Origin: a virus
Taxonomy: Duplodnaviria; Heunggongvirae; Uroviricota; Caudoviricetes
Length of the DNA: 64,000 nucleotides
Strand: one strand, 5' to 3'
IMG/VR virus record: IMGVR_UViG_3300032167_000028
Under the pieces are notes generated by a model. That model was not told the DNA's origin and ran no database searches. It saw nothing but the letters and a program-made list of their open reading frames with translations. The translations under genes and the position numbers were made by a program. Of the stretch, positions 1 through 64,000 are shown one piece after another. Within the stretch, counting starts at the first letter, position 1, and each line of letters starts with the position of its first letter.

Positions 1-292
1 AATCCTGAATACCACGTTCATTGCACCACTCAAGGACATCTCTATCCTGTTCAATTAGAATATTCCTAATAGCACGAGCAGCATGAACAAACATATCCTC
101 ATGATTACCTTTAATATAAAGAATATTATCATTCTGAAGAATGTCTTTCATAATCATATAACCCTGTTCGCCACGATCACAAGCATCACCAAGAAAAATT
201 GCCTTATGATCACCAGTGTTCAAATGATTTTTAATCTGTTCGTATAATTCCCACACACCATGAATATCGGAAAAAACATAAGTTTTGCCCAT
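1..292 (-). CDS. calcineurin-like metallophosphoesterase (Ser/Thr phosphatase-like); N-terminal part only, C-terminus beyond window edge
   Basis: minus-strand translation from ATG at 290-292: MGKTYVFSDIHGVWELY...LGDACDRGEQG...IKGNHEDMF carries GDxHG, GDxxDRG and GNHE metallophosphatase motifs. Confidence 0.8.
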   Translation of the reverse strand, partial: MGKTYVFSDIHGVWELYEQIKNHLNTGDHKAIFLGDACDRGEQGYMIMKDILQNDNILYIKGNHEDMFVHAARAIRNILIEQDRDVLEWCNERGIQD

Positions 293-293
293 A

Positions 294-869
294 TTAACAC
301 GCTTCTTTCTTACAACATTCGTAAATTTCTTCAACAAACCATTGCATACCAAGACTAGTTTCCTCCATAGGGTCATAGCCCTGTGCTTCTTTATCTGCAA
401 GTCGATCAAAAATGGCATCCAACATTTCAATCTGTTTTGGATGCATAGCAATAGTCTTTCGCTTACTGTGCCACCATTCACGTTCTTTAGCATAGCTAAA
501 ATTGCGGCCCATATATGCTCTGCCAGCACCAAGATAATCGCAAAGCATTTCAACAAAATACTTATAAGGCATAATATTAAAAGTCATGCCCTTATCGAAG
601 TTATCAATCCAATATTCATGATGATGCTTATTGCGGCCGCGATGATGAAACCAAGCCATAGAATAACCATTAGCTTCTTTACAAGCATCAATAGGTGAGC
701 GAGTTCCCTGATAATGCTTTACAGACTCAAGAAACTCAACTGGGTGATACTTACTAAGATCATGTGTCAAACCCTGCCAGTATAACCCCATTTTAAAACA
801 ATAATGCCGCACCCATCTACGATGCTCTGCCACGGTATTCCAATGACCGATAAAATTCTTCCAATTCAT
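294..869 (-). CDS. putative HD-domain phosphohydrolase
   Basis: 191 aa ORF with H...HD...H...D pattern (EHRRW, GLTHDLSKYH, HHRGRNKHHHEYW, IDNFD); one-nt spacing to upstream gene. Confidence 0.5.
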   Translation of the reverse strand: MNWKNFIGHWNTVAEHRRWVRHYCFKMGLYWQGLTHDLSKYHPVEFLESVKHYQGTRSPIDACKEANGYSMAWFHHRGRNKHHHEYWIDNFDKGMTFNIMPYKYFVEMLCDYLGAGRAYMGRNFSYAKEREWWHSKRKTIAMHPKQIEMLDAIFDRLADKEAQGYDPMEETSLGMQWFVEEIYECCKKEAC

Positions 870-877
870 TAAATAAA

Positions 878-1300
878 CTACTCCATTACAAAGTCATGAT
901 GTTCAGACTTATTTTCAGAAACCTTGTCCAGAAAACCTTTTTCAATTTCCTTCTTTAGACGAATAATTTCATCTTCATAACAAACCCATTTACCACTAGT
1001 AAAATGTAAATGTAGAGGGAAATCTTCAAAACTCGCATACTGAGGTAAATCTGGAGCCGCGATTCCATGAGCCATGCAATAATTAGTATAAGCATTTAAG
1101 CCATCTAATGAATTAGCAATAAAACGATTACTATCAAGAAGGGTATACTCACAAGGATTGTCAATTCTAGCTCCATCATTTGTATAATATACAATATGTT
1201 CCGGACTTAAAAGAACTGACTCGCTTTCATATTTTAGACAAGCTTCTTCAGATAGAAACATTCTACCATCAAAAGCAATATAATGAACTTCTTTTCTCAT
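878..1300 (-). CDS. hypothetical protein
   Basis: 140 aa ORF tightly packed in minus-strand operon. Confidence 0.5.
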   Translation of the reverse strand: MRKEVHYIAFDGRMFLSEEACLKYESESVLLSPEHIVYYTNDGARIDNPCEYTLLDSNRFIANSLDGLNAYTNYCMAHGIAAPDLPQYASFEDFPLHLHFTSGKWVCYEDEIIRLKKEIEKGFLDKVSENKSEHHDFVME

Positions 1301-1351
1301 AATGACCTCTCTAACTTTCTTTTGATAATTATATTATACTTTATTTTTTTA

Positions 1352-1381
1352 GAAAAGTCAAAAAATGCGGCTTAGCCGCAT
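1352..1381 (-). terminator. intrinsic terminator after PurA-like gene
   Basis: hairpin TGCGGCTTAGCCGCA followed on the minus strand by a U-tract. Confidence 0.5.
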
Positions 1382-2457
1382 TAAATATCTAGTTTAGACA
1401 TAGTATCTTCTTTCCAACTACCGTGGATATTCGTAATAAAAGATGGCTTCTGAATTTCCGCAAACTCATTCTTACCAACAGCAATACGACCATTGGTATA
1501 ATTCATCTGCGTAAAAACCATATGAGCATTAACATTGTGATAATGCTGAAAGTCACGCTGGACACGATTGTAAAGTGTACGTTCCTTAATATAACCAAAA
1601 CGTAAATCATCCTGCCAATCATTATGCTGGTTAGTCTTATCTACGATTAGAGGGTTAATATCCTCCTTCGCACATTCTGCTTCCATCTCACCAACACCAT
1701 GTCGCGTCATATAGGTGCGAGAAACATAATACACATCTGTCGGTGCTCCAACAGTGCGGATAAGTTCAGCAATATTATAATGACCAACGCTAGAGGGGGT
1801 AAGGTGCTTCGTAAAACCAATCAAAGATTGGTCAAGAAGTAGTCCCTGACCGCCCTCGAAAATAATTGTATCATAATTAATCACTACCTCATCAAAAGTA
1901 GCAATCTTACAGTTAGACACAACCCATCCAATGGCTCGCATCCAATTATCAAGATTATAAAGTTCATCTTCGCCGCAGTCATACTGCTCAAGAATCGCCT
2001 TTACCTTAGGATAGATATTCCATGCATCAGTCATTTCCGCGGCATACAAACTAAACTCCTGCGTAGCATTACGCTTAGAAGCTTCAAAAATGCCCAGACC
2101 ACAAGAACCATGCTTTGATCCACCACGAGCAAGTTCCTTCTTACGATTGCGTACAACATCACAAGGAAGAACAACGCGGCAATGCGGGTCAATAATAGGA
2201 GTTTCCTGCGTTAAAAAAAGAGCAATTGGATCAAGTAGGAACTTTTCGTGGTAAAAGGTGTCGCTACCGACAAGAGCACCAGTGCCAAGGCAATGGAACA
2301 CTTTACCGCCAGCAGTATGGCCACGCTGGACGCCACCATTATAAAGAACGGTAAGAACCTTATGATTCTTTTCCGCCGCTTCCTTTGCTAGACAATAGGA
2401 TACAAGACCCTTTCCTTCGTCACCAAGGTTGGCACCAGTTACCACTTTAATTTCCAT
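1381..2457 (-). CDS. adenylosuccinate synthetase family protein, short form (PurA-like; PurZ candidate)
   Basis: 358 aa. VVTGANLGDEGKG matches the PurA P-loop VVLGTQWGDEGKGK; GGVQRGHT matches GGHNAGHT; IIFEGGQGLLLD matches VMFEGAQGTLLD; YYVSRTYMTRHG matches YSTRVGAGPF. About 70 aa shorter than cellular PurA. Confidence 0.75.
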   Translation of the reverse strand: MEIKVVTGANLGDEGKGLVSYCLAKEAAEKNHKVLTVLYNGGVQRGHTAGGKVFHCLGTGALVGSDTFYHEKFLLDPIALFLTQETPIIDPHCRVVLPCDVVRNRKKELARGGSKHGSCGLGIFEASKRNATQEFSLYAAEMTDAWNIYPKVKAILEQYDCGEDELYNLDNWMRAIGWVVSNCKIATFDEVVINYDTIIFEGGQGLLLDQSLIGFTKHLTPSSVGHYNIAELIRTVGAPTDVYYVSRTYMTRHGVGEMEAECAKEDINPLIVDKTNQHNDWQDDLRFGYIKERTLYNRVQRDFQHYHNVNAHMVFTQMNYTNGRIAVGKNEFAEIQKPSFITNIHGSWKEDTMSKLDI

Positions 2458-2472
2458 ACTTAAATCCTTTCT

Positions 2473-3360
2473 TTACCAAGAAATTTCGCCATTTTCATTA
2501 CGCATTACAGAAGTAGCAAAAGTTTCAGTCTGGGTTTCCATTACAATATTAGTAATAGTTCCCGCAAGCTGGTCAAGAGTACAAATCTTTAGATGATCTC
2601 CCAGTAGTTCGCCCCAGCTGGAATCAATACGATTATCATACCACGCATAAGAATTGCCAGGATCCTTTACTGCAATATGATATACATCATACTTTTCACA
2701 AACCTGCTTGTAAAGATCACGAGTATCTACATCTCCCTGAGAAGGAATACCCGTTAGCTGAGAGAGACGCCCACCCGGCAGATAAGGATTAAGTGGCTCA
2801 TCACCCATGGTAATGATAATACCCTTCTTACCACGCTTCCAACAGTCAAGCTTACACTGATTCAGACCGAAATACCATGTGGCAGTATAAGATTCATAAC
2901 CATTACCACCACCGCCACCTTCAAAGTAGGTTAGCATCATCTGATCCAGAATACGGACATCACTCTCAAACTGACTAGCCTGGATAGGGGCACGATCAAA
3001 AACAAGATCGCCAATACCCATAGTCATAAACTGAACGTCCTTAACCTTTTCATAAAGGCCGGTCATAATTTCATTCAGCTGGGCCGCACACTGCTTTGCT
3101 GTATCACCCATAGAACCAGTAACATCCAGACCAAGAATGACAGGAATGGTATTAGGATGCTCATCACTGTCGCAGCATTCACGAACTACCTTATAAGGAT
3201 TAAGCAGAGGATCAACCTTATGACTGGTATAAACCTCAGAAGTATTCATAGAAGCAAACGTTACAGTACGAATAGAAGCATCCGTTACACTCTTTGCAGA
3301 AAATCCTCTATCAACAAGACTGTCAACATACGCAGTAGTCGTCCATGCACCGCTACCCAT
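2473..3360 (-). CDS. von Willebrand factor A (vWA) domain protein
   Basis: ILGLDVTGSMGD MIDAS-type DxTGS motif; 295 aa. Confidence 0.6.
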   Translation of the reverse strand: MGSGAWTTTAYVDSLVDRGFSAKSVTDASIRTVTFASMNTSEVYTSHKVDPLLNPYKVVRECCDSDEHPNTIPVILGLDVTGSMGDTAKQCAAQLNEIMTGLYEKVKDVQFMTMGIGDLVFDRAPIQASQFESDVRILDQMMLTYFEGGGGGNGYESYTATWYFGLNQCKLDCWKRGKKGIIITMGDEPLNPYLPGGRLSQLTGIPSQGDVDTRDLYKQVCEKYDVYHIAVKDPGNSYAWYDNRIDSSWGELLGDHLKICTLDQLAGTITNIVMETQTETFATSVMRNENGEISW

Positions 3361-3362
3361 AA

Positions 3363-4172
3363 TTACTTATCCTCCTTCTCGTCCTCGGCACCGAAATCAA
3401 ACATGCCATCAAACATATTCTCGAAACCGCCGCCATTCATGAGCATCATCATAGGAAGCATAGAGTTCATATCGGTTCCGCCCTTGCCGCCCTTCATCAT
3501 CTCAGACATAACCATATACTTCATCATGGAGTTCATGCCCTTGGTCTTGCCCTTCATAGAGCCAAACATGGAAACAATCTTGCCATAGAAGTAAGTACGG
3601 CCCATAAACATATTACGCTCAGGAACGATATTAACGATGCTACCATCCTCATAACGCAGAGCCTCAATACGATTATCCTCGGTCTTAATAACGCAATGCG
3701 GCTTGCCAGAAGCAAGAATTACGTCGCCCTTCTCAACCTTGTTAGTTGGAATAATGAAGAAGAACTCAGAACCAATGTCGAAAACAAAGTTGTCGCAATT
3801 AGTAAGAGAGCCATCTTCAACATTGTAAGTCTTGTAACCATTAGAGGTCTTAATAGCCATATCGCCGTTCATAGAAAGACGAACCTGACCGGGAGCAACC
3901 TTACCAAATAGCTTACCAAAAAAATTATTAGAATCGAACATAGTAGTTTCTTTCTCCTTTTCATTTTGTTCTTGACTTTTTACATTCTTATTATATACTG
4001 ATTTTTTAAGTTTGTCAATTTTTTCAATTGTTTCTGTAGCTCGATATGTTAATTCGCCATTATCATACAGATCTTTAATTATATCAGTCGTGTCCCAACC
4101 CCACTTGGTATAGTTGCTAGTTCCCCAAGTATCTCCATCTTTAAACGTTAGTAAATATTCTGGTTTAAGCAT
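3363..4172 (-). CDS. hypothetical protein with Met/Gly-rich low-complexity C-terminus
   Basis: 269 aa ORF; C-terminal tail MMKGGKGGTDMNSMLPMMMLMNGGGFENMFDGMFDF. Confidence 0.5.
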   Translation of the reverse strand: MLKPEYLLTFKDGDTWGTSNYTKWGWDTTDIIKDLYDNGELTYRATETIEKIDKLKKSVYNKNVKSQEQNEKEKETTMFDSNNFFGKLFGKVAPGQVRLSMNGDMAIKTSNGYKTYNVEDGSLTNCDNFVFDIGSEFFFIIPTNKVEKGDVILASGKPHCVIKTEDNRIEALRYEDGSIVNIVPERNMFMGRTYFYGKIVSMFGSMKGKTKGMNSMMKYMVMSEMMKGGKGGTDMNSMLPMMMLMNGGGFENMFDGMFDFGAEDEKEDK

Positions 4173-4173
4173 A

Positions 4174-4548
4174 TTAACTCCTATTTGCTGCTACTGTTCC
4201 TTTAGTAATTGTTTTAATTTCCTCCCAACGATTGGAAAATCTATCAGGAAATTCTTTTGCGGCCATTTCTTTTAATTGTTCAACACAACCAAGCATTTCT
4301 TCTAAAACAACGTCGCGGGGAGTGGCTGGAAATTCTGGGAAAGCAGTGTTTTTACACATAAGTGTCATATTTTCTGTTAAAGACAATTCCAGTAAAACAA
4401 TATCATTAGAAACAGTAATTGTATGATTTTTATCCATATAAAGATACTGTAATAATATTTTAATATCTTCAAAACCATTTACTAAGATGTCTTTAGTCCT
4501 CATTAGTAAACTCCTTATTGTAAACAAGAAAAATGCGGTTGTCATCAT
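4174..4548 (-). CDS. hypothetical small protein
   Basis: ORF track; weak similarity to MazG-like all-alpha NTP pyrophosphatases not established. Confidence 0.35.
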   Translation of the reverse strand: MMTTAFFLFTIRSLLMRTKDILVNGFEDIKILLQYLYMDKNHTITVSNDIVLLELSLTENMTLMCKNTAFPEFPATPRDVVLEEMLGCVEQLKEMAAKEFPDRFSNRWEEIKTITKGTVAANRS

Positions 4549-4837
4549 AAGATACGCGAATTATATCTTCTTCTTGTATTTTATTCTTTTTACAGAAATC
4601 GTTGAAATTTTTTTCTGTTTGTTCCAAGCCCATATTTGGAAAAATTTTACATTGTACCATCTTTTTCCTTACTGAAGGTACGGGTTTGAAGTCAGATAGA
4701 TGCTGCCTTCGGATTATCTCTATACCTTCTGGTGTAGCAACTACTCTTTCATAATCCTGTCGCCGCATCTCTTCACGAACAAAATCTTCAACATTTTCAT
4801 AGCCAAGCTTTTCAATATCAGTCCAACTATAAAACAT
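4493..4837 (-). CDS. hypothetical protein
   Basis: start ATG at 4835-4837 overlaps the upstream stop (TAATG); GGAGG 10 nt upstream. Confidence 0.5.
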   Translation of the reverse strand: MFYSWTDIEKLGYENVEDFVREEMRRQDYERVVATPEGIEIIRRQHLSDFKPVPSVRKKMVQCKIFPNMGLEQTEKNFNDFCKKNKIQEEDIIRVSYDDNRIFLVYNKEFTNED

Positions 4838-5022
4838 TATTTTTTGTCCTCCCACACAAGAAGAATTTGCTGAGTGCTATATTTACCAAGACGACGATGT
4901 GCTTCGGAATCAATAGCAAAATCAACAGAAATGATTTGCTCACGAGTAATTTTATTTTCTTTTATGAAGTTTTGAAAATCATATGTCTGTCCATGTTGAT
5001 CAAAAATTTCTGCTCTAATCAT
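4837..5022 (-). CDS. hypothetical small protein
   Basis: 61 aa, AGGAG RBS. Confidence 0.5.
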   Translation of the reverse strand: MIRAEIFDQHGQTYDFQNFIKENKITREQIISVDFAIDSEAHRRLGKYSTQQILLVWEDKK

Positions 5023-5055
5023 AGAACTCCTTTTTCTTTTTATTATATCATAAAA

Positions 5056-5096
5056 TTAAAAAAAAGTAAAAAAATAAAGAGCGGCCCGAAGGCCGC
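5056..5096 (-). terminator. intrinsic terminator
   Basis: GCGGCCCGAAGGCCGC hairpin with long U-tract on the minus strand. Confidence 0.6.
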
Positions 5097-5102
5097 CCAT
5101 AA

Positions 5103-5465
5103 TTAACCTAGTTTTTCTAAAAGTTTCTCAAGTAAAGAATTAGTTGTAGCAAGCTGATCCTCTACATGAGTTAAACGATCACGAAGATTAGCATTTTCTT
5201 TCTCCTGAATAGAGAACTTATTAGCTAAAACTTCATATTCCTCAAAAGAAATTTTTACAACGCGAACAGAAATCTTTTCATCTGGAAAAGTATTTTTTGT
5301 TCCTTGTAAATGGTAAATAGTATTCTTATCAGAACCCATTACACCATTAGCAGATTGACTGTCCGTTACTACCGCACGCTTTTGCTTAGATAGATAACGA
5401 ACGTAGCAGACCTCCTCAGGGAGGAGGTCTACTACCATATTATTATGAACTAATTTATACATCAT
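5103..5465 (-). CDS. coiled-coil protein
   Basis: 120 aa; AGGAGAG RBS 9 nt after the stop of the giant gene. Confidence 0.55.
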   Translation of the reverse strand: MMYKLVHNNMVVDLLPEEVCYVRYLSKQKRAVVTDSQSANGVMGSDKNTIYHLQGTKNTFPDEKISVRVVKISFEEYEVLANKFSIQEKENANLRDRLTHVEDQLATTNSLLEKLLEKLG

Positions 5466-5476
5466 TATCTCTCCTA

Positions 5477-8400
5477 TTAGATACAGAAGCCGAAGGCAAT
5501 ACCAGCATAGTTACCGCCGCCAAGGTTGCCAACTCGACCAGCAGATTCGATATAACGGAAGAAGTGTTGGCCACCAATACCAGTAGAACGAGTCCAGTAG
5601 ATACCAACAGAACCCTCTTTAACACGACTATTGTCATCTGCATATACTGGATATGGCTCGCCCTGTCCAGCAATTACATAACTGGTATCTTCACAATTAA
5701 GTTCACGATCAGAAGGAATCCATAGGGTATCTACGGTACCTTCATTGAGGCGTTTTGCGTAATAACCATAGTCAGAGATCTTAATTACTGGACGTAAACC
5801 AACTCTTAAATCTTCTGGGAGCGCGCCACGCATTGTACTGTTAATCCAAGTACGAACATCACAGTGTTCCCAACCACCGGTATTATAAGTGGATTGTCCC
5901 TCAAATTCCTTTGGCTGTTCATTTATATGCTTACGTTCATAACCAAGATTTTTAACAATAAAGGTTAGTGCGGCTTTACCAGTACCACCATTATAATTTT
6001 CATCAACAGTAGCAAGATTATCGTGATTCTTACCTACAATTTCAACTTCAACAGTAGAAGTACGACCGTCAAGAGTATATTCAATTACTTTACGACCGCC
6101 CAGACCATAAGCATCAGTATTACCAGTACGACAGGCTTCAATAATAGTAGCCCAATCATCTTCAATATAGCCATCAAAAGCGAACTGAGCATAGTAATAG
6201 GTAGTACCAGTAATTGGAGTATCTGGAGAAGGACTCCAACCAGTGAACTCATAGTAATCAGAAGGCTCACCATTAATAAGCTTATAAATTTCACTTACGT
6301 CACCTGGATATACAGCTTTTTCGCCATAGAATACACGTGTTTCTGCAAGTTTAATGGATTCATTATAGAAATAAACTGGATAATCACGTAAAATAGAATT
6401 GAAGGTTGGTAAGAACTCACATGGTTCTTCAATGTAAGTATAGTCACGATCCCATCCACTCCAAGCATAATCATACTGATCGGTACTTGTCTTGGTTGGC
6501 TTAGACATTAACTTCGCATTAACTGGCTCGACCGCGGAATCACCTTCTGGAATCCATTGTTCGTTTTTCCACTCGCCATTTGCATCACAGAAACGTACAC
6601 GATAAATATTATCATAACGAGCAATGATATCATATGGCTTATGAATATCAGTTGGTAATTCAGACCATCCACGCCAAGTAGAACGAGTATCTTCCGTATC
6701 TTCACGTACAGGTTGTTCAATGAAACCTTCAGTGATTGGATTGATTACGTCATCACCTTCAATTGCAATGTAGCGATAAAGGAGAGTACGATCGTAATTG
6801 AAGTAACGAATGAAGAACTTAGCAGTTCCACCTACTACAACAATTAGTTCTGGGAAAGTATCATTGATTGTCTGTAAGAACTCATCAGTAATAGAATCAA
6901 CATGTACACGACCAGTAACAACTGCCTTAGCTGTGTTTGCGCCAGAAGCATCAAGACCACCACAAGCTTGTAGCTTAGTAATAGTAGCTTCAAGTGCGGC
7001 CTGATCGGTTGCTTCCCATTCTACCGCAGTTAAACGAACACGGTTTAGCTTTGGAGAATTGAGAATGAGAGCTTCAATATCTAAGCCAGGAGTATTCTCA
7101 ATCTGAAGAGTAGAAATATTCTCTTGACTTGCAAGAGTCATATTAGTTAGATTCTTCTGATTTTGAATAGTTAAGTTGGCAATTGTAGCAGGAAGCTCAA
7201 GAGTATGTAGGTGACCACCATTTGGTAAGTTAATACCAGTTAGCTTAGTGTTCTTTGCAAGAACAGTTTCAAGGCCATGGCAACCAGAAGCATCAAGATT
7301 TACAAACTCTGGATTAGTACAATTCTGTACGTTAATAAGAGTAAGTAGCTCATTGTTACCAACAGATAGAGAATATAGATTTGGATTCTCATAACCGTCG
7401 TCGCCGTTACCAACAATAACCTCAGTTAGTTTAGTTGCTGCCGCAAAGTCAGCCATACCAACTTTTAGAGGACTTAAGTCACCAACACTTGCAATACGGT
7501 CTGCGGAATAGATATAAACTTCAGTGTCGTTCATCTTATCGAGAGTACATTCAAGTTCATAAGAATTATTACGCTTACCGCGTACAGTAGCAACATTAGA
7601 GCCATACTTAATACGTGGCCAGATATCAGCATATGGAGTGACGGTGATGTTAGCAATATCATAAGCACGAAGAGTGATGTAATTAGTATTAGCATCGCCG
7701 CACTGATACTTACTATCGCGATAACGGAAGTCGTTGAATAACCACCAGTCACGCTGTGCCTTTTTGTCGCCCTGTAACATATCGAGGTGATCAATCTTTT
7801 GATTGATATATGGACTTAACCATTTCTTCTTAGCATCCTCATTCCAAAGAACTTCTGGCCAAGTTGCTTGATGATTTGCCATCTTAGAATTAATGACATC
7901 ATAAGCAAACTTCTTACCGCTACGAAGAGTGGTATACATATCTTTAATTTCGCTACCAAAGGCATCACGAACATTACACCAAAGTGTACTGTGCTGACCA
8001 TTGAATACATCTGCACCATTTACTTGGTCAGTATCCTCACAGTCATAGTTGAAGACTAGTGCACCTTCGTTATTAATACCAATCGCAGTATCCATATCGT
8101 AAGGAATTGGGAACCAATGATCACCATCAAAAGTGGTAAGGAATAGGTTCTTTGCACGGTTATCAACCATTAGGAAGACTTCGGTAAATAGATAGTAGAA
8201 TAAGCAAGGTTCTTTTACAAAGTACTGTTCAAATTCATCTTTGAATTTCTGTAGACGGGCCGCCTTTTCTTCTTCTGTATCAACTGCGTCGCGATCAGTA
8301 GAAACAACCCAGTCAGTCATACGTTTGAAATTAGTATAATCACGGAATGGATCATCAAGATCTGGGAAGCGAGCCTCAAAGTCATCATACCAAGCAGGAT

Positions 8401-11400
8401 AGGTTTCAGTGGAGCCATCTGGGTTGGTAACAGTAACAGTAGACTCATATTCAGATTCTTTAAAGATTACACGGTTAGAGGTGTTGTTACAGAATTCCCA
8501 GCACTCACAGTTTGGATAAATATCACGATCGAAACCAAATACATTTTCATTAGACTTGTCATCATTGAAATTGTACTTACCAACGAAAGTAGTTTCACCA
8601 GTAGTAGTGTTATTCCAGAATACTACACAAGCAAAGCCGCGAATACCCTGACGTACACGACCATCTTTTTCTTGTGCAACAGTTTTATATGGACAGGTTT
8701 CCTCATAGAAGTCAACAAGCATTACGTTGTTGGCATTTTCAGAAGAAGCATAGTCAGCTTTTAGACAAATAACTTCGCCCTCAAGACCGCCTTCAAAAAT
8801 TGGGAAACCATCAGCGGACTCGCCACTATTGGTGTAAGTGAGACCTTCCTTTAAAGAAACCTTATAGTTCTTTACTGGATAACCAGCAGAGGAAGTACCC
8901 TGAACGTCAAGCTGTACACCAGTTGCAGTGAAGTTGCGCTCTGGATGCATTTGATCAACGAAGGTAACAGACTTCTTTTTCTTCTTATCGCCCTTGTATT
9001 GTGGAAGTTCTTCGCACTCAAGGATGATATAAGGAATGGTCATTGGAAGATCCTGAATAGTTACTTCACCATTCTGCTTACTGAGAATATCATTACGCTC
9101 GTCTGCGGCAATACGATCAGCAAGAGTTGGACGATCACAAATGAAGTTATTTAATTGTTCTGCTTCATTTAGACCCTTATTATAAATACGGAGTACATAT
9201 AGGTCAAGACCACAAGAATCCGCGCCAATAGTAAGTCCAACAGGATTAACTTGGTTAAAGTTATCGCCTTCTGGATATACGGTTACGCCACACATAATAC
9301 CGTTAATGTATACATACACGAAACGATTTAGAGTACGTTGTTCAACAACGAATGTAACACGAACGCGTGTATCTTCACGGAATTGTACGGTAACAGAGGA
9401 TTGCTCAGAATTTAGAGTTGCCTGTTGAGACTTGATGACGAAGCCGCGTCCATTATCATTAGAAGAAACAACTACGCTATCATAGTCTCGGACATTATGT
9501 GTAGCAAGTTCAGCCTCAATGGTATAACCAGTAACACGAAGGTCATTAGTGTTATCAAATGGATAGAAAGGAATAGACATGCTATTACCGGGTAAGAAAC
9601 GAAGAACAGTTTGACCGTTTGCATCATCAATCCAACCATCAACATTAGACCAACCAAAACCATTAAAGGTAGCTTCAATTTCACCATAGCTCCAAGACTC
9701 TGGATTTGCCTCATTATTACTGCGGCCACTTGCATTAAAGTCAAGGACACAACTGTCAGTAATGATGGTCTTATTGAAAGTGGAAGGATTAACAGTTAGT
9801 TGAATATAAGACTTTTTCTCACCACAAGCAATTTGGAACTTTGTTGCACCAGCTGGGTAATCCTGAGTAGTCCAAACCTTTTCACCACGATCAACAGTTA
9901 GGGTTCTTGGAGTGCCATAAACTTCATCATTCTCATCAAGGATGGAAAGAGTGATTTCAGCATTCTCAGTAAATGGATCATAAACCATATAAGCAAGTGC
10001 GAGAGTTTCGCCCTGATTAACCTCTAACTTACTTGGAGTTAGCATTAGTACCGCCGCATCAGTCATTGTAGAGGAGGTATATAACATACCAAGACGTAAG
10101 GTTTCACTAGAAACAGAGGCACCATCAGATTCAGCAACAGCATAAATCTCAAAGATATGTGCACCATCTGGCTGAGCTGGAATACCAAAAGTACGGCTAA
10201 TACCAGAAGTTTCTACAACTTCAGTACCAAGCTCACGACCATCCATTACAAAGTGTACAGTCTTAGAACCTTGACCAGTAACGGTGTAAGGCATAGCAAC
10301 CGCACCACTATATAGACTCATTTCTGGTACTGTGGTAGTAACTGCTAGAGCAAGAACATTTACAGTATAAGCAAGAGTCTTGGAAGAACCTTCAGAGTTC
10401 TCAACCTTAATACGAATTGTATTTTCACCAGCAACAAGATACTTTGTAGCATCGAGTGTATAGCTGCCTTGTGGAATAGATAGAGAAGCTTTACGGACAT
10501 TGTTTACAGTAATAGTTCCAATACCAGGTCCGTCTGGATAGCTGTCATCATCAATAGAATGATAGCTAAACTTTAGAATAACTGGATCTCCTTCTGCTAC
10601 GGAAAGAACACGAGAACTGAGTTCATTTAGTAGAGAAATAGAATAGGTACTGCCACCAGAACCTGTACCGCCGCCAGTACCACCAATGATTTCAACAGAG
10701 TCGCCGACTTGTACACCATTAGCAGTTAACCAAAGTTTATTACCTTCATAAGCAAGGCCATCAACAGCGTTAGCCCCAATGAAGTCTTCAAGTTCATCAT
10801 GTAGAGCTTTTAAGTCATAGCCAATCTGACGTACTGCTCCACCAGCGGTAGTATGAGTAGTACCATCATAACCTACACGAATATCGCGTAGCTCGTAATT
10901 AGAATCATTTTCCTCACCGGTAAGAGTATCAAGAAGATTATCTACACGAGCTTCAGTAAGATCCATCTTTTCAGTTAAACCAGTGGCTGTACCTTCTACG
11001 GTTTCAACACGAGTATTAAGTGCGGCATTATCAGCTATAATAGCTTCATTTGCAGTCTTAATTTCATCTACACTGGTTTGCATTGTAGTTACTGCTTCAG
11101 TAGCCGCATCTACATTAGCTTGCATAGCCTCAACCGCGGCTACAGACTCGGCATTACTTTCTTCAACAGCAGTTACCTTGGCAACCACTTCTTCATTTGA
11201 GGCTTGTAGCGCAGCGATATCAGTATCGTGCTGATCTACACGACCAGTTAAAGCAGTTAGTTCTTCAGAAGAAGCGCCACCGCCATTTTCGCTGCCTTCA
11301 CCACCTGCTTCAAGTTGAGATTTAATACTTTCAATCTCAGTATTAATGGTCTCAATATTAGCTGCGGTAGTAATGTCCGCTTCTTTTAAGGAAGCAATAT

Positions 11401-11998
11401 CTTGTTCTGCAAGATCAACTCGGCCGGTAAGAACTAAGAGTTCCTCAGAGGTAGCTCCGCCTTCACCGCCGCCAGTTCCGCCGCTATTCTTTAAACTTTC
11501 AACTTCTTGAGAAAGAGCATTTACAGTAGTTTGTAGAGTATCTACATTACCTTGGAGAGTAGTAACTTCTCCTTGAACTCCCTCAATAGCAGTGGAAAGA
11601 ACAGCATCTTGCTCGGTTAATTTAGTAATGTCATCTTGGATTACGGCAAGTTCATCTGTATGAGCCGCAAGTAAAGCATCAACAGTTTCAAACTTACCAT
11701 TTTGTTCAGTTAAAGAATTTTCAAGACTTGAAACTCTTTTCTTTAAGGCTTCTACTTCAGCAGAGCTGGCGCCGCCTTCTCCATTATCGGGAGTGGTAGA
11801 GTCAGTGCTTACGCCAGAAGCATATGCGAGGTTACTCCAAGCAGTATTACCGTCGCCGACTTTCATCTTAACAGACCCATCTGTTAAAAATTCTAGGCCC
11901 ATTTCGCCTTTGAGAAGAACAGGGTTCTTTAAATCCCAATTCTCAGTGACGTCATGGCGTAGAACAATTCGGGTAGTTTTAACTTCTGCCATTATCAT
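5477..11998 (-). CDS. giant tail fibre / host-recognition protein (2173 aa) with HylP-type N-terminal anchor, coiled-coil repeats, BspA-like LRR region
   Basis: N-terminus TRIVLRHDVTENWDLKNPVLLKGEMGLEF...KVGDGNTAWSNLAY matches the conserved N-terminal domain of prophage hyaluronidase/tail fibres; repeated GGxSSEEL..LTGRVD coiled-coil units; LRR block NLTNMTLASQENISTLQIENTPGLDIEALILNSPKLNRVRL; no in-frame TAG. Confidence 0.9.
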   Translation of the reverse strand: MIMAEVKTTRIVLRHDVTENWDLKNPVLLKGEMGLEFLTDGSVKMKVGDGNTAWSNLAYASGVSTDSTTPDNGEGGASSAEVEALKKRVSSLENSLTEQNGKFETVDALLAAHTDELAVIQDDITKLTEQDAVLSTAIEGVQGEVTTLQGNVDTLQTTVNALSQEVESLKNSGGTGGGEGGATSEELLVLTGRVDLAEQDIASLKEADITTAANIETINTEIESIKSQLEAGGEGSENGGGASSEELTALTGRVDQHDTDIAALQASNEEVVAKVTAVEESNAESVAAVEAMQANVDAATEAVTTMQTSVDEIKTANEAIIADNAALNTRVETVEGTATGLTEKMDLTEARVDNLLDTLTGEENDSNYELRDIRVGYDGTTHTTAGGAVRQIGYDLKALHDELEDFIGANAVDGLAYEGNKLWLTANGVQVGDSVEIIGGTGGGTGSGGSTYSISLLNELSSRVLSVAEGDPVILKFSYHSIDDDSYPDGPGIGTITVNNVRKASLSIPQGSYTLDATKYLVAGENTIRIKVENSEGSSKTLAYTVNVLALAVTTTVPEMSLYSGAVAMPYTVTGQGSKTVHFVMDGRELGTEVVETSGISRTFGIPAQPDGAHIFEIYAVAESDGASVSSETLRLGMLYTSSTMTDAAVLMLTPSKLEVNQGETLALAYMVYDPFTENAEITLSILDENDEVYGTPRTLTVDRGEKVWTTQDYPAGATKFQIACGEKKSYIQLTVNPSTFNKTIITDSCVLDFNASGRSNNEANPESWSYGEIEATFNGFGWSNVDGWIDDANGQTVLRFLPGNSMSIPFYPFDNTNDLRVTGYTIEAELATHNVRDYDSVVVSSNDNGRGFVIKSQQATLNSEQSSVTVQFREDTRVRVTFVVEQRTLNRFVYVYINGIMCGVTVYPEGDNFNQVNPVGLTIGADSCGLDLYVLRIYNKGLNEAEQLNNFICDRPTLADRIAADERNDILSKQNGEVTIQDLPMTIPYIILECEELPQYKGDKKKKKSVTFVDQMHPERNFTATGVQLDVQGTSSAGYPVKNYKVSLKEGLTYTNSGESADGFPIFEGGLEGEVICLKADYASSENANNVMLVDFYEETCPYKTVAQEKDGRVRQGIRGFACVVFWNNTTTGETTFVGKYNFNDDKSNENVFGFDRDIYPNCECWEFCNNTSNRVIFKESEYESTVTVTNPDGSTETYPAWYDDFEARFPDLDDPFRDYTNFKRMTDWVVSTDRDAVDTEEEKAARLQKFKDEFEQYFVKEPCLFYYLFTEVFLMVDNRAKNLFLTTFDGDHWFPIPYDMDTAIGINNEGALVFNYDCEDTDQVNGADVFNGQHSTLWCNVRDAFGSEIKDMYTTLRSGKKFAYDVINSKMANHQATWPEVLWNEDAKKKWLSPYINQKIDHLDMLQGDKKAQRDWWLFNDFRYRDSKYQCGDANTNYITLRAYDIANITVTPYADIWPRIKYGSNVATVRGKRNNSYELECTLDKMNDTEVYIYSADRIASVGDLSPLKVGMADFAAATKLTEVIVGNGDDGYENPNLYSLSVGNNELLTLINVQNCTNPEFVNLDASGCHGLETVLAKNTKLTGINLPNGGHLHTLELPATIANLTIQNQKNLTNMTLASQENISTLQIENTPGLDIEALILNSPKLNRVRLTAVEWEATDQAALEATITKLQACGGLDASGANTAKAVVTGRVHVDSITDEFLQTINDTFPELIVVVGGTAKFFIRYFNYDRTLLYRYIAIEGDDVINPITEGFIEQPVREDTEDTRSTWRGWSELPTDIHKPYDIIARYDNIYRVRFCDANGEWKNEQWIPEGDSAVEPVNAKLMSKPTKTSTDQYDYAWSGWDRDYTYIEEPCEFLPTFNSILRDYPVYFYNESIKLAETRVFYGEKAVYPGDVSEIYKLINGEPSDYYEFTGWSPSPDTPITGTTYYYAQFAFDGYIEDDWATIIEACRTGNTDAYGLGGRKVIEYTLDGRTSTVEVEIVGKNHDNLATVDENYNGGTGKAALTFIVKNLGYERKHINEQPKEFEGQSTYNTGGWEHCDVRTWINSTMRGALPEDLRVGLRPVIKISDYGYYAKRLNEGTVDTLWIPSDRELNCEDTSYVIAGQGEPYPVYADDNSRVKEGSVGIYWTRSTGIGGQHFFRYIESAGRVGNLGGGNYAGIAFGFCI

Positions 11999-12279
11999 TA
12001 CTCCTTTTAATAAGATGATAGACCATCTTAGTCTCTCAAAAAAAAAGGTAATTTTGAGGAATTTATTTTCAAGATTTATTTTCTATAACTTAAAGAACAT
12101 CTTTCTTTGTTTAAAGACTTGATAATATAAAAAATAAACTGAAACTTTTCTTTAATAAATAAAAGTATTAAAATTTTATTTACATTCTGTAGAAAATTGA
12201 TTTTTTCTATTTTTTATTTTATAATTTCATTAAGATAAGAATATTAGCTATTCTTAAATAATAAATTAGGAGGAATCCT

Positions 12280-13248
12280 ATGAGTGCACAAGTTGCTATT
12301 ATTGTTCCTGCGTATCATGCTCATGATACAATTAAAGACTTATTAAAAACAATTGTAGCGCAAACAAAAGTAGATGTTTGTAAAACAATTCTAATTGATG
12401 ATGCAGATGAACAATCTTATGATTATTTATATGAAGATTTTCCCAGTTTAGATCTTATGATCTTGCGAAATGAAGAAAATAAAGGTCCTAGTACAGCAAG
12501 AAATAAAGGACTTGAAAAAGCTATTGCTTTAGGTATTCCTTATATCATGTTCGCGGACGCAGATGATCTATTTTATAGTAATCTTGCAGTTGAAATCTTA
12601 CTTTATACCCGTGGCAATAATGATGCCGACTTAGTTTGTAGCGGCTTCTTTGAGGAACAAGAGGAAACTTTAGTCCTTCATAATGATTATGATATCTGGC
12701 TTTTTGGTAAGATTTATAAAACTTCACTTATTAAAGAATACAATATTCGTTTTCCAGAAATGAGCGTAAATGAAGATGTATGTTTTAATCTTCATTATTG
12801 GCTTGTTAGTGGCACAAAGAATATGGTAGAAGAAGCTTTATATCTTTGGAAGAATAATCCAAATAGTATTACCAGAAAGAATAACGCCGCGTATACTTGG
12901 GAAAGCTACACTCCTCTTTGTCACAACTTAATTGTGACATATCAAAAGATCATCGAAGATAAGCGTATTTCTGAAGAAAGAATACTAAGTTCTTTTGCAA
13001 ATCGTTTAATCCGCATGTATATGGGATATAACGAATTTAGCATAACAGATGAGCCGCGTATTGATCTAAAGGGAATGATGACCGCCTTACGGTGCTGGAA
13101 TCAAGAAATATTAGAACCATATTGGGACAAACTCACACCCGAATTAATTTACGGGGCATGGAATGAAATTAGTTCTGAACCAGGACATACTTTTATTCCA
13201 AATATTGGACTTACAGAATTTTTTAAGAAAATGAGAGAGGAGCCATAA
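12280..13248 (+). CDS. family 2 glycosyltransferase (GT-A fold), soluble
   Basis: IIVPAYHAHDTIKDLLKTI...ILIDDADEQ...GPSTARNKG...FADADD motifs; AGGAGG RBS; no C-terminal TM helices (unlike GtrB). Confidence 0.85.
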   Translation: MSAQVAIIVPAYHAHDTIKDLLKTIVAQTKVDVCKTILIDDADEQSYDYLYEDFPSLDLMILRNEENKGPSTARNKGLEKAIALGIPYIMFADADDLFYSNLAVEILLYTRGNNDADLVCSGFFEEQEETLVLHNDYDIWLFGKIYKTSLIKEYNIRFPEMSVNEDVCFNLHYWLVSGTKNMVEEALYLWKNNPNSITRKNNAAYTWESYTPLCHNLIVTYQKIIEDKRISEERILSSFANRLIRMYMGYNEFSITDEPRIDLKGMMTALRCWNQEILEPYWDKLTPELIYGAWNEISSEPGHTFIPNIGLTEFFKKMREEP

Positions 13249-13267
13249 GCTCCTCTCTTTTCTTATA

Positions 13268-14587
13268 TTAATCAATTCCGCCTAAAGCAATTGCAGAACC
13301 CCAATAAGTTCCAGATCCATTAAGACACCAATACATAGTAGTACCGGACATATAACATTTTGTTCTCTGGTTACTATCTTCAGTGCAACAAACACCATAA
13401 TAAGAAGGATACCAACCTAAATAATGAGATTGCCAAGAACCTTTAATAATGTAGCCATTACAACCCCAATAATTTAAACATCCTTGTTGTCTGGTAGTTG
13501 TGGTATTATAGAAGGTATATGGATATTCTACGTGATAGTTCTTTGCATTGCCACTTAAACTTACACTAGAAGCAGTAACCTTAATACTCGAATAATATCC
13601 TGCACCACCGCTATAGCTACCACCAGGAGCAATTGTACAACTAACAGCTCCTTTATTAGTCATTGTACCAGAATAATTACCGCTGGTATTCATAAATGTT
13701 TTACCAGAAAGAACATTTCCTTGAGTTGCATTACCATAACGACCAGGAGCTGTAACACTTACAGAAGAATAATAACCTGCTCCACCACTATAAGTTCCAC
13801 CATAGGCTAAAGTACATGTAACGGCACCTTTATTCGCCATAGCTCCGGATTGATTACCACTAGTATTCATAAAGGTATAACCAGTTAAAACCTGGGCATT
13901 AGTAGCATTACCGTAACGTCCCGGAGCAGTTACTTTAACAGAATTATAGTATCCTGAAGTACCATTATAAGTTGCTCCATAGTCTAAACCACATGTAACA
14001 TCCCCTTTATTAGCCATTGTACCAGTCTGGTTTCCTGCCGTATTCATAAAGGTGTAACCTGTTAAAACTCGAGCATTTGTCGCATTACCAAAACGTCCTG
14101 GGGCAGTTACTGTAACGGAAGCATAATATCCTGCAGTGCCGCTATATGTACCACCATATGCTAAAGAACAAGTAACAGTACCCTTATTATTCATACTACC
14201 AGTTTGTGAACCAGAACTGTTCATAAAGGTTTTACCAGTAAGAACTTCCGTAGCAGTGGCATTACCAGTTAAAGATGGTGCGGTAACTGCAATTGATGCA
14301 TAATAGCCCGCAGTCCCAGTATAAGAGCCTCCAGAAGTCAAGGTACAAGTAACTGCACCCTTATTGTTCATTGTACCAGTAACCTTAGCTCCTTTAACAT
14401 ACGCGGTTTTGTCTTTTAAAATTTGTGCCGCAGTTGCGGTAGCATCGGAAGTATCAGTACCAGTAGAAATATTTGAAATAGCAGTAGCCATTTCAGCGGG
14501 AGTATATGTAGTAGTAACTCCCGCTTTATCACGAATAGCCTCTGCGATATTAGTTAATGTTGTACTTTCAATAAAAAGCTTACTCAT
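13268..14587 (-). CDS. tail fibre-like protein with five ~60-aa tandem repeats
   Basis: N-terminus MSKLFIESTTLTNIAEAIRDKAG..YTPAEMATAI typical of Firmicute prophage fibre proteins; repeats GTM(A/N)NKG(A/D)VTC.L..GG.Y.G.AGYY.S..VTAP. Confidence 0.8.
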   Translation of the reverse strand: MSKLFIESTTLTNIAEAIRDKAGVTTTYTPAEMATAISNISTGTDTSDATATAAQILKDKTAYVKGAKVTGTMNNKGAVTCTLTSGGSYTGTAGYYASIAVTAPSLTGNATATEVLTGKTFMNSSGSQTGSMNNKGTVTCSLAYGGTYSGTAGYYASVTVTAPGRFGNATNARVLTGYTFMNTAGNQTGTMANKGDVTCGLDYGATYNGTSGYYNSVKVTAPGRYGNATNAQVLTGYTFMNTSGNQSGAMANKGAVTCTLAYGGTYSGGAGYYSSVSVTAPGRYGNATQGNVLSGKTFMNTSGNYSGTMTNKGAVSCTIAPGGSYSGGAGYYSSIKVTASSVSLSGNAKNYHVEYPYTFYNTTTTRQQGCLNYWGCNGYIIKGSWQSHYLGWYPSYYGVCCTEDSNQRTKCYMSGTTMYWCLNGSGTYWGSAIALGGID

Positions 14588-14736
14588 TAGAAACGAACCT
14601 CCTCAGCATCACCAATGGCAACGAGCTCGTACTTGCCAGAGGAGCCAACTTGTAAAATTTTCCCATTGTCCGCAGTAGTTGGAACTGGGATGCCCAAATC
14701 AGTCTTTGTGATTGGAGCTGGAATAATACCTTTCAT
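14587..14736 (-). CDS. small protein (49 aa)
   Basis: MKGIIPAPITKTDLGIPVPTT...; GAGGTGAG RBS; TAATG overlap with downstream start. Confidence 0.45.
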   Translation of the reverse strand: MKGIIPAPITKTDLGIPVPTTADNGKILQVGSSGKYELVAIGDAEEVRF

Positions 14737-14751
14737 AAAATCTCACCTCAA

Positions 14752-17700
14752 TTAAGTAGTTGAGCAAATAACCCATTGCCCATTAATATAAATATAAGGA
14801 GCGCACTTAATCCATGCACCATCAACATTAACATATACTAAACAATTATGATTGCGGCCGCCCTTACGATAACCAACAGTATGTTTAATTTCACTTGGAA
14901 TATAAGTAAAACTAATGTTACTTGTTTGTGCTGTTAAATTTTGTGGAGAAGCTTTAGTTACCACATAAATAGATGCAGGATTTGTTCCATTCTTTAATAC
15001 AGATTCAAGAACTGTATAAGATGTTTTAGTTAAATTTTTACCTAATAAAGTTCCATTTACATATACATCATATGTAATTGTACCATATGAAATAGAGCCG
15101 GCTGTCCAACTAATGACTGCTTCACTGCCAGAGTTATTGCTGGTAAGATTAGAAGCACCCACAAAAATAGGAGAATAAGTAAAGCTTACAGGACTTGTCG
15201 ATGTAGATGCACCAGTAGTTATATTATGTGTTTGTACGTAAAAAGAAATTGAACTTAAATTATAAATCAAATTCTCTGCTACTAAATAATTTGTACTTGT
15301 TAAATCAGAAACGAGTAATTTATTATTTAAATAAATATCGTAAACTAAATTACCATAAGAAGTTGAACCTGCGGTCCAGGTAAGTGTAGCAGTATTAGTG
15401 CCATTTATTCTTAAATTACTTGCTCCAGTAAAAGAAGCTTCATAAGTAAAAATGACATTATTAGAAGTTGTAGTTAAAGTGCTTCCATTATCAGTATTTG
15501 CTAATCCAGTGGCATTTGCTTGAACACTAATAACAGCTGGACTTAGAGGAGCAATAACTGTTTCGGAAATAGTATAAGTACGACTAGTAGTTGTATCTAA
15601 AACAGTACCGCCAACTAAAATTGAGTAACTAATTGTACCAGTAGTATTGGTTAATGTTGCCGCAGTCCAAGATAATTGTGCTGTTGTACCACTATTACTT
15701 GCTAAAGTTAATGTAGGTGTAGATAAAACGGGTTTAGAGAAAGTTTTTACTGTACTTCCAATAGAATAAGTAACAACTGTGCCATCACTAGAACTGGAAG
15801 CATTATTATAAGTCGCTTTGACTTTAAAAACTTTTTCAATATCGTAACCCGCTTGAGAAACAATACTATAAGTACCTGTTAAAGCTGTAGTTAAGTTACC
15901 AATTGGTGTTCCAGTAGAATCATTCCATAATTGATAATATACACTACCAACACCATAACTACCTGTCGCAGCAGTCCATGTCGCAGTATAAGTACCATTA
16001 TTGTTTTGTACTATTGTGGGAGCACCCGGATTAGTTAATGCTGGAGCATGAAAGGTTACTGTTGTATTGTTGGAATAAGTTGTAAAATAACCATCTGAAC
16101 TACTTGAAGCATTGCCATAAGTGGCCCTTATTCTAAAGGTAATAGGAGTACCATATGCTGGGATACTTAATGTAGCAGATGTTCCAGTAGAACGACTAGT
16201 TAAGTAGATGTTACCAGTAACGTTTTGTACTTGATAATAAACGTTACCAGTATTATTTGTACCTGTCGCCGCAGCCCAACTAATGTCAAAGGTGCCGTTA
16301 TTATTCTAGGTAATTACAGGAGCTCCTGGTTCAGTTAAACTACCAGTATATAAGGTAGCCTAAGTTGTACTGGAAAGCATTGACAGTGTACCTGCGGTAC
16401 TACTTGAGGCATTGTTATAAGTAGCTTCTACTGCAATTGAGAATGTGCCACTACTTGGAATTGCTGCGGTATAGGTTCTACCTGTCTACCAATCAGTAGT
16501 TGTATTATAAGAACCATCGGTTTTTACTATAATAACACGATAATAAATACTACCTGTACCACCAGAAGCTGTTGCCGCGGTCCAACTTACAGTAAAGGTA
16601 TCATTGCCATTATTCGTAACAGTTGGTTTACCTGGAGCACTTAGTTCTGCCTAAATAAAAGTGTACGTAGTTGAGCTGGAAAAAGATTCAGCATAACCGT
16701 CTGCCGTAGAAGAAGCTCCACCATAGGTAGCTCGAACTTTATATTGTAAAGCTTGGCCATAAGTAGAAATTGGAAGAATAACACTTGTACTTAAACTTCG
16801 ACTGCTTAAAGCAAGTCCATCTGTTAAACTCCATAATTGATAATAAACATTACCAGTACCATAAGAGCCTGTTGCCGCAGTCCAAGATGCCGTATAAGTT
16901 CCATCACTATTCTAAACAATTGTTGGTGCTCCGGGAGCAGTTACTGTCGGTGCAGTAAAGGTTTTAGAAACAGTAGAAGACCAAGATTCTACAGAACCCT
17001 CAGAAGAAGCGGAAGCTCCATCATAAGTGGCTCTTACTTTAAATTCATATTTATATCCATAACTTGGAACCCTTAATGTTACCTAAGTAGCTGTAGACCA
17101 ATTAGACCAGTAACCACCGTTAGTTACATCCCACCATTGATAATAAACACTACCAGAACCGCCACTTCCTGTCGCTGCGGACCATCTTGCTGTGTAGGTG
17201 CCATCATAGTTCTCTGTAATGGTTGGGGTACCAGGAGCTGTTAAGGTTGCTGCATTAGTATTATATCCTAAATAAAGAGTAATTTCAGCTGAACTATCAA
17301 AAGCCGCGACCTTTGTACTAATAGGATTATCAGCACTATTTACTGCATAAGCTTTAAGATAAATATAAGAAGGAGTAGAAGCTGTAAGTAAATCAAAACC
17401 TCTTGGACAATCATCTTCATCTAAATTAATTGAAACGCCTGTTTCACTTAAACTATTAATACCATCGGGTATACCAACCGTAGAAGCATCATAATCATCG
17501 GTTTTATTCCAATAAATATTAAACCAGCTATGATAAGAAGTACCTCCGTTCAAGCCATCAATTTGAAGTTTTGAATAAGAAATACCATCTCCATTGGCTC
17601 CACCACTACTGGTATATTTATCATAATTTAAATCAGAACCGGAAATACTGCTAGAACTAACTGGACCTGTATCAGATGTGACAGTAAATTTTACGCCTTC

Positions 17701-17769
17701 ATCATAATAAAGTTCTACACCATATCCAGTAGATATTCTTGCAGTAATTATTCTTTGATTAACTGCCAT
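14752..17769 (-). CDS. tail fibre protein with multiple FN3/Ig-like repeats, containing several in-frame TAG codons (recoded)
   Basis: Start MAVNQRIITARISTGYG with GGAGG RBS. The ORF track shows no minus ORF of 60 aa or more in 15271-17082, although the repeat sequence (YTA.W.AATGS.GSG.VYYQLW) is continuous. Reading frame checked across 15270-15480 and across the TAG at 17083-17085. Confidence 0.7.
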
Positions 17770-17773
17770 CGTA

Positions 17774-18382
17774 TCAATCCTCCGGCTTTAGCCAAATAAC
17801 TCCTTCTACTGCTTCAGGCTCAGTTTCACTATAAATAAAGGTGTTAATATTACCTGTTGCGTCTGGCATAATATTATTTACGGTTGCCACTGCCGCAGTT
17901 TGAAGTGCACCACTTGTGCCACACATAATTAAAGTAATTTCTAATGTACCGGCTGGCTTAGTAGCAGTAGTAAAGGTAATACGACCATTAAAGGTTTCCC
18001 AGTCAATTGCGGCTAGTTGATTACCTTGTGTTGCAGAAGTTGGTAAAAATTCTACTACAGCCATCTCTGCGGTAATACCAGAATTAGTATAAGTATAAGT
18101 ATAGCCGCCATTTGCACTTGTCCAATCAGAAGTGGCAATACTAATTGGGCCAAAAGTAGAAATTAAATTACCAGTATTTTCATCTAATACTGCTTTTACG
18201 AAAGGAAGATTATTTACATATGTAGCACCATCACCCACTTTCATACGAGGAGCGGTATTATTAGAATCAATATTGTAAACAATAATTTCGCCCGCTTTAG
18301 GAATAAAATTAGTAGCTTTTAGCCAATTGGCTTCAACATCATTTTTACAAGAAATGCGGGCATTAAGTTGTTTCTCAGCCAT
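17774..18382 (-). CDS. tail fibre-like protein with HylP-type N-terminal anchor domain
   Basis: MAEKQLNARISCKNDVEANWLKATNFIPKAGEIIVY...MKVGDGATYVNNLPF. Confidence 0.75.
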   Translation of the reverse strand: MAEKQLNARISCKNDVEANWLKATNFIPKAGEIIVYNIDSNNTAPRMKVGDGATYVNNLPFVKAVLDENTGNLISTFGPISIATSDWTSANGGYTYTYTNSGITAEMAVVEFLPTSATQGNQLAAIDWETFNGRITFTTATKPAGTLEITLIMCGTSGALQTAAVATVNNIMPDATGNINTFIYSETEPEAVEGVIWLKPED

Positions 18383-18583
18383 AAAGTCACCCCATTATAA
18401 TAAAAAAATAAAGAGCTTTCGAAAACGAAAGCTCTGATGGAGAAATAATGTTATATTCCTCCATCAAATTATCGTTTTCAAATTTTATAGGAGTAGTGAT
18501 AAATCTTTTCATTATCACTCTATCTATATTTTAGGTAATTATTTAACGCCTAATATAAATAGTTTTTTTCCAGATAATAAAAA

Positions 18584-18638
18584 TAAGGGAGGACAAATGT
18601 CCTCCCTTGAAAAAGAGGAGGGTATTCACCCTCCTCTG
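18584..18638 (-). terminator. tandem intrinsic terminators after fibre gene
   Basis: two hairpins GGGAGGACAAATGTCCTCCC and GAGGAGGGTATTCACCCTCCTC with U-tracts on the minus strand. Confidence 0.6.
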
Positions 18639-18644
18639 ATTTTA

Positions 18645-20522
18645 TTACATTACAGTGCTAGCAGTACCGCAATTGAAGACTAGAATATCGCTTTCGGTCT
18701 GGATTAGATCGTTTACATTGCCAGTATGAGCAATAGTGGCAAGGCCGCTAATATCCTCATAAGTTGGCTGTGCACGATTAACAGCAATGATACCATTAGC
18801 CTCACTAACAGAGGTAACGAACTGCTTTGCAACAACTTCATCAGTCTTGTCAAGAGCCTCGATAGCATCGGTAACGGTCTTCTTAGTAGCAACTGGGTTA
18901 GAAGCTGCATCATAAGTACCGTTAAAGGTTAGATTATCCTGCTTAGAAGCAAGCTTGTCGATAAGACCATTGACCTGGCTCTGCTCAATGTTTGGAATAT
19001 CGGTAGCCTTTAGAGCTGCACGAGAAATAGTGATAACACCGTCTTCCTGAGAAACAGCAGTAACAAACTGCTTTTCAACAGCGGCGTCGGACTTATCTAG
19101 GCCGCCAACAGTAGTGGTGATAGCATTATCAACGTAGCTCTTGGTGGTTACCTTATTGGAAGTAGCATTGTACTTGCCTTCGAAAGCAAGATTATCCTGC
19201 TTATTTTCTTCAAGATCGTCGATCTGACCCTGCATTTTTGCATCGAGATCATCAAGATCCTTAGCAACGTCAACCTTTAGAGCATAGATGGACTCGTTGC
19301 CTAAGGTATGCCAAGCATTACCATCATAGACATACTCGTCAACGCCAAATAGAACAACGTCACCAGCTTCATAGGTGTTATCTGGATTTGGATCTTCCCA
19401 AGTGGTTGGATCAGTTGGTACAGCACCCTTGAAGTGCATTGCGCCAGTGACATCAGCCATAACTTCGTCAACATAATCCTTTAGAGCAACTGGGTTAGTG
19501 CCCTTATTGTACTCGCCAGTGAAGCCAAGTAGATCCTGCTTTGCATCAATGCGAGCAGTGAGGCCATTAACTTGAGACTCGTCGATAGTTGGGATATCTT
19601 CCTTAACTAGTGCACGCTTCTCAACTGCGATAACACCATCGGCCTGGGAAACAGAACTAATGATTTCGCCCTGATCAACAGTCTTGCCAGCATTGTTAAG
19701 AGCGTTGATAGCAGAAGTTACGGTTTCCTGAGTAGCAACCTTATTGGTGTCAGAAGGAGTGCCATCAATTGGGAGATTATCCTGCTTGGTGTCTTCTAGA
19801 TCCTGTAAAGCATCTTTAAGACCAGTTACCTTGCTCTGTGGAAGCTCTGGGATATCAGAAACTGCTAGAGCCGCACGACTTACGGAAATAACACCATCAG
19901 TCTGAGAAACAGCAGTTACGAACTTACCAGCCTAGGCCGCATCGGTCTTGTCAAGAGCCTTAATGGCGTCGGTGATCTGCTTATTAACAGTTTCCTCACC
20001 AACAAGACCTTCAAGTGCGGTTAGACGGCTGTTGATTTCGGTGAAATCAATAGTGGCAACAAGAGTATTAAAAGTTGTGTCGTTCTTAGCTGGATCGGTA
20101 GCCATTAACTTAAAGCTATAAGGATTGGCATCATCACGAACAACAGTGTAACGGGTATCGGTATCCTGAATCTCATCGTGGTCAGCGATAACTTCATCAA
20201 CGAACTCCTTGAGGAGATTGATTTCGCTAGCAGTATACTCTGGCTTGACCGCGGCCTTTGCCCAAGCATATACATCTGCAGCAAGAGCAGATACGAATTT
20301 TAGATCATTGTAATGGTCAGTGCCATTACCAACCTTCATTACGATGTTTGGAAGGTTTTGAAATTCATTATTGCTATTATTATTAGTGGTATTTGCCTTA
20401 TCGCTAGTCTCAACAGTAGCAAAGGCAACTTCGCCCATCTTTAAGATTGGGTTCTTAGAAGTCCAGTTAGCAAAACTGTCATACTTTAGTTGAATTCTTG
20501 TGTTAAGAACTTTCTCAGCCAT
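18645..20522 (-). CDS. tail fibre protein with HylP-type N-terminus and repeat region; one in-frame TAG at about 19933-19935
   Basis: ORFs 19932..20522 and 18645..19460 are in one frame; the ~150 aa between them have no other stop and continue the same repeats (KQDNL..G.....NPVATK..V..AI.ALDKTD..V.KQFVT.VS...G.I). Confidence 0.75.
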
Positions 20523-20551
20523 GTTTAAAACACCTCAAAAAGATAGTTTGT

Positions 20552-22006
20552 TTAATAATTACTAGTACCACCATAAAGGACGAGTTCTTCGCCTTCTGGA
20601 ATATAAAGGTTACTAGTGGAGATCTGATTTACACTCATGATACCAGTGGCATCAACGAAAACTTGGTTAACTTCAAGACTACTCTTAACACCACCGAGAG
20701 TAGTTTCAGAAGCAATTGGAAGAGTATAACCGCTTCCATCTCCAGAACCACCAACTGCGGAAAGTACACCAGATTCATCAAGAGTTAAACCATTACCGAT
20801 AACAGCAATAGGCGGCATAGCCGCGAGTTTATCAACATCATATTGACTTAATACTGGTATGGCCGCAATATCTTTAGTATTTTGTTCTACTAAAGCCTCA
20901 AGACCATTCCACTTATCACGCTCTGCCGCAGTGATATGAACAGTATTATTAGCAAGATGATTCTTTAAACTGCTAACTGGAATACCTGCACTAACAAGTA
21001 TACCGCCAGCTGCGATTTCAGGTAAATCACCTTCATCATAAGTTTCAACAACAGGAATATAATTAGATAGATCAACTTGAGTGTCTCCGATAAATTCAAA
21101 GGCACCATTGATAACCATATACTCATTATATTTATCAGTTTCAGACATTGGATTATTTAATACCATATAAATAGTATTAACATCCGCATCTTCTGGCGCA
21201 GGAAGTACATCAACGACTTCACGCTTTAATGTTCCCGCAGAAGCAACTGCTGTTGCAATTTTTTCTTCAACAACTTTTTCAGAAGCAGCAACTGAACCAT
21301 CTTGTAAAACAAGATTTCCAGTTAGTACGCCACCAGTTGCATCAATCTTACTAGCAAGTTCATTTTCAAGTTCTTGTGTCTTTTCAGATTGTTGCTCTGT
21401 TGTAGCTCTTAGTGCGGCAATGCTGCCGTAAATTGTATCTGCTTCCGCCGCATCTTCTTTGTTACCAATAGAAGCTGCGAGGTTATCTACTGTAGTTTGT
21501 AAACCAGTAAGTGCGGGACCAATGTCTTCTACTGTAATAGCAGAAGGCTCATACCAAGCAAGTTCTGGTTCACCATTAGTTGTGTCTACACGTGGTTCAA
21601 GGCCAGTCATCCAAGGATTGGATTCACTTACCTCAACAAGAACATGAGTTTCAGATTCTGCATCCCATTTATAGTATTTAACGCCCCAGTTCTTTAAAGA
21701 CAAAGTTTCTTTATTAAGAACTATTGTACGATTATCACCAAAAATTGCTTCTGTTCCAGAAGCAACACCAGTACCAACTTCAATTAGTTCGCCTTCGATG
21801 TTTTTGATGATATAGGCAGTGGCTTCGCCCTTTTCATCAATGAGACTTAAAATTTGACCAACATATGCGGTGGGGTTGCTTGCCGCATAATTGGCCATTT
21901 CGCCATAACTATACCATACTGCACTTGCATCAAGGGGAAAAGCATTACTGCGTCGTACAGCTCGTGGTATAGCAGTGCTAGCCACATTTTTTCTTATAGT
22001 AGCCAT
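20552..22006 (-). CDS. tail / baseplate-associated structural protein
   Basis: 484 aa, GGGGTGG RBS, position in fibre module. Confidence 0.65.
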   Translation of the reverse strand: MATIRKNVASTAIPRAVRRSNAFPLDASAVWYSYGEMANYAASNPTAYVGQILSLIDEKGEATAYIIKNIEGELIEVGTGVASGTEAIFGDNRTIVLNKETLSLKNWGVKYYKWDAESETHVLVEVSESNPWMTGLEPRVDTTNGEPELAWYEPSAITVEDIGPALTGLQTTVDNLAASIGNKEDAAEADTIYGSIAALRATTEQQSEKTQELENELASKIDATGGVLTGNLVLQDGSVAASEKVVEEKIATAVASAGTLKREVVDVLPAPEDADVNTIYMVLNNPMSETDKYNEYMVINGAFEFIGDTQVDLSNYIPVVETYDEGDLPEIAAGGILVSAGIPVSSLKNHLANNTVHITAAERDKWNGLEALVEQNTKDIAAIPVLSQYDVDKLAAMPPIAVIGNGLTLDESGVLSAVGGSGDGSGYTLPIASETTLGGVKSSLEVNQVFVDATGIMSVNQISTSNLYIPEGEELVLYGGTSNY

Positions 22007-22074
22007 TACTTACCACCCCTTATGCTAAAACTACAGCTAATGGCAATCCTAGTAGTCAACATTGCCATATCGCA

Positions 22075-22602
22075 TTATACCTCCTTTGCGGAACCACCGT
22101 AGATAATTGGAGAACCGTCGCCGATAAGTACTGTGCGATAAATAGCGGTTAAGGTACCTTCACTAACAGACATTGTATTAGTGCCCTTGAAAGACATAAT
22201 GTTGTGATAATTTAATTGAGCTACGGCCCCACTTGGTAATACAAATTCACCAGTACTCCAGTTATATGTGCCAGCACATGGAATAACAGTGATGTATTGG
22301 GTCGCTTCACCGCTGGAGGACTCGTGTGTAAGGGTAAGTGTAGTTTCTCCGGCTACGGGTGTTTCTACCATTACTGGTGTGCCTGCAACTGGAATGAAAG
22401 ATACGCTTGCTCCCTCTACAGAGGCTGGAGTGGTGAAGGAGTCGATCATTTTAGAACTACTCCAAATACGATCTTCGCAAGTGACGTTATCGTCAATAAA
22501 TGCTTTATCGGCTTTTGCCATTAGCTGACTAATATCACGAAGTGTGCTATTAATGCTTTTACCTGTTGTGTCTAGGAGAATTGGACTTGTAATCTTACCC
22601 AT
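22075..22602 (-). CDS. hypothetical structural protein
   Basis: 175 aa, AGGAGA RBS. Confidence 0.55.
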   Translation of the reverse strand: MGKITSPILLDTTGKSINSTLRDISQLMAKADKAFIDDNVTCEDRIWSSSKMIDSFTTPASVEGASVSFIPVAGTPVMVETPVAGETTLTLTHESSSGEATQYITVIPCAGTYNWSTGEFVLPSGAVAQLNYHNIMSFKGTNTMSVSEGTLTAIYRTVLIGDGSPIIYGGSAKEV

Positions 22603-22608
22603 AACTTA

Positions 22609-23025
22609 TCATTCTCCTTCATTATAAGTTATATTAAGTTTGCCGTCAACTACGCTCAAGCCAAGATCTTCAAATTCGGCTGTGAGTGTACTATGGGCTT
22701 CATAAAGATTGTTGTGGGCCTCGCTAAGTTCTGAATAAAAAGTTTCCAGAACTTCTACTTTTTCTTCAACTGCGGCCAAGTCTTCTTTGGTAGCAGCTGC
22801 AAAAATGAGGTTTGTACCATCATTAAATTTAACGACGAGTGCTCCCTCTTCATTTAAGGAAATACTTTTTACATCGGAACCTTGGATATCCAAAGGAGTT
22901 TCTATAAGGGTTCCATCTGCAAGAGTAAAAACAAGCTTGCCATCTACGTATTCTACTTTGCTTATGCCGGTGGCGGCTTGTCCTATGGTTTTCTTTAGTA
23001 GGGCATATGTAACTACATCAAACAT
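22609..23025 (-). CDS. hypothetical structural protein
   Basis: 138 aa, GGGGTG RBS. Confidence 0.55.
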   Translation of the reverse strand: MFDVVTYALLKKTIGQAATGISKVEYVDGKLVFTLADGTLIETPLDIQGSDVKSISLNEEGALVVKFNDGTNLIFAAATKEDLAAVEEKVEVLETFYSELSEAHNNLYEAHSTLTAEFEDLGLSVVDGKLNITYNEGE

Positions 23026-23031
23026 AGTTTA

Positions 23032-23214
23032 TCACCCCAACTTATACCAGGTCTTTTTACCATCTACCATATATACTTCAGAGGTTGGAACAATAAGGGC
23101 ACAAGTGCCTTGCTCATCATAACCATCCTTTAGTAGTTTAGGAAGATCATCCACACTATCAATTGCAAAGGTGGGGGTAATATCACTGGGGTTAGAAATC
23201 ATTCTGTAAGACAA
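23032..23214 (-). CDS. hypothetical small protein
   Basis: 60 aa, GGAGG RBS. Confidence 0.5.
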   Translation of the reverse strand: MSYRMISNPSDITPTFAIDSVDDLPKLLKDGYDEQGTCALIVPTSEVYMVDGKKTWYKLG

Positions 23215-23523
23215 AATAATTACCTCCCGGAAAATAAAAATAAGGAAAGGAAAACATAGAAGGACATCCTATCTGAAATTAAGAGAGGAAATATATAAAA
23301 GAAGAAGGAAGGTCATCAGAATTTTACGATAGGGAGGATGGAGGATGGGACGTACTACAACGGTGGGTGGCTCTTGAGGGGAGATGGCCAGCCCTGGAAG
23401 ATTGGTGCCCATACCATCCGAGATTTGTCAAATTTTTAAAATAAAATTTTCCTTTCTAAAACATAAGTGAAAATCCCCATCCACAATGAAAAGAAAAATT
23501 CCCAAACAATCAAAAAAAATAAC

Positions 23524-23553
23524 GCGGTCTGGCGATTGCTCGCCAGACCGCAT
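23524..23553. terminator. bidirectional intrinsic terminator
   Basis: GCGGTCTGGCG-ATTGCT-CGCCAGACCGC, 11-bp GC stem, T-tracts on both sides. Confidence 0.7.
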
Positions 23554-23557
23554 TTTC

Positions 23558-23977
23558 TTATACAATTACCCACACTCTATCTTCTTCTTCACTGTAGATT
23601 ATATTATCTTCTTGATATAACGGTAATTCTGATTCTATTAATAATCTTTCTGCCTCCAGCGGACTGACCTCTTCTTGGTTCAAAATGTCGTTGATAGTTT
23701 TGACCTGTGTTTTGAGCTCATTTACAACTGTCGAGTTTTGACCTTCTAATGGTTCAGAATTTTCCGTTGTTTTGAACTCCTCTAATGGGTCAGATTTCTT
23801 ATGTTTTGAACTGCTGGAGGGGTCACTACACTGATGTTTTGAACCATCAAGGTTCAAAACTCCCTCAGACCTTAAAAGTTCATTTTCATTTACATTTACA
23901 TTTACATTTACATTAAGGTTTTGACCGCTTTTGAACCCTTTTGACCTTTTGACCTCTTTTTGTGAATCGTTTAACAA
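23558..23977 (-). CDS. questionable ORF (low-complexity product) overlapping an iteron-like repeat array
   Basis: product has NVNVNVNVN from a (GTAAAT)n tandem, plus S-rich tracts; the DNA carries 7 or more GTTTTGAAC/GGTTCAAAAC copies. Confidence 0.3.
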   Translation of the reverse strand: MLNDSQKEVKRSKGFKSGQNLNVNVNVNVNENELLRSEGVLNLDGSKHQCSDPSSSSKHKKSDPLEEFKTTENSEPLEGQNSTVVNELKTQVKTINDILNQEEVSPLEAERLLIESELPLYQEDNIIYSEEEDRVWVIV

Positions 23978-23990
23978 ATTTGGTTCAAAA
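23690..23990. repeat. iteron-like repeat array (GTTTTGAAC / GGTTCAAAAC in both orientations, TTTTGACC x3, (ATTTAC)x4 at 23886-23914)
   Basis: direct reading of the sequence; includes the perfect inverted repeat GTTTTGAACC-ATCAA-GGTTCAAAAC near 23835. Confidence 0.7.
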
Positions 23991-23992
23991 CC

Positions 23993-24397
23993 CTATTGAG
24001 ACTTTTGAGCTTCACTGATACGCCGCTTTACAGTGCTTTCGCTAATATTAAGCATGCCCGCAATTTCCTTGTATGTCATACCTTGATTCTTCATATTAAG
24101 AATTGTTTCAGCATCAACAGAAGTGCGGGGTCTGCCGCCTTTTTTGCCATTAGCGATTTGTTTATCTCGACGTTCTTGTGCATGAGATATGGCGGTCCGC
24201 ACCTGCTCGAATCCATACAACCATGCGGGGTTGGATTCATCGGGAAGTAGCCCATAGCATCCATATTCCATAATGGACATTAGATAATCATATGCCGCTT
24301 CCTTACCTGCAAATCTTTCTACATTCTGAATAGTTTTGAGGAAACTTTCGTAAAAAACAAATGCACTATCATTTGTCATTCTGCTCACGCTCCTCAA
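23993..24397 (-). CDS. DNA-binding protein with C-terminal HTH (resolvase/sigma-region-4-like)
   Basis: C-terminus GRPRTSVDAETILNMKNQGMTYKEIAGMLNISESTVKRRI. Confidence 0.7.
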   Translation of the reverse strand: MRSVSRMTNDSAFVFYESFLKTIQNVERFAGKEAAYDYLMSIMEYGCYGLLPDESNPAWLYGFEQVRTAISHAQERRDKQIANGKKGGRPRTSVDAETILNMKNQGMTYKEIAGMLNISESTVKRRISEAQKSQ

Positions 24398-24548
24398 TAT
24401 ATTCAGTCATCGCAGCTGTCAATGCGGGAGTATCCTGAAATACGTATGCATTCATCCAAGGCTTATACGGATGTGGCACCACCTTTTCACAATAAAAGCC
24501 TCTGTCGATTAGGAAACGTGCTAACTTTAGGGAGTAGATAGTTTTCAT
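24369..24548 (-). CDS. hypothetical small protein (59 aa)
   Basis: internal ATG at 24546-24548 with GGTGA RBS; MKTIYSLKLARFLIDRGFY... Confidence 0.45.
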   Translation of the reverse strand: MKTIYSLKLARFLIDRGFYCEKVVPHPYKPWMNAYVFQDTPALTAAMTEYIEEREQNDK

Positions 24549-24639
24549 GGTATCACCTGTGTATTTGAAATTGGTAATGAGGGGTAGTCCTCGTTTAAGT
24601 TGTAGTTTAAGGGGGTTATTTGTCAATTGGTTTATTCTA

Positions 24640-25560
24640 AAAATGAAATTAAATTGCGGGGTAGGTTTTGAAAATGAAATTGCCTTTTTATAATTGTAAT
24701 TGTAGCTGGAGGTACAAAATGAAATTGCCAAAGCAACTACGGAATAACTATTCTCCTATCCCATTATAGTATAATATATTTTTTTGCAATTGTCAAAAAT
24801 TGGTGAAAGATTGTTCTATGTCATGTGCGGCGGAATGATTTAACGTTTGCAGCTGTTTTAATATGTTGAATAGTATTTTCATCGGACAAAAATTTTTATC
24901 AGTATGAGTATTAAGAAGACTTTTCGTTTGCTAAAAATACAGTTGTTTTTTGAAAATGAGAGTTGATTTTTTCAACTGTATTTTGACGATATAATCCAAG
25001 TCTGAGAGTTCCAAAAAAATTTTTAAAAAATTTTTTTCAGCTTATATTGACAATTCTAAACTGCGGCGGTATGATTAATGGTAGAGAAACAACAGAAAAG
25101 ATAACTCTCATGTGCCTCCAGCAACGACAGTTGCTGGAGGCGTATTGGTCCGCAGCTCTGTGTATAATTAAGATACCAATCTAATGAAACATATAAACCT
25201 TCCAGCTTTTTGATTTCTCACTATTTGTTTACAATTGTTTTTTAGTTTATATAATCCAAGATTTTCGAATTCTCTGGCTTCGATTATATCGTTAAAATAC
25301 AATTGTATTTTGAAGATGAAAGTTCATTTTTACAACTGTAAAATTAGCAATCGAAAAGGCTTTGGTATGAGTGTTAGTAAAAAAATTTTTTCATCTATTT
25401 TTCTTTCTCCTCGTTTTTAATTTCCAGATAATAGACAAGAAAGATGCGGTCAAATTTTTGTGGTGTCAAATTCATACTTCTAAAATTTCAACTGTTTTTG
25501 TAGTTGCTAAAATTTGAAAAAACTGAAAATCTATTCTATAATATATACATAAGGTTGAGA
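24640..25560. other. about 0.9 kb non-coding control region with duplicated elements
   Basis: 3x AAAATGAAATTGC; duplicated ACAGTTG..ttttgaa(a/g)atga(g/a)agtt..CAACTGT units at about 24925 and 25290; duplicated TGCGGCGG(A/T)ATGATT(T)AA at about 24825 and 25063; 11-bp-arm hairpin CCTCCAGCAAC-GACA-GTTGCTGGAGG at 25117-25144. Confidence 0.6.
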
Positions 25561-25562
25561 GA
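25508..25562 (+). promoter_or_regulatory. sigma70-type promoter TTGAAA-17-TATAAT with conserved leader start AAGGTTGAGAGA
   Basis: hexamers at 25508-25513 and 25531-25536; the motif AAGGTTGAGAGA recurs at two minus-strand promoters upstream of the tRNA island. Confidence 0.55.
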
Positions 25563-25717
25563 GAAAAGAGAATGATAAGACAAGCCAGCTTGATATATTT
25601 GGTGGTGTCCCACAACCTTTTCCTCCAGCCTAACTAATATTAAGGGAAGGAAAACCCTGTAAACCAGTGTGGGTAGCAAATACGCCCACAGGGCAAATAG
25701 CCCAAGGAGATAATAAT

Positions 25718-26233
25718 ATGTCTGTTGAAACTCGTGAGGCACTCCGTTCTAAGGTAATGGATACTCTTATGTCTACTTTCCCAGGCGCCCAGAAGGTTGT
25801 TGGCGGCGTCGCGTTCCTCTCTGATGTTGTTGATGAGGCTACCGGTATGCTCTTCCCAGTTGAGCTAAAGGTAACTGTTAAGAACACTCAGGATACTGCT
25901 CGTTCCAAGGCTTATGACCTTGATGCCGAGGTTGCTAAGGCTGCTGAGCGTCCCGGCCGTCGTGTTGCTGATCCAGCTAAGAAGGCTCAGAAGGATGCTG
26001 AAAAGGCTGCTGCCGCGGAGCGTAAGGCTGCTAATGTTGCGATCCTCCGTGAGTGGGTTAAGACCAATCTTCCAGCTGAGGGCATGATTCCTTCTGTTAT
26101 CGCTGCGAATGTTCCTGAGTTTGCTGGCCTCAACCAGATGCAGGTTGGTACCTACCTAAAGGCTCTTGTTGAAGAGGGCGTGCTTAAGTTCGAGCTTGAC
26201 GAGAAGCGTCATAAGGTTTACACCCTAGCGTGA
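25718..26233 (+). CDS. paralog-family protein A1 (VKNT / DLDA / KA-rich linker / MQVGTYLK motifs)
   Basis: 171 aa; GGAGA RBS; shares motifs with CDS 27859..28383 and 36220..36717; GC-rich island. Confidence 0.75.
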   Translation: MSVETREALRSKVMDTLMSTFPGAQKVVGGVAFLSDVVDEATGMLFPVELKVTVKNTQDTARSKAYDLDAEVAKAAERPGRRVADPAKKAQKDAEKAAAAERKAANVAILREWVKTNLPAEGMIPSVIAANVPEFAGLNQMQVGTYLKALVEEGVLKFELDEKRHKVYTLA

Positions 26234-26339
26234 AAACCGCTTAATGTGAGAATTCAGGTGAAAGAGGATGACCCAGCTTGTTGGACGACTCAATGCCCGG
26301 TAATTCTTCACACATAATTTAATCCAATGAGGAAGCGAA

Positions 26340-26650
26340 GTAATTCGCTTCTTTTTTTATTTGTGGGAAATTTTTAAAACAAAATTAATTTTATTTATTT
26401 AAAATAAATAATGAATTATAAAAAATAAAATAAAATAATAAAATATTTTTAAATAAATTTTATTAAAATAAATAAAATAAAATTATAAAATATAAAATAA
26501 AATTTTAAAATAAATTTATTTAAAATAAATAAAAATTAAAATAAGTAAAATAAAATTATAAATTATAAAATAAAAATTAAAATAATAAAATAAATTTCTT
26601 TAAAATAAAATTTATTTAAAATAAACAAAATTTTTATTTAAAATTCTCCA
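26340..26650. repeat. ~300 bp near-pure A/T low-complexity tract of degenerate AAAATAAA / TTTATTTAAAATAAA units
   Basis: direct reading; candidate DNA-unwinding element. Confidence 0.8.
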
Positions 26651-26790
26651 GCTTATACAAACAAATCCTCCAGCTTGCTGGAGGGGCGCGGCCCAGGGTG
26701 CAGGGCACCCAGGGCCTCCAGCTTACCTACTTCCAGCTTCCAACCCAGCTTGTTCCAGCTTTCCAGCTTGTGTCAAATTTTGACATCCGT
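26647..26790. repeat. GC-rich array of CCAGCTT direct repeats (8 copies) including inverted repeat CCTCCAGC-TT-GCTGGAGG
   Basis: direct reading; immediately follows the AT-rich tract. Confidence 0.75.
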
Positions 26791-26892
26791 GGAGGGGTGC
26801 GGCACGGCCGCGAGGGGAAGGTGGGAGGGATCGCTGGAGGGTAGTTATAGAGGGATAATAGTTTGTTAGTCATAACTAACACCGGTGGGAGA

Positions 26893-26911
26893 TTAGATGT
26901 TGAACATCTAA
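26893..26911. repeat. 19-bp palindrome TTAGATGTTGAACATCTAA (copy 1)
   Basis: exact match; 9 bp upstream of TTGACT -35. Confidence 0.95.
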
Positions 26912-26920
26912 AAACGTGAC

Positions 26921-26949
26921 TTGACTTTTTAGTGGGTATCCTGTATAAT
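26921..26949 (+). promoter_or_regulatory. sigma70-type promoter TTGACT-17-TATAAT
   Basis: hexamers at 26921-26926 and 26944-26949; AGGAGG RBS and ATG at 26992. Confidence 0.7.
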
Positions 26950-26991
26950 AATACTTGCAAGGAGTCCTATAAACAAGAAGGAGGAAAACTT

Positions 26992-27219
26992 ATGAAGATT
27001 TGGATTGTAATGGTATGGGATTGCGATGACTGGGAGATTCTGGACGTTCTGTTCGATAGTGATGCGATTGCACCGCGTGTCACCGAACTGTTCAAAGAGG
27101 AAGAAGGCCGCACTGAAATCAAAGTAGAATGCTGGTATAAGGATCCCACTAATGAAGTCAATGGGTATTTTCTTGATGTTGATGCATATTGGCGGGATGA
27201 TTGGCTGGAGGGTGAGTAA
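26992..27219 (+). CDS. hypothetical small protein (75 aa)
   Basis: MKIWIVMVWDCDDWEILDV...; strong RBS. Confidence 0.6.
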   Translation: MKIWIVMVWDCDDWEILDVLFDSDAIAPRVTELFKEEEGRTEIKVECWYKDPTNEVNGYFLDVDAYWRDDWLEGE

Positions 27220-27233
27220 TCACCCTAATATAA

Positions 27234-27252
27234 TTAGATGTTCAACATCTAA
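27234..27252. repeat. 19-bp palindrome TTAGATGTTCAACATCTAA (copy 2)
   Basis: exact; followed by TTGACA(27262)-17-TGgTATACT(27285). Confidence 0.95.
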
Positions 27253-27320
27253 AAATTAAAATTGACATATGGTCATATTTGTGGTATACTATCCATAGAA
27301 ATAGAAAAGGAGTTGTCTGC

Positions 27321-27488
27321 ATGAAAGTTCTTCTTACTTGGATGTATACGCATCCGCATGAGTTTATTCGTATTGTGTTTTTAATCATCATTGCGGCAAT
27401 CTTTTCTCCTTGGCGTGTAGAGATTCTTTCTGTGTTGTTGTGCTTTGACTTGGTGTTGTTGTATCTGGTTAGAAATTGGAAGGAGTAA
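27321..27488 (+). CDS. small hydrophobic membrane peptide (55 aa)
   Basis: AGGAG RBS; MKVLLTWMYTHPHEFIRIVFLIIIAAIF... Confidence 0.55.
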   Translation: MKVLLTWMYTHPHEFIRIVFLIIIAAIFSPWRVEILSVLLCFDLVLLYLVRNWKE

Positions 27489-27492
27489 AATT

Positions 27493-27771
27493 ATGACCAT
27501 TACTGTTGTTATCGAAGAAAATCATGGCCCTATCATTTATGCTAAGAATGATGACGCGGCAAAGCGTGCCCTGTTGGAAACGAATTGGGTAGACCAGTTC
27601 TCTGATGTATGGTGTCCTGATATGAGTGAAGATGCTCTCATGGATGCCGGAGACTTCCGTGCATTGAAGGATGTCTATGGTGATAATTGGGAAGAGCAGT
27701 ATCTTTCCTTTGATCATACTAAGCTGGAATTGATGGGTTATCATTTTTATACCGTAGAGTTGTACGAATAA
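27493..27771 (+). CDS. hypothetical protein (92 aa)
   Basis: GGAAGGAG RBS; MTITVVIEENHGPIIYAKNDD... Confidence 0.6.
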   Translation: MTITVVIEENHGPIIYAKNDDAAKRALLETNWVDQFSDVWCPDMSEDALMDAGDFRALKDVYGDNWEEQYLSFDHTKLELMGYHFYTVELYE

Positions 27772-27789
27772 TCGTACACTCCTTTTTTA

Positions 27790-27808
27790 TTAGATGTTGA
27801 ACATCTAA
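27790..27808. repeat. 19-bp palindrome (copy 3, G centre)
   Basis: exact; this copy has no adjacent promoter. Confidence 0.95.
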
Positions 27809-27827
27809 AAATCGCCTACAAAAAAAT

Positions 27828-27858
27828 AACAGGGGATTTGCATCCCCTGTTATTTCCA
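27828..27858. terminator. bidirectional intrinsic terminator
   Basis: AACAGGGGA-TTTGC-ATCCCCTGTT with T-tracts on both strands, between convergent genes. Confidence 0.7.
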
Positions 27859-28383
27859 TCAGGCACGGCTGTAATACGGCTTGCCCTTCACGACTTCACG
27901 CTTGACCGTCTCGGCGTTGTCCGCGGCGATGTTCTTGAGGTAAGTACCCACCTGCATGACACTGACTTCGGCAAGCTCCGGAATCGCCGCCTTGATGTCG
28001 GTGGTGGTCATCGGCTCGTCAGTCAGATTGACCATGCACCAGTCCTTGACAAGCTCCTGCTCCGCGTTACGCTTCGCACGCTTCGCTTCGGCTTCGGGAT
28101 CGACTTCCTTCGCCTTCTTCTCGGTCTTGGGTTTCGCGTCATTCTCCGCACGGGCGGTGATGGCGGCATCCAGATCGAAAGCCGGAGAAGTCTTGGTGGC
28201 TTCAGTGTTCTTCACGGTGATTTCCACGGTGGCGAACACGGTGTTGCCGTTCTCGTCCTTCACGCCGGTGTCAATGGCGTAGCAGTCCTTCTTGGCAACG
28301 CGAACCGGAATCAGACCAGCAACGGAAGCGGCGATCAGGTTCTCAACAGCGGCATTGGCGGCAACACGAATCTCGTTCTTCAT
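27859..28383 (-). CDS. paralog-family protein A2
   Basis: 174 aa; ITVKNTEATKTSPAFDLDAAI ... KA-rich ... SVMQVGTYLKNI; ~58% GC; two tandem consensus promoters upstream (28455-28484 and 28553-28581). Confidence 0.75.
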   Translation of the reverse strand: MKNEIRVAANAAVENLIAASVAGLIPVRVAKKDCYAIDTGVKDENGNTVFATVEITVKNTEATKTSPAFDLDAAITARAENDAKPKTEKKAKEVDPEAEAKRAKRNAEQELVKDWCMVNLTDEPMTTTDIKAAIPELAEVSVMQVGTYLKNIAADNAETVKREVVKGKPYYSRA

Positions 28384-28590
28384 AGGGTATCCCTTTCTGC
28401 TTTTTAGGTGGTCGCATCACCTGTCGTTTTGTTTTCCTCTCTTGAGGATGTATTCATTATACCAGAAGATTTGGAATCTGTCAAGAGTTTTTTGAAACTT
28501 TTTTCAATTTCTTTTTTCTCTTGTTCTGTTCCTCTCTCTCAGGTACGAATATAGTATACATCAAATTTTAGAAAAAGTCAATGCTTAATA

Positions 28591-28609
28591 TTAGATGTTC
28601 AACATCTAA
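28591..28609. repeat. 19-bp palindrome (copy 4) centred between divergent promoters
   Basis: minus -35 at 28576-28581 and plus -35 at 28619-28624, each about 10 bp from the palindrome. Confidence 0.95.
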
Positions 28610-28618
28610 AAATGGTTA

Positions 28619-28647
28619 TTGACTTTTTGTTTTAGGTGTGCTATACT
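28619..28647 (+). promoter_or_regulatory. sigma70-type promoter TTGACT-17-TATACT
   Basis: drives exonuclease gene. Confidence 0.7.
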
Positions 28648-28677
28648 ATCAGTACCAACTGAAAGGAAGTGCATAAA

Positions 28678-29436
28678 ATGAATGTCGTTGTATTCGACAC
28701 CGAAACCGCAAACATGCAGAAACGTTTCTGCTATAATGTCGGGTATGTTATCCTTGACATTTCTACTGGTGAAAAGCTGGTGGAGCGTGACTTTGTAGTG
28801 GAGCAGATTTGGCATAATGTTGAACTGTTTGCAACTGCCTATTATGCGGACAAGCGTGAACTGTATGTCAAGAAAATGCGTTCGCGTAAAGCGGTCATGG
28901 ATAAATGGGGTTATATCATGCAAACTATGATGCGTGATTTCAAGCGGCATGAAGTGGTTTGTGCGTATGCGTATAACTCTCCATTCGATGACAAAGTGTT
29001 TACCTTTAACTGTGATTGGTTCAAAACTCAGAATCCTTTTGACACGATTCCCATTTACGATCTTATGGGACTTGCCTGCGACTGTATCACGCAGTATGAT
29101 ACCTATCATAGTTACTGCGAAGAACACGAGTTTTTCACCGAATCCGAAACCGAGTATTCCATCACCGCAGAAACAGTCTATAGGTTCATCACCGATGACC
29201 CGACTTTTGTAGAAGAACACACCGCCCTTGCGGATGCACGAATTGAAGCAACCATTTTGATGCATTGTCTGAATATGGGGGCATATCCTGACCGAGAATA
29301 TCCGGTTGTGCATCAGAAACGAGTGATTGAACGTCCGTTCAAAGTGACCGTTGATGGACAAGTTGTCGCAGAAGGAAAGTACATCAAGAAGTGGCGGCGA
29401 GGGGACATTGTTAAATATACGACAAAGAACGGATAA
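28678..29436 (+). CDS. DnaQ-like (DEDD) 3'-5' exonuclease
   Basis: MNVVVFDTETANMQ (Exo I motif), 252 aa. Confidence 0.7.
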   Translation: MNVVVFDTETANMQKRFCYNVGYVILDISTGEKLVERDFVVEQIWHNVELFATAYYADKRELYVKKMRSRKAVMDKWGYIMQTMMRDFKRHEVVCAYAYNSPFDDKVFTFNCDWFKTQNPFDTIPIYDLMGLACDCITQYDTYHSYCEEHEFFTESETEYSITAETVYRFITDDPTFVEEHTALADARIEATILMHCLNMGAYPDREYPVVHQKRVIERPFKVTVDGQVVAEGKYIKKWRRGDIVKYTTKNG

Positions 29437-29453
29437 CATCCGTTCTTTCTTTA
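29426..29453 (+). terminator. intrinsic terminator
   Basis: AGAACGGAT-AAC-ATCCGTTCT + TTCTTTAT. Confidence 0.6.
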
Positions 29454-29462
29454 TGCGTGATT

Positions 29463-29481
29463 TTAGATGTTCAACATCTAA
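29463..29481. repeat. 19-bp palindrome (copy 5)
   Basis: exact; lies between two convergent terminators, no promoter. Confidence 0.95.
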
Positions 29482-29501
29482 TATATAAAAAATAAGGATG
29501 A

Positions 29502-29897
29502 TTATTCATCATCCTTGAACATGTTTCGCATGGTTTCGTAAGTGTGCTCAAACTCCTTGAAGTCCTTCCACTCCGAATCATCGCAGTCGTAATAGTAACA
29601 ACCTGCACCGTATTCAAAGGCATCCTGCCAACCATGTTTGTCCCACGGAGAGCCATAACCAACGGTACGCAGAATTTCGTGCAAGGTCGCCGCCTCTTCT
29701 GCACTGTGCGTCTTGATGTAATAGAAGTCCTCATAAACGAGATTGTCCTCGTTCAGAAGTGGCATCGGTTCGCCGTAGCGGTCGAACAACTTGAATCCAA
29801 GATGTTCTTTGGGAATGGTGGAAACGGTTTCATACAGTTCGCAATCTTCCTCAGAATCGAACTCTTTGCCGTCATAAGCACGATAAACGATATCCAT
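29502..29897 (-). CDS. hypothetical protein (131 aa)
   Basis: AAAGGAG RBS; terminator hairpin AAGGATGAT-TATTC-ATCATCCTT at its 3' end. Confidence 0.6.
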   Translation of the reverse strand: MDIVYRAYDGKEFDSEEDCELYETVSTIPKEHLGFKLFDRYGEPMPLLNEDNLVYEDFYYIKTHSAEEAATLHEILRTVGYGSPWDKHGWQDAFEYGAGCYYYDCDDSEWKDFKEFEHTYETMRNMFKDDE

Positions 29898-29925
29898 ATT
29901 TTTCTCCTTTCATTTGTGGAAGGTT

Positions 29926-30087
29926 TTACCCTTCCACAATCTTCCATCCATCTTTGTCAAGGTTTTCCATTAGATTGGCGGCGAAGGTTACACATTCTTC
30001 ATCCGACCATCCAAGGTTGTTGCGAAGGTTGTCGCACGCCGCTTCAATCGCCGCGTTGAGTACGGTTGTCGTGATAGTCTTTTCCAT
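29926..30087 (-). CDS. hypothetical small protein (53 aa)
   Basis: AGGAG RBS; MEKTITTTVLNAAIEAACDNLRNNLGWSDEE... Confidence 0.5.
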   Translation of the reverse strand: MEKTITTTVLNAAIEAACDNLRNNLGWSDEECVTFAANLMENLDKDGWKIVEG

Positions 30088-30155
30088 GTTGTTCGCTCCT
30101 TTTCTTTTTGTGATTATATTCTATCATAAAAAAGAGAATTTGTCAACAAATACTA

Positions 30156-30174
30156 TTAGATGTTCAACATCTAA
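30156..30174. repeat. 19-bp palindrome (copy 6)
   Basis: exact; minus -35 TGTCAA 30141-30146. Confidence 0.95.
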
Positions 30175-30214
30175 AAATCTTTGAAAATAAAATAAAATAA
30201 TTTCAAAAAACCTA

Positions 30215-30243
30215 TTGACAAAAGTGGCAACATAGTATATACT
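30215..30243 (+). promoter_or_regulatory. sigma70-type promoter TTGACA-17-TATACT
   Basis: upstream of CDS 30292. Confidence 0.65.
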
Positions 30244-30291
30244 ATAATTGTTCCAAGGAACAAAACAAATAAAAGAAAAGAGGAAACAAAC

Positions 30292-30879
30292 ATGACTAAC
30301 AAGAACTTCATCAACCTGCGTTCCCACTATGTACCGGATGAAATCCGCGTCAATCCGTTGTTCAACAATGCTCAGGAGTGCTTTGATGCTATGATGCTGA
30401 GCATGGTTCAGAGATGGTATGACCGTTTGACTGACGATGCCCACAAGGCAATCAGGATTCTGAAGTTTAATCCTACTGTGGTGACTGGTATGATGTTCTT
30501 CACCGACGGTTCTATGGATGAAAAGCCGCAGTACTTCGGTAGCGACTATGAGGACATCGGCACCGAAATGAAGAACTTCGCCCTGTCTCTTGCCCAGAAT
30601 GATGAAGAATACGAGAAGTGTCAGACCCGTGGTTATGTCCGCTGGTATAGCCGCATGGCTCAGTCGATCCGCTGGTATCAGAAGGGTATCGAAGATATCG
30701 AAAAGACGCACGAACTGACGCTTTCCATTCTGCCGCACGAACTGAAAGAAAAGGTTATCGAACAGATTGTGTCTACCGATCCTGTCTGTCAGATGGCGGC
30801 ACGCAACTACTATGAAGCACTGGAAGATGGACGCAAGGACATGCTTCGCAATGCTTTGCAGAAGATGAGGGGTGTATAA
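30292..30879 (+). CDS. hypothetical protein (195 aa)
   Basis: ORF track; own promoter; terminator hairpin 30863-30885. Confidence 0.65.
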   Translation: MTNKNFINLRSHYVPDEIRVNPLFNNAQECFDAMMLSMVQRWYDRLTDDAHKAIRILKFNPTVVTGMMFFTDGSMDEKPQYFGSDYEDIGTEMKNFALSLAQNDEEYEKCQTRGYVRWYSRMAQSIRWYQKGIEDIEKTHELTLSILPHELKEKVIEQIVSTDPVCQMAARNYYEALEDGRKDMLRNALQKMRGV

Positions 30880-30901
30880 CCCCTCTTTCTTTTGCTGGAG
30901 G

Positions 30902-30920
30902 TTAGATGTTGAACATCTAA
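30902..30920. repeat. 19-bp palindrome (copy 7, G centre)
   Basis: exact; GCTGGAGG at 30893-30900 abuts it. Confidence 0.95.
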
Positions 30921-30943
30921 TAATTAGAAATGAAAAAGAGGTC

Positions 30944-31354
30944 TTAATAGACCTCAATGGAGTAGATATACTGTTCTTCTTCCTTGACGAAGGTGTTAAG
31001 CACCATGCCGGTGTCATCAACTTCAAGGAAACGACGAGTGACCCTCTTAGAATCACGACGCATTTCAGGCATGGTCGGCTTCTTCACGGTCGGATACTTG
31101 CGGCGGCTATCATGGGAAGCATAACCAAGTCCGGCGACGCTTGCCTTGATGCTGGTGCGTTCGGTTTCATCGTCAGTCATGAGAGCGGCAATCTGAGCGG
31201 CGGTTTTGTTGGGATGATTCACCATTACGCCGCGAAGCTGTTGCAGATATTCACGATGCTCGATTTCATCTCGGACGCGGAGATCATGCAACTGCATACG
31301 AAGAATGTCCATCTCGTGGTTAGCCTTCTTGCGATTCTGGAAGTGATTTGCCAT
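30944..31354 (-). CDS. hypothetical protein (136 aa)
   Basis: ORF track; promoter TTGACT-17-TATACT at 31399-31427 on minus. Confidence 0.6.
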   Translation of the reverse strand: MANHFQNRKKANHEMDILRMQLHDLRVRDEIEHREYLQQLRGVMVNHPNKTAAQIAALMTDDETERTSIKASVAGLGYASHDSRRKYPTVKKPTMPEMRRDSKRVTRRFLEVDDTGMVLNTFVKEEEQYIYSIEVY

Positions 31355-31436
31355 GTTTATTTACCTTCTTTCTTTTATTATCCCCTTGGGATGATTAGAG
31401 TATATCATAGTATAGAAAGAAAGTCAATACCTTTTA

Positions 31437-31455
31437 TTAGATGTTCAACATCTAA
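31437..31455. repeat. 19-bp palindrome (copy 8)
   Basis: exact. Confidence 0.95.
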
Positions 31456-31480
31456 AAGTTTCCAATAAAAAAGGGGAGGA

Positions 31481-32473
31481 TTACTCCTCACCCATAGGAA
31501 TGTCGATAATCGGAAGAGCACCAGAACCACCCATCATATAAGTCGGGAGAGTACCTTCCCAACGCTGGGCATATTCATAAGCGACGATTTCATCAGTAAT
31601 TGCGGCGGCCTGTGCGGCAATGGCTTCGGCTTCCTTCTGACCCTTATATGCGATTGCATCGGCCTCAAGCTGGGCGACTTCATAATCTGCCTGTGCCTTT
31701 ACCTTTGCGGCTTCGGCATCTGCGTCGGCGTTAATCTTACGAATAGCCGCGTCATTTTCTGCCTGAATCTTGGTACGCTCGGCAAGCTGACGGGAACGCT
31801 CGGTTTCCATTGCCTGCTGGGTCTTATCGCGAAGGGCTTCCTGCTCTGCAACCTGCTTGGCTTCGATGGCATTGGTGTATGCATCGGTGAAGTCAAAGTC
31901 ATCAAGGAACACCATTGCTTCAATGCCATAGTTCTGGGCATACGCAGAAACATGCTCATTGATTTCAGACTGAATCAGAGTACGAGTTTCGGTCATGTCT
32001 TCGGCTTCACGCAGACCAAACGCGGCCTTAACAGAGTTATTTACCTGCGGCTTGATAAGGATATTAAAGTAATCTACGCCGACAGTCTTGTAAATATTCG
32101 GTGCGGCAGAGGGAAGCAGATTATACTTTACAGTATAAGTATAAGTCACTTCCTGAAGATCCTTACTGAAAGAGACATTAGATTCAGTAAAGGTCTGTTC
32201 CTTATTGGTCATGGTAACAATCGTCTGCCACGGCTTGTGGAAATTCAGACCATTACCAAGTGAAACATCTTCGACCCTACCGAACGTAGAAAGGATGCCC
32301 GTATGGCCGGTTGGAACGGTAGAAGTGCAAGCAAGGAACATGGTAATGCCTGCAACAACGAGACATGCAACCATTACGATAGTACCAAGACCCTTGGCCT
32401 TCATCTTACGCAGAATCATCATGGCACACAGACCGCCGACAAGAAGGATAACGGAAAAGATAATTGCGAACAT
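31481..32473 (-). CDS. SPFH / band-7 (prohibitin-like) domain membrane protein
   Basis: N-terminal TM helices, TGHTGILSTFGRVEDVSLGNGLNFHKPW SPFH core, Ala/Glu/Gln-rich coiled-coil tail. Confidence 0.7.
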   Translation of the reverse strand: MFAIIFSVILLVGGLCAMMILRKMKAKGLGTIVMVACLVVAGITMFLACTSTVPTGHTGILSTFGRVEDVSLGNGLNFHKPWQTIVTMTNKEQTFTESNVSFSKDLQEVTYTYTVKYNLLPSAAPNIYKTVGVDYFNILIKPQVNNSVKAAFGLREAEDMTETRTLIQSEINEHVSAYAQNYGIEAMVFLDDFDFTDAYTNAIEAKQVAEQEALRDKTQQAMETERSRQLAERTKIQAENDAAIRKINADADAEAAKVKAQADYEVAQLEADAIAYKGQKEAEAIAAQAAAITDEIVAYEYAQRWEGTLPTYMMGGSGALPIIDIPMGEE

Positions 32474-32520
32474 TGGGATATTCTCCTTTTCTTTTTGTTC
32501 TGTTCTCTTGGAACGATATT

Positions 32521-32549
32521 AGTATAGCATAGGAATATGAAATTGTCAA
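32521..32549 (-). promoter_or_regulatory. sigma70-type promoter TTGACA-17-TATACT (minus strand)
   Basis: plus-strand AGTATA 32521-32526 and TGTCAA 32544-32549; AAGGAG RBS before SPFH gene. Confidence 0.7.
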
Positions 32550-32558
32550 TAATAATTA

Positions 32559-32577
32559 TTAGATGTTAAACATCTAA
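32559..32577. repeat. 19-bp palindrome variant TTAGATGTTAAACATCTAA (copy 9, A centre)
   Basis: one-base variant. Confidence 0.9.
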
Positions 32578-32598
32578 TATTTCAAAGGAAAGGAAGAT

Positions 32599-33030
32599 TT
32601 AATCTTCCAGTCCGATGATGCTCATATAGTCGCAGTCCTGACCATGAACCGCACGACAGTGAGCGATGGCCTGACCGATGATAGGATCATAACGATCTTC
32701 ATCCACGTTCAGACGGGCAGTGCCCACATGCTTCTTAAGCTTGCCCCAAGTGTTAGGGATATAACCCACACAAGTGGTAATGTAGTTGGAGTGCATGTAG
32801 CGGATGTCCTGCATATGCGGACGCTCATGAATCTTCTCAACATACTTAGCACAAGCGTCGTGCCAAGCGTCGGCAACATCCTGACGATACTTCTTAAGGA
32901 CAACGCTTCCATTGTCAAGGAAGATTTCAAGCGGCTCGCCTTCCTTGATCTTCATAACCTTGCGGATTTCCTTCGGAATAACCACACGACCGAGTTCATC
33001 AATGCGACGCACGATACCAGTACACTTCAT
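32599..33030 (-). CDS. AbrB/SpoVT-family DNA-binding regulator (N-terminal swapped-hairpin domain) with C-terminal extension
   Basis: MKCTGIVRRIDELGRVVIPKEIRKVMKIKEGEPLEIFLDNGSVVLKK. Confidence 0.7.
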   Translation of the reverse strand: MKCTGIVRRIDELGRVVIPKEIRKVMKIKEGEPLEIFLDNGSVVLKKYRQDVADAWHDACAKYVEKIHERPHMQDIRYMHSNYITTCVGYIPNTWGKLKKHVGTARLNVDEDRYDPIIGQAIAHCRAVHGQDCDYMSIIGLED

Positions 33031-33046
33031 AATTCATTTTCCTTTC

Positions 33047-33205
33047 TTACTTCTTCTTATAGGCAGTATAGGGACAGGTAGGACAGGAACAGGAATAGCC
33101 CTTCTTGGTGTTACTCCAACTCGGATAACTTGCAAGGAAGGTTGTGCCGCACTTGTAGCACTTAAATTCGATTACCTTAGGTGCGCCCGTAACTACGATA
33201 GACAT
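33047..33205 (-). CDS. small zinc-ribbon protein (52 aa)
   Basis: MSIVVTGAPKVIEFKCYKCGTTF...CSCPTCPY; 2x CxxC; AAGGAAAA RBS. Confidence 0.5.
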   Translation of the reverse strand: MSIVVTGAPKVIEFKCYKCGTTFLASYPSWSNTKKGYSCSCPTCPYTAYKKK

Positions 33206-33253
33206 GATACATTTTCCTTTCTGTTAGTTGTTGTGTTCCTTACTGACAAACAT

Positions 33254-33282
33254 AGTATAGCATAATGCTGGAGGTTTGTCAA
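33254..33282 (-). promoter_or_regulatory. sigma70-type promoter TTGACA-17-TATACT with GCTGGAGG/CCTCCAGC inside the spacer
   Basis: plus-strand AGTATA 33254-33259, GCTGGAGG 33267-33274, TGTCAA 33277-33282. Confidence 0.65.
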
Positions 33283-33291
33283 TTCTTTTTA

Positions 33292-33310
33292 TTAGATGTA
33301 TTACATCTAA
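33292..33310. repeat. palindrome variant TTAGATG-TATTA-CATCTAA (copy 10)
   Basis: arms conserved, centre changed; overlaps the 3' end of the tRNA-like element. Confidence 0.85.
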
Positions 33311-33378
33311 TATTGTGAGGGTGTGGAAGGATTTGAACCTTCCATTTAACTTCGCCCCTTAGGCAGGGCTACTATAAC
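33305..33378 (-). tRNA. degenerate tRNA-like element with canonical T-arm; anticodon region contains CUA (possible amber-suppressor tRNA or pseudo-tRNA)
   Basis: minus strand GGGTGAGCAGGTTATAGTAGCCCTGCCTAAGGGGCGAAGTTAAATGGAAGGTTCAAATCCTTCCACACCCTCA: acceptor 6/7 bp, GGAAGG-TTCAAAT-CCTTCC T-arm; D and anticodon arms do not fold into a regular 5-bp/7-nt cloverleaf by hand. Confidence 0.4.
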
Positions 33379-33380
33379 CT

Positions 33381-33456
33381 GCTCACCCATATGGTGCCCG
33401 TGGAGGGGATCGAACCCTCGACACCCAGATTAAAAGTCTGGTGCTCTACCGACTGA
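33381..33456 (-). tRNA. tRNA-Lys (anticodon UUU)
   Basis: minus strand GCTCGTGTAGCTCAGTCGGTAGAGCACCAGACTTTTAATCTGGGTGTCGAGGGTTCGATCCCCTCCACGGGCACCA; anticodon stem CCAGA/TCTGG, loop CTTTTAA; CCA encoded. Confidence 0.9.
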
Positions 33457-33648
33457 GCTACACGAGCAAGGAAACGGGGTCTGGCTATGCCACGTACCCC
33501 GACGTGACCGGGCGGTTGCTGTTCCTGCCCTGATGACGATTAGACTTTAACCGGCCTTCGCCGTGTTGCAACCTTCTCTCATGCAGTTCCTTTCGCGGCC
33601 AAGGTGCGCACCGTCTTGCCGCATGGTGCCGAACTCTACCCTATATAC
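33457..33648 (-). ncRNA. GC-rich structured spacer between tRNAs (unassigned RNA element)
   Basis: about 58% GC in an AT-rich context; hairpins CGGGGT-N14-ACCCCG (33472-33500); remnant tRNA 3' end TGGTGCCGAAC at 33613; no convincing ORF. Confidence 0.35.
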
Positions 33649-33732
33649 ATAAGAGAATTTGGTGCCGATGGTGGGATTTGAACCCACACGCTTTAGGCCG
33701 CAGATTTTGAGTCTGCTGTGTCTGCCGTTCCA
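33649..33732 (-). tRNA. tRNA-Leu (anticodon CAA), type II with long variable arm
   Basis: minus strand GCCGGTG...GCAGA-CTCAAAA-TCTGC...GTGGGTTCAAATCCCACCATCGGCACCA. Confidence 0.85.
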
Positions 33733-33918
33733 CCACACCGGCGTAGTCTGGGATCGTTGCCCAGTGCGGATCTCAGGAGTATTTCGGGACGCGTCCTGAG
33801 TTGGCTAAGCGCGTAGTAGCGAATTAACAACTGCTACCCCATCGGTAAGCGTTGAGAGTTTCAAAGGTCTTAGGAAATTCATCCGACTAGGCTTTTCCTC
33901 TCTCAACCTTACATACTT

Positions 33919-34041
33919 ATTATACATCAGATTTTGAGATTTGTCAATAGTTTTTTTGAAATTCTTTTTTCTTTTTTCAACTGTTGTTTTCATCTCTCAA
34001 CCTTGTAAATATAGTATACACTAAATTTTTGAAATTGTCAA
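33919..34041 (-). promoter_or_regulatory. two tandem duplicated sigma70-type promoters (TTGACA-17-TATAAT and TTGACA-17-TATACT), each followed by AAGGTTGAGAGA, driving the tRNA island
   Basis: plus-strand ATTATA 33919-33924 / TGTCAA 33942-33947 and AGTATA 34013-34018 / TGTCAA 34036-34041; TCTCTCAACCTT at 33899-33910 and 33994-34005. Confidence 0.65.
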
Positions 34042-34050
34042 TATTTAATT

Positions 34051-34069
34051 TTAGATGTTCAACATCTAA
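34051..34069. repeat. 19-bp palindrome (copy 11)
   Basis: exact. Confidence 0.95.
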
Positions 34070-34087
34070 TATCAAAAGGAAGGTGCT

Positions 34088-34588
34088 TTACAGCACCAAT
34101 CCTTCAATCGCTCGGTGAAAACTGCGGCTTGCGTCAATAGTTTTGAAATTACATTTGATATTGTCGCCAAACTTACGCCATGCCGAACGGACTTCCTTAT
34201 TGTCATCGACCAAATAAGAAACATCATACGGACAATAGTTGTTGTGCATGTCCCACATAAACTGTCCCTTGTCACATCCATAGGGGATGCAAGCAAACTT
34301 ACCATCAGCAAGAGCAGGGAAGAAGCGGCAAAGCCAAGCGAATTTTGTCTCGGTAATGGCGTCCAGTTCCTCACCCCAATCAATGCCCTTGCTTGCCCAA
34401 GTGATAACGCCTACTTGCCAACCATTTTCGATCAGTGCTTCGATGGCGGCGTTGATGCGTTCAAAGTGGGCACGCGGCAAGCATTTGTCATAGACGCTCC
34501 AATCATTAGAGCGGAGAGCAGGCAACCAATCCTTGACCTTATACAGTTCCGCGATAGTGCCATCCATGTCAAACCAAATGCTGTTCAT
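34088..34588 (-). CDS. HAD-superfamily 5'(3')-deoxyribonucleotidase-like phosphatase
   Basis: MNSIWFDMDGTIAELY (DxDGT motif I), 166 aa. Confidence 0.65.
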   Translation of the reverse strand: MNSIWFDMDGTIAELYKVKDWLPALRSNDWSVYDKCLPRAHFERINAAIEALIENGWQVGVITWASKGIDWGEELDAITETKFAWLCRFFPALADGKFACIPYGCDKGQFMWDMHNNYCPYDVSYLVDDNKEVRSAWRKFGDNIKCNFKTIDASRSFHRAIEGLVL

Positions 34589-34691
34589 TGTGTAACCTTC
34601 TTTCTTTGTTTTTGTAATTAGATTATAGCATACCTTTGTACCGTTGTCAATACTGTTTTTAATATTTCTTGCGTTATTTGCTGGAGGAGAA

Positions 34692-34710
34692 CTAGATGTT
34701 CAACATCTAA
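34692..34710. repeat. palindrome copy 12 (CTAGATGTTCAACATCTAA, first base changed)
   Basis: GCTGGAGG at 34679-34686 just upstream. Confidence 0.9.
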
Positions 34711-34729
34711 AACAGAAAGAAGGGGATGA

Positions 34730-34969
34730 TTAAATCATCCCTGTACGATGGTATGCGGACTGCTGGCGACCTTGTATATACTCTTCCGCACTGATAGCAA
34801 TGCAACTCATAACGCCGCGGCTATGCTTCACGCCCGGCATACGCCTTGCGATATTCGACGCGTGAAGGGCATTCTTTGCCGCAATGTAAAAAGTGATAGA
34901 GGACGAGCGACCGCGTCCCTGATGGGCACGATGAGTAGTAACGCGATAGTATTTCTGTCCAAGTTCCAT
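34730..34969 (-). CDS. hypothetical protein (79 aa)
   Basis: internal ATG 34967-34969 with AGGAG RBS; MELGQKYYRVTTHRAHQGRGR... Confidence 0.5.
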   Translation of the reverse strand: MELGQKYYRVTTHRAHQGRGRSSSITFYIAAKNALHASNIARRMPGVKHSRGVMSCIAISAEEYIQGRQQSAYHRTGMI

Positions 34970-35038
34970 TGTTTTTGCTCCTTTCGTTCTTTGTGAATAC
35001 ATTATAGCATAGATTTTTTTATTTGTCAACAATTGATT

Positions 35039-35057
35039 TTAGATGTTGAACATCTAA
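35039..35057. repeat. 19-bp palindrome (copy 13, G centre)
   Basis: exact; minus promoter TGTCAA 35024-35029 / ATTATA 35001-35006. Confidence 0.95.
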
Positions 35058-35081
35058 TTCTTGTGCGAAAAAGATGGGATG

Positions 35082-36086
35082 TTATACATCCCATGTTGTA
35101 TACATAAACTGTTCCAGTTCGTCAATCTTGCGGAGAATCTGCTTTTGATAGTTACTACATTCTTCATACTCGATGTTATCCGGCAGATAATCTTTCATCT
35201 GATTAAGAACCATGTTTGCCATTTCCCAAGTAACGCCGCGTCCTTTCATTACGAATTCAACGGTATCACCAAGCATCTTATATGGAAAGAAGACGATGCC
35301 TTGAATCAGTTTGCCACGCTTGAGAGAAGCGAACAAAAGTTCGGTTTCGATTTCAGCATCACTCAATGCGGTATGATCTTCGATGAAGTCAAACTTCTTA
35401 GAAAAGAATTGCATTGCACTTTCCGCACTAGTCGAAAAGTAAATGCCTGTATTGCTGACACGCTTGTTTTCGAGACAAGACTTTTTGTATGCCGCACAAT
35501 TCAAAATGTACGTACAAGCCAGACCCCAAATATCAATCATCGGATAAGATACGCCGCGAAGAATGAAGTTGTCCTTGTCAAAGTTATGGGATTCACGCTT
35601 TGACTTTGTGCGGAGAATTTTTGCACACGCTTCCTTTTGCTGTTCTTCCCATTCGTAGTAAGAGGGGGAGTAGAGACGCTTGATATACTGTTCCGTAAAG
35701 ATGATTGCTTTCTTGAAGTCAAACATTGCGTTATACGCACAAATCCAAGAACACTTGCTCAAGTCCTGAATCAGGATTTCCATAATAGTATTCCATGGCA
35801 AGATTTCGATTTCTCCACGCTCAAGCATTCCAAGATAGAGAGGACGCTTTTCGTGATAGTAAGCGGTATTGAAGATAGCAGGAACAGCGAACGTCTCAGC
35901 AACAAGATAGCTCCTACGCTCAATGATACCATGAGAACGGGTAGCAATAGTCCATCCGATATCATAAACAAGCGGCTTTGCAATAGCAATCTTCTTCTTA
36001 TCATCAGAAGACAGATTCCATTCGTTCACAAAAGGAAGGGTGCAGGTCTCAGTATCGAGAATCATGTAATAAATGGGCTTGCTCAT
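35082..36086 (-). CDS. DnaQ-like (DEDD) exonuclease domain protein, second paralog
   Basis: MSKPIYYMILDTETCTL...VYDIGWTIA; 334 aa. Confidence 0.65.
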   Translation of the reverse strand: MSKPIYYMILDTETCTLPFVNEWNLSSDDKKKIAIAKPLVYDIGWTIATRSHGIIERRSYLVAETFAVPAIFNTAYYHEKRPLYLGMLERGEIEILPWNTIMEILIQDLSKCSWICAYNAMFDFKKAIIFTEQYIKRLYSPSYYEWEEQQKEACAKILRTKSKRESHNFDKDNFILRGVSYPMIDIWGLACTYILNCAAYKKSCLENKRVSNTGIYFSTSAESAMQFFSKKFDFIEDHTALSDAEIETELLFASLKRGKLIQGIVFFPYKMLGDTVEFVMKGRGVTWEMANMVLNQMKDYLPDNIEYEECSNYQKQILRKIDELEQFMYTTWDV

Positions 36087-36118
36087 GGTGATTACCTTCT
36101 TTCTTAATTTCTAATAAG

Positions 36119-36147
36119 ATTATACCATAGGCAACACCATTTGTCAA
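36119..36147 (-). promoter_or_regulatory. sigma70-type promoter TTGACA-17-TATAAT (minus)
   Basis: plus ATTATA 36119-36124, TGTCAA 36142-36147; followed upstream by an A-tract, GCTGGAGG (36166-36173) and the palindrome. Confidence 0.7.
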
Positions 36148-36177
36148 CAACAATTTTTTATATTTGCTGGAGGGGAA

Positions 36178-36196
36178 TTAGATGTTGAACATCTAA
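36178..36196. repeat. 19-bp palindrome (copy 14, G centre)
   Basis: exact. Confidence 0.95.
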
Positions 36197-36219
36197 ATTT
36201 CCCAAAGGGGAAAGGGCGA

Positions 36220-36717
36220 TTACTCGCCCTTGTAGAAGTAGTAGTTCTTGCCCTTTTCGGTACGCTTGTCAAGCACGCCAGCGGTGAACAGTTCCTTGGC
36301 ATCAGAACCGACCGTCATGATGACGCACTCACCGTAGACCTCCGGCATCGCTTCCTTGATCTCGGTACAGGTATGCTCGCCGGGGTTGTCCTTCATCCAC
36401 TCGGTCAGAGCCGCCTTGCGTGCTTCCTTCGCCGCCTGCTTGGCAGGGTCAGCACCAGAGGACTTCTTGGGGGTAGCCGCCTTTTCCGCCTGCTTAGCGG
36501 AAAACTCGGCGTACTCAGCGACAGCGGCATCGAAATCAAATGCCTTGTTGACCTTGGTATCCTTGGCAAGCAGGGCGGATACCTTAACCGCGTAGTAGGT
36601 CTGAACGCCGTCAACCACATCGCCCGGAACAGCGAGGAAATTGGAGTTAGAGCGGCGGCACATGGTAGCACCAGTGCAAGCGGTAGAGATGGTGTCGATC
36701 AGGTTCTGCATAGTCAT
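36220..36717 (-). CDS. paralog-family protein A3
   Basis: 165 aa; KAFDFDAAV ... KA-rich ... ; ~58% GC. Confidence 0.7.
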   Translation of the reverse strand: MTMQNLIDTISTACTGATMCRRSNSNFLAVPGDVVDGVQTYYAVKVSALLAKDTKVNKAFDFDAAVAEYAEFSAKQAEKAATPKKSSGADPAKQAAKEARKAALTEWMKDNPGEHTCTEIKEAMPEVYGECVIMTVGSDAKELFTAGVLDKRTEKGKNYYFYKGE

Positions 36718-36857
36718 AGGTTTCCTCTCTTTCTGCCCTTATCAGGGCGGTCGAAGTATTTTTGTCTTACTCCCTTGGAGTGATTATAGTATACCAAATC
36801 TTTTAGAATTTGTCAACACTTATTTTAATATTTCTTTTGTTATTTGAGGAAAGAATA

Positions 36858-36876
36858 TTAGATGTTCAACATCTAA
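36858..36876. repeat. 19-bp palindrome (copy 15)
   Basis: exact; minus promoter AGTATA 36788-36793 / TGTCAA 36811-36816. Confidence 0.95.
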
Positions 36877-36898
36877 TAATGAGAAAAGAAAACAAGGG

Positions 36899-37300
36899 TT
36901 ATTCACCCTTGTTTTCCTCTGCCTTGCGTGCGGCTCGGGCGGCTTCTTCGGCTTCCTTCTTTGCCTTTGCCGCGGCGGCCTTCTCTGCACGCTTCTTGGC
37001 GGCTTCCTGCTTTTCCTTTTCCTTGCGTGCCTTGTTCGCGGCTACATCTTCGAGATGTTCCTGATACTGCTGGGCTTCACCATAAGCATCATAGGCTTCG
37101 CCGGAACGATCACCACGCGGAATGGAGAGCGTGAGCTTTGCAAAGATTTCGTTACCCTCTGCATCAACAGTCGGGAAAGCAATCGCGTTACCGCTGACGC
37201 GGAGAACTTCTTCTCCTTCATCAGTAAGGAACTGTGCAAGCTGAGCAAGGATTTCGTCGCGTCGCATGTTGGTGAGCTGGGTCTTGGTGAGCTTTGCCAT
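36899..37300 (-). CDS. Lys/Ala/Glu-rich small protein (133 aa), possible distant member of family A
   Basis: ATG at 37298-37300 with GGAAGGAG RBS; C-terminus ARKEKEKQEAAKKRAEKAAAAKAKKEAEEAARAARKAEE. Confidence 0.6.
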   Translation of the reverse strand: MAKLTKTQLTNMRRDEILAQLAQFLTDEGEEVLRVSGNAIAFPTVDAEGNEIFAKLTLSIPRGDRSGEAYDAYGEAQQYQEHLEDVAANKARKEKEKQEAAKKRAEKAAAAKAKKEAEEAARAARKAEENKGE

Positions 37301-37407
37301 GTTGGTTGTCTCCTTCCTTGTTCCTTTGGAACAATAACAGTATAGCATAGTTACAGAAGTTTGTCAATAGAAAAATGAAAAAAGTTTTTAAGAAAGTCAA
37401 TTCTTTA

Positions 37408-37426
37408 TTAGATGTTCAACATCTAA
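37408..37426. repeat. 19-bp palindrome (copy 16)
   Basis: exact. Confidence 0.95.
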
Positions 37427-37547
37427 TTTTCTCAATTTTCATTTTCTATATATATTATACCACACTTGGAAACATTTTTCAATTCGCCATTTAGACAAAT
37501 ATTCAAATCTGTTTTTGTAAAAAATATACAAAAGGGTGTTGCCGCCC

Positions 37548-37931
37548 TTATGTTACATAATAGTCATAAAGTGCCGGAATATGTTCGGACATGAGACGTT
37601 CTTTCGTTTCCCATCTTGGGAAGTCAAACACGCGGAAGGATGACCCATACCATTGAATACGGATATGTTCCCAATCTTTTGTTTCGATCATTCGCATAGA
37701 AGAAACAGGGAACTTTCCACAAATAATTCCTTTTTCTTCAAAGAAACGCCAATTTTCACGCGGTTCCTTGCTTCCATAAATGGTAAACAGATTTGGAGTA
37801 TATTCTTCTACGTCTCCATTAAGGAAGGTAAACACAAAGGTCGGACGAGAATAGTACGCAGTATTCAGAGGCAAGAAGATTTTTTTAATTTTTTCCCACA
37901 TATTCAACGCTCCTTTCAGGGATTGCGGCAA
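37548..37931 (-). CDS. hypothetical protein (127 aa)
   Basis: ORF track. Confidence 0.55.
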   Translation of the reverse strand: MPQSLKGALNMWEKIKKIFLPLNTAYYSRPTFVFTFLNGDVEEYTPNLFTIYGSKEPRENWRFFEEKGIICGKFPVSSMRMIETKDWEHIRIQWYGSSFRVFDFPRWETKERLMSEHIPALYDYYVT

Positions 37932-38110
37932 ACTGTCGCAGTTTCATGTGTCCAATAGAATGTAGCCATCAGATCATTATTGGGGCTTACCCAGTGTTCC
38001 CACCAAAAACGCGGAGAGCCGCCAATATTGCCAGATTCTTCCAGATGCCAATTATTAGCAATCAATTCGTCGCGGCTTGCCTGATAGCCGTCAAAAGGTA
38101 CGATACTCAT
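37916..38110 (-). CDS. hypothetical small protein (64 aa)
   Basis: ATG 38108-38110, AAGGAG RBS. Confidence 0.5.
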   Translation of the reverse strand: MSIVPFDGYQASRDELIANNWHLEESGNIGGSPRFWWEHWVSPNNDLMATFYWTHETATVCRNP

Positions 38111-38178
38111 GTTGTGCAACTCCTTTGCTTTGTTTTCTATATTGTATCATATATGCTTTAATTTGTCAACAAGATTTA

Positions 38179-38197
38179 TTAGATGTTCAACATCTAA
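38179..38197. repeat. 19-bp palindrome (copy 17)
   Basis: exact; GCTGGAGG at 38201-38208. Confidence 0.95.
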
Positions 38198-38219
38198 AAC
38201 GCTGGAGGAGAAGAGGGGA

Positions 38220-38810
38220 TTATTCAATCCCCTCAATTGCTTCCATGATTGCTTGATGAATCTTGTGTACATTGGCGGTGATGAACTTCTGTGCCTGTTC
38301 TTCATCGCACTCATAGTAGTCCTTCTTATTCTGACAACGGTTCATGCAACGTGCGTGGTCAAAGATATTGTGCAGTGCATGTTCTGCCGCCTGTGCCTGT
38401 GCCTTGTTGGCAACTTCCATATACCACATCTTCTGAACAGGAGTAGCACGGTTGATGGTGTTATAACGCTGAATGATATCCTTGGTTTCACCCGGCTTCA
38501 CGCCGCCGGAGATGATGGAGAAGTATACCACATGCTGACCACGAAGCGGCTGACCCTGACTGCGAACCAGCTCCACGATCTCAGCCCATTCAGAGCGACA
38601 AGCCAGCTCCCACAGACGAGCTTCTTCCGGTTCCAGCATCATGGAACAGATGTCATAGGTACTCAGCTTTTCGCGGCTGTACTCGATATAGTCCTTAGTA
38701 CGCGGCTCAGCTTTACCAGAGAAACGAGACACAGCGTTATAGACCAGCTGAGCACGGGCGGTTTCAAGGTTCTGGGACTTGGTGGCAGGAGTGTAACGGT
38801 TGAAATACAT
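38220..38810 (-). CDS. T5orf172 (GIY-YIG-like) domain protein
   Basis: ATG 38808-38810 with AAGAGGT RBS; VVYFSIISGGVKPGETKDIIQRY...AEHALHNIFDHARCM...EDYYE pattern. Confidence 0.6.
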   Translation of the reverse strand: MYFNRYTPATKSQNLETARAQLVYNAVSRFSGKAEPRTKDYIEYSREKLSTYDICSMMLEPEEARLWELACRSEWAEIVELVRSQGQPLRGQHVVYFSIISGGVKPGETKDIIQRYNTINRATPVQKMWYMEVANKAQAQAAEHALHNIFDHARCMNRCQNKKDYYECDEEQAQKFITANVHKIHQAIMEAIEGIE

Positions 38811-38898
38811 AGCATTTACCTCTTTCTTTCTGGGGTGCTTCCCCTTAATTCGTATGACTAATTCTACCACAGAAACAGATAATTGTCAATAAGGTTTT

Positions 38899-38917
38899 TT
38901 AGATGTTCAACATCTAA
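38899..38917. repeat. 19-bp palindrome (copy 18)
   Basis: exact; minus promoter ATTCTA 38861-38866 / TGTCAA 38884-38889. Confidence 0.95.
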
Positions 38918-38943
38918 AAACTATAAAAGAGGAATAACTCTCG

Positions 38944-39090
38944 TTATTCCTCCATGGGTGTGACTGTGACAACCGGATCACGCATTGCCCAAAATTCGAG
39001 GGCGGTTTCGATTGCCATTTCTTCATCTTCTGCAACGCCATCCGGCAATTCGTAGTCAACACAATCTTCGATTCTGATATTAAATCTCAT
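38944..39090 (-). CDS. hypothetical small acidic protein (48 aa)
   Basis: GGGGAGG RBS; MRFNIRIEDCVDYELPDGVAEDEE... Confidence 0.45.
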   Translation of the reverse strand: MRFNIRIEDCVDYELPDGVAEDEEMAIETALEFWAMRDPVVTVTPMEE

Positions 39091-39323
39091 CTGATATATC
39101 CTCCCCTGTAAATGTTACGGTTCTTTTTTCTCTGCTCACGCTTCCACTCACGCCATGCAAGCCACGCATAATAGATGACCAGAAGCACAGTACCGATGGA
39201 CATAGACCACATGATGATGGTTAGAATCATTTCACGCGGTTCTACGAACTGACCAACCACAAGGCCGCAGAAAGCGGAAATAAGCCAAGTAAGAATGATG
39301 TCCCAAATAGTGTCATTAAGCAT
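39087..39323 (-). CDS. small membrane protein (78 aa)
   Basis: ATG 39321-39323 with AAGGGAG RBS; two predicted TM helices. Confidence 0.55.
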   Translation of the reverse strand: MLNDTIWDIILTWLISAFCGLVVGQFVEPREMILTIIMWSMSIGTVLLVIYYAWLAWREWKREQRKKNRNIYRGGYIR

Positions 39324-39390
39324 GTTTGTCAACTCCCTTTAAGTTATGATTTATTATAGCATCTATTTTTGTTTTTGTCAAGAATTAAAA

Positions 39391-39409
39391 TTAGATGTTG
39401 AACATCTAA
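39391..39409. repeat. 19-bp palindrome (copy 19, G centre)
   Basis: exact. Confidence 0.95.
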
Positions 39410-39429
39410 AAAAAGAAAGAAGTTTCTTT

Positions 39430-39696
39430 TCAGAAACTTCTACCCGCTCCACCACCGCGAGAACTGCCGCCCTTAAAACCGCTGGAGGAAGAACGATGAC
39501 GATGAGAACGATGGGAAGAATGACTGATAACATCAGACCAGAACTCAAGCATGACAATAAACTTATCAGTCCAATCCCATTCACGATTGAAAAGCCAATC
39601 GAAGATTGCCCAAATGGTTGCACATGCAACACTAAGACCAAGCAATAGACCAAAAAGAATTGCAAATGCTTTGATGAGTCCGATGAACGTTTCCAT
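39430..39696 (-). CDS. small membrane protein with Ser/Gly/Arg-rich tail (88 aa)
   Basis: AAGGGAG RBS. Confidence 0.55.
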   Translation of the reverse strand: METFIGLIKAFAILFGLLLGLSVACATIWAIFDWLFNREWDWTDKFIVMLEFWSDVISHSSHRSHRHRSSSSGFKGGSSRGGGAGRSF

Positions 39697-39763
39697 TTTA
39701 ATTGCTCCCTTCTTTTATTGATTATAGTGTAACATAATTTTTTCTTTTTGTCAATAATAAAAA

Positions 39764-39782
39764 TTAGATGTTCAACATCTAA
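39764..39782. repeat. 19-bp palindrome (copy 20)
   Basis: exact. Confidence 0.95.
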
Positions 39783-39807
39783 TAATAAAAAGAAGGTTGA
39801 CATTATG

Positions 39808-40224
39808 TCAACCCCTGTGCTTGCGAAGGAACGGATGTGCATTTACAATTGCATTAACTCTCTCCCACTTTTCCGCGGCGTCATCACGCATAGACTGATA
39901 ATTGGTATAGTATACCAAGCGTTGTTTCTTGAGAGTTTCGATTTCCTCAACAATTTCATCGCGTTCTGCTTTGGGCAACCATCGCAGTTCACTTTCTTTC
40001 TTCTCAATTTCCTTCTCATACTTGCGAACGTGCTTCATAAAATATGCACCTGCTTCCTTGTCACAAGTAGAAGCAACATGACAAGCACGAAGATATTCCG
40101 GATATTCCTTTTCAATTTTCTTGTCGATATGCTTGTAATACAAGACCATACCTACACCGCTAAGAATACCACAAAGAACAATGCCGCCAAGGATAACGAG
40201 GAAGATTACATTTTCGTAACTCAT
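39808..40224 (-). CDS. membrane-anchored protein (138 aa)
   Basis: ATG 40222-40224; N-terminal TM helix. Confidence 0.5.
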   Translation of the reverse strand: MSYENVIFLVILGGIVLCGILSGVGMVLYYKHIDKKIEKEYPEYLRACHVASTCDKEAGAYFMKHVRKYEKEIEKKESELRWLPKAERDEIVEEIETLKKQRLVYYTNYQSMRDDAAEKWERVNAIVNAHPFLRKHRG

Positions 40225-40225
40225 A

Positions 40226-40600
40226 TTATTTATCCGTCCTTTCATAATTGTAATGTTCATGAAGTTTGAAGTTGTAACCGCTGGTGGACCGAGAATCAAG
40301 CACTTTAATTTCAAGCGGCATTGTTTCTGCATCTCTATATTTTGCATAGCACGCAGAACAGACTTTCATAATGTCGGTGGCGTGGTCATTCTCCCACATA
40401 AGATAGTAAGAGTTATAACCATCGTCATCGGTAGTATAGAAGGTTTCTACAATGGTGACGTTCTCAGTATAACTTTCAACTTCTTTCATACTGTAATCAA
40501 CCACGAAGTCAAACGCGGCCTTGCCCATACAAAAGACACAAAGAAGAATACCAAGAGTACAAAGAATACTAATAAGTGTTGGGCGGTTGGTTGTTCTCAT
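40226..40600 (-). CDS. membrane-anchored protein (124 aa)
   Basis: ATG 40598-40600 with AAAGGAG RBS. Confidence 0.55.
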   Translation of the reverse strand: MRTTNRPTLISILCTLGILLCVFCMGKAAFDFVVDYSMKEVESYTENVTIVETFYTTDDDGYNSYYLMWENDHATDIMKVCSACYAKYRDAETMPLEIKVLDSRSTSGYNFKLHEHYNYERTDK

Positions 40601-40666
40601 GTTTTCAATCTCCTTTCTTGATGATAATAGTATACAATAAAATTTCAAATTTGTCAATAAATAATT

Positions 40667-40685
40667 TTAGATGTTGAACATCTAA
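40667..40685. repeat. 19-bp palindrome (copy 21, G centre)
   Basis: exact. Confidence 0.95.
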
Positions 40686-40706
40686 TTATAAAAAAGATAA
40701 GAGAGT

Positions 40707-40973
40707 TTAATCTCTCTTATCCCAACCAGTGTACATCCATGCCAACAGGATAGGCCGCACAAGGTCATCACCCGTTTCAACATCTTCAAAGGTCATGATT
40801 TCCTGTGTGTCGATGTTGCGTACAACCAACTGACAATTACTGCGATTCCACCAGAAAGACAGGTGAGCATCAGAGCACTTGAAATCCATGATGTTATTCT
40901 TGATAAGAACATCAGTAAACAGATGAGCATCGTTGATAGTGAGGAAGTTAATACGAGAATAGCTGGTGACCAT
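40707..40973 (-). CDS. hypothetical protein (88 aa)
   Basis: ORF track. Confidence 0.5.
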   Translation of the reverse strand: MVTSYSRINFLTINDAHLFTDVLIKNNIMDFKCSDAHLSFWWNRSNCQLVVRNIDTQEIMTFEDVETGDDLVRPILLAWMYTGWDKRD

Positions 40974-41039
40974 GTTTTACAACTCCTTTGTTCTTTTGAT
41001 GGTTTTATTATACCATGAGATTAGGGATTTGTCAACCCC

Positions 41040-41285
41040 TTATCTCAAAAAATATACATTTAATATTATCAGAGCGATTTGAATAATGTACAGATTCAAA
41101 TGGGTTTTGTGCCGCGTGTTTAATGCAATGCTGAGAATAGAATTTATCAAGCCCAGTATAGGTGCCCACCAATAACCCAGTACGACGAATATTACATTCA
41201 ACACGGTGAACAGGGCAGAAACGTCGCCCCATTCAAATACATACTTTTTCTTTTCAATTCCAAAGAACTCTTTTATGCTTCCCAT
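41040..41285 (-). CDS. small membrane protein (81 aa)
   Basis: hydrophobic; ORF track. Confidence 0.45.
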   Translation of the reverse strand: MGSIKEFFGIEKKKYVFEWGDVSALFTVLNVIFVVLGYWWAPILGLINSILSIALNTRHKTHLNLYIIQIALIILNVYFLR

Positions 41286-41413
41286 TCTTCTTCACATCCA
41301 TCATACCATACACGTTTAATAGTCTTGCCATCTGCGGAAATGAAATCTTCATATCCCATCCAAGAAGATTCTGCTTGCTGTTCGTCAATTTTGATCCAGT
41401 TATCAGAAGTCAT
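41273..41413 (-). CDS. hypothetical small protein (46 aa)
   Basis: ATG 41411-41413 with GAAAGGAAGG RBS. Confidence 0.4.
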   Translation of the reverse strand: MTSDNWIKIDEQQAESSWMGYEDFISADGKTIKRVWYDGCEEEWEA

Positions 41414-41564
41414 ACACAGTACCTTCCTTTCCATCCTCAAAGCCCACGCCATAGCAACCGCAAGGACTTTCATACTCTGTCCAGTTCTTGCCTGCCGCGG
41501 TCAGTTCCCATCCATCCGCGAGCATCTGAGATTCGGTGACCTTCATGCCTTTTTCATATTTCAT
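41403..41564 (-). CDS. hypothetical small protein (53 aa)
   Basis: MKYEKGMKVTESQMLADGWELTAAGKNW... Confidence 0.4.
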   Translation of the reverse strand: MKYEKGMKVTESQMLADGWELTAAGKNWTEYESPCGCYGVGFEDGKEGTVYDF

Positions 41565-41655
41565 TTATTCATCCCCTTTTTTCTTTATTCTATCATATGC
41601 TGGAGGAAATGTCAAGGGGTTATTGAAAAATATTTTTACTTCTTCTAAAAGTATA

Positions 41656-41674
41656 TTAGATGTTCAACATCTAA
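41656..41674. repeat. 19-bp palindrome (copy 22)
   Basis: exact; GCTGGAGG 41599-41606 and TGTCAA 41610-41615 about 40 bp away. Confidence 0.95.
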
Positions 41675-41694
41675 AGATGAAATTGTGGGACTGA

Positions 41695-41937
41695 TTAACA
41701 GTCCCATGTATAGCCGCCAACATAGGGGTCGAATCCTAACTCCAAATCATCCGCGGATTCAGAGCATCCATACTCTTCTTCCACATCGAAATCATCATCC
41801 CAATCCTCATAGGGATCATCGTCATCCTGATCGCACGGAGCCGGGAACATCGGGTCATCGTAGTGGCAACGCGGATAGGCTTCGTTCTCGTCCTTCCAGA
41901 AGTAGCCGCAGTTGCGGCGTTCGCATTCACTCATCAT
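41695..41937 (-). CDS. Cys-rich, highly acidic small protein (80 aa)
   Basis: ATG 41935-41937 with GGAGG RBS; MMSECERRNCGYFWKDENEAYPRCHYDDPMFPAPCDQDDDDPYEDWDDDFD. Confidence 0.55.
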   Translation of the reverse strand: MMSECERRNCGYFWKDENEAYPRCHYDDPMFPAPCDQDDDDPYEDWDDDFDVEEEYGCSESADDLELGFDPYVGGYTWDC

Positions 41938-42092
41938 GGTTTTCGTCCTCCTCTTCGTTCGTCGGGTACATCTCGTCAACCCATTCAAAACCAAATTCTT
42001 CGTATTCGGGGTGCTTCATGTTTATCGCTCCTTGCTTTCTTTTGATGGTTATATTGTACCACAGAAAAATGAAATTGTCAACACTTTTTTAT

Positions 42093-42111
42093 TAGATGTT
42101 CAACATCTAAT
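42093..42111. repeat. 19-bp palindrome (copy 23)
   Basis: exact. Confidence 0.95.
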
Positions 42112-42134
42112 TATGTCGGGGTGGTTAACCCCTG

Positions 42135-42359
42135 TTAGAAATCGTTTGTTTCATAATGTCTGAATGTACCATCGAATCTGTAATACATCACCACGAAACA
42201 ACCATTATCAAACCAAATATCAATTTCAAAGAAATCATCCTCATTACCGGTAGTATATACATCAACAACGTCCGTCATGTATTCGTAACCGTTAGCATGA
42301 AGTCGATCTGAAAGTTCCTTGAAACTGTATTGCGTAAGTTGTTCAACGAACTCTTTCAT
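42135..42359 (-). CDS. hypothetical small protein (74 aa)
   Basis: ATG 42357-42359 with AAGGAG RBS. Confidence 0.5.
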   Translation of the reverse strand: MKEFVEQLTQYSFKELSDRLHANGYEYMTDVVDVYTTGNEDDFFEIDIWFDNGCFVVMYYRFDGTFRHYETNDF

Positions 42360-42587
42360 TTTGATAACTCCTTCTAAAAGCATATTCTTCCGGCGTAAGG
42401 TTGCGAACCTTAACCACTCGGCCGCACAATCCCCGTGATACTTTAACCGCATTCAAAATGCAATCACTCTTAATATAGTACGTCAAACCATTTTGAAATG
42501 TAAGGGCGTAGTACTTCATGGAATCATCTTCTTTCCTTTTGTTGTTTATAGTCTAACATAAAAAATGAAATTTGTCAATACTTGAAA

Positions 42588-42606
42588 TTAGATGTTCAAC
42601 ATCTAA
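42588..42606. repeat. 19-bp palindrome (copy 24)
   Basis: exact. Confidence 0.95.
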
Positions 42607-42624
42607 TTATAAAAGGATTTGGTA

Positions 42625-42804
42625 TTAAACCAAATCCGCGAGTTTATTTTCTACAAAGGCGGCATCTTCAACACGGCAAGTCACCGTGATTTCACCATTG
42701 CGGAAATAAGCAAAGCAAGGAATGCGTTCTGCGATTTCATCAAGGCGTTCGTGAATCAGAGAGGAAAGGATGGTGGGATCGGCGTAAACAGAGATGGTCT
42801 TCAT
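42625..42804 (-). CDS. hypothetical small protein (59 aa)
   Basis: AAGGAGG RBS; MKTISVYADPTILSSLIHERLDEIAE... Confidence 0.5.
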   Translation of the reverse strand: MKTISVYADPTILSSLIHERLDEIAERIPCFAYFRNGEITVTCRVEDAAFVENKLADLV

Positions 42805-43132
42805 GGGGTTGCCTCCTTTAGTTTGTTTTCTTTTCTTTTTGTAATTATATTATAGCACACAAAAATGAAATTGTCAACCCCTAAAATAAAAAATTTCCCG
42901 ATGGAGTTAGCTACTCTCCATCGGGTCGCACCTCAATATATTTATCGCCCGAATCACCGCGAGGCCGTGCAGTGACCGTTTGGAACAGTTATCAAATTAT
43001 AAGGTGGGTTCGTGCGTTGGCTGTTCCCCTTCGCAAGTTGCCCTTACACTAAATCAAGTTTCATCAACTACCTTTCTTTCCTTTCGACATGTATATAATA
43101 ACACAAAATGCTGGAGGTGTCAATAGTCTTTT

Positions 43133-43151
43133 TTAGATGTTGAACATCTAA
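43133..43151. repeat. 19-bp palindrome (copy 25, G centre)
   Basis: exact; promoter spacer contains GCTGGAGG (43110-43117). Confidence 0.95.
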
Positions 43152-43172
43152 AAATAAAAAGGAAAGATGACG

Positions 43173-43445
43173 TTAGTCATCTTCCGCATTCCAACCAACA
43201 TTCACTGCAGAAACATTGGAGCAATCAATGAAGATTTCTCCTGCTTCATTGCGAATGCTCATCAGGCCATAATCAGCAACAAACTGGTCAATCAGAGTGA
43301 TGATTTCAGCTGCCGCACGACTACGCTCATTCTTCTGCTTTTCACGTTCATCCTTGAGCCTTTCAGCCGCTTCAATGAATGCGGCCAATTCATCATCAGA
43401 GCCAACAGAGAAGATGTATTCACCAATACGAACAGAGCTTTCCAT
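43173..43445 (-). CDS. hypothetical protein (90 aa)
   Basis: ATG 43443-43445 with GAGGT RBS. Confidence 0.5.
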   Translation of the reverse strand: MESSVRIGEYIFSVGSDDELAAFIEAAERLKDEREKQKNERSRAAAEIITLIDQFVADYGLMSIRNEAGEIFIDCSNVSAVNVGWNAEDD

Positions 43446-43517
43446 AGAGACTACCTCATTTCTTTCTTTTGATAGCATTATTGTAGCATATTGCAGGCTG
43501 TTTGTCAATGCAGGTTC

Positions 43518-43536
43518 TTAGACGTTCTACATCTAA
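43518..43536. repeat. degenerate palindrome TTAGACGTTCTACATCTAA (copy 26)
   Basis: 2 mismatches. Confidence 0.8.
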
Positions 43537-43559
43537 CTTTTATAAAAAAAGGATTCGCT

Positions 43560-43817
43560 TTACAGCGAATCCGTAGACAGATAACAGCTCCTAACAACAG
43601 CGTTGGCAACCTCACCAGAAAACTCAACATCTTCGAACTCGAAGATCTCTTCGCTATGCAGGTTCTCACAATGCAGCAGCAGGTTCTCATCCCACGAAAA
43701 GACCAGCACAACGTCAGTCGTTTCCAGTCGCAGGTTGTAGTGTTCATACAGTTCATCAGCAGCAGCCAGCATTTCACGCATGGTCAGGTCGAGCAGGCTC
43801 TTCTCAAAGTTCTTCAT
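43560..43817 (-). CDS. hypothetical protein (85 aa)
   Basis: GAGGT RBS. Confidence 0.5.
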   Translation of the reverse strand: MKNFEKSLLDLTMREMLAAADELYEHYNLRLETTDVVLVFSWDENLLLHCENLHSEEIFEFEDVEFSGEVANAVVRSCYLSTDSL

Positions 43818-43847
43818 AGCTTAAACCTCACTTTCAATTCTTAAGAA

Positions 43848-43871
43848 GGTGGAGAGCCTCAGCTCTCCACC
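43848..43871. terminator. hairpin GGTGGAGAGC-CTCA-GCTCTCCACC between genes
   Basis: 10-bp GC stem; overlaps gene 3' end. Confidence 0.45.
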
Positions 43872-44194
43872 ACGATATCCCAGTCCTCCAGCTGTGCGTA
43901 GATTGCACAGCACTCGGAAGCCCACACTTCCCGCGTCGTCGGCTCATAGCAGCCGAACTCGTCAGGGTCAGGAGCCCACACCTTGACCATGCCATAGCAC
44001 CAGTCGACGTAAGCCTTGACAGCCTTCTCAGCTTCATCAGCTTTTACCATGTAGAAACGGCTGTTGCTGTCGTCCATCACAGTGCAGTCATCGCCAGCTT
44101 TGAGAACACGGACGGTGATTTCTTCAGACTCAAGGTCAAAGGAAGCCAGCTTGCCTTCGCGAGTATTGAAGGTGTACTTGTTGATATTCATCAT
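43859..44194 (-). CDS. hypothetical protein (111 aa)
   Basis: AGAGAGGT RBS. Confidence 0.55.
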   Translation of the reverse strand: MMNINKYTFNTREGKLASFDLESEEITVRVLKAGDDCTVMDDSNSRFYMVKADEAEKAVKAYVDWCYGMVKVWAPDPDEFGCYEPTTREVWASECCAIYAQLEDWDIVVES

Positions 44195-44266
44195 AATAGA
44201 AACCTCTCTTTCATGTCGTAGCTTTTTGAAGGGGGAAGGGGGGGAAGGGGCTTTCGCCCCTTCCTG

Positions 44267-45025
44267 TCAGCCGTTAATCTTGACCTTTACGAGCTTGCCG
44301 GTGTCGCGGAACGTCGGCCAGTCATAGGAGTGTTCGTCGTAGATGTGGTAGAGCCAGCTGAGCTTCTTGCCAGAGTTGGCAACCGACTGGAAGTTGATGC
44401 AGGTTTCACCGTTGACCTTAAACCATGTCAGCATGTCGCCCTTGAACTCTTCCAGCCGATAAACCAGCTCATCCATCGGAAGGAAGATGCAGGGATTTTC
44501 GTCGAACTTTTCCCAGCCACGCATGGACGGGTCAAAGTACCAGACCAGCCACTTGCCAGCGTCGCAAGCGTCTGCCAGCACTTGCCAGCATTCATCAATG
44601 CTGATGCCGTTGGCAACGCAACCGCCGCCGCTTTTCAGCTCAACCACGATGCGAGACTTTTCCAGCATATCCGCCGCGTCGTCGTCGCACTGAATCGTAA
44701 TATCAGGCTGACCAGCCGGACGGCAGGCGATATCAACGATATCGAGAGCCAGCCCACGAGCCGCCGCCTTTTTGCAACGGTTGAAAGAATCAGCCGCTTT
44801 TCCGAACGTGCCAGTTGAGCCTTTTTCAGCCTGTCGGCTCAATTCGCCGCTGACGTAATTTTCCCACGCCATGCGGATTGCGTCGCCGCTAATCTGACGC
44901 TGAGAAGTGTGCTTGATGATTCCATGCTCAAACAGATCAACCGCGATTTTCGCCGCTCTGTTTTCCTTCTCTGCCTTTGCTTTTTCGCGGAGCTTTTTGC
45001 TCATCTCAAAATTCGTGTATGCCAT
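44267..45025 (-). CDS. hypothetical protein (252 aa)
   Basis: AGAAGG RBS; terminator hairpin GAAGGGGC-TTTC-GCCCCTTC downstream. Confidence 0.6.
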   Translation of the reverse strand: MAYTNFEMSKKLREKAKAEKENRAAKIAVDLFEHGIIKHTSQRQISGDAIRMAWENYVSGELSRQAEKGSTGTFGKAADSFNRCKKAAARGLALDIVDIACRPAGQPDITIQCDDDAADMLEKSRIVVELKSGGGCVANGISIDECWQVLADACDAGKWLVWYFDPSMRGWEKFDENPCIFLPMDELVYRLEEFKGDMLTWFKVNGETCINFQSVANSGKKLSWLYHIYDEHSYDWPTFRDTGKLVKVKING

Positions 45026-45649
45026 GGTATAACCTTCTTTCTGTTAAATGTTTGTCAATGTGTTCATGAGTGACTATGATCCCGTCAGTGGTCTTGACTC
45101 CGGCGGTTGAGCATCGTCGGCAACTGTTGATCTCTATCAACTGTATTCATTATAAGGGATACAAGGCTATTTGTCAACGGCTTTTTTGAATTTTTTTCAG
45201 ATTTTTTCAAAGAAATTTTTGCAGGATATTTTGCAGGATTGCTTGCATTTTACTTTCACACTTTAGCGTGCTAAATCCTACTAAGGGGCAGGGGTTTCAG
45301 GCGTCTGTTAGCCCTCCCTAACGACCGACCCCGTGGTCTCCACATTATCCGATAGAATTCAATTTTAAAAAATCAGCACCCATCTCACCAATCAAAAAAT
45401 TTCACTACAACTGTAATTCAATCAAATTTCCCCGCACTCTATTTTCCCCAAATTTTACTTTTTTGTAAAAAAGTGATAAAATTTTAGTATAAGAAAAAAC
45501 TAGACAGAAATAAACTGTCAAGGAGCAAAGACGTGAAGAAACCCTACTCACTAAATTTTGAAATAAAGACGGCAGTGGATAGAAATTAGGCCGTAATAGA
45601 TATTCTCGATTCACTCGAAACCGATCCTTCGTAGAAAGAAATAGAACAA

Positions 45650-46798
45650 ATGACCGACTATATTCTTTTTGGTAAGGATGAAAAGTTTTTGTCGGCCGTC
45701 GACACCAAAGACATTTTATAGCCCGAACGCCGTTTCAATTCTTGGAAAACCAAAGCAGAAAAAACCGAATCTCTTGATGCCCTGCTGGAAGACCCAGTAA
45801 CAGCCCCCGAGATAGAATCAAAAACCGCCGACCGCGGGCCACGTTACAAGGTAGTTAAGCCCGAGATTAAGCGTCCCACCTACGATGCTGATGGCAACAT
45901 GATTGATCCCGGTGACTCCGATGTACCCGGCATGGTGGAGTTATGGGAGATTATTGATGACCTCCAGAAACGCTATGATATGTATAGGGGTAAAATTCCT
46001 CCGGATGACAACATTAGGGCACATCCAATAAATAGTTATCAGTTGTATAAGATGGGCCACATGCTAATAGACATTAGACGTCACCAATACTATTTAAAAG
46101 ACTATTGGAAACCCACAATCAAATTCTTCAACATCCAGCCACCCGGAAAACCCATACTAGATTTCAATGGCAACACCGGTCTATGGTTGTCGCCCGAAGA
46201 ATGGTGCGAACGAAAACGCAACCCTAAAGAATTTGACCTTGAACAGCCGCCACTACAAGATACACCTACAGATGAGCAAGGCCACATTTATTGGAAAATC
46301 AGTGATAACGAAATAGATTATGAAAATCCCGATCACATTTTAGCAATTTTAGATAACTATTGCTCATTATTAAAACATTCCTATGGCGACCTTCACAGTC
46401 CTACTCGCATCATGTGTTGGGACATAGAATGGTTAATTGAAAACGCTGGTCTCACCGATTTAGAACATTTCCTTCTTACCCAACGTGTAGCACATAGAAA
46501 CATATTTAGAATACAAAAAGCCCTATTGGAAGACGACATCGTAATGAGCGACGTTCAAATCCGTACCTATACAAGAAATAAAATCCCAAAGAAGCTCGCC
46601 CAAACCGCCACCCGCCTACGCCTAGAGTGTCAGATGCGTAATGGTGAAATAGAAACACTCAAGTGTTCCAAGTGCGGCAAGTCCTATCCAAAAGATCCTT
46701 TCTACTTTGCACGTTCTCGCGACAAGCGTACCGGCTACTGTAGTCAATGTAAGGCTTGTCAGAAAGCAAAACGTGATGCGGCTAAGGAGGCGAAGTAA
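45650..46798 (+). CDS. putative DNA-binding protein with C-terminal zinc ribbon; N-terminal extension reads through one TAG (45719-45721)
   Basis: ATG 45650 in frame with ORF 45899..46798; 83 upstream codons have no stop except one TAG and read protein-like; C-terminus CSKCGKSYPKDP...CSQCKAC. The alternative start at 45899 cannot be excluded. Confidence 0.45.
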
Positions 46799-46800
46799 TT

Positions 46801-47733
46801 ATGCCTGTATGCGGCAAATGTAAGATAGATAAACCTATTACAGAATTTGTACCTACCAAATCACCATTTCATCCCAAGGATCGCTCCTTGATGTGTTTAA
46901 CTTGTTTGGAGAAATTGGTTGATCCCAAAGACTTAAATTAGGTCGACAAAATGTGCCAGTGGCTAGACATTCCTTTCTTTGTCAATGAATGGACCCGGAT
47001 ATGGAACGCGGCGAAAGAACGCACATTACACGTATATGTAAAGCTACTATCAGACAACCCTTCCTACACGTCCCTTGATTGGTCAACCGTAAATGAAAAA
47101 TGGCAAGATGCAGAAACATGCGGCACCCTAATTGATAATGTGCCTGTTGTTGCCGAAGGCTGGCGACGCGAAATGATGCGTAAATGGCCATCCGACCAAG
47201 AACGTGATGATGAAGACTATCATTATTTAGAAAATTTCTATAACGATCTTTGCACCACCCAAAATCTTGTAAGTGCTACCCAACGTGACGATGCCAAACG
47301 CTTGTGCGAAGTTGGACTGTTAGCTACCAAAAAAATTCGTGCCGGTCTTGATGCCAAGAATGAAATGGCAATTTACCACAACATCGTTAAGACCGAAGGT
47401 TTTGAACCGAAAAACGCCAAAAATATTGGAGACTTCGACAGCGTAGGAGAACTCTACACTTGGCTTGAAAAACGTGGCTGGAAACCAAAGTGGCACACCG
47501 AGCCGCAAGATAGCGTGGACTTTACTATAAAGAATATACAAAAATATCTACAACGTCTTGTTACGGGCGAGGGTGCCCTAGCAGACCAAGTAGAAAATCG
47601 CCGTAAGCAACTTGAACTTGCTAACCGTCTTGAGGAAGACTACGATACTCCACTTGAAGATGAGGACGTCGAAATCGAGTATGAAGGTGCGGCCGAGCTG
47701 GAGGATGAGTTAGATGACGGAGCTCTTAACTAA
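46801..47733 (+). CDS. putative terminase small subunit-like protein with N-terminal zinc ribbon; in-frame TAG at 46939-46941
   Basis: AAGGAGG RBS + ATG 46801; MPVCGKCKIDKP...CLTCLEKL then TAG then in-frame continuation into ORF 46951..47733; sits immediately upstream of TerL. Confidence 0.5.
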
Positions 47734-47857
47734 CACTACCTCCCGCCCCATTTAGGGGGAATTAAGAGATGGAGTCCCTATTGAAAAAGGTGTAGTAGTT
47801 ACTGAAGATTTCCTAGAGAGAAACGAAAATCTTTTTTAGCAATATAGTGCCTACTTT

Positions 47858-49498
47858 ATGTTGTATCCAGATTTATTTTTGGATCTGATCGCAACCAAAG
47901 ATTGTCCAATTAAATTCTACTACTACCAGCGAATTATGTTGCGTGCGATGATGCGTTTCCGTTATTTTTACGGAACCTTTACTCGTGCGACATCTAAATC
48001 GTTCTTAGCAATTATTTCACAGTATCTTGCTTGTATGTTCCTGCCGCGTTCTAAGCGATTTGTAGTATCTCAATTCAAGAAAGCTTCTCTAAGTATTACG
48101 AAGCAGAAGCTCGAAGAAATTTGGACATACTGGCCACTACTGAAAACAGAAATTCTTACTCAACATATGTCAACAGACTATATTGAGCTTATCTTTAAAA
48201 ATAGTTCTACCCTACAAATTCTTTCTCTCAGTGCCTCCAGCCGTGGACAACGTGCTTCTGGCGGTCTGATAGAAGAGGCTGCTCTTATTGATGGTGACCT
48301 GTTGGCAGAAGTTATCATTCCTATGATGAACATTCCTCGTCAACATTCTTCTGGCGGTTCGAATCCAGAAGAACCGCACTCTCAGCAGGTGTATATTACA
48401 TCGGCTGGCAGTAAGAATACTTTCGCCTATGAACGTTTGATAGAACTTACAACATTGGCTGTACTTGAACCACAAGATTACTTCATATGCGGTGCAAGTT
48501 ATGAACTACCGTTGAAATATGGATTATTCGATAAAAAAACAATTCAAGACCAAAAGCTTAGCTCTACTTTCTCTAGTGATGGTTTCGCTCGTGAGTCTAT
48601 GAGTATTTGGACAGGTGGTTCAAGTGATTCTTGGTTTAATACAAATAAGCTAAATAAGTCTCGTTCTCTAATGCATTGTGAGAGAGATTACAATCTCACT
48701 CAGAAGCAAGTAGATGCGGGCTGGTTCTATCTAATGTCTGTCGACGTTGCTCGCTATGGTGAGAATGATACTTCTGTATTCGTCTTTAAGGTGCGGCCTA
48801 GGGATAACGGCTGGAAAAAGGACGTTGTATATACAGAGAACCTTACTAAGATGAATCTTCTCACACAAGCCGCGAGATTAAAAGAACTTAATCGTATTTA
48901 TCGTCCAAAAGAAATCGTTATCGACGGTAACGGCGTTGGTGCCGGTTTAATTGACGCGATGGTTGTTCCTTCTTTCGGTAAGAATGGTGAAACCTATGAA
49001 CCAATATACGTAACTAACGATCCTGATAATTATCCTATTCCACGCGGTATGGATAGGCTTGCTTCTATTTATAACATTAAAGCCAATGCAACTCTTAACG
49101 GTGAAATTTATTCTAATCTCTATGTTCAAATAAACAGTGGTAATGTTGGACTATTAGCTGCTGAGCGTATCGTCAAAGAAAAACTACTTGCAACTAAAAA
49201 AGGACAACGAATGAATTATTTAGCAAGAGAAAAATTTCTCTTACCTTATATCATGACTTCGCGACTTATAGATGAGATGAATAATCTAAAATTAAAAGTT
49301 GGTGGAGCTGCCGGAACTGTTGCCGTCGAACAAATTTCTCGACGTATTAACAAAGACCGTGTATCCGCCCTCTCTTATGGATTATATCGTATCAAATACT
49401 ATGAAGATAAAGAAGTGCGGAGAAAGCGTACCGGAATAACGGATGCCTCAAAGTTAGCTTTCTTTTCTTCTTCTAAAAAATCTAAACGGAGGCATTGA
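47858..49498 (+). CDS. terL: terminase large subunit
   Basis: deviant Walker A GTFTRATSKS, Walker B LIEEAALIDGD, coupling motif ITSAGS, nuclease-domain Asp cluster DVARYGENDTSVFVF; 546 aa. Confidence 0.8.
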   Translation: MLYPDLFLDLIATKDCPIKFYYYQRIMLRAMMRFRYFYGTFTRATSKSFLAIISQYLACMFLPRSKRFVVSQFKKASLSITKQKLEEIWTYWPLLKTEILTQHMSTDYIELIFKNSSTLQILSLSASSRGQRASGGLIEEAALIDGDLLAEVIIPMMNIPRQHSSGGSNPEEPHSQQVYITSAGSKNTFAYERLIELTTLAVLEPQDYFICGASYELPLKYGLFDKKTIQDQKLSSTFSSDGFARESMSIWTGGSSDSWFNTNKLNKSRSLMHCERDYNLTQKQVDAGWFYLMSVDVARYGENDTSVFVFKVRPRDNGWKKDVVYTENLTKMNLLTQAARLKELNRIYRPKEIVIDGNGVGAGLIDAMVVPSFGKNGETYEPIYVTNDPDNYPIPRGMDRLASIYNIKANATLNGEIYSNLYVQINSGNVGLLAAERIVKEKLLATKKGQRMNYLAREKFLLPYIMTSRLIDEMNNLKLKVGGAAGTVAVEQISRRINKDRVSALSYGLYRIKYYEDKEVRRKRTGITDASKLAFFSSSKKSKRRH

Positions 49499-49503
49499 TA
49501 AGC

Positions 49504-50997
49504 ATGGCTGAAGAGACCAACAAAAAAGTTCGTCAACTAACGGATTTCGAAAGTTTCGCCAAGAAAGTCGCTTTGAAAGTGCCACAACAATCTACGAGCT
49601 ATCGTAACAGATTCGGTAGAAGCTATACCTCCATTTCGTCTGACGGATTCTCCAAAGAGGAGATCCGCCAGATTTTAGAATCTGGAGATCCTAATAGCAT
49701 ACGTGAATTATCGAAATATTTTAGTAGATTTTGCGGTACCTATTCTCGACCTTTGCAATACTATGCAACGTTACTTAATTACGGTTATGTAATTGTTCCG
49801 CATTATGACATTGATTCAAAACCTAAGAAAATAAAGGCTGCGTACAAGAAAATCTCTTAGTATATTAAGAACTTTAATTTTGATTATATTCTTCCTAAGA
49901 TCAATTATATTGTTCTTACTGAAGGTATATACTATGCTTTGTTAATTGAAGATTCTGAAGAACGTCCAGTTTTCTATCGTTTACCGGCAAAGTATTGCCG
50001 CACTCGTTTCGCCGATAGTTACGGATTACCAATTCTTGAACTTCATACTTCTTATTTTGAGTACATCACTGACTCTGATGTTGAACGAAAAGAAATTTTA
50101 AAGCTATTTCCTAAATATGTTCAACAATCCTATAACAGTCGTAAAGAAAAATTAAAGTGGGTAGAAATTCCTCCCTCCGAGGGCGGTTTCTGTTTCTACT
50201 TTACAGAGGATCAAACTCCTCCCTTTGTTTCTTCCACTTTAGCCGCGGCTGAGTTAGAAAATGCTCGTGATCGCGAAACGGAACGAGATAACAATGAGTT
50301 GGAGAAGATTTTAATTCATAAGCTTCCAATTAATAAGGAAGATGGTGAATTACTTTTTACACTTCCCGAAGCAGAAGTTTTACACCAAAGTATTTGTAAT
50401 ATGCTAGAAGATAACGAGACTATTAATGTATTAACTACTTATGGTGAAGTTAGCTTAGAGGGTGTACAGGATACCGAAGCTTCTTCTACTGCTTCTTCTA
50501 CTCGTTTAGAGAAATACCTTAATAGTGTTTATGATGAGTTGGGTACTTCTTCCGCAATCTTTAATGCAGATAGTGCTACCACCGCTCTAACTTTCTCTAT
50601 TAAGAAAGATATTTCTTTAATGTATGCTTGGAGTAAGCAATACGAATTAGCTGTTAATTCTATTCTTCGTCGCAAGGCAAAGAATGATCAACTTTATTTC
50701 TCTATAAAGTTCCTTGCTACATCTTCTATTTTCCGTAAAGAAGATGCGGACATGTATCTAAAGATGGCACAGTATGGTTATCCACGTTCTACTGTATCTG
50801 CGACAATTGGTCTTGATATGGTTGATTTGGCTCAAGTTACCGACTTTGAAAATAATGTACTACATCTTGAAAAATCTATGATTCCTCTACAATCTTCTTA
50901 TACAACTCCTGGTGGAGAAAATTCTACAGGTTCGGGAAAAATTTCTGAAAAGAAAACAACTGGTCAAGACCTTACAAATGAAGGCGGAAGGCCATAG
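49504..50997 (+). CDS. portal protein, with in-frame TAG at 49858-49860
   Basis: GGAGG RBS + ATG 49504. ORFs 49495..49860 and 49939..50997 share one frame, and the 26 codons between them have no other stop. Size (~497 aa) and position after TerL fit a portal. Confidence 0.7.
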
Positions 50998-51065
50998 AAA
51001 AGTGTAGAAGAACGTGCGGACCGAACCAATGCAAATATTGACGGTTCAACGTAAGGAGTGAAATA

Positions 51066-52487
51066 ATGTCACGAGAGATACCAACTCGTTTTGATGCATC
51101 CTTCGTAGAAGGTAGCTTTCATTCCACTGAAGACCCAGAAATACAGCTCGGTAGGGTAAGAGCGTTCTATAAGTATTCTAATCGCAATGGCAGTTATATT
51201 ACCGACGAATATGCGGAAAAGCTTGCTTTATCCGCTTATATGAAGCCGGTATTTGGCTGTTATAGTCATGAGCACAAAGACTTTTTAGGGCATGAGGGGC
51301 CTGAGAATGTCAAGGGTTACGGTTTCGTAATTCCAGGCTCACTTAAATGGGAAGACCATTTAGATGATGACGGCGTAGTTCGCACTTATGCTACATATGA
51401 TGTATTGGTTTGGGCAGAATATTGGGAAGAAGCTAAGTATATTTTCCAAAAAGCTCAAAGCATGGAAATTGACAAAAATACTGTTCAGGGTGAATGGCGC
51501 TTTATGAACAATGGCCCCATGGAAGAATTTGTTTATACAAAGGGTGTTATGGCTGGCTTTTGTGTTTTAGGAGACATGAAGACTCCTTGTTTTGAAGGTG
51601 CGGCATTCTTCTCTATGGACGACGAAAGCTATGTGAAATTCACAAAGGCTCTCGAAAAATACTATTCCAATAATGGAGGTAAGAACGCTATGAACGTAAA
51701 GGTAGCGGGACTTGAGCATGAGAAGTTCAATGCAATTTTTGCCGCTCTAAATCCCAACTTTAATGAAGAAGGCGCTTACTCACTCAATTTTATTCCTTGT
51801 GAAATCGCTGACGAGTACTTCTATGCTCTCGCTTGCGACAAGGCTGGCAAGGTAAATAAGTATTCTTACTCTTTCAATGAGGAGAATGAGCTAACTGTCG
51901 AATTAGTTGAGGAAACTGACTATCAAGCGGCAGTTGCTGATTTTGAGATTGTTAAGGGTCAGCTCGCAACCGTACAGGCCGAGTTCGAAACTTTCAAGAC
52001 TGAAAATGCTACTGCGCTAAGTGAAGCAGAGGGCCGTTATAATGAGCTAAATACTCAGTATGAAGCTCTCATGGGTGAGAAGTCTACTCTCGCAACTGAG
52101 TTCGAAAATCTTCAGGCTCAGTTTAATGAACTACAGGCTCAGTTTAATGAGCAACAAATTAGCTTTAATAATCAGGCTGCCGTAATTGCTGAGAAGGATG
52201 CTACTATTGCTACTCAGTCTGCGACTATTACTGATTATGAAAATAAAGAAAAGGATGCCCTAATTAATAAGTTCTCTACTTGCATGCCTACTGATATTAT
52301 TCAGGAGATTGTTGAGAAGAAGGACACCCTAACTATTAATGAATTAAATACTGCTCTTTCTATTGAGTATACTAATTTCTCAATGGCAAAGGAACAGAAG
52401 CAGGAGCTACGTATTCCAAACAATAATCCTCCTTCCGATCCTTCTAAAGAGAAGCTATTTAATATTTTAAATGCCTACAAGAAGTAA
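51066..52487 (+). CDS. putative scaffolding / prohead maturation protein with C-terminal coiled coil
   Basis: AAGGAG RBS; C-terminal heptad repeats LATVQAEFETFKTENATALSEAEGRYNELNTQYEALMGEKSTLATEFENLQAQFNELQAQFNE. Confidence 0.5.
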   Translation: MSREIPTRFDASFVEGSFHSTEDPEIQLGRVRAFYKYSNRNGSYITDEYAEKLALSAYMKPVFGCYSHEHKDFLGHEGPENVKGYGFVIPGSLKWEDHLDDDGVVRTYATYDVLVWAEYWEEAKYIFQKAQSMEIDKNTVQGEWRFMNNGPMEEFVYTKGVMAGFCVLGDMKTPCFEGAAFFSMDDESYVKFTKALEKYYSNNGGKNAMNVKVAGLEHEKFNAIFAALNPNFNEEGAYSLNFIPCEIADEYFYALACDKAGKVNKYSYSFNEENELTVELVEETDYQAAVADFEIVKGQLATVQAEFETFKTENATALSEAEGRYNELNTQYEALMGEKSTLATEFENLQAQFNELQAQFNEQQISFNNQAAVIAEKDATIATQSATITDYENKEKDALINKFSTCMPTDIIQEIVEKKDTLTINELNTALSIEYTNFSMAKEQKQELRIPNNNPPSDPSKEKLFNILNAYKK

Positions 52488-52506
52488 ATTACGGAGGTAA
52501 TTGTTT

Positions 52507-53052
52507 ATGGCTCGTTTTATGATTGACAAGTACGGCGTTCTCGAAATGAACCGTGCTGAATATTTAAAGACAGGCATGATCGTCTCCCAGACTCCACTAA
52601 GTGAGGAATTCACTGAGGCCGCTCCTTGCGAGAACGGTATGTGGGTAGATGCCAATAAGGCTAATGACGCGATCAAGCTAATTTCTGACGAAACCGAAAT
52701 CTACGGTATCGTTTATACTACTGAGAAGGATTACACTGGTCTACGTCCAGCCCTAAAGTGGTTCCATCAGGTTGCTGGCGACTATCCACGTGTAGGTATT
52801 CTAAATAAGGGCGACACCTTTACTACCAACACCTTCCATTATGATTTCGCAAGTGAAACTGTTGCTGAACAGTGGGCAGAGCTAAAGAAAGCTTTCAAAG
52901 CTGGTGCCCTATATGTTGTTCCAACCGTTGACGATGGTGCTCCAACTGTAACTGCTGAGAAGCCAGCTGAGGGTCCATATGCTGAAGTCGTTAAGCTCTA
53001 TACTGTTCCTGCTGGAACCCCTGGTATTAAGTACGTAATGGTACGCGTCTAA
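52507..53052 (+). CDS. head protein (decoration or scaffold-associated), 181 aa
   Basis: GGAGG RBS; position between scaffold-like gene and major capsid. Confidence 0.45.
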   Translation: MARFMIDKYGVLEMNRAEYLKTGMIVSQTPLSEEFTEAAPCENGMWVDANKANDAIKLISDETEIYGIVYTTEKDYTGLRPALKWFHQVAGDYPRVGILNKGDTFTTNTFHYDFASETVAEQWAELKKAFKAGALYVVPTVDDGAPTVTAEKPAEGPYAEVVKLYTVPAGTPGIKYVMVRV

Positions 53053-53068
53053 TTTGGAGGTAAATATT

Positions 53069-54100
53069 ATGGATATGACATTACAACAGCTACATGACTG
53101 TGCGATGGGTCGTAATATTCCAGCCGAGTTCGCTAACCAGAACGTTGATTACGAATCCGCCCTTCGCGATGAAATTAAGAAACTCGTAGGTACCTATTCC
53201 CTCTATCGCAAGAATAAGTACGAGTTATTTGATCTACTCCAGCAGAATGCTGAAGAGATTCTCCCACGCAAGGTTCTTGACCTAATTGGTTCTTTTGCTG
53301 AGGTTGCTCAGTATGGTAATAATGATCGTCTAAGCTTCAAGGTAAAGCGTGGCGCACAGCGCGGCAAGCAGTTCGTTACCCGTGCTACTGAGTCCGGTGT
53401 CTACGAGACCTTCCGTCTCGATTACGACTACATGGAACTCACCAGCCACACCATCGGAGGCGCTGGTATCATTGATTTCGAGCGCTACCTCGATGGTCTT
53501 GAGGACATCGCTGAGATCTATGATATTATCCTTGATGGTATGATGACCGCTATCTTCCGTGACATTCAGGGCTGTCTAGCTGCTTCTTGGAATGATACTG
53601 GCCGTCCAGCCAAGAATAAGGCTTCTGCTAATACTTTCGACTGGCAGAAGATGAGTCAGCTCGTTCAGGTTGTAAGTGCATATGGCGCTCCAGTTATCTA
53701 CTGCTCCGCTCTATTCGCTGCTACCATGCTAAATGTTGTTGCTACTCCAGATGGTTGCAAGGTTTCTGATAAGGAAATCGACGAGATTCGTGAGTATGGC
53801 TACATTGGTAAGTTTGCTGGTGCTCCAGTTGTCGTTATGCCAAATTCCTTCGAGGATGAGACTAACGAGAAGCTAGTATTCGACCCACGTTTTGCTTATG
53901 TAATTCCAGCTGGCAAGGAGAAGATCGTTAAGGTTGCTCTAGTTGGCCAGACCATCATCGACGAGTGGAAGAACACCGATCGTTCCCTCGAGATTCAGGG
54001 TTACAAGAAGCTCGGCGTCGGCATTGTTGCCGCACCACACTATTGGGGAATCTATTACAACTCCGGCATTGATGCTTGGGGTCATCCAGAAATCGCCTAA
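53069..54100 (+). CDS. major capsid protein (putative, HK97-fold size class)
   Basis: GGAGG RBS; 343 aa; followed by the strongest hairpin in the operon. Confidence 0.6.
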   Translation: MDMTLQQLHDCAMGRNIPAEFANQNVDYESALRDEIKKLVGTYSLYRKNKYELFDLLQQNAEEILPRKVLDLIGSFAEVAQYGNNDRLSFKVKRGAQRGKQFVTRATESGVYETFRLDYDYMELTSHTIGGAGIIDFERYLDGLEDIAEIYDIILDGMMTAIFRDIQGCLAASWNDTGRPAKNKASANTFDWQKMSQLVQVVSAYGAPVIYCSALFAATMLNVVATPDGCKVSDKEIDEIREYGYIGKFAGAPVVVMPNSFEDETNEKLVFDPRFAYVIPAGKEKIVKVALVGQTIIDEWKNTDRSLEIQGYKKLGVGIVAAPHYWGIYYNSGIDAWGHPEIA

Positions 54101-54120
54101 TTTACTATTAATATAAATTT

Positions 54121-54146
54121 CGGGGAGGGCCTCCGCCCTCCCCTCG
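54121..54146 (+). terminator. GC hairpin CGGGGAGGGC-CTCC-GCCCTCCCCTCG after capsid gene (attenuator/terminator)
   Basis: 10-bp GC stem; weak T-tract. Confidence 0.45.
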
Positions 54147-54167
54147 GAGTTAAAAGGAGTAATTATT

Positions 54168-54617
54168 ATGAGTAAGATGAAAATTAAAAACGTCAGCAAC
54201 TTTGCTATTAGTATCATTCTTAATAACGTTCGTTATCGCCGAGATCTAAATCCTGGTCAGGAGACTTCTCTTCCAGAAGATGTAGTTGAGGAATTTAATT
54301 TTGATCCCGGCTGCCGCTCTTATGTAAAGTCCGGTTATATCAAGGTTATTACTGAAGACCAGGAAATTAAGGATGTCTTTGGAGACACTCCAAAGGATGT
54401 AGATATTGATATTGCGGACCTTCTAACTAATAAGTCTGTAAATGAACTTGCAATTGCTCTAAAGAATGGCTCTCCTGCTTTTAAGGAAAAAGTTGTTTCT
54501 GAAGCAATTCGTCTATCTATTACTGATGCTGCTCGTTGTTCTTTAATCAAGCACAATTGCAATGTAGATGTACTAAATGCTATTACTCTACAGCGCTCTG
54601 TTGAAACCAACCGATAA
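54168..54617 (+). CDS. hypothetical head protein (149 aa)
   Basis: AAAGGAG RBS. Confidence 0.5.
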   Translation: MSKMKIKNVSNFAISIILNNVRYRRDLNPGQETSLPEDVVEEFNFDPGCRSYVKSGYIKVITEDQEIKDVFGDTPKDVDIDIADLLTNKSVNELAIALKNGSPAFKEKVVSEAIRLSITDAARCSLIKHNCNVDVLNAITLQRSVETNR

Positions 54618-54631
54618 GGAGGTGCGGCCTC

Positions 54632-55075
54632 ATGGCTACTCCTTTACAAAAAGTTTACGATGCCTTTCTGGCTAAACTTGAAGAAGACGAGTGGATGCTA
54701 GCAGAGGACGTGAACGTCGTAGAAGATGATTGGAGATAGATTTTGGACGCGGCAATTTTCCGCGTTCGCTATCCACATGTGTCGTTAGACTACGATGCTG
54801 AAACTGGCATTTTTATCGACACTCTTGGTAATGATGAAATTCAATTACTTGCAAATCTTATGAAGTCTGAATGGATTAATCGTACTATTGCAGTATGGGA
54901 TAATTTAAGACAATTATATAGTGATAAAGATTTCTCTCAAGCTAATTTCCTTGACAAGCTTAATAAAACAGGAGCGCAGGTTGATGATACTTGTCGCCTA
55001 ATGTTAGATAGGTACGGCCGTGCTGTACGTTATAAACCTAACAAAATCTTCGGCAAGTTAGCCGGAAAGGGTTAA
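54632..55075 (+). CDS. head-tail connector / adaptor-like protein with in-frame TAG at 54737-54739
   Basis: AAGGAGG RBS + ATG 54632; MATPLQKVYDAFLAKLEEDEW... then TAG, then same frame as ORF 54743..55075. Confidence 0.55.
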
Positions 55076-55082
55076 GTTTGGT

Positions 55083-55343
55083 ATGGAAGGCTATTATAAT
55101 AAATTAAAGGGCCGCCTTTATGGGCTGCTCTGTGAAAAGGAAAAAGAAGGAGCTTGGGAAAAATTTTTGGATACAATTATAATTGAGCTTATGGGATTTC
55201 AATCTCACAATAAGACAATTAATTATTGGACTTTAATTGGTAAATTAGGTTCATTACGTTATCTGAGTTATGAATATTTTCGTAAAACAGTTTTTGAATG
55301 TATGAACTTAGTTACTGAATTAAGTAAAAATGAGTTACTTTGA
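55083..55343 (+). CDS. head-tail joining protein (putative)
   Basis: 86 aa, position. Confidence 0.4.
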   Translation: MEGYYNKLKGRLYGLLCEKEKEGAWEKFLDTIIIELMGFQSHNKTINYWTLIGKLGSLRYLSYEYFRKTVFECMNLVTELSKNELL

Positions 55344-55893
55344 AACCTATAAAAAGCGTGCTTCTTTTTTAGGTATAACACCTCAAGAACGTGCTTTTCA
55401 ATCTGGTATATTAGAATTTCGTCGTTATCTTAAATACAATTCTCATACCGTAAGAGGTTTGATTTGTGAAACAACCGGCCAAATATTTGACGGTGTTATC
55501 TTAACGGATAAAGAAGATGAAAATCGTGTATCACAAATTCTTTTGGTGGATTTAGAAACACCTTTAAAAAAGGGAGATTTAATTCTTTGGAATAATGAGC
55601 ATTGGCTCATTTATCGTTCTACTACTTCTTCTTATCAACCGCATCAAAAGTTCTATATGGTTCGCTGTAATCACTATATTAAATGGGTAGATAATGGTGA
55701 ACTTAAAGAAAGTTGGATTTATCTCTTAGGATCTAAAGATTCTAAGATTAAAGATAATTTCCGTACATGGCACAATGTAATTACTCCTCAGCCAAACAAA
55801 TATATTCAAATTATTTTGCCGCATGTATTAATGCCAATAAATACTGAGATTATTGTTATGGATGAAGCTTGGTATCTTGTTGATTATGATTAG
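55330..55893 (+). CDS. head closure / tail completion protein (putative)
   Basis: 187 aa, position. Confidence 0.4.
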   Translation: MSYFETYKKRASFLGITPQERAFQSGILEFRRYLKYNSHTVRGLICETTGQIFDGVILTDKEDENRVSQILLVDLETPLKKGDLILWNNEHWLIYRSTTSSYQPHQKFYMVRCNHYIKWVDNGELKESWIYLLGSKDSKIKDNFRTWHNVITPQPNKYIQIILPHVLMPINTEIIVMDEAWYLVDYD

Positions 55894-55917
55894 AATTCAG
55901 TTCCTGGTGTAATTTTT

Positions 55918-56271
55918 ATGTCTTTTACTGAAACTAAAGTCAATGAACAACGTGATGACCTTGAAAATAAAATTGCAAACGCTGACCAAATTATTATAGA
56001 AGAACCTGAAGATACCACAGGTATCGTAGGTAAAGATATGATTAAGGTTGGTTATAGTGCTAAATATGAACTTTTAAACGCGGAAGGAGATATTAAATTT
56101 AGTATCTCTGATAAGAAGCTGGCTACAATAGAATATAAAACTGGTTCTAACATTTGTACTGTTAAAGCTAATGAAAACAACAAACTTGGTTTTATAACTT
56201 TAACAGCTGAGTACAATGAAGCAGTTTTTACCAAACAAATTGAAATTATTCCTTTGTGGAAGGTGAATTAA
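55918..56271 (+). CDS. hypothetical tail protein (117 aa)
   Basis: position. Confidence 0.4.
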   Translation: MSFTETKVNEQRDDLENKIANADQIIIEEPEDTTGIVGKDMIKVGYSAKYELLNAEGDIKFSISDKKLATIEYKTGSNICTVKANENNKLGFITLTAEYNEAVFTKQIEIIPLWKVN

Positions 56272-56760
56272 ATGGAAAGTCAGCGTCGATTTGCAGTAAT
56301 GGGTATTAATTTGTTTAAGATATTAAATAAATTATGCCATAATCAAAAGCTTTGTCGTTTATTAAAATATCAAAGCCCAAATCCTTTTAGTGAAGAATTT
56401 GAAGATGTAGATGGTTCTGAACTACTTACAAAACAAATTCTTTATGTTCCTAAATACCCAGAAGACGAAGTTGAAAGCTCTTATGTAATGGCTGTATTTA
56501 ATAATTTTATAATTAATCCTACTAATCCCGATTTTAAATTAACGACAATTCGATTTGAAGTTGTTTGTCCTTATACTGAATGGATTATAGATGAAGGTAA
56601 TCTACGTCCATATTTATTAATGCAAGAAATTGACGATATGTTTAATCAAGCAAAATTAAATGGTTTGGGCAATCTTCAATTTGTTAAATGTGAACCGCTA
56701 ACTTTATCACCACAGATGGGTGGCTACTCTATGGTGTATCAAATCAATGAGTTCAATTGA
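56272..56760 (+). CDS. tail terminator-like protein (putative)
   Basis: 162 aa, position before major tail protein. Confidence 0.4.
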   Translation: MESQRRFAVMGINLFKILNKLCHNQKLCRLLKYQSPNPFSEEFEDVDGSELLTKQILYVPKYPEDEVESSYVMAVFNNFIINPTNPDFKLTTIRFEVVCPYTEWIIDEGNLRPYLLMQEIDDMFNQAKLNGLGNLQFVKCEPLTLSPQMGGYSMVYQINEFN

Positions 56761-57517
56761 TTCTAAAGTAATGCGTTATCTTCATGGGCTTCCTGTGATA
56801 TTTGATGATATTTGTGTAATTCATTCTCCTCGTTTACATGATATAGCCACTGCAGGATTGGATAAATTTTATCAATATATATCTGCGACCTAGATCTCTA
56901 AACCAACTAAGTTAGAAGATCCAGAAATTAAAAAGCTACTATCTCCGCTTTCTGATTTTGAGTATTTGCTACTTTTAACTTAGATGGATAAAGAGGATAA
57001 TAAGTTAATAAAGGATGCCTTTGAATTTTTCACGAAAGAAAAAATTACCATTCTTATAAATCCGCCTAGTATTGTTTTCGGTCCTATAAACGAGAAACGT
57101 ATTCTTACTAAAGAAAAGTTTTATAATTTTTAGGAAGAGGTCAAACTTGCGTGTGCTATGAGAGATCCTCATGAATCTACAATTGAATTTCTTGACTCTG
57201 ATACTCCTCGGGTAAGGGCTTTAAAAGAACAAATGCTTCGAGGGCGAAGAGAACGAGAAGAGGCTAAACGTAGATAGCGTTAGAAAAGTGGGGATGGTAA
57301 TTTAGAACTTTCAGACTTAATTGCTTCTTTAGCAATTGGGAATAATTCCTACAATTTAATAAATATTTGGGATTTATCATATTATGCTTTTCAAGATCAA
57401 TTCAAAAGAATGAGTTGGCATGAAGAGTTTGATATAAATACCCGAGCGTCTCTTGCAGGCGCGAAACTTGATAAAAACAAACTTTCTCATTGGATAAAGA
57501 CAATGTCTTTTAATTAA
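56747..57517 (+). CDS. hypothetical tail-associated protein containing six in-frame TAG codons
   Basis: ATG 56747 to TAA 57515-57517 = 256 codons in one frame, with TAA as the only non-TAG stop; sequence reads protein-like throughout (…KEQMLRGRREREEAKRR…). Confidence 0.55.
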
Positions 57518-57531
57518 GGAGGAAAATTAAC

Positions 57532-58437
57532 ATGGCTGTAAATATTTTTGAGCGCTATGGTATTAAGGAAGTTGCTAACGTATACTTCGAAGCTCTCGCT
57601 GACGAACCAAAGGCGGGTATTACCAAGGGCGATATCGTACTATACCTAGATACTCTAAAGGTTTCTACTGTTGAGACCACTGCTGAGAACGTTTCTGCTC
57701 AGGGTGGTTGGGGCAATCCAAAGCTCGTTACTTGGGATTACGGCAAGGACATTAACGTTACCCTAGAGGACGCTGTTATTTCTTGGGAAGAGATGCGTAT
57801 CCTAATGGGTGCGGTTATGAACAAGGCTACCGCTGATAAGCCTGTTAAGATTCGTAAGAATGCTCAGGTTATTATTGAGAAGCCAGCTGATTGGGCTGCT
57901 GCTGAGCTCAAGTATGTACCAGTTGAGGGTGAAACCAACCGTGCCGGCCTAACCGATAATGGTAAGCATAATCTACCAGAAGCTGGCCTTGCTGGCGTTC
58001 CATTTAAGTGGGTTGATATGTCTCGTGGCCTCCGTGGTACTCAGGCCAATTTTGCTGCTAACGCTCCTGTTGAAGGAGAAGATTATGATAGCGTTGACGA
58101 GACTTCTGGTGCATTCCTCGATGAAAACGGTAACGTAGTAACCTTTAAGGTCCGTGTATTCTGGGAAGATAATGCTACCGCAGAAGCTCAGGGTGCTACC
58201 GAGCTCGTCATTTCTCCAGATCGTTATCCAGGTACCTATCGTGTTGTTGGCGACTCCCTCATTCGTTCCGAGAAGACTGGTATGGACGAGGCCTTCCAGT
58301 TCGTTATCAACAAGGCTAAGATGCTATCTGAAGTTACTCTTACCATGCAGGCAGAGGGCGATCCTTCTACCTTCAATATGACCCTCAACGTCCTTCGTGA
58401 CGATGACGGCAACATGATGAGCCTAATTAAGTACTAA
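57532..58437 (+). CDS. major tail protein
   Basis: AAGGAGG RBS; 301 aa; position before chaperone and tape measure; followed by a strong terminator. Confidence 0.65.
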   Translation: MAVNIFERYGIKEVANVYFEALADEPKAGITKGDIVLYLDTLKVSTVETTAENVSAQGGWGNPKLVTWDYGKDINVTLEDAVISWEEMRILMGAVMNKATADKPVKIRKNAQVIIEKPADWAAAELKYVPVEGETNRAGLTDNGKHNLPEAGLAGVPFKWVDMSRGLRGTQANFAANAPVEGEDYDSVDETSGAFLDENGNVVTFKVRVFWEDNATAEAQGATELVISPDRYPGTYRVVGDSLIRSEKTGMDEAFQFVINKAKMLSEVTLTMQAEGDPSTFNMTLNVLRDDDGNMMSLIKY

Positions 58438-58464
58438 TAAATTGCTCCTTGTGAGCATTTCCAA

Positions 58465-58492
58465 GGGGAAGCTTCGGCTTCCCCTATTTTTT
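58465..58492 (+). terminator. intrinsic terminator after major tail gene
   Basis: GGGGAAGC-TTCG-GCTTCCCC + TATTTTTT. Confidence 0.75.
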
Positions 58493-58510
58493 GTACCCGG
58501 AGGTTTTATA

Positions 58511-59326
58511 ATGAATTTTTTACAGGAAATGGGTATAAAAGACTTAGAACATGTTGTATTAAAGGCTAAACAACGCATGTCTCTGGGACGTAGAACTTAC
58601 GAACCAGGAGAACCAATTCTTTATTTTGAAAATATTTAGATTGCAGTATTATCAGAAAACGCACGAATGGTCGCGGCCTAGGGTGGTTATTTAAATCAAC
58701 CACGGGTTGTGTGGGAAGATAGAGATAATACAACATTTTAGTTTTCTAATGGCACTTTAAATCAATTGAGTTTAAATATGCTTTTAGAAGCAAATATGTT
58801 ACATGAAATGAAAGTGTTTGTGCCGCATCATGGTGTCTATGAATTAGATGAAGAAGGAAAGCTATGGTTACCATATGAGATAAATAAATCTCGAAAACGT
58901 TTTTATTCTATTTTTGAAAGAGAAAATCTTCAAGATAAAATAACCCCTATTTCTGAAGAAATTATAGATGGTCAAACTTTAGTAACTTTTGATTCTATAT
59001 ATGAAAATAAAACTATTGTCGCGGATTACTATTTTATCCCAAAAAATGGCGCAATAACTTATACAATGGACAGGGAACGCAGACCGAACTTATATACTTT
59101 GGAAGCGACCTTCTATTTGAAGGATGAAAATGAAGGGCTTCTTCATACTGGAATTTTAGAGATGCCTAAAGTTTATATAATGAGTAATATTAACTTGCGT
59201 ATGGGAGAAAGAGCTGACCCCACTGTGGGCACGTTCCGGATAGTGGCAATGCCAGATGACTTAGATAATCATGAAGCAACAGTATGTAGAATAACATATT
59301 TAGACGAAGATATCTATGGTTTATAA
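58511..59326 (+). CDS. tail assembly chaperone-like protein with three in-frame TAG codons
   Basis: GGAGG RBS + ATG 58511 is in frame with ORF 58766..59326; only TAG stops in between. Confidence 0.5.
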
Positions 59327-59330
59327 TATA

Positions 59331-59364
59331 AGAGCTCCCGTTAACGCGGGAGCTCTTTTTTTGT
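59331..59364 (+). terminator. intrinsic terminator
   Basis: AGAGCTCCCG-TTAA-CGCGGGAGCTCT + TTTTTTT. Confidence 0.75.
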
Positions 59365-59385
59365 TATAAGGAGGGAAAAGGAAAT

Positions 59386-62300
59386 ATGGCAGTAAAGATT
59401 ACAATACCTGTTAATTTTCAAGATAGTGCTTAGTCGTATAAGAAAATTATAGCTTCTTTGCAGTCTGAATTAAAAAAGGTTAAACCTGGTACTGCGATAT
59501 ATGAAAATATATCATCTTAGTTAAAAAAGGCCAACAGTTTAATTTTAAAACTGGAAGGAAGTATTGGCTAGGGCGTGGCCTCTCATGCTGAAATTGAAAG
59601 AATGATTAAAGATTTTTCTTCTTTACAGACAGTGGTAGAAAGTGTTAATGATGCCTATACTACAATGTCTATTAAGAATTTAAATATAAATTCTGAAAAT
59701 TTTGGCAATTTAGCAAAAGATTTAGTTGATGCTGCATCACAATTAACTAAAGCTAAGAAGGCTTTAACAGATGCCGAAAGCCTTAATATTGGAGAGCTTT
59801 TTTAGGGTGATGCTAATATTGGCAAGTTTACTGCAAAACAACTTACCAGTAAAGGTAAAAGTTTTTATGATAATTTGGCTGCTCAAATTGAACGTCTTGG
59901 AATAAAATCTAATGAAGCAGAACAAGAAATAAAAACTCTTGAACAAAGTTTATTAGATTTATAGCAATAGGCTAATAATTTAAAAAGCGATTCTTTAGCA
60001 GAATCTGTCACAGGAATTGTTGGAACTGCAGGAAGTAAGACAGCTAAAAAAGGCCAATTTGTTTCATTGGCGGATGCACAAACAAATTTATTAAACATTA
60101 CTCAAAATAAATTTTTCACTAAGAAAGGTCTTTTAAAAGCGGGAGTAAGTCAAGATTAGGTAGAAGATTGGTTAAAAGTTTTTGGTATTTCAGATGAATC
60201 AATTGCAAAAATTCTTGAAACCAGTAAAGATCGAATTGAACGTTTACGTCAAGCCATTAATACTGAATTTACCAATACTAAAAAAAATGAATTAACCATT
60301 AAATATCGCGATGCCGCAGCAGAATCTGTTCAACGATAGGCTGTTGAAAGACAAATTGCAGAAGTTAATGCAAATTTAGCAACTGCTCGTTCTACTGCAA
60401 AAGATTATGGTGGAGAATTAAAAGGTATCCAAGAACAATTTAATTTATTAAAAGATAAATTAATTAAACGTGGTGTTCTTGGAGCCACTGAAGGAGAAGC
60501 TGGAGATTTATAGAAATAGATTGATGCTATTGAATAGCAAATGGCTTCTTTACAATCAGCTATTGTAGCACAAGGACCGAGGGCGGAGCATAATTTACCA
60601 GATACTCCAAGTAGAGAAGCAACTGATTACGTTTTTGATGCTGAACGTAATGCTCAACAATTTAAAGATAATTTAAAATCGGCCATTGCTCATTGGCTAA
60701 GTGCTTAGCAAATTATTACAATGGTCAAAGAGGGTATTCGTCAAGCTTGGACAGATATTCAAGGTCTTGATAAGGCAATGACGAATATTGCAGTAGTTAC
60801 AGATATGTCGGTATCTGACCTTTGGGGAAAAATTAACGATTATATGGCAATTGCCCAAGAATATGGTGTAACTACTCAAGGTGTTTATGAAGTTTCTTAG
60901 CTCTATTATCAACAAGGTTTAAATACTAATGAGGTAATGGAAGCAACTACAGAAACTCTTAAAATGGCTCGTATCGCAGGTATGGACTATGCTGAAGCCG
61001 CTGATGCAATGACTGTAGCAATTCGTGCATTTAAGATGGAAATGTCTGATGCATAGATAATCACTGATGTTTATTCTAAAGTTGCAGCAGTTACGGCATC
61101 TGATAGCCAAGAACTTGCTATTGCTATGAGTAAGACAGCTTCTTCTGCTGAAAGTGTAGGAAGTAGTTTTGAAAATACCACTGCTATGTTAGCTGTTATG
61201 ATTGAAACTACTCGTGAATCTGCTCAAAACTTAGGTAGCGCGTTAAAGTCTATTATTTCTCGTTATGGTGAAATGAAAACCGGTCTTACTATTGACAGTG
61301 AGGGCGAAGCAATTGACTACAATAAAGTAGATACTGCTTTACAATCTGTAGGTATTTCTATTAAGGATGCTCAAGGTCAATTCCGTGATTTTGATGATGT
61401 AATTTTCGAACTTTCTAAAAAGTGGGATAGCCTTGATAAAAATACTCAACGTTACATTGCTACAATTATGGCAGGTAACCGTCAACAGTCCCGTTTCATT
61501 GCTTTGGTTGATAACTGGGAACGTTTAGAGGAAGTAAGCGCAGCAGCATATGATAGTGAGGATGCGGGTTTATTACAATATGCTAAAACACTCGATAGTC
61601 TTGAAACTAAATTAAATGCTCTTTCTACAAGTTTTTAGCAATTTTATATGAGTATAATTAATGGTGATACTTTTAAAGGTGCCATTGATTTTATTACTAA
61701 ATTACTAGACGGATTAAATAAGATTGGCTCTTGGACTTCAATTTTTAATATAGCTCTTTTAGCACAGAGTTTAAAAACAGTTGGAACTCTTTTAGTTAAT
61801 GGTTTTTCTGAACCAATGTCTAAAGTTATTTCAGTTTATAGATAGCGTTTTGATGAAATAACAAATTTAGCTTTTATTAAAGGTAGGGAAGCAGGAGAAG
61901 CACATTATAAAGGTTTTCTTACTGCCACCGATAAAACCATACCAAATTCTATTCCTACATAGACTTCTATACCAATACCTTCGACAAAAATTGATTGGTC
62001 TTAGGGTATTGGAAAAGGATTAATTAATTGGATTAAAAAAAATCCAGCAAAATTTAGTTTGGGTGCTTCTGCCGTAGGAAGTCTTGCCACTATAGCAGGT
62101 ACTAAAACGGCTGAAAAAAATTAGAGAGCTGGTTCACTATTATCAATGCTTGGTAGTTCCGCGTCTGGGGCTAGCATGGGAATGTCAATTGCTGGTCTTA
62201 AGGGAGCACTTGTAGGAGCTATTGCTGGAGCATTAGCTAATCTTCCTGCCGTAATAAATAGTTTCGAATTAGACACAATTCTACAAGAAAAAATAGATAA

Positions 62301-64000
62301 AGCTAAGGAAGTTTTTGATGATGCTGAAATTGTAAGAGCTACGAAAAAAGAAGAAGCTCGTAATTTAGCCGCGACAATTGATAATTTAAAAAAATTACAA
62401 CAAGCACGCTATTCTAGTGAAGAGGCTGAAAAAGCTTTTATTGAAGCTTCTAATGCCGCATTTGAATAGTTTCCTCAATTAACCGCCACTTTTGATGAAA
62501 CTGGTAATGCAATTGTAGACGTAATTTCTAAATCTTCTAATGCAGAATATTTATTAATGAAAGCTCGTCAACAATCAGCAAATGCGACCTTAGATGCAGC
62601 TGAGAAAGAGGGTTATTTAAGAACTCAAGAAGAGAAATAGTCTAAAAATGAATATGCACGTTTTTATACTACTGATGTTGCTTCAAGACAATTTTATGAT
62701 ACATTATATGGTAATTTAAGTTTTGCAGATAGAGAAGTTATTAGTTTTGATGCTAATAAATATCGTGAAACCAATGTTTATTCAATGATTAAAGGCTACA
62801 TTGAAGAAATTTATTAGGCATATGGTACAGAAGATATACGTAGTATTAATTTAATTAATGCTCTTAAAAAATCCTTAAAAAGTAGATATAATGTTGATTT
62901 AACTAATAGTAATGATATTTGGTCTGATTTTGAAGGGATAATAGCTGAAGCTAGAAAAGCTTGGACTACTGACTAGAGTCAAATAGATTCAAATAATGCT
63001 TCAATTATTTCTAGTTACTTAACTCAATTAGATTATGAAATTGATCCAACTCAAAGCGAAAGTTGGAAAACCTTATAGGGCGTAAATGACTATTTTGAAA
63101 AATATATTATTGATAAGGTTACAACTGCGGAAGAGTTATTTACTATTGATGAAAAAAATAATAAAAAAATATTAAATGAACAAGGTAAAGCTGCAATTTA
63201 GAAAGCTTATAATGACTTTACAAAATAGATTACTGAAGTATAGACATATTTAAAGAAAAATTTACAAACTGATGAATATGAAAAAGTTATTAAAGATATA
63301 CAAAGTAAAAAAGTTTCTCCTAAATTAATTTAGGAAAGTTTAAACAAGATTTTTAATAATTAGATTCCAAAGGTAATTTAGCAATACTTAGATTCTTATA
63401 GTAAAGAAATAGAAGAACAAGCCAAGTATATTGCACAGTATGCTATTACAAATCTTCCTACACTTTTTGAATGGACTGATGAAGAAAACTTAACCGAAAT
63501 TTTTACAAATCAAGCCGGTTATTCAAGTGGTATTTCTAATGTAATTAAAGATGTTGGAAATCTTGTTGATTCTGGAACAATTGACACTTTATCAGGTTAG
63601 GAATGGATTAAAGCATATATTGATATTTTTGATTCTATTGATACAAATACAAGTTTAACAGAAAAATAGATACATGAAGCAAAAGCTATTCTTACAAATG
63701 AGTCTTCTGATCTTTTTAGTATTAGTGGTTTATTTGATATAGTAACTGCTTTAAAAGATATTGGTATTAGTCCAGAATCAATTGGTTTAAATAATTTAAA
63801 CGCACTGTCTAATAATTTTAATACAGAATTTGCTTCTTTATCAGAGAAAATTGGTAAAGGACTGGAGTCTCTTACTAAAGTATTAAAAAATGCTGCTGAT
63901 GGTTTTGATACTGAAACTGCATCTAACTTAGCAAAATAGTTAAATACAACTTTAAATGATACTAGTAAATTCGAATTTATTGACGGTAAGTGGTTTATAA
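59386..64000 (+). CDS. tail tape measure protein (5' ~4.6 kb; continues past window end), densely populated with in-frame TAG codons
   Basis: AAGGAGG RBS + ATG 59386; TMP core motifs ...VSxLYYQQGLNTNEVMEATTETLKMARIAGMDYAEAADAMTVAIRAFKMEMSDAxIITDVYSKVAAVTASDSQELAIAMSKTASSAESVG (x = TAG); more than 25 TAGs in frame and no TAA/TGA. Confidence 0.8.

Follow-up and report, generated by a model that had tools for sequence, protein, structure and literature searches.

The late virion genes of this phage are recoded as a whole module: they use genetic code 15, with TAA and TGA as the sole terminators. We consider it probable that TAG is an ordinary glutamine-type codon in these genes, and that its uneven distribution among the tail fibre genes reflects a labile balance between mutation and selection. 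Late phage genes in which TAG stands for glutamine are already known. The window (the whole 64,000-nucleotide stretch analysed) and its flanks cover at least 81 kb of the phage genome, and relatives occur on contigs of about 175 kb. The phage is a large SPbeta-like siphophage from gut-type metagenomes, with SPbeta-like virion proteins (YonB, YonD, YomU and YomW), and its host is probably a Firmicute.

Reading frames of the fibre genes

The fibre-module genes discussed here are the following (L numbers denote related strains and assemblies):

5477-11998, minus strand: giant fibre, 2173 aa; common N-terminal anchor, C-terminal DUF6273; no TAG in 63 Gln-type codons here
13268-14587, minus strand: 439-aa gene; no TAG here; codon 232 is CAG, and is TAG in L001 and L015
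14752-17769, minus strand: gene 1, 1005 codons; N-terminal beta domain, about eight FN3/Ig-like domains, small C-terminal domain; six in-frame TAGs
17774-18382, minus strand: 202-aa fibre-anchor paralogue; no TAG; terminator TGA
18645-20522, minus strand: gene 2, 625-codon tail-fibre-like gene; Mtd_N-like N-terminal anchor, coiled or repeat shaft motifs; one in-frame TAG
20552-22006, minus strand: 484-aa gene; no TAG here; two to three TAGs in L014 and L015
23032-23412, minus strand: 126-aa gene; TAG at codon 48 (23269-23271), kept in all five lineages compared

Translated on the minus strand from 17769, gene 1 is one 1005-codon frame whose only internal stops are the six TAGs; it terminates with TAA at 14752-14754, and no TAA, TGA or frameshift was found within it. 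The other two frames contain 61 and 121 stops, so the long open frame is not due to chance. The first-pass annotation had reported no ORF of 60 aa or more across 15271-17082, which is true of the minus strand but not of the plus strand, where a 79-aa ORF lies at 16837-17076. The minus-strand gap arises because the TAG-bounded pieces are short (56, 86, 54, 41 and 17 codons) and codons 465 to 833 include no ATG, GTG or TTG. The one junction that it had checked, a plus-strand CTA at 17083-17085 read as a minus-strand TAG, is correct and is codon 229. The FN3-like repeat coding that it saw throughout the gene is also supported: the AlphaFold model is all-beta (mean pLDDT 78) and its Foldseek matches are FN3/Ig arrays of titin, contactin and fibronectin, so the predicted product is a string of FN3/Ig-like domains. 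The same 1005-aa product, with Q at the TAG sites, is present in a public protein collection (P0236).

Gene 2 is likewise a single frame, of 625 codons with a TAA terminator, and TAG alone is found at the ORF breaks of both genes. Its one TAG, placed earlier at about 19933 amid repeats, lies exactly at 19932-19934, within a thrice-repeated ...LDK(T/S)D..V.KQFVTAVS..DG.I.V.R..L motif; more than 2700 homologues of this gene are known, most of them full length. The fibre genes had been called paralogous, and this holds for gene 2, the 202-aa gene and the giant fibre, which have a common N-terminal anchor of about 70 aa, but not for gene 1 and the 439-aa gene, which lack it.

Strain L001, about 91.5% identical to the window, served as the reference for dN/dS. 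Gene 1 gave 0.135 (0.07-0.23 in each of eight segments) and gene 2 gave 0.12 upstream and 0.15 downstream of its TAG, against 1.43 for a wrong-frame control; relative to L001 there are no indels in gene 1 (3018 bases) or gene 2 (1878 bases) despite the 8.5% divergence. By these substitution patterns both genes are shown to be intact and under purifying selection.

Recoding of the virion module and the identity of TAG

Recoded virion genes outside the fibre module include:

49504-51054, plus strand: portal gene; two in-frame TAGs
54632-55075, 55330-56271, 56747-57517 and 58511-59326: further virion genes with in-frame TAG
59332-64000, plus strand: start of the tape-measure frame, 4040 codons running 7.5 kb past the window; 64 in-frame TAGs; PhageMin_Tail Pfam match on a fragment

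The tape-measure frame is the strongest evidence for genome-wide recoding of late genes, as its 4040 codons (about 12 kb) contain no TAA or TGA. In-frame TAGs also occur in the portal gene and several tail genes. In the non-structural genes none of 216 Gln-type codons is TAG, and the 33 such genes with a recorded terminator end in TAA (20) or TGA (13), never TAG; TerL has no TAG from its likely start. Frames broken by TAG only, the absence of TAG as a terminator and the alignment of TAG sites with Gln codons bear out the earlier proposal that TAG is a sense codon, as in code 15.

Which amino acid it specifies was judged from the strain alignments, in which 21 columns include a TAG and 20 of these are polymorphic. 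Another strain has CAA or CAG in 12 of these 20; five have GAA or GAG and no Gln codon, with or without another codon, and three have an Ala, Gly or Pro partner. Codons for Tyr, Lys, Trp or Leu are found opposite TAG in none of the 21. Judged by these alignments TAG is almost certainly read as glutamine, with the reservation that five columns have Glu partners only, the gene 2 site among them, so Gln is not proven at every site. No CUA-anticodon tRNA, release factor or synthetase was found in the window plus 17 kb of flanks (81 kb of an incomplete genome), so we infer the decoding agent, a suppressor tRNA that would be available during infection; suppressors were detected in just 40% of TAG-recoded genomes (Borges et al., 10.1101/2021.08.26.457843). 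Once such a tRNA is available TAG would be decoded, and TAG-bearing late genes would thus reach completion only once the code has switched, in line with the model of Borges et al.

Might the TAGs instead be true stops, in pseudogenes or amber mutants, or assembly errors, with N-terminal fragments alone being produced? The gene 2 TAG, one base from GAG and population-specific, would by itself resemble a fresh nonsense mutation. Against this, dN/dS is 0.07-0.23 downstream of each TAG with no indels, TAG sites align with Gln codons, and 64 TAGs lie within the otherwise open tape-measure frame; in addition, all six gene 1 TAGs are the same in four independent ENA assemblies, which excludes assembly errors. 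These observations refute gene 1 as a pseudogene or amber mutant, and true stops have next to no chance of being the explanation. It is very unlikely, too, that TAG is a sense codon for something other than Gln (Glu or pyrrolysine), or that its decoder is a tRNA without a CUA anticodon, for instance the UUA-anticodon tRNA of canonical appearance that sister contig L019 carries in the slot of this genome's tRNA-Glu(CUC). That tRNA, the five Glu-only columns and the lack of a CUA tRNA within 81 kb would fit such a reading, but Gln, a rare residue, is encoded opposite TAG in 12 of the 20 polymorphic columns, and the commonest partner of TAG is CAA, two steps off, as synonymous drift from CAA through CAG to TAG predicts. 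Pyrrolysine agrees poorly with the absence of Lys codons opposite TAG, and a UUA-anticodon tRNA would recognise TAA as well, the terminator that this phage uses most.

Codon bias and turnover of TAG among the fibre genes

In-frame counts (six in gene 1, one in gene 2, none in the giant fibre or the 439-aa gene) agree with the earlier description of the latter two as TAG-free in this strain, and the difference in TAG use between gene 1 and the giant fibre is significant (6/23 versus 0/63 Gln-type codons; Fisher P=2e-4). Gene 1 and the tape measure do not differ (6/23 versus 64/240, P=1.0). GC3 and codon usage are heterogeneous across the fibre genes, and TAG density follows A-ending codon bias: TAG makes up 2/78, 10/145 and 74/307 of Gln-type codons in the low, middle and high bias classes. 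Gene 1 (GC 0.36, GC3 0.16) has 17 CAA, no CAG and 6 TAG, gene 2 (GC 0.44, GC3 0.38) has 3 CAA, 21 CAG and 1 TAG, and in the giant fibre (GC 0.41, GC3 0.27) CAG is 41% of Gln codons. TAG may thus be regarded as an AT-rich, less favoured equivalent of CAG, which would accumulate where codons favour A-ending and CAG is almost gone (tape measure, gene 1, 56747-57517) and be avoided where CAG, AAG and GAG are preferred (capsid, tube, gene 2). Even for a gene of intermediate bias, the giant fibre has few TAGs (0/63): genes of similar bias have TAG at about 6-12% of Gln-type codons, and the other late genes pooled have 22/227, giving a probability of about 0.002 for none in 63. If any gene is a compositional outlier, it is the giant fibre.

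The TAG codons of genes 1 and 2, all on the minus strand, correspond to the following codons in relatives:

17083-17085: gene 1 codon 229; TAG in L015, CAA in L020, TCA in L001 and L021
16912-16914: gene 1 codon 286; TAG in L001, CAA in L015, L020 and L021
16651-16653: gene 1 codon 373; TAG in L001, L015 and L021, GCG in L020
16486-16488: gene 1 codon 428; TAG in L015, CAG in L001 and L021, CAA in L020
16360-16362: gene 1 codon 470; TAG in L001 and L015, GAA in L020, ACA in L021
16306-16308: gene 1 codon 488; TAG in L015 and L021, CAA in L001 and L020
19932-19934: gene 2 codon 197; GAG in L001 and L015, GTA in L014 and L017

Between the window and L001, 4 of 9 TAGs differ, versus 13 of 87 CAA/CAG codons, and such alignments show turnover of TAG positions between strains. 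The gene 1 family has three to six TAGs in each of five lineages, the one at codon 373 being common to four. Within gene 1 they are restricted to codons 229-488 (6/9 Gln-type codons there, 0/14 elsewhere, P=8e-4), a confinement that codon bias alone does not explain. Codons 286 and 488 share a repeat register with a CAA in repeat 5 (column 10 reads TAG, TAG and CAA in repeats 2, 4 and 5).

The gene 2 TAG segregates as a GAG/TAG SNP in a set of assemblies that share at least 99.98% identity: two of the three near-identical ENA assemblies that span the site have TAG (L023, L025), and the third, L022, has GAG and differs from the window at 2 of 11878 bases. By this comparison it arose from GAG very recently, through a G-to-T change. 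Among 120 aligned homologues the residue is G in 59, V in 27, A in 8, D in 7 and E in 6; a TAG at this codon was found in no homologue outside this population, and the gene 2 family has no TAG in any lineage compared except this strain. Which fibre gene has TAG, and at which codon, is best explained by chance mutation and codon bias, as a labile state that differs from strain to strain and was not designed as a switch.

The first-pass annotation had suggested that TAG makes some fibres conditional on suppressor level, so that the receptor-binding repertoire or stoichiometry would track the code-switch state. The contrast between gene 1 and the giant fibre, the retention of TAGs by the gene 1 family in all five lineages and the finding by Borges et al. 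(10.1101/2021.08.26.457843) that a handful of gene families favour TAG significantly are in keeping with this. But a stable partition is not supported: sister-strain copies of the TAG-free neighbours carry TAGs, both in the 439-aa and 484-aa genes and in giant-fibre homologues (two in L014, one in L020, three in L021), the gene 2 TAG is a SNP without counterpart in relatives, and codon-bias class predicts TAG density. Moreover, the essential single-copy tape measure and portal are recoded as well; no virion would be completed without suppression, and a fibre-specific gate then has nothing to act on, which makes this quite unlikely. Its other suggestion was recent acquisition of the TAG-bearing fibres from a recoded phage. 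A mosaic origin, whether of this kind or the converse (the giant fibre taken recently from a standard-code phage, with TAGs yet to accumulate), is unlikely. It would suit the heterogeneous composition of the three genes, the confinement of the gene 1 TAGs and the shuffling of the module among relatives (rearranged in L017, L020 and L021, with different genes in the gene 1 and 439-aa slots of L014). A recoded donor need not be invoked, however, since this phage's own virion module is heavily recoded, and the TAG-bearing genes look native, gene 1 because it matches the tape measure in TAG share and codon bias. In L001-L003 the giant fibre is syntenic and, like its neighbours, about 93.5% identical; if it was transferred, this was therefore not a recent event relative to the divergence of the strains.

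Relation to known recoded phages

Code 15 is known from late genes of gut phages (Borges 2021, 10.1101/2021.08.26.457843), and proteomics has proven that TAG is read as Gln in crAss-like phages (Peters et al., PMC9523058). As in those phages, in-frame TAGs here align with Gln, are concentrated in structural and late genes (in some genes only) and are missing from early and replication genes, most genes end in TAA and GC is low; unlike those described, this phage belongs to a different, SPbeta-like lineage, and no suppressor tRNA, RF2 or synthetase was seen in its 81 kb. The best match by E-value of its portal in a phage collection is that of phAss-1 (GenBank OQ749652; E=6e-45, 28% identity), a member of the proposed Phassvirus group with TAG in its TerL, tape measure, portal and putative tail fibre genes (Babkin et al. 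2023, PMC10607447). Both have siphophage-type gut genomes (about 136 kb in phAss-1) with many tRNA genes and a suspected Clostridia-type host. The protein similarity is only distant, however, with no nucleotide match; phAss-1 has three tRNA-Sup(CTA) genes, and TerL is TAG-free only here.

In-frame TAG content can shift within years, mainly by synonymous changes in structural genes (Lou et al. 2023, 10.1101/2023.08.07.552389). The present phage resembles those in its rapid gain and loss of TAG and in the faster evolution of recoded genes. There a recoded tail gene adjoins a recoded DGR reverse transcriptase, an arrangement seen here in relative L021; no reverse transcriptase was found in the 81 kb of this genome. 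The phages of that study (of Bacteroides and others) showed turnover within hosts, whereas here it is seen between strains and as the one GAG/TAG SNP among near-identical assemblies.

Fibre genes and their in-frame TAG codons

The genes of the fibre region that are discussed here are the following:

5477-11998 (-), giant fibre, 2173 aa
12280-13248 (+), family-2 glycosyltransferase
13268-14587 (-), 439-aa fibre gene
14752-17769 (-), gene 1, 1005 codons
17774-18382 (-), 202-aa gene
18645-20522 (-), gene 2, tail-fibre-like, 625 codons
20552-22006 (-), 484-aa gene

Minus-strand translation from 17769 gives gene 1 as one 1005-codon frame that ends with TAA at 14752, and is interrupted only by six TAGs, which are codons 229, 286, 373, 428, 470 and 488 (plus-strand coordinates 17083, 16912, 16651, 16486, 16360 and 16306, respectively); the alternative frames contain 61 and 121 stops. 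Gene 2 is a single 625-codon frame with one TAG, at 19932-19934. Neither frame has an internal TAA or TGA, and TAG alone interrupts them, as the first-pass annotation had proposed; its observation that the neighbouring 2173-aa giant fibre and the 439-aa gene are free of in-frame TAG also holds for this strain. The absence of long ORFs across 15271-17082 has two causes, the shortness of the TAG-bounded pieces (56, 86, 54, 41 and 17 codons) and the lack of any ATG, GTG or TTG in codons 465-833 of gene 1, which is very AT3-rich. The six gene 1 TAGs recur unchanged in four independent ENA assemblies, whose identity to the window is 99.98-100%.

Gene 2, the 202-aa gene and the giant fibre have in common an N-terminal anchor of ~60-70 amino acids (32-41% N-terminal identity) that matches phrog_19976 and, weakly and with Pfam scores under the curated cut-off, PF18454 (Mtd_N). 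This anchor was not found in gene 1, whose N-terminus is 13% identical to that of the giant fibre and which has no PHROG match, and it is likewise missing from the 439-aa gene; gene 1 is assigned to the fibre module by position only. In the gene 1 model a beta region of poor resolution at the N-terminus is followed by about eight FN3/Ig-like domains and, at the C-terminus, a small domain (mean pLDDT 78). Foldseek matched the model to the FN3/Ig arrays of titin, contactin and fibronectin; sequence searches of genes 1 and 2 against PDB chains gave no match. The gene 1 family is narrow (21 proteins), and an identical product, with Q at the TAG positions, is already present in a public protein collection.

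Surrounded by the minus-strand genes of the fibre module, the glycosyltransferase gene runs the other way; this position is conserved in relatives. A diversity-generating retroelement was considered as a source of variation in this genome and rejected, as no reverse transcriptase was found in its 81 kb (the window plus flanks). We note that the relative L021, whose gene 1 homologue is 57% identical, has a reverse transcriptase gene (RVT_1; L021 7661-8863) with 8 in-frame TAGs among Mtd_N-type fibre genes, and this is likely a diversity-generating retroelement.

Meaning and distribution of TAG

A ~91.5% identical strain, found in five samples (L001-L005), is collinear with the window and free of indels across genes 1 and 2. 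Relative to this strain the dN/dS of gene 1 is 0.135, and it is 0.07-0.23 in each of the eight segments before, between and after the TAGs, against 1.43 in a wrong-frame control; the values for gene 2 are 0.12 upstream and 0.15 downstream of its TAG. The frame past the TAGs is under purifying selection, which indicates that the protein is made. When the window was aligned with six lineages (L001 and the further relatives L014, L015, L017, L020 and L021), 21 columns contained a TAG and 20 of these were polymorphic: in 12 another strain has CAA or CAG, in five the only partners are GAA or GAG, sometimes plus a further codon, and in three they are Ala, Gly or Pro codons. No Tyr, Lys, Trp or Leu codon occurs in any of the 21 columns of the window and six lineages. 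The gene 1 internal repeats behave similarly, one column being TAG, TAG and CAA in repeats 2, 4 and 5. Judged from these alignments, the column partners and the repeat column suggest glutamine as the best-supported meaning of TAG, while the partners at the gene 2 site are Glu or Val, not Gln. The first-pass reading of TAG as a sense codon is thus sustained by the low dN/dS past the TAGs and by the pairing of TAG columns with Gln codons.

Two other ways of reading through these codons were weighed. Insertion of pyrrolysine is rejected because TAG never pairs with a Lys codon in these columns. Programmed stop readthrough that yields two protein isoforms calls for a conserved stop at a fixed site, and this is not what is seen, since the gene 2 TAG is a single nucleotide polymorphism (see below) and the gene 1 TAGs exchange with Gln codons between strains.

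The use of TAG as a sense codon extends well beyond the fibres. The tape measure frame that starts at 59332 (+) runs through 4040 codons without a TAA or TGA but with 64 TAGs, reaching ~7.5 kb past the window end into the right-flank contig of the same genome (L010); standard-code gene callers break it into dozens of small ORFs. In-frame TAGs are likewise present in the portal gene and several tail genes, and the virion genes, which are SPbeta-like in the window (YonD, YonB, YomW, YomU tube and PhageMin_Tail), have 86 in total. Among the 216 Gln-type codons of the non-structural genes (25-45 kb, 294-4548 and the left flank) there is no TAG, and the recorded terminators of 33 of these genes are 20 TAA, 13 TGA and 0 TAG. 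None of the genes examined ends with TAG, and all end with TAA or TGA. A few TAGs lie 2-5 codons ahead of a TAA and their reading is ambiguous; two that are 2 codons before TAA are:

869-1300 (-), TAG at codon 141 of 143
L020 10183-10839, TAG at codon 217 of 219

These two may be former TAG terminators that are now read through to the nearby TAA. Sense TAGs are thus concentrated in the late, structural genes, and the early genes fit the standard code. Intact frames interrupted by TAG only, alignment with Gln, purifying selection, absence of TAG terminators and late-gene bias are the features expected of code 15 (TAG as Gln), and the distribution matches the pattern reported for code-15 gut phages (10.1101/2021.08.26.457843). 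The TAG pattern is also like that of phAss-1 (PMC10607447), which gives the portal match with the best E-value (6e-45, 28% identity). This phage is TAG-recoded and belongs to a known class, to which it adds an SPbeta-like lineage that probably infects Firmicutes. Genes 1 and 2 and about ten other virion genes, including the 4040-codon tape measure, need translation table 15 and are otherwise fragmented. A nucleotide search of 13000-23000 and a tblastn search with gene 2 against 50,697 phage records gave no match.

Two further TAGs are conserved, unlike those of the fibres. That at 23269-23271 (codon 48 of the 126-aa gene 23032-23412 (-)) is present in all five lineages compared, and that at 23993-23995 (codon 129 of the 273-aa gene 23558-24379 (-)) is the same in the window and in L001 and L002 of the ~91.5% identical strain. 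The latter gene is sigma-70 region-4/HTH-like and heads the minus-strand late block.

TAG content of the fibre genes within and between strains

The first-pass annotation held that TAG is used differentially among the fibre genes, and the share of TAG among Gln-type codons, TAG/(TAG+CAA+CAG), bears this out in part.

TAG share of individual genes
Gene 1: 6/23 (CAA 17, CAG 0, TAG 6)
Gene 2: 1/25
439-aa gene: 0/10
Giant fibre: 0/63
Tape measure: 64/240 (CAA 154, CAG 22, TAG 64)

The giant fibre is distinct from gene 1 (Fisher P=2e-4) but not from gene 2 (P=0.28), and the pattern shifts between strains. The share follows codon-usage class: it is 2/78 where G-ending Lys and Glu codons are preferred (capsid, tube and gene 2), 10/145 in the intermediate class and 74/307 in the A-ending class. 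CAG is nearly absent from A-ending genes and TAG outnumbers it there, in the manner of a non-preferred, AT-rich synonym. The 0/63 of the giant fibre is low even for its intermediate bias. The gene 1 TAGs are also clustered, all being within codons 229-488 (6/9 versus 0/14 Gln-type codons, P=8e-4). Recent repeat duplication is not the source of this cluster, because the FN3 repeats are only 49-59% identical in DNA and TAG recurs at the same column only once, in two of the repeats. Both the 0/63 of the giant fibre and the clustering in gene 1 could reflect mosaic history, or stronger codon selection on the giant fibre.

Between strains, TAGs come and go at individual sites. Codon 232 of the 439-aa gene is CAG in the window and TAG in L001 and L015, L014 and L015 carry 2-3 TAGs in the 484-aa gene, and the giant-fibre homologues of L014, L020 and L021 have 2, 1 and 3, respectively. 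In homologues of gene 1 the number of TAGs is 3-5, and the sites differ in part. The gene 2 site is variable across the family, and its TAG is missing from every homologue (GAG in L001 and L015, GTA in L014 and L017). Even the near-identical assembly L022, with just 2 differences from the window in 11878 bases, has GAG there, indicating that the gene 2 TAG is a segregating G-to-T polymorphism. Four of nine window TAGs are changed in L001 versus 13 of 87 CAA/CAG codons (P about 0.05). The small-scale picture is one in which strains differ by exchanges between TAG and CAG, CAA or GAG, one such change is caught as a polymorphism, and density follows codon bias. Lou et al. (10.1101/2023.08.07.552389) found the same kind of TAG turnover in other recoded phages.

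The simplest reading of the between-fibre pattern is mutational turnover, in which TAG would be a tolerated Gln codon and its changes would be filtered by the codon bias of each gene. The suggestion that some fibres are conditional on suppressor level fares poorly, as fibre genes that lack TAG here carry it in relatives and the gene 2 TAG is a polymorphism; recent acquisition from a recoded relative is not supported either, because the TAG share of gene 1 does not differ from that of the tape measure (P=1.0) and the virion genes in general are recoded. In a variant of this idea, TAG density would be inherited as a trait of each gene family and would tune fibre amounts after the code switch, with alternative receptor-binding proteins dosed by suppressor availability. 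In its favour, TAG is abundant throughout the gene 1 family, scarce throughout the gene 2 family and below expectation in the giant fibre, but we consider it very improbable. Presence or absence of TAG in single fibre genes should not be given a regulatory reading without population data, and mutational turnover is preferred.

tRNA genes of the flanks and minor features of the window

Identical contigs from JGI and ENA add 9.7 kb to the left of the window (L006) and 7.6 kb to its right. The genome is incomplete, and ARAGORN, Rfam (gathering and E-value modes) and a custom scan for CUA/UUA anticodon arms found no CUA-anticodon tRNA, nor was any other code-change factor found, in the window and these flanks. 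A suppressor is detectable in only 40% of TAG-recoded genomes (Borges et al., 10.1101/2021.08.26.457843). A leftward walk by way of the YqeY protein reached only the relatives L018 and L019, both without a CUA tRNA, and exact-pattern scans found the flank end in neither IMG/VR nor the JGI metagenome collection. The tRNA genes found are:

Window: Lys(UUU), Leu(CAA)
Left flank: Glu(CUC), Ile(UAU), a Leu(UAG)-like 95-nt tRNA, Asn(GUU) with a 44-nt insertion
Insertion-bearing, found by Rfam and missed by ARAGORN: L006 15438-15552 (in the left flank, ~4.6 kb left of the window start), L019 3656-3767, L018 233-344

The 95-nt tRNA (L006 19021-19115), which ARAGORN leaves untyped, has ~22 extra nucleotides after the anticodon arm; it was rejected as an amber suppressor, its anticodon loop being CUUAGAA with anticodon UAG, Leu-like. 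L019 3230-3304 is a canonical-looking 75-nt tRNA of ochre type (loop CUUUAAA, anticodon UUA) that could read UAA and, by wobble, UAG. It fills the slot that tRNA-Glu(CUC) occupies at L006 14845-14921, and the YqeY protein of L019 is 98% identical. The insertions of the insertion-bearing tRNAs are 41-44 nt each, lie in the 5' strand of the anticodon stem and have a common hairpin and the motif GUGUCUGCAAUGA; once they are removed the anticodon arms are perfect again, as GCGGG-CUGUUAA-CCCGC (Asn GUU) and ACGGG-CUGUCAA-CCCGU (Asp GUC). The inserts may represent a small element resembling an intron. The failure to find a CUA tRNA, and the occurrence in the clade of a UUA-anticodon tRNA and of tRNAs with insertions, would also allow a non-canonical suppressor, which we likewise consider very improbable. 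The phage tRNA cluster is adjoined, from L006 20291 onward, by a gene for a GatB/YqeY-domain protein with homologues in related phage contigs and in Lachnospiraceae; this protein could bear on Gln-tRNA formation if the host uses the transamidation route.

Between ~28000 and 45000, where local GC is higher (0.42-0.47), long ORFs are present on both strands at once in many places, for example:

28606-29439 (-) and 28669-29436 (+)
30124-31056 (-) and 30292-30879 (+)
38109-38861 (+) and 38220-38870 (-)

Gene 1381-2457 (-) encodes a short (358 aa), divergent adenylosuccinate-synthetase-like protein (phrog_1211, a PurZ-type family, E=2e-33; PF00709) that scores far under the NCBIfam PurA cut-offs, and Metallophos and DUF5662 genes are nearby; by these family matches it is a possible gene of the 2-aminoadenine (Z-base) pathway.

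Follow-up and report, generated by a model that had tools for sequence, protein, structure and literature searches.

A 19-bp palindrome marks transcription-unit junctions in the early region of a large uncultured phage and may serve as an operator array

In one region of a large uncultured phage of gut or rumen, the same 19-bp palindrome, TTAGATGTT-S-AACATCTAA, recurs between the genes, which raises the question of what so uniform an element does there. In the window (the whole 64,000-nt stretch of DNA that was analysed), 22 exact copies (pattern TTAGATGTTSAACATCTAA) and 4 near copies were found. All 26 are intergenic and lie within positions 26893–43536, as an earlier sequence-only reading had stated, whereas dinucleotide-shuffled sequence yields 0.00 exact matches and, when up to 3 mismatches are allowed, 0.03 matches. 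Each transcription unit of this early module has its own sigma-A-type promoter and intrinsic terminator, often with the stop codon inside the terminator loop, and the functions of the gene products are mostly not assignable. The two half-sites, TTAGATGT and ACATCTAA, are 8 bp each, and their centres are 11 bp, or one helical turn, apart. The central C or G was previously thought to record orientation, which did not hold: minus-strand promoters go with C in 8 cases and with G in 4, while both bases occur beside plus-strand promoters.

The usual order of elements is upstream terminator, palindrome, 9 bp, −35 TTGACA, 17 bp, and TATAAT. Measured between the edge of the palindrome and the −35 hexamer, the gap is 9 bp at 17 sites of the window and 10 bp at 42092; these 18 sites put the palindrome centre near −54, in agreement with the 9–11 bp and the centre at about −55 first proposed for most copies. 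Five copies have longer gaps (30 bp at 36178; 40–41 bp at 34692, 36858, 37408, and 41656), and three have no promoter. The placement of copy 28591 between divergent promoters and of copies 27790, 29463, and 30902 between convergent hairpin terminators was also upheld (Table 1). A comparison of the spacing, as the sequence-only reading had suggested, covered 863 sites in the window and ~30 related contigs: at the 659 strict promoters, the gap is 9 bp in 466 cases, 8 bp in 56, and 10 bp in 35. Other gaps group at 17–21, 28–31, and 39–41 bp with almost none between, the sites counted in the helical-phase statistics being related and hence non-independent. Across this set, the promoters have a near-consensus −35 and an extended −10 (TGn), and the sequence of the 9-bp spacer is not conserved. 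About 14% of the copies in relatives are promoter-less.

Table 1. Palindrome copies and other features of the window. Gaps are in bp; L236 is a close relative of the window phage.
Feature	Position	Strand	Context
Early-gene module	26893–43536	.	~35 small genes in ~25 single- or few-gene transcription units
Palindrome, exact, centre G	26893–26911	.	Promoter rightward, gap 9 (TTGACT-17-TATAAT); left boundary of array
Palindrome, exact, centre C	27234–27252	.	Terminator at left; promoter at right, gap 9
Palindrome, exact, centre G	27790–27808	.	Convergent terminators (GC hairpins) both sides; promoter-less
Candidate binder paralogue, 174 aa	27859–28383	-	N-domain, linker, and winged helix, as in 36220–36717 (sequence and alignment A1)
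Palindrome, exact, centre C	28591–28609	.	Divergent promoters, gap 9 each side
Inverted cassette	28610–29462	+	Promoter, DTET exonuclease-like gene (28678–29436), terminator; bounded by palindromes 28591 and 29463
Palindrome, exact, centre C	29463–29481	.	Convergent terminators (GC hairpins) both sides; promoter-less
Palindrome, exact, centre C	30156–30174	.	Divergent promoters, left gap 9, right gap 40
Palindrome, exact, centre G	30902–30920	.	Convergent terminators (GC hairpins) both sides; promoter-less
Palindrome, exact, centre C	31437–31455	.	Gap 9 to minus-strand promoter; upstream terminator at right
Palindrome, near copy, centre A	32559–32577	.	Gap 9 to minus-strand promoter; terminator at right
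AbrB/MazE-type protein	32599–33030	-	PF04014 at residues 7–50
Palindrome, near copy TTAGATGTATTACATCTAA	33292–33310	.	Core half-sites intact; gap 9 to minus-strand promoter
Palindrome, exact, centre C	34051–34069	.	Gap 9 to minus-strand promoter; terminator at right
Palindrome, near copy (CTAG...)	34692–34710	.	Gap 41 to minus-strand promoter
Palindrome, exact, centre G	35039–35057	.	Gap 9 to minus-strand promoter
Palindrome, exact, centre G	36178–36196	.	Gap 30 to minus-strand promoter
Candidate binder, 165 aa	36220–36717	-	N-terminal alpha/beta domain, two long K/A/E-rich helices, C-terminal winged helix
Palindrome, exact, centre C	36858–36876	.	Gap 41 to minus-strand promoter
N-domain protein, 133–149 aa	36899–37348	-	Small alpha/beta domain and 60-residue helix
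Palindrome, exact, centre C	37408–37426	.	Gap 40 to minus-strand promoter; also lone −35-like TTGACT, gap 9
Palindrome, exact, centre C	38179–38197	.	Gap 9 to minus-strand promoter
Palindrome, exact, centre C	38899–38917	.	Gap 9 to minus-strand promoter
Palindrome, exact, centre G	39391–39409	.	Gap 9 to minus-strand promoter; L236 insertion adjoins
Palindrome, exact, centre C	39764–39782	.	Gap 9 to minus-strand promoter
Palindrome, exact, centre G	40667–40685	.	Gap 9 to minus-strand promoter
Palindrome, exact, centre C	41656–41674	.	Gap 40 to minus-strand promoter
Palindrome, exact, centre C	42092–42110	.	Gap 10 to minus-strand promoter
Palindrome, exact, centre C	42588–42606	.	Gap 9 to minus-strand promoter
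Palindrome, exact, centre G	43133–43151	.	Gap 9 to minus-strand promoter; L236 homology ends 9 bp beyond
Palindrome, near copy TTAGACGTTCTACATCTAA	43518–43536	.	Gap 9 to minus-strand promoter; right end of array
Sigma-factor-like gene (phrog_5767)	45899–46798	+	Divergent from early module; kept in relatives and cultured Enterococcus phages

What the palindrome marks is the place where one transcription unit meets the next, not the promoter in itself. At 472 of 526 one-sided sites, the GC hairpin of the upstream gene ends 3–19 nt before it, and of the 333 promoters that follow a strict terminator, 327 (98%) have the palindrome. It is missing where a promoter has no preceding terminator, and some consensus promoters lack it, including the outermost one at 45177. 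As it follows the upstream terminator and precedes the next promoter, the palindrome lies outside both transcripts and is not transcribed.

A motif search in related phages, also proposed earlier, showed that the palindrome recurs, with the core TTAGATGT-N3-ACATCTAA, in 10–40 copies in ~30 diverged phage contigs of 120–190 kb, where each array is limited to one region of 15–35 kb. The 8-bp half-sites are invariant among these phages, and the three central bases (positions 9–11) drift without compensation; the centre is mostly A or T, and positions 9 and 11 vary too. In more distant relatives, the same position is occupied by different half-sites, including TTAGGTGG, TTAGACGT, TTATCTGT, TCGTACGT, and TTATTTGT. 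As a rule, a genome has one type, and the types mostly follow lineage and are connected by single-base steps. Mixed genomes occur, such as L302 (8 GGT/GGT, 5 GAT/GAT, and 3 hybrid sites) and L253 (10, 5, and 5, respectively). The gap to the −35 also varies with type (7, 8–10, 12, or 13 bp), so there is no single universal geometry. The palindrome belongs to a superfamily of palindromes that differ from lineage to lineage. The phages that carry it are not T4-like; by TerL, the nearest cultured phage is Geobacillus virus E3, at ~40% identity. A search of 185,579 species genomes found no prophage copies and no host regulon; the motif was multi-copy only on four phage-fragment-like MAG contigs of <5 kb, and matches were otherwise at chance level.

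The palindromes are also the joints of a genomic mosaic: indels of whole cassettes, and the inversion of one cassette, have their ends there. Among 275 homology breakpoints, 47% are no more than 30 bp from the centre of a palindrome, compared with 12.6% of random positions (3.7-fold). Two pairs of phages at 95–97% identity differ by three whole-cassette indels with junctions on the palindrome, and the copy at 26893 forms one end of a cassette (26912–27233) that is missing from L236. Relatives permute the order of cassettes and keep their orientation. Orthologues of the exo252 cassette, which in the window lies between palindromes 28591 and 29463, are co-oriented with the early module in all ~30 relatives, the inverted form being confined to the window and L236; no inversion was seen among pairs at ≥80% identity. 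Junction marking, the role as joints in cassette gain, loss, and inversion, and membership in a superfamily all go beyond the sequence-only reading.

We lean towards reading the palindromes as an array of operators through which one protein, dimeric and probably encoded by the phage, jointly controls the early promoters, in a cassette layout resembling that of the promoter-early stem-loops (PeSLs) of T4-type phages. Each copy would be a DNA-level operator for a two-fold symmetric, sequence-specific protein, placed once per untranscribed spacer at every junction of self-contained early units. With its centre near −54, it would present a fixed helical face beside the docking region of the RNA polymerase alpha C-terminal domain, and one protein could then act together on ~25 near-consensus promoters of the host sigma-A type. 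Promoters with such a core should work without an activator, and the likeliest action would therefore be to shut off or damp early transcription in a coordinated way; repression is suggested by the near-consensus −35 and extended −10 and by the precedent of phi29 p4. Insulation of adjacent units from each other may be a further effect. Since every cassette has identical self-complementary copies on both sides, these would also serve as points of crossover at which cassettes are lost, gained, reordered, or inverted. A centre at −54 is clear of the core promoter, a position unusual for a repressor, and this speaks against the operator reading. The promoter-less copies, the consensus promoters that lack the palindrome, and the differences in gap between half-site types count against it as well.

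The best candidate binders belong to a winged-helix/N-domain family encoded within the module (36220–36717, 27859–28383, and 36899–37348). The 165-aa protein has an AF2 pLDDT of 90, its C-terminal 64–70 residues superpose on the winged helices of Fur, PerR, Zur, and ArsR at 1.6–2.3 Å, and its family is present in 30 of 33 palindrome modules. Its 174-aa paralogue weakly matches a winged-helix profile, and the N-domain family of 36899–37348 is the best tracker of palindrome presence. In none of the candidates does the sequence follow the half-site type: between the window and the relative L250, the N-domain proteins are ~65% identical although the sites differ, and homologues of the 165-aa protein at 41–51% identity occur in phages with other palindromes. 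Lineage-specific diversification and the winged-helix proteins inside the module make a phage-encoded binder that co-evolves with its sites most likely. The two binders named originally fared less well. Homologues of the AbrB-like regulator are too patchy (9/33 palindrome modules, 15/82 wider loci), which makes it a poor candidate; for the HTH protein (23993–24397), no homologue was found in the palindrome regions of relatives, the stretches searched, although one could sit elsewhere in those genomes.

The mosaic structure could also mean that the palindromes are primarily crossover sites of a cassette-shuffling system, driven by homology, as proposed for T4-type PeSLs, or by a dedicated site-specific, integron-like enzyme, with any effect on transcription secondary. 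The indel junctions, the breakpoint enrichment, the permuted cassettes with one inverted between two palindromes, and the promoter-less copies all fit this explanation, and every palindrome is a direct and inverted repeat of all the others. It is nonetheless unlikely: the rigid 9-bp gap, kept though the spacer diverges, and the 10/20/31-bp alternative spacings are left unexplained, a 19-bp repeat is short for homologous exchange, none of the module's proteins was recognised as a recombinase, inversions are missing among the ≥80% pairs, and breakpoints would gather at any repeated conserved element as a side effect. Quite unlikely, too, is a site for a host transcription factor or nucleoid protein of an Oscillospirales-type host that boosts or times the early promoters, the half-site types then reflecting hosts. 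Early promoters must fire ahead of any phage protein, the half-site is identical across phages whose proteins are just 35–50% identical, and no phage protein covaries with its type; however, the species genomes show no such regulon, and specificity has diversified rapidly and stepwise, with mixed-type genomes. Change of this kind typifies factors that mobile elements encode, not host regulators.

A bound protein might instead act as a roadblock that halts terminator read-through and prevents interference between convergent or tandem units, much like the stoperators of mycobacteriophages though from outside the units. This would suit a palindrome placed directly after strict terminators, between convergent ones, and not at promoters without a preceding terminator. 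As a full account this is improbable, given the exact 9 bp on both sides of copy 28591 between divergent promoters and the fixed gap in general; it is also compatible with, rather than exclusive of, the operator reading. An RNA-level hairpin (a processing site, stabiliser, or auxiliary terminator) is the least credible explanation. The palindrome can form a hairpin (7-bp stem, 5-nt apical loop), and half-site changes between lineages are symmetric, which would keep a stem as well. However, at −5.8 kcal/mol the AT-rich stem is weak and no U-run follows it, the element lies past the terminator U-run and ~45 bp before the next transcription start, each genome has one sequence with no compensatory variation among copies, and an Rfam search gave no match. 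A protein-binding site, already preferred over a generic RNA hairpin in the sequence-only reading, fits much better with invariant half-sites outside transcripts.

For the proposed operator array, several known systems offer partial parallels. The phi29 protein p4 is a phage dimer that binds upstream of the −35 and touches the alpha C-terminal domain of RNA polymerase; it switches on a weak promoter, whereas at strong consensus promoters it retains the polymerase and so represses them. Its sites are few, differ in sequence, and lie at about −82/−71, and homology to p4 was not detected in this analysis, so that it is a precedent for mechanism only. In the temperate phage phiC31, highly conserved inverted repeats serve as repressor operators in many intergenic spaces of the early region, close to early promoters, a placement much like that seen here; they overlap or adjoin the promoters, whereas our palindrome has a fixed position upstream of the −35.

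Mycobacteriophage L5 and its cluster A relatives likewise spread more than 20 copies of one repressor site over short intergenic spaces, and these operators and stoperators affect both initiation and read-through (PMC9283540). Stoperators are 13-bp, asymmetric, monomer-bound, orientation-dependent, and located inside transcription units (PMC9283540), in contrast to the present sites, which are palindromic, without consistent orientation, and outside units. The repeated element of SPbeta (SPBRE), a large Firmicute phage, is again a short conserved repeat in intergenic early-gene promoter regions. In silico prediction of it came decades ahead of the discovery of its binder, the master repressor MrpR, a recombinase-fold protein, so that one phage protein controls many promoters through it (PMC10516654). 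It has ~10 copies and maintains lysogeny in a temperate phage (PMC10516654), whereas the palindrome has 26–40 copies, one per cassette junction, promoter-less junctions included, and no prophage copies of it were found in the 185,579 species genomes.

The closest layout is that of PeSLs, composites of a terminator stem-loop and a sigma-70-type early promoter that precede many small genes of no known function in a plastic region and border on places where close relatives differ by insertion, deletion, or replacement (Arbiol et al. 2010, PMC2839356; Comeau et al. 2014, PMC4122927). The same combination of terminator and early promoter before many small genes of a plastic region, with indels adjoining the elements, is seen here, and whole-cassette loss between two tandem elements also occurs in this phage group. 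The PeSL stem-loop, however, is the terminator itself and is loosely conserved, e.g., as a G-rich stem, loop, and C-rich stem (PMC2839356; PMC4122927), while in these non-T4-like phages a separate, invariant, AT-rich 19-bp palindrome follows a variable terminator and keeps a fixed 9-bp distance to the promoter, uniform within each genome and lineage-specific across the superfamily.

The palindrome TTAGATGTTSAACATCTAA is present in the window in 22 exact copies, or 26 when up to three mismatches are allowed. As the sequence-only reading had described, all of them are found within positions 26893-43536 and all (26/26) lie between genes; dinucleotide shuffles gave 0.00 exact matches and 0.03 at ≤3 mismatches. 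In this early module (26.9-43.5 kb), nearly every gene or gene pair forms its own transcription unit, and each junction of such units contains one copy of the palindrome. The order of elements is a terminator hairpin, the palindrome, a TTGACA-17-TATAAT promoter, GGAGG, and ATG. The early promoters are characterized by a near-consensus -35 hexamer, a 17-bp spacer with an extended -10 (TGn), a TATAAT-like -10 element, and a GGAGG ribosome-binding site, while the units end in a GC-rich hairpin followed by a T-run, with the stop codon often placed inside the hairpin loop. The stop codon falls in or beside the gene's own terminator loop at 324 of the 472 sites that were scored across the window and relatives L001-L114 (in the window, for example, at 34082-34097, 38213-38234, and 36212-36231), which makes the packing of genes and terminators very compact. 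Because the palindrome follows the upstream terminator and precedes the next promoter, it lies outside both transcripts.

The proposed position of the palindrome just upstream of the -35 hexamer was also borne out. Measured from the palindrome edge to a TTGACA-like -35 hexamer, the gap is 9 bp at 17 sites and 10 bp at one (42092), and longer gaps occur at 36178 (30 bp) and at 34692, 36858, 37408, and 41656 (40-41 bp). The copy at 28591 separates two divergent promoters, with gaps of 9 bp on both sides, and the copy at 30156 is likewise flanked by divergent promoters, with gaps of 9 and 40 bp. The promoterless copies at 27790, 29463, and 30902 are each located between convergent GC-rich hairpins. 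The idea that the central C or G records orientation did not survive, as this base does not match promoter direction (C eight times and G four times at minus-strand promoters). The outermost early promoter, at 45177 on the minus strand, has a perfect consensus and no palindrome, and drives the first early operon. It lies in one of the long gene-poor regions that flank the early module, 45026-45898 on the right; the other, 24400-26890 on the left, contains several promoters.

An octamer, GCTGGAGG, was also noted in this part of the genome, with 23 copies against 1.1 expected (window 22312-48241). It is mostly intergenic and adjoins palindromes or promoters (e.g., at 27204, 30894, 33267, 34680, 36166, 38201, and 43110). 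The 12 copies from 27204 to 43117 all have plus-strand orientation, and inverted pairs occur at 25115/25133 and 26667/26677, the left gene-poor region holding such pairs. The octamer is also present in the relative L006 and is one base off the E. coli Chi site.

The search of related phages recovered the core TTAGATGT-N3-ACATCTAA in 114 IMG/VR stretches (~30 contigs of up to 189 kb). The coding DNA of these palindrome-bearing relatives is 65-80% identical to that of the window, in patches only, and in each of them the copies are restricted to one region of 15-35 kb. Positions 1-8 and 12-19 are invariant, and positions 9-11 vary without compensation; the palindrome is perfect, with two-fold symmetric half-sites spaced one helical turn apart, and is distinct from the variable terminators. 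In a survey of 863 sites and 659 strict promoters (the window and its same-palindrome relatives), 466 promoters had a gap of 9 bp between palindrome and -35, 56 a gap of 8 bp, and 35 a gap of 10 bp. The remaining gaps cluster at 17-21 bp (26 promoters), 28-31 bp (26), and 39-41 bp (9), and intermediate lengths are nearly absent. Such clustering matches whole turns of the helix, the nominal Rayleigh p of ~3e-11 at a 10-bp period overstating independence because the sites are phylogenetically related. The sequence of the 9-bp spacer is not conserved, only its length is fixed. An upstream hairpin ends 3-19 nt before the palindrome at 472 of 526 one-sided sites. The palindrome is present at 327 of the 333 promoters preceded by a strict terminator, and an upstream terminator at only 6 of the 156 promoters devoid of the palindrome. 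Since it is tied to terminator-preceded promoters, the palindrome marks the places where transcription units meet and not the promoters themselves.

The nature of the element can be narrowed further. A role as an RNA-level hairpin, raised by the sequence-only reading, would make the palindrome an intrinsic terminator or a structured RNA; this is argued against by a weak RNA stem (only 7 bp, AT-rich, -5.8 kcal/mol), by the absence of a U-run, by an Rfam scan of the region that matched only two tRNAs, and by the separate true terminator lying upstream. The Gram-positive LexA box, CIRCE, Fur/PerR, CodY, Rex, and cre were rejected on inspection by eye, the Fur box being similar only in its 9-1-9 layout, and a literature search for the motif returned chance primer matches only. 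In a set of 185,579 species genomes, the only contigs with several copies of the palindrome were four small ones from MAGs assigned to Acutalibacteraceae, Oscillospiraceae, and Bacillota, and hits elsewhere were at chance level; this pattern argues against a host regulon and hints at an Oscillospirales-type host. No multi-copy palindromes were found on long bacterial contigs in this set, which speaks to some degree against prophages, given that the host may be under-sampled there and that 64 kb of the phage genome was examined.

A single conserved site, TTAGATGTATGACATCTAA, was found at one orthologous locus of Neobacillus/Bacillus (L132, L136, L144, L146, L147, L151, L152, L161, L173, L177, L180, L186, L189, and other genomes) and was judged unrelated to the phage element. 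There, TTAGATGT-ATG-ACATCTAA, with the same half-sites as the phage palindrome, stands right after a -10 element. A CodY-box-like AATTTTCAGAAATT adjoins it, and a short leader peptide, MSAEKKLHILEE, is encoded downstream.

The palindrome of the window represents one type of a larger superfamily. A wider search, for which homologues of the early module's universal exonuclease-like gene served as the anchor, led to 79 further loci, most of which have, in the equivalent position, a palindrome built in the same way from different half-sites: TTGGATGT, TTAGGTGT, TTAGGTGG, TTAGACGT/A/G, TTATCTGT, CTATATGT, TCGTACGT, TTACTGTA, and TTATTTGT. The half-sites are uniform within a genome and mostly follow lineage in the tree of the anchor protein, the TTAGATGT type being distributed across the deepest branches of one half of that tree. 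The gap to the -35 is constant within a type and varies between types (7, 8-10, 12, or 13 bp). Types are joined by single-base steps, and two-type genomes exist: L302 has 8 GGT/GGT, 5 GAT/GAT, and 3 hybrid sites, and L253 has 10 TTA/TTA, 5 TTG/TTG, and 5 hybrid sites, in both cases with fewer hybrids than under independent assortment as calculated from the site counts. The evolution of the palindromes is concerted and lineage-specific. At one locus (L313, 7700-14100), an even-length 20-bp palindrome, TTAGACGTAATTACGTCTAA (8-N4-8), stands ~20-25 bp from the -35; therefore, the length of the central spacer can also change.

One clade of relatives has no such palindromes and shows other upstream motifs instead, which suggests different regulators acting in the same promoter-upstream slot. 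Repeated motifs upstream of early promoters were seen in the palindrome-less L256, L255, L268, and L254, including paired TTGTRCAA ~20 bp apart in L256 and GTTCACA/GTTTACA repeats in L254. Palindromes are also absent from the cultured, distantly related Enterococcus phage VRE9_4 (L239, PP680570; 7400-14600), where per-gene promoters and terminators are kept. In VRE9_4, the loop of the terminator hairpin itself provides the -35 TTGAC (e.g., TAGGGGTTGACAAACCCCTATTTTTTTGTTATACT); this phage and the window share the sigma-like gene and two exonuclease-like paralogues.

The early module is bordered by structural genes on the left and by a sigma-factor-like gene, the large terminase gene, and the portal gene on the right. 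The closest cultured TerL proteins are those of Geobacillus virus E3 and Alicyclobacillus phage KKP_3916 (~40% identity), followed by ~140-kb Enterococcus phages (35%), and megablast of the module against GenBank phages gave no nucleotide match. The module products are mostly of unknown function: Pfam and PHROGs scans of ~45 module proteins plus conserved relatives left almost all of them unassigned, apart from AbrB/MazE, SPFH, T5orf172, and a weak HAD match. The recognisable features are collected in the table.

Recognisable and candidate features of the early module
Feature	Position	Strand	Basis
AbrB/MazE-domain protein	32599-33030		Pfam/PHROGs scan
SPFH protein	early module		domain scan
216-aa protein with C-terminal T5orf172/MUG113 domain	38220-38870	-	domain scan
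DTET exonuclease-like paralogue	28678-29436	+	N-terminal D-T-E-T, DEDD exonuclease-like, phrog_20187
DTET exonuclease-like paralogue	35082-36086	-	N-terminal D-T-E-T, DEDD exonuclease-like, phrog_20187
tRNA-Lys(UUU)	33392-33467	-	ARAGORN, Rfam
tRNA-Leu(CAA)	33660-33742	-	ARAGORN, Rfam
Candidate binder, winged-helix/N-domain protein	36220-36717		AF2 pLDDT 90
Candidate paralogue of the winged-helix/N-domain protein	27859-28383		same layout
N-domain protein with one 60-residue helix	36899-37348		

The DTET exonuclease-like paralogues are the most universal early-module genes (32/33 contigs) and are also encoded by cultured Enterococcus phages and phage Phass-1. The T5orf172 protein is present in the close relative L236 and has no homologue among wider relatives. 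The two tRNAs form their own palindrome-flanked unit. A further hairpin just downstream of them, at 33324-33344 (minus-strand sequence GGAAGGTTCAAATCCTTCC), resembles a T-arm and may belong to a degenerate third tRNA; both ARAGORN and Rfam left it uncalled.

Both candidate binders named in the sequence-only reading fit the distribution of the palindrome poorly. The AbrB-like protein has homologues in no more than 9 of the 33 palindrome modules and 15 of the 82 wider loci, and loci L233-L235, which carry such homologues, have no palindromes; for the HTH protein (sigma-r4-type, 23993-24379), no homologue is encoded in the palindrome regions of the relatives, as far as their partial coverage extends. 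A further candidate is the winged-helix/N-domain protein, whose model begins with an alpha/beta domain at the N-terminus, continues with two long K/A/E-rich helices, and ends in a winged helix. This C-terminal domain superimposes on the DNA-binding domains of Fur, PerR, Zur, and ArsR at 1.6-2.3 Å over 64-70 residues, with Foldseek E-values of only 0.008-0.08, and the family profile found nothing significant among PDB sequences. Winged-helix members are encoded in 30 of 33 palindrome modules, and the N-domain in 70 of the 73 loci with palindromes and in 1 of the 9 without them, a link that amounts to only a few independent events because the palindrome-less loci are essentially one clade. The half-site type is tracked by neither N-domain nor winged-helix family sequence, the covariation test for the N-domain being negative.

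Taken together, the fixed symmetry and spacing are consistent with a model in which a dimeric, sequence-specific protein, probably phage-encoded, would dock at about -54 and modulate all early promoters jointly. Because the core promoters are near-consensus, coordinated shut-off is likelier than activation. The p4 protein of phi29 provides a precedent for repression of strong promoters from an upstream site. Action as a roadblock or insulator is compatible with such joint control. Class I-type upstream regulators, which contact the alpha C-terminal domain of RNA polymerase, act from several upstream positions on one helical face; the gaps of 9, ~19, ~29, and ~40 bp may reflect such a mode, with the reservations that the sites are phylogenetically related and that the gap differs between types.

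The palindromes are also the joints at which the early module is rearranged. In two contig pairs (95-97% identity), three whole-cassette indels of 331-363 bp were identified, a cassette being the promoter-gene-terminator unit between neighbouring palindromes, and the flanking alignments overlap exactly on one palindrome. Among 275 homology breakpoints (contigs of ≥88% identity), 47% are ≤30 bp from a palindrome centre versus 12.6% of random positions; this concentration is an observed evolutionary pattern. In the comparison of L236 with the window (92-95% identity), the cassette 26912-27233, located between two palindromes, is absent from L236, homology stops 9 bp past 43133, and an insertion adjoins 39391. 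Across ~30 relatives, conserved early genes are all directed away from the sigma/terminase block, while gene order is permuted. The exo252 cassette, which holds a DTET exonuclease-like gene, is inverted only in the window lineage, between 28591 (divergent promoters) and 29463 (convergent terminators), a layout expected from exchange between two self-complementary palindrome copies.

Such observations could be explained if virulent phages encoded a dedicated system for cassette exchange, comparable to an integron, in which an unrecognised protein moves promoter-gene-terminator cassettes and the half-sites define exchange groups. Cassettes could then be excised, inserted, reordered, or inverted at the palindrome, and the protein could be, for example, a member of the universal N-domain/winged-helix family or a DTET exonuclease-like paralogue. 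We consider this explanation improbable; inversions were absent between closely related contigs (≥80% identity), and no recombinase domain was found among the module proteins scanned. Integron attC-type sites as such, which are imperfect palindromes with extrahelical bases and serve promoterless cassettes beside a tyrosine recombinase gene, were rejected, given that each cassette has its own promoter, that the palindrome is perfect, and that the scanned proteins lack a recombinase domain.

If the model of joint control is true, one small protein-DNA interaction switches 25-40 early promoters at once in a widespread group of uncultured phages of 120-190 kb from gut and rumen Firmicutes. The superfamily represents a natural series of operator variants in single-base steps, two-type genomes included, and the co-evolution of a regulator with dozens of sites is therefore directly testable. 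Furthermore, the 19-mer types are simple markers for finding early regions and classifying these phages, and the palindrome-promoter-terminator units are compact, insulated expression parts.

Two kinds of known systems resemble this arrangement. The layout works like that of the T4-type PeSLs (PMC4122927, PMC2839356): in both, a sigma-70-like early promoter is immediately preceded by a stem-loop and leads into a Shine-Dalgarno sequence and a start codon, and the units are grouped in a variable region whose small genes have no known function and where close relatives differ by indels and replacements. In T4-like myoviruses, however, the stem-loop is the loosely conserved terminator itself, whereas the window belongs to another lineage and has an additional invariant palindrome. 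The view that regulatory cassettes are the joints of genome mosaicism is extended here beyond T4-like phages and their Gram-negative hosts to a phage lineage unrelated to them. Multi-copy repressor operators (SPBRE/MrpR, phiC31 CIR, and L5) similarly place one conserved intergenic motif beside early promoters, and the multi-site logic of SPBRE/MrpR (PMC10516654) and of the L5 operators/stoperators (PMC9283540) is similar to that of the window, which differs from both in the symmetry of its sites, in their placement with respect to the promoter, in their copy number, and in an apparently virulent lifestyle. In particular, L5-type stoperators are asymmetric, follow the direction of transcription, and lie inside units, whereas the site described here is palindromic and lies between terminator and promoter. 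The main value of the present array is in the superfamily of co-evolving site types and in the sharply defined cassette joints.

Follow-up and report, generated by a model that had tools for sequence, protein, structure and literature searches.

We analyzed a 64,000-nt stretch of tailed-phage DNA (hereafter the window) and delimited, between 26.9 and 45.2 kb, 29 transcription units that together hold 39 small protein genes, two tRNAs, and one noncoding unit. An earlier note on this DNA had counted about 35 single-gene cassettes; 16 of our 29 predicted units are monocistronic, eight bicistronic, two tricistronic, and three without a protein gene (the tRNA unit, the ~200-nt noncoding unit, and a tandem promoter). 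Gene calls made independently in public assemblies match this picture. A unit runs from a near-consensus sigma-A promoter through a strong Shine-Dalgarno sequence and one to three ORFan genes to a hairpin terminator, and nearly every junction carries a palindrome, the putative operator. Four units lack the palindrome (promoters at 45177, 42877, 41035, and 37482), and three copies lack a promoter (27792, 29465, and 30904), each flanked by convergent terminators. The terms early, monocistronic, and shut-off, as applied to these units, are predictions from sequence.

At the left end, unit 29 (+, 26895–27225) consists of an operator (26895–26909), a promoter (26921–26949; gap of 11 nt), a 75-aa gene (26992–27219), and a hairpin (27210–27225). 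Unit 28 (+, 27236–27786) has its operator at 27236–27250, promoter at 27262–27290 (gap 11), genes for a 55-aa membrane protein (27321–27488) and a 92-aa protein (27493–27771), and a terminator with a T-run (27761–27778). An operator without a promoter (27792–27806) lies between this terminator and that of unit 27 (−, 27828–28607; terminator 27828–27858), which encodes a 174-aa winged-helix paralog (27859–28383) behind tandem promoters (28456–28484 and 28553–28581). Its operator (28593–28607) is shared with unit 26 (+, 28593–29455; promoter 28619–28647, 252-aa gene 28678–29436, terminator 29429–29447) and stands 11 nt from each of the two divergent promoters. A further operator between convergent terminators (29465–29479) precedes unit 25 (−, 29494–30172; terminator 29494–29516, genes of 131 aa at 29502–29897 and 53 aa at 29926–30087, promoter 30118–30146), whose operator (30158–30172) also serves unit 24 (+, 30158–30893) at a gap of 42 nt (promoter 30215–30243, 195-aa gene 30292–30879, terminator 30867–30885). 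The third such operator (30904–30918) again lies between convergent terminators.

All remaining units are on the minus strand. Unit 23 (30938–31453) has a terminator (30938–30955), a 136-aa gene (30944–31354), a promoter (31399–31427), and an operator (31439–31453); unit 22 (31476–32575) encodes a 330-aa Band_7/SPFH membrane protein (31481–32473) between a terminator (31476–31489) and a promoter (32521–32549), its operator (32561–32575) having A as the center base. Unit 21 (32592–33308; terminator 32592–32608, promoter 33254–33282) encodes a 143-aa protein with an AbrB/MazE N-domain (32599–33030) and a 52-aa zinc-ribbon protein (33047–33205), and its operator (33294–33308) is degenerate. Unit 20 (33392–34067) carries tRNA-Lys(ttt) (33392–33467) and tRNA-Leu(caa) (33660–33742) behind tandem promoters (33919–33947 and 34013–34041) and an operator (34053–34067). 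It is followed by unit 19 (34082–34708; terminator 34082–34097, 166-aa HAD-like nucleotidase gene 34088–34588, promoter 34622–34650, operator 34694–34708, gap 43), unit 18 (34723–35055; terminator 34723–34741, 79-aa basic protein 34730–34969, promoter 35001–35029, operator 35041–35055), unit 17 (35074–36194; terminator 35074–35094, 334-aa exonuclease-like gene 35082–36086, promoter 36119–36147, operator 36180–36194, gap 32), and unit 16 (36212–36874; hairpin 36212–36231, 165-aa winged-helix paralog 36220–36717, promoter 36788–36816, operator 36860–36874, gap 43). Unit 15 (36884–37424; terminator 36884–36920, promoter 37339–37367, operator 37410–37424, gap 42) encodes a 133-aa N-domain paralog with a Lys-rich tail (36899–37300), and unit 14 (37425–37482) is a promoter (37454–37482) with neither gene nor upstream operator, from which transcription would run through operator 37410 into unit 15. 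Unit 13 (37532–38195) contains a terminator (37532–37549), genes of 117 aa (37548–37901) and 64 aa (37916–38110), a promoter (38141–38169), and an operator (38181–38195); unit 12 (38213–38915) contains a hairpin (38213–38234), a 196-aa T5orf172-domain gene (38220–38810), a promoter (38861–38889), and an operator (38901–38915).

Membrane proteins recur in the next stretch: unit 11 (38928–39407; terminator 38928–38953, promoter 39353–39381, operator 39393–39407) encodes proteins of 48 aa (38944–39090) and 78 aa (39087–39323, membrane), unit 10 (39418–39780; terminator 39418–39441, promoter 39726–39754, operator 39766–39780) an 88-aa membrane protein (39430–39696), and unit 9 (39793–40683; terminator 39793–39815, promoter 40629–40657, operator 40669–40683) proteins of 138 aa (39808–40224) and 124 aa (40226–40600), both with an N-terminal transmembrane segment. 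Unit 8 (40694–41035; terminator 40694–40723, 88-aa gene 40707–40973, promoter 41007–41035) is without an operator. Unit 7 (41040–41672; promoter 41587–41615, operator 41658–41672, gap 42) has three genes (41040–41285, 81 aa, membrane; 41273–41413, 46 aa; 41403–41564, 53 aa), and unit 6 (41687–42108; hairpin 41687–41705, promoter 42053–42081, operator 42094–42108, gap 12) encodes an 80-aa Cys-rich acidic protein (41695–41937) and a 30-aa protein (41927–42019). Unit 5 (42118–42604; hairpin 42118–42132, promoter 42550–42578, operator 42590–42604) has genes of 74 aa (42135–42359) and 58 aa (42343–42519); unit 4 (42615–42877; terminator 42615–42637, 59-aa gene 42625–42804, promoter 42849–42877) lacks an operator. 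Unit 3 (42890–43149; terminator ~42899–42928, promoter 43095–43123, operator 43135–43149) is the noncoding unit of ~200 nt, with MKLDLV as its sole ORF, no match in Rfam, and a fold stability that is not unusual (z = −0.7). Unit 2 (43162–43534) comprises a terminator (43162–43185), a 90-aa gene (43173–43445), a promoter (43480–43508), and an operator with two mismatches (43520–43534), and unit 1 (43551–45177) a terminator (43551–43572), genes of 85 aa (43560–43817), 111 aa (43859–44194), and 252 aa (44267–45025), and a promoter (45149–45177) with an upstream A-tract but no operator.

The near-consensus promoters that the earlier note had seen throughout the array were borne out by counting. 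A consensus scan found 83 promoter-like sites in 26.5–45.5 kb (36 ± 6.4 in shuffles), and 26 sites matched TTGACA/TATAAT at ≥11 of 12 positions with a 17-nt spacer (mean in block shuffles: 0.2), 20 of them with an extended −10 TG; the remaining 45 kb of the window has seven sites of this class. GC-rich hairpin terminators at nearly every unit were likewise confirmed (38 found, 15.8 ± 4.5 expected), and 19 of 26 palindromes have a hairpin and T-run immediately upstream on the minus strand; other gene ends show GC hairpins without a good T-run. What had been called bidirectional terminators is better read, at the three convergent junctions, as two separate terminators around a palindrome. Extended sequences common to several promoters do occur, with AAAATGAAATTGTCAA at 32534, 42066, and 42862 (an indel variant at 42563) and TTTTAATATTTCTT..GTTATTTG at 34650 and 36820.

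The key element of the cassettes, noted earlier as one of their parts, is a 19-bp palindrome, TTAGATG-N5-CATCTAA, with 25 copies and one degenerate copy (AGATGTAATACATCT at 33294), confined to the array region. Allowing ≤2 mismatches, AGATGTTSAACATCT has 26 matches in the window where 0.15 would be expected, 25 of these within 26895–43534. The same palindrome, at the same 10–11 nt gap to TTGACx-17-TATAAT, recurs in IMG/VR contigs of 140–167 kb with nearly no nucleotide similarity to the window. The arms are constant within a genome (L018 and L009 have fixed arms and a variable 5-nt center) and shift together, symmetrically, between lineages, which yields three types with the same architecture: T1 as here, T2 (TTATCTG-TTNAA-CAGATAA) in L067 and L072, and T3 (TTAGGTG-N5-CACCTAA) in L069–L071. 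One relative, L074, has both T1 and T2 sites. In 16 cases in the window, the gap to the −35 element is exactly 11 nt, though those 11 nt differ in sequence. Across 425 sites and 339 operator–promoter pairs, including those of relatives, the gap was 9–12 nt in 254 pairs and otherwise clustered near 21, 31, and 42–43 nt, so that the center of the palindrome lies near −54 or farther upstream by about one, two, or three helical turns. The 85 long gaps, once collapsed to 34 unrelated spacer families, are phased at a 10.5-bp period (R = 0.51, Rayleigh P ~ 1e-4; none of 20,000 uniform simulations reached R = 0.57, a threshold above the measured value). The distance to the upstream hairpin is, in contrast, variable; palindrome spacing is tighter toward the promoter than toward the terminator.

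Relatives at ~92–75% nucleotide identity differ by insertion, deletion, inversion, and relocation of whole cassettes. Three-way junction alignments of five deletions placed the crossover inside the palindrome in all five: unit 29 is missing in L062 and unit 12 in L063 (each crossing over within the operator), unit 25 in L065 (at operator 29465), unit 23 in L064, and units 22 and 23 together in L065 (both at operator 30904). The 53-aa gene of unit 25 is relocated in L064 and missing in L062, L062 and L065 carry an additional 163-aa cassette inserted at operator 36860, and the 174-aa cassette is inverted in L064 between operators 27792 and 28593. With operators at almost all junctions, a rearrangement of any cassette would fall close to one, and it is the base-level alignments alone that speak for a crossover in the palindrome itself. 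The longest homology common to junctions is 19–21 bp of perfect identity. The plus-strand genes 28678–29436 and 30292–30879 are each bounded by two operators, one lying between divergent promoters and the other between convergent terminators, an arrangement that inversion between the flanking operators would be expected to leave.

Among the 39 array proteins, Pfam recognized only Band_7, the AbrB/MazE N-terminal domain, and T5orf172; PHROGs added just a few families of unknown function, and neither search gave an assignment in favor of host takeover or anti-defense. The 252-aa protein of 28678–29436 shows a DnaQ-like DTET motif by eye and belongs to phrog_20187. The small membrane proteins, Cys-rich acidic protein, and zinc ribbon were as previously described, judging the translations by eye. 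Of the spread by duplication that the earlier note had proposed, the shuffling of cassettes is seen in relatives, but duplication of genes is limited to a single family of four DNA-binding-like paralogs (of which one lies just outside the array at 25718–26233), and the flanks of the shared promoter elements are mutually unrelated. The small ORFs, whose conservation in related genomes had been proposed as a test, are for the most part missing from relatives at <50% protein identity; this is expected of a hyperplastic cassette region and hence is not evidence against one. The sequence thus supports the description of the array as hyper-modular and early-type, unusually uniform in its cis layout, and encoding nearly all-ORFan proteins, and this uniformity reads as the outcome of selection on a consensus sigma-A promoter and one conserved palindromic element.

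The phage appears to be an uncultured large tailed phage, similar in its terminase to big siphoviruses of Firmicutes and sampled from gut or rumen; its host is probably a member of Oscillospirales, and the array would be its early, accessory ("hyperplastic") gene region. TAG occurs neither in frame nor as a stop in any of the 39 array genes, whereas late genes need TAG read-through, and a sigma-like gene adjoins the array; both points suggest its early character. Late genes appear to translate TAG as glutamine.

Several accounts of the palindrome have to be weighed. That there is no special element and the uniformity stems from a single promoter cassette recently duplicated in this genome is highly improbable: spacer or upstream sequence is common to some promoters, but the palindrome-to-−35 sequence and most spacers vary by copy while element and spacing are kept, the element persists in phages at <50% protein identity without DNA similarity, and three co-varying types exist. 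These observations contradict the duplication account. We consider it unlikely that the palindrome is mainly the site of a dedicated integron- or invertase-like recombinase or nuclease, with no role in transcription. The crossovers, the inversion and relocation, the copies kept at promoter-free junctions, and a symmetry permitting both deletion and inversion would all suit such an enzyme; yet the early proteins and the other window proteins scanned showed no catalytic domain of an integrase, resolvase, or invertase, the 7-5-7 site with its freely variable center is unlike the core sites of tyrosine and serine recombinases, and recombination alone leaves unexplained why the gap is so strictly 11 nt and why the spacing to the −35 element is helically phased. 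The shared 19–21 bp suffice for ordinary short-homology recombination, as in PeSL elements.

A hairpin, too, would show symmetric co-variation of the arms, and the pairing is indeed kept by compensatory changes between the three types; moreover, the element directly follows the terminator T-run, and as a single strand folds into a 9–10 bp stem (−6 to −8 kcal/mol). A role as structure (a hairpin or cruciform in the DNA, or a stem-loop in the RNA serving as back-up terminator, processing site, or insulator) is nonetheless quite doubtful, given that compensatory variation within a genome is absent, all copies having the same arms; such concerted change across a genome points to a reader of sequence. 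The stems are also short and AT-rich with no U-run after them, most copies would be untranscribed if the terminators work, and phasing to the −35 element is a property of duplex DNA. The reader could be a host transcription factor that ties early promoters to the physiological state of the host, as with the Spo0A boxes of phi29, but this too seems improbable. In its favor, no phage protein family clearly co-varies with operator type among the relatives' loci examined, an activator would have to be present already at infection, and L074 mixes two types. However, close phages differ in type (the 171-aa protein of L072, a T2 phage, is 89% identical to that of L064, a T1 phage), which phage-encoded specificity explains more easily; in a survey of one genome per species, the contigs with several copies of the perfect 19-mer were all short, phage-like, and binned into Acutalibacteraceae, Oscillospiraceae, and Bacillota MAGs; and we know of no regulator consensus that the motif fits. 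No host regulon with the perfect 19-mer was seen in that survey, which is weak evidence because host operators would be degenerate. No binding protein emerged from comparisons with operator type: the conserved winged-helix paralogs (171 and 174 aa) do not track it, their recognition helices being the same whether the phage is T1 or T2, and comparing the AbrB-like protein with operator type gave an inconsistent picture.

The reading we lean toward is an operator-delimited early array driven by host sigma-A, in which the palindrome is a putative operator and, as a by-product, a recombination site. It resembles the PeSLs of T4-type phages, whose promoter/terminator cassettes mediate shuffling (PMC2839356, PMC4122927); a repeated 15-bp operator is bound by the master repressor of SPbeta (PMC10516654). 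Under the operator reading, a symmetric, dimeric, sequence-specific factor would bind the palindrome and act on RNA polymerase from one helix face, thereby placing all early promoters under joint control. The three promoter-free operators and the four operator-free promoters of the window count against this reading, as does the mixture of T1 and T2 sites in L074. Shut-off would be its most likely action, since the promoters are already of consensus strength, with activation the alternative; it might block the alpha-CTD/UP-element contact or hold polymerase at the promoter. Phage phi29 p4 holds polymerase in this way at A2c. Cassettes would be exchanged by short-homology recombination between palindrome copies; because the palindrome equals its reverse complement, recombination between any pair of copies could give either a deletion or an inversion, and inversion may account for the plus-strand genes within a minus-strand array.

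We counted 29 transcription units at 26.9-45.2 kb, together holding 39 protein genes (30-334 aa), 2 tRNAs and one ~200-nt unit without an ORF. An earlier note on this DNA had described about 35 single-gene cassettes, a description that fits the 16 monocistronic units but not the eight bicistronic and two tricistronic ones. The promoter scan returned 83 promoter-like sites (36 ± 6.4 in shuffles), and TTGACA-17-TATAAT with at least 11 of 12 matches was found at 26 sites (0.2 in shuffles), 20 of them with an extended -10 TG. The terminator scan returned 38 sites (15.8 ± 4.5 in shuffles); a GC-rich hairpin lies at almost every gene end, and the predicted terminators are hairpins followed by a T-run at 19 of the 26 junctions and GC hairpins at the rest. 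The palindrome AGATGTTSAACATCT, for which 0.15 copies would be expected over the entire window, has 25 copies in the region and one more, degenerate copy at 33294. All three elements are far above shuffled or expected counts, so that the array of promoters, terminators and palindromes is borne out, and the shared promoter strings quoted in the earlier note are present; what it took for bidirectional terminators are in fact pairs of terminators around a palindrome.

The array is flanked by portal, tail and sigma-like genes. Large siphoviruses of Geobacillus, Enterococcus and Bacillus have terminases 32-37% identical to the one encoded here, as does the gut phage Phass-1. Pfam matches were obtained for only three of the 39 array proteins ("Serglycin" matches were discarded as spurious, arising from the GS linkers used to concatenate proteins), PHROGs were almost empty, and most array proteins are missing from distant relatives. 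None of 50,697 deposited phage genomes gave a relevant match in nucleotide searches with the whole region or with a consensus junction. Public assemblies (JGI, ENA, Logan) record an identical 334-aa protein in at least 40 blocks, on contigs ~99.98% identical to the window, and gene calls made independently on contigs of that identity agree with our curated gene list. The fetched loci L036-L039, also 99.98% identical, show no cassette variation and are therefore uninformative on cassette exchange.

Flanks included, the palindrome spans 19 bp and reads TTAGATG-N5-CATCTAA (7-5-7). In 16 cases in the window, exactly 11 nt separate its 15-mer core from the -35 hexamer, the 11 nt themselves being variable, and the other gaps are 12, 32, 42 (three cases) and 43 nt (two cases). 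Relatives were sampled at ~20 kb each, and all fetched loci yielded 425 palindrome sites and 339 palindrome-promoter pairs, of which 254 have gaps of 9-12 nt; the remaining gaps group around 21, 31 and 42-43 nt. The 85 long gaps were collapsed to 34 families of unrelated spacers, and the phasing of these families was significant at 10.5 bp (Rayleigh test: R = 0.51, P ~ 1e-4), their phase differing by 0.3 nt from that of the 11-nt class; in 20,000 uniform simulations R never reached 0.57, a threshold above the observed value. The palindrome positions relative to the promoter are therefore spaced by whole helical turns, as in class-I-type (helical-face-dependent) upstream regulator sites, and the palindrome starting at 28593 is common to two divergent promoters, 11 nt from each. 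An 11-nt gap places the palindrome centre at about -54, the zone where the alpha-CTD binds UP elements. Such phasing is typical of factors that reach RNA polymerase along a single helical face. Since no promoter strength seems left to gain over the consensus, coordinated shut-off of early transcription is the favoured reading of these sites; activation is a possible, less favoured alternative. No link was found between promoter direction and a G or C as the central base.

An IMG/VR scan found the palindrome in multiple copies on contigs of 140-167 kb that have almost no DNA similarity to the window and share a handful of genes at 27-63% protein identity. In these relatives the arms are fixed and the 5-nt centre is TTSAA, TTWAA or free. 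Long contigs of the three types described below include ERZ27271029 k141_104127 (175 kb, T1), IMGVR_UViG_3300032038_000007 (167 kb, T1), ERZ28436078 NODE_30 (136 kb, T2) and IMGVR_UViG_3300045988_150112 (156 kb, T3). Besides the type of the window (T1), two further arm types were found, TTATCTG-TTNAA-CAGATAA (T2, in L067 and L072) and TTAGGTG-N5-CACCTAA (T3, in L069-L071), and lineages with T2 and T3 encode homologues of the same early proteins as the window. The arms are identical in all copies of one genome, and the changes between genomes are concerted and mirror-symmetric, and on this sequence evidence the palindrome behaves as the target of a sequence-specific symmetric reader. A plain hairpin would instead be expected to show compensatory drift copy by copy, and as a single-strand hairpin the palindrome reaches only -6 to -8 kcal/mol. 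One locus, L074 (ENA ERZ27297684 k141_570077), has six T1 and two T2 palindromes within 9.6 kb, which implies either exchange between palindrome types or a phage with two readers. A more distant relative, the human-faecal phage MT835855 (L043), with a 45% identical exonuclease, has no such palindrome; MT835855.1 has arrays of CTAACTnnAGTTAG iterons at 20-bp spacing (3900-4130 and 8550-8800), and its promoters have the common leader TATAATrTATAyATAAGATAAAGrAA. An IMG/VR single-protein search with the AbrB-like gene of the array did not reach palindrome-bearing contigs.

Several early proteins were weighed as the binding protein. Winged-helix paralogs with a C-terminal DNA-binding-like domain are encoded at 25718-26233, 27859-28383 and 36220-36717 (171, 174 and 165 aa), with an N-domain-only copy at 36899-37300; in the AlphaFold model (pLDDT 83) the C-terminal domain is weakly similar by Foldseek to the DNA-binding domains of ArsR, Fur and TubR, and no PDB sequence was matched by a profile of the family. 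Their recognition helix is identical in T1 and T2 phages and so does not track the palindrome type, which disfavours them. The protein with an AbrB/MazE-like N-domain (32599-33030) occurs in all three types, with T3 copies absent or truncated and none detected in L069 and L070; T1 and T3 have similar N-domains and T2 a different one, the two T2 copies differ greatly between themselves, and the protein does not sort cleanly by type. Proteins limited to the two T2 phages (acidic 75-aa proteins and a nucleotidase) are unlikely DNA binders, and the HTH/DUF6291 protein (23558-24397) lies in a mosaic region unrelated to palindrome type. A conserved basic protein of 79 aa (34730-34969, minus strand) is present in all three types, and its AlphaFold model (pLDDT 82) is weakly similar to ribosomal protein LX/eL20 and to the RNA polymerase epsilon subunit YkzG (4njc_A: TM 0.65, E = 0.55); from this model it may bind RNA polymerase or RNA, and by its fold it is not an obvious DNA binder. 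In a scan of one genome per bacterial species, the multi-copy palindrome appeared only on short phage-like contigs in MAGs of Acutalibacteraceae, Oscillospiraceae and Bacillota, a weak hint at the host, and no host regulon with the palindrome was seen.

The window was aligned with L062 and L063 (~92% nucleotide identity) and with L064 and L065 (~75-80%), and the differences concern whole cassettes: five deletions, one insertion, one inversion and one relocation. The T5orf172 cassette is absent from L063, the 75-aa cassette from L062, the 136-aa cassette from L064, and both the Band_7 gene with its 136-aa neighbour and the 53+131-aa operon from L065. An extra 163-aa cassette is inserted at palindrome 36860 in L062 and L065; in L064 the 53-aa gene is relocated and the 174-aa cassette is inverted, with its ends at palindromes 27792 and 28593. 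These relatives of intermediate divergence were reached through the 174-aa early protein, whose homologues at 60-96% identity form more than 260 clusters. Palindromes are so dense that coarse breakpoints would fall at them by default, and the case for the palindrome as crossover site therefore rests on base-level alignments. In three-way alignments of all five deletions, the relative tracks the upstream flank of the window as far as the palindrome and continues from there along the downstream flank; one small indel, the 53-aa gene in L062, is an exception, with no boundary at a palindrome. Each of the two plus-strand genes within the minus-strand array lies between two palindromes, one separating divergent promoters and the other separating convergent terminators, the remnant that would be expected, judging from the layout, of an inversion between two flanking palindromes. 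The longest homology common to the junctions is 19-21 bp of perfect identity, so ordinary short-homology recombination suffices for the exchange, and no recombinase domain was found among the array and other window proteins scanned. Exchange through a palindrome is free of orientation, hence the inversions.

Other repeated motifs accompany the array. CTCCAGC occurs in 29 copies (4.6 expected) at 22312-48241, mostly between genes (e.g., 26646-26839, 33267, 34680, 36166, 38201, 41599 and 43110), lying within three promoter spacers and beside several palindromes, clustering at 26.6-26.8 kb, and recurring in T1 and T3 relatives. Where the plus- and minus-strand early units diverge (26340-26830), extremely AT-rich "aaataaaat" repeats extend over ~300 bp and give way to a GC-rich block made up of CCAGCTT/CTCCAGC repeats; the stretch is a possible origin of replication, or else a region for packaging or a terminal one. 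Directly 3′ of the -35 hexamer, several promoters carry AAAATGAAATTG (reverse complement CAATTTCATTTT), found in the spacers at 32534, 42066, 42563 and 42862 and three times near 24.65 kb (24600-24731), and T3 relatives share this spacer as TTGACAATTTCATTTT. The unit without an ORF (42890-43095, minus strand) has its own palindrome, promoter and terminator, with no reading frame past MKLDLV, and may be a small RNA gene; it has no Rfam match and its fold is not unusually stable. A search of Rfam at gathering and relaxed thresholds matched only the two tRNAs. After the tRNA-Lys, a tRNA-like remnant (33310-33385, minus strand) has a T-arm (GGTTCAAATCC), acceptor-like pairing and CTA in a putative anticodon loop; neither ARAGORN nor Rfam called it, and it is worth checking as a putative degenerate suppressor tRNA.

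Outside the array, in-frame TAG interrupts late and structural genes (14752-17787, 18645-20534, 23558-24397, 45275-46798, 47531-49498 and 49486-51054). Read-through of TAG yields an intact portal (phrog_2739, E = 3e-69, residues 16-514), a full terminase, the sigma-like protein (phrog_5767) and two long repeat proteins (1012 aa, and a fibre-like one of 630 aa), and in repeats TAG aligns with CAG (Gln), a pattern in the reading frames that points to late genes in which TAG is recoded as Gln. The 39 early genes neither contain TAG nor end in it (stop codons: 28 TAA and 11 TGA). We infer that the array may be expressed immediately by unmodified host machinery, to be followed by a recoding-dependent programme under the phage sigma-like factor. 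The gene for that factor (45275-46798, plus strand) adjoins the array and has five in-frame TAG codons and a C-terminal zinc-ribbon/HNH-like tail, and its homologues in two fetched relatives (L018 and L028) have, by eye, an apparent sigma-70 region-4-like HTH. On the minus strand (294-869 and 1381-2457), a PurZ-like homologue of adenylosuccinate synthetase (phrog_1211, "2-aminooxy adenylosuccinate synthetase", E = 2e-33; Pfam Adenylsucc_synt, 3e-16) is encoded near a DUF5662 protein, and the phage may replace adenine with 2-aminoadenine.

In function, the array is closest to the promoter-early stem-loops (PeSLs) of T4-type phages (Arbiol et al. 2010, PMC2839356; Comeau et al. 2014, PMC4122927), composites of a strong sigma-70 promoter and a stem-loop that precede ORFans, are concentrated in hyperplastic regions and mediate indels between relatives. 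In both systems, dense terminator and consensus sigma-70 promoter motifs stand ahead of small ORFans and cluster where the genome is most variable, and the boundaries of indels or replacements between related phages fall in the motif. Five arrangements of promoter and stem-loop are described for PeSLs, none with such an additional operator-like site (PMC2839356, PMC4122927), whereas here an extra, separate and perfectly conserved 19-bp palindrome, a putative operator, helically phased and co-varying symmetrically between lineages, lies between terminator and promoter, inversions are seen, and the phage is a siphovirus-like phage of Firmicutes rather than a T4-like myovirus. Since the terminase is closest (~32-37%) to large siphoviruses and not to T4-like myoviruses, the array is an analogue of PeSLs, neither homologous to them nor a member of the group.

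The 15-bp repeated operator SPBRE of Bacillus phage SPbeta, which is bound by the master repressor MrpR, was likewise proposed as a repressor site from sequence and was later confirmed by ChAP-seq and EMSA (PMC10516654). In a large Firmicute phage, it too is a short motif that recurs between genes, in the promoter regions of many early genes; however, it has ~9-10 copies, compared with ~26 palindromes per genome at nearly every cassette junction here, and neither strict helical phasing nor a role at recombination junctions is reported for it. Among the proteins scanned in the window, which is part of the genome, there was no MrpR-like protein (tyrosine-recombinase fold) and no Phage_integrase-like match. 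The stoperators of cluster A mycobacteriophages (the L5 gp71 sites) are asymmetric 13-14-mers that are oriented with transcription and block elongation. The array resembles them in having dozens of intergenic copies of one short, here putative, repressor site, but its site is a perfect palindrome locked to the promoter -35. The host-takeover module of Bacillus phage SPO1 and the early genes in the terminal repeats of Kayvirus/Herelleviridae resemble the array in that small early genes are grouped into operons, every one with a strong sigma-A promoter and a terminator. No protein homology to the SPO1/Kayvirus modules was found, and we know of, and found, no description of a repeated palindromic operator in them. 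Integron arrays also consist of small ORFan cassettes bounded by a repeated palindromic site of gain and loss, but their cassettes are promoterless and end in attC, which is structured and imperfect, whereas the cassettes here have their own promoters and terminators and a short perfect duplex palindrome; neither an IntI integrase nor an attI site nor a common Pc promoter was found.

Early "ORFan" regions are the store from which phages draw host-takeover and anti-defence genes, and to our knowledge their assembly and control are poorly understood outside T4. Here the cis-logic is readable from sequence, with one consensus host promoter per cassette and a single kind of palindromic site phase-locked to these promoters, at more than 400 places in many uncultured phages; base-level evidence identifies the palindrome as the point of cassette swaps and flips. 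The most far-reaching reading, which we hold tentatively and judge rather unlikely to be correct, is that in a clade of uncultured gut and rumen phages one 19-bp palindrome serves as both a genome-wide operator and an orientation-independent crossover site, the operator being read by a new co-evolving phage factor that would switch all early promoters from a fixed helical face, so that the early region would be a self-regulating, integron-like exchange platform. The array yields a compact set of promoter, operator and terminator parts for Firmicutes, an easy way to mark out functional cassettes in metagenomic phages when their small proteins are screened, and a candidate global early-gene switch, with the three co-varying palindrome types as a natural experiment for finding the binding protein. 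Under the far-reaching reading, a cassette recombining in through the palindrome would come already wired into the temporal programme, and switches among the three types would mark separate groups of exchange and regulation among co-infecting phages.
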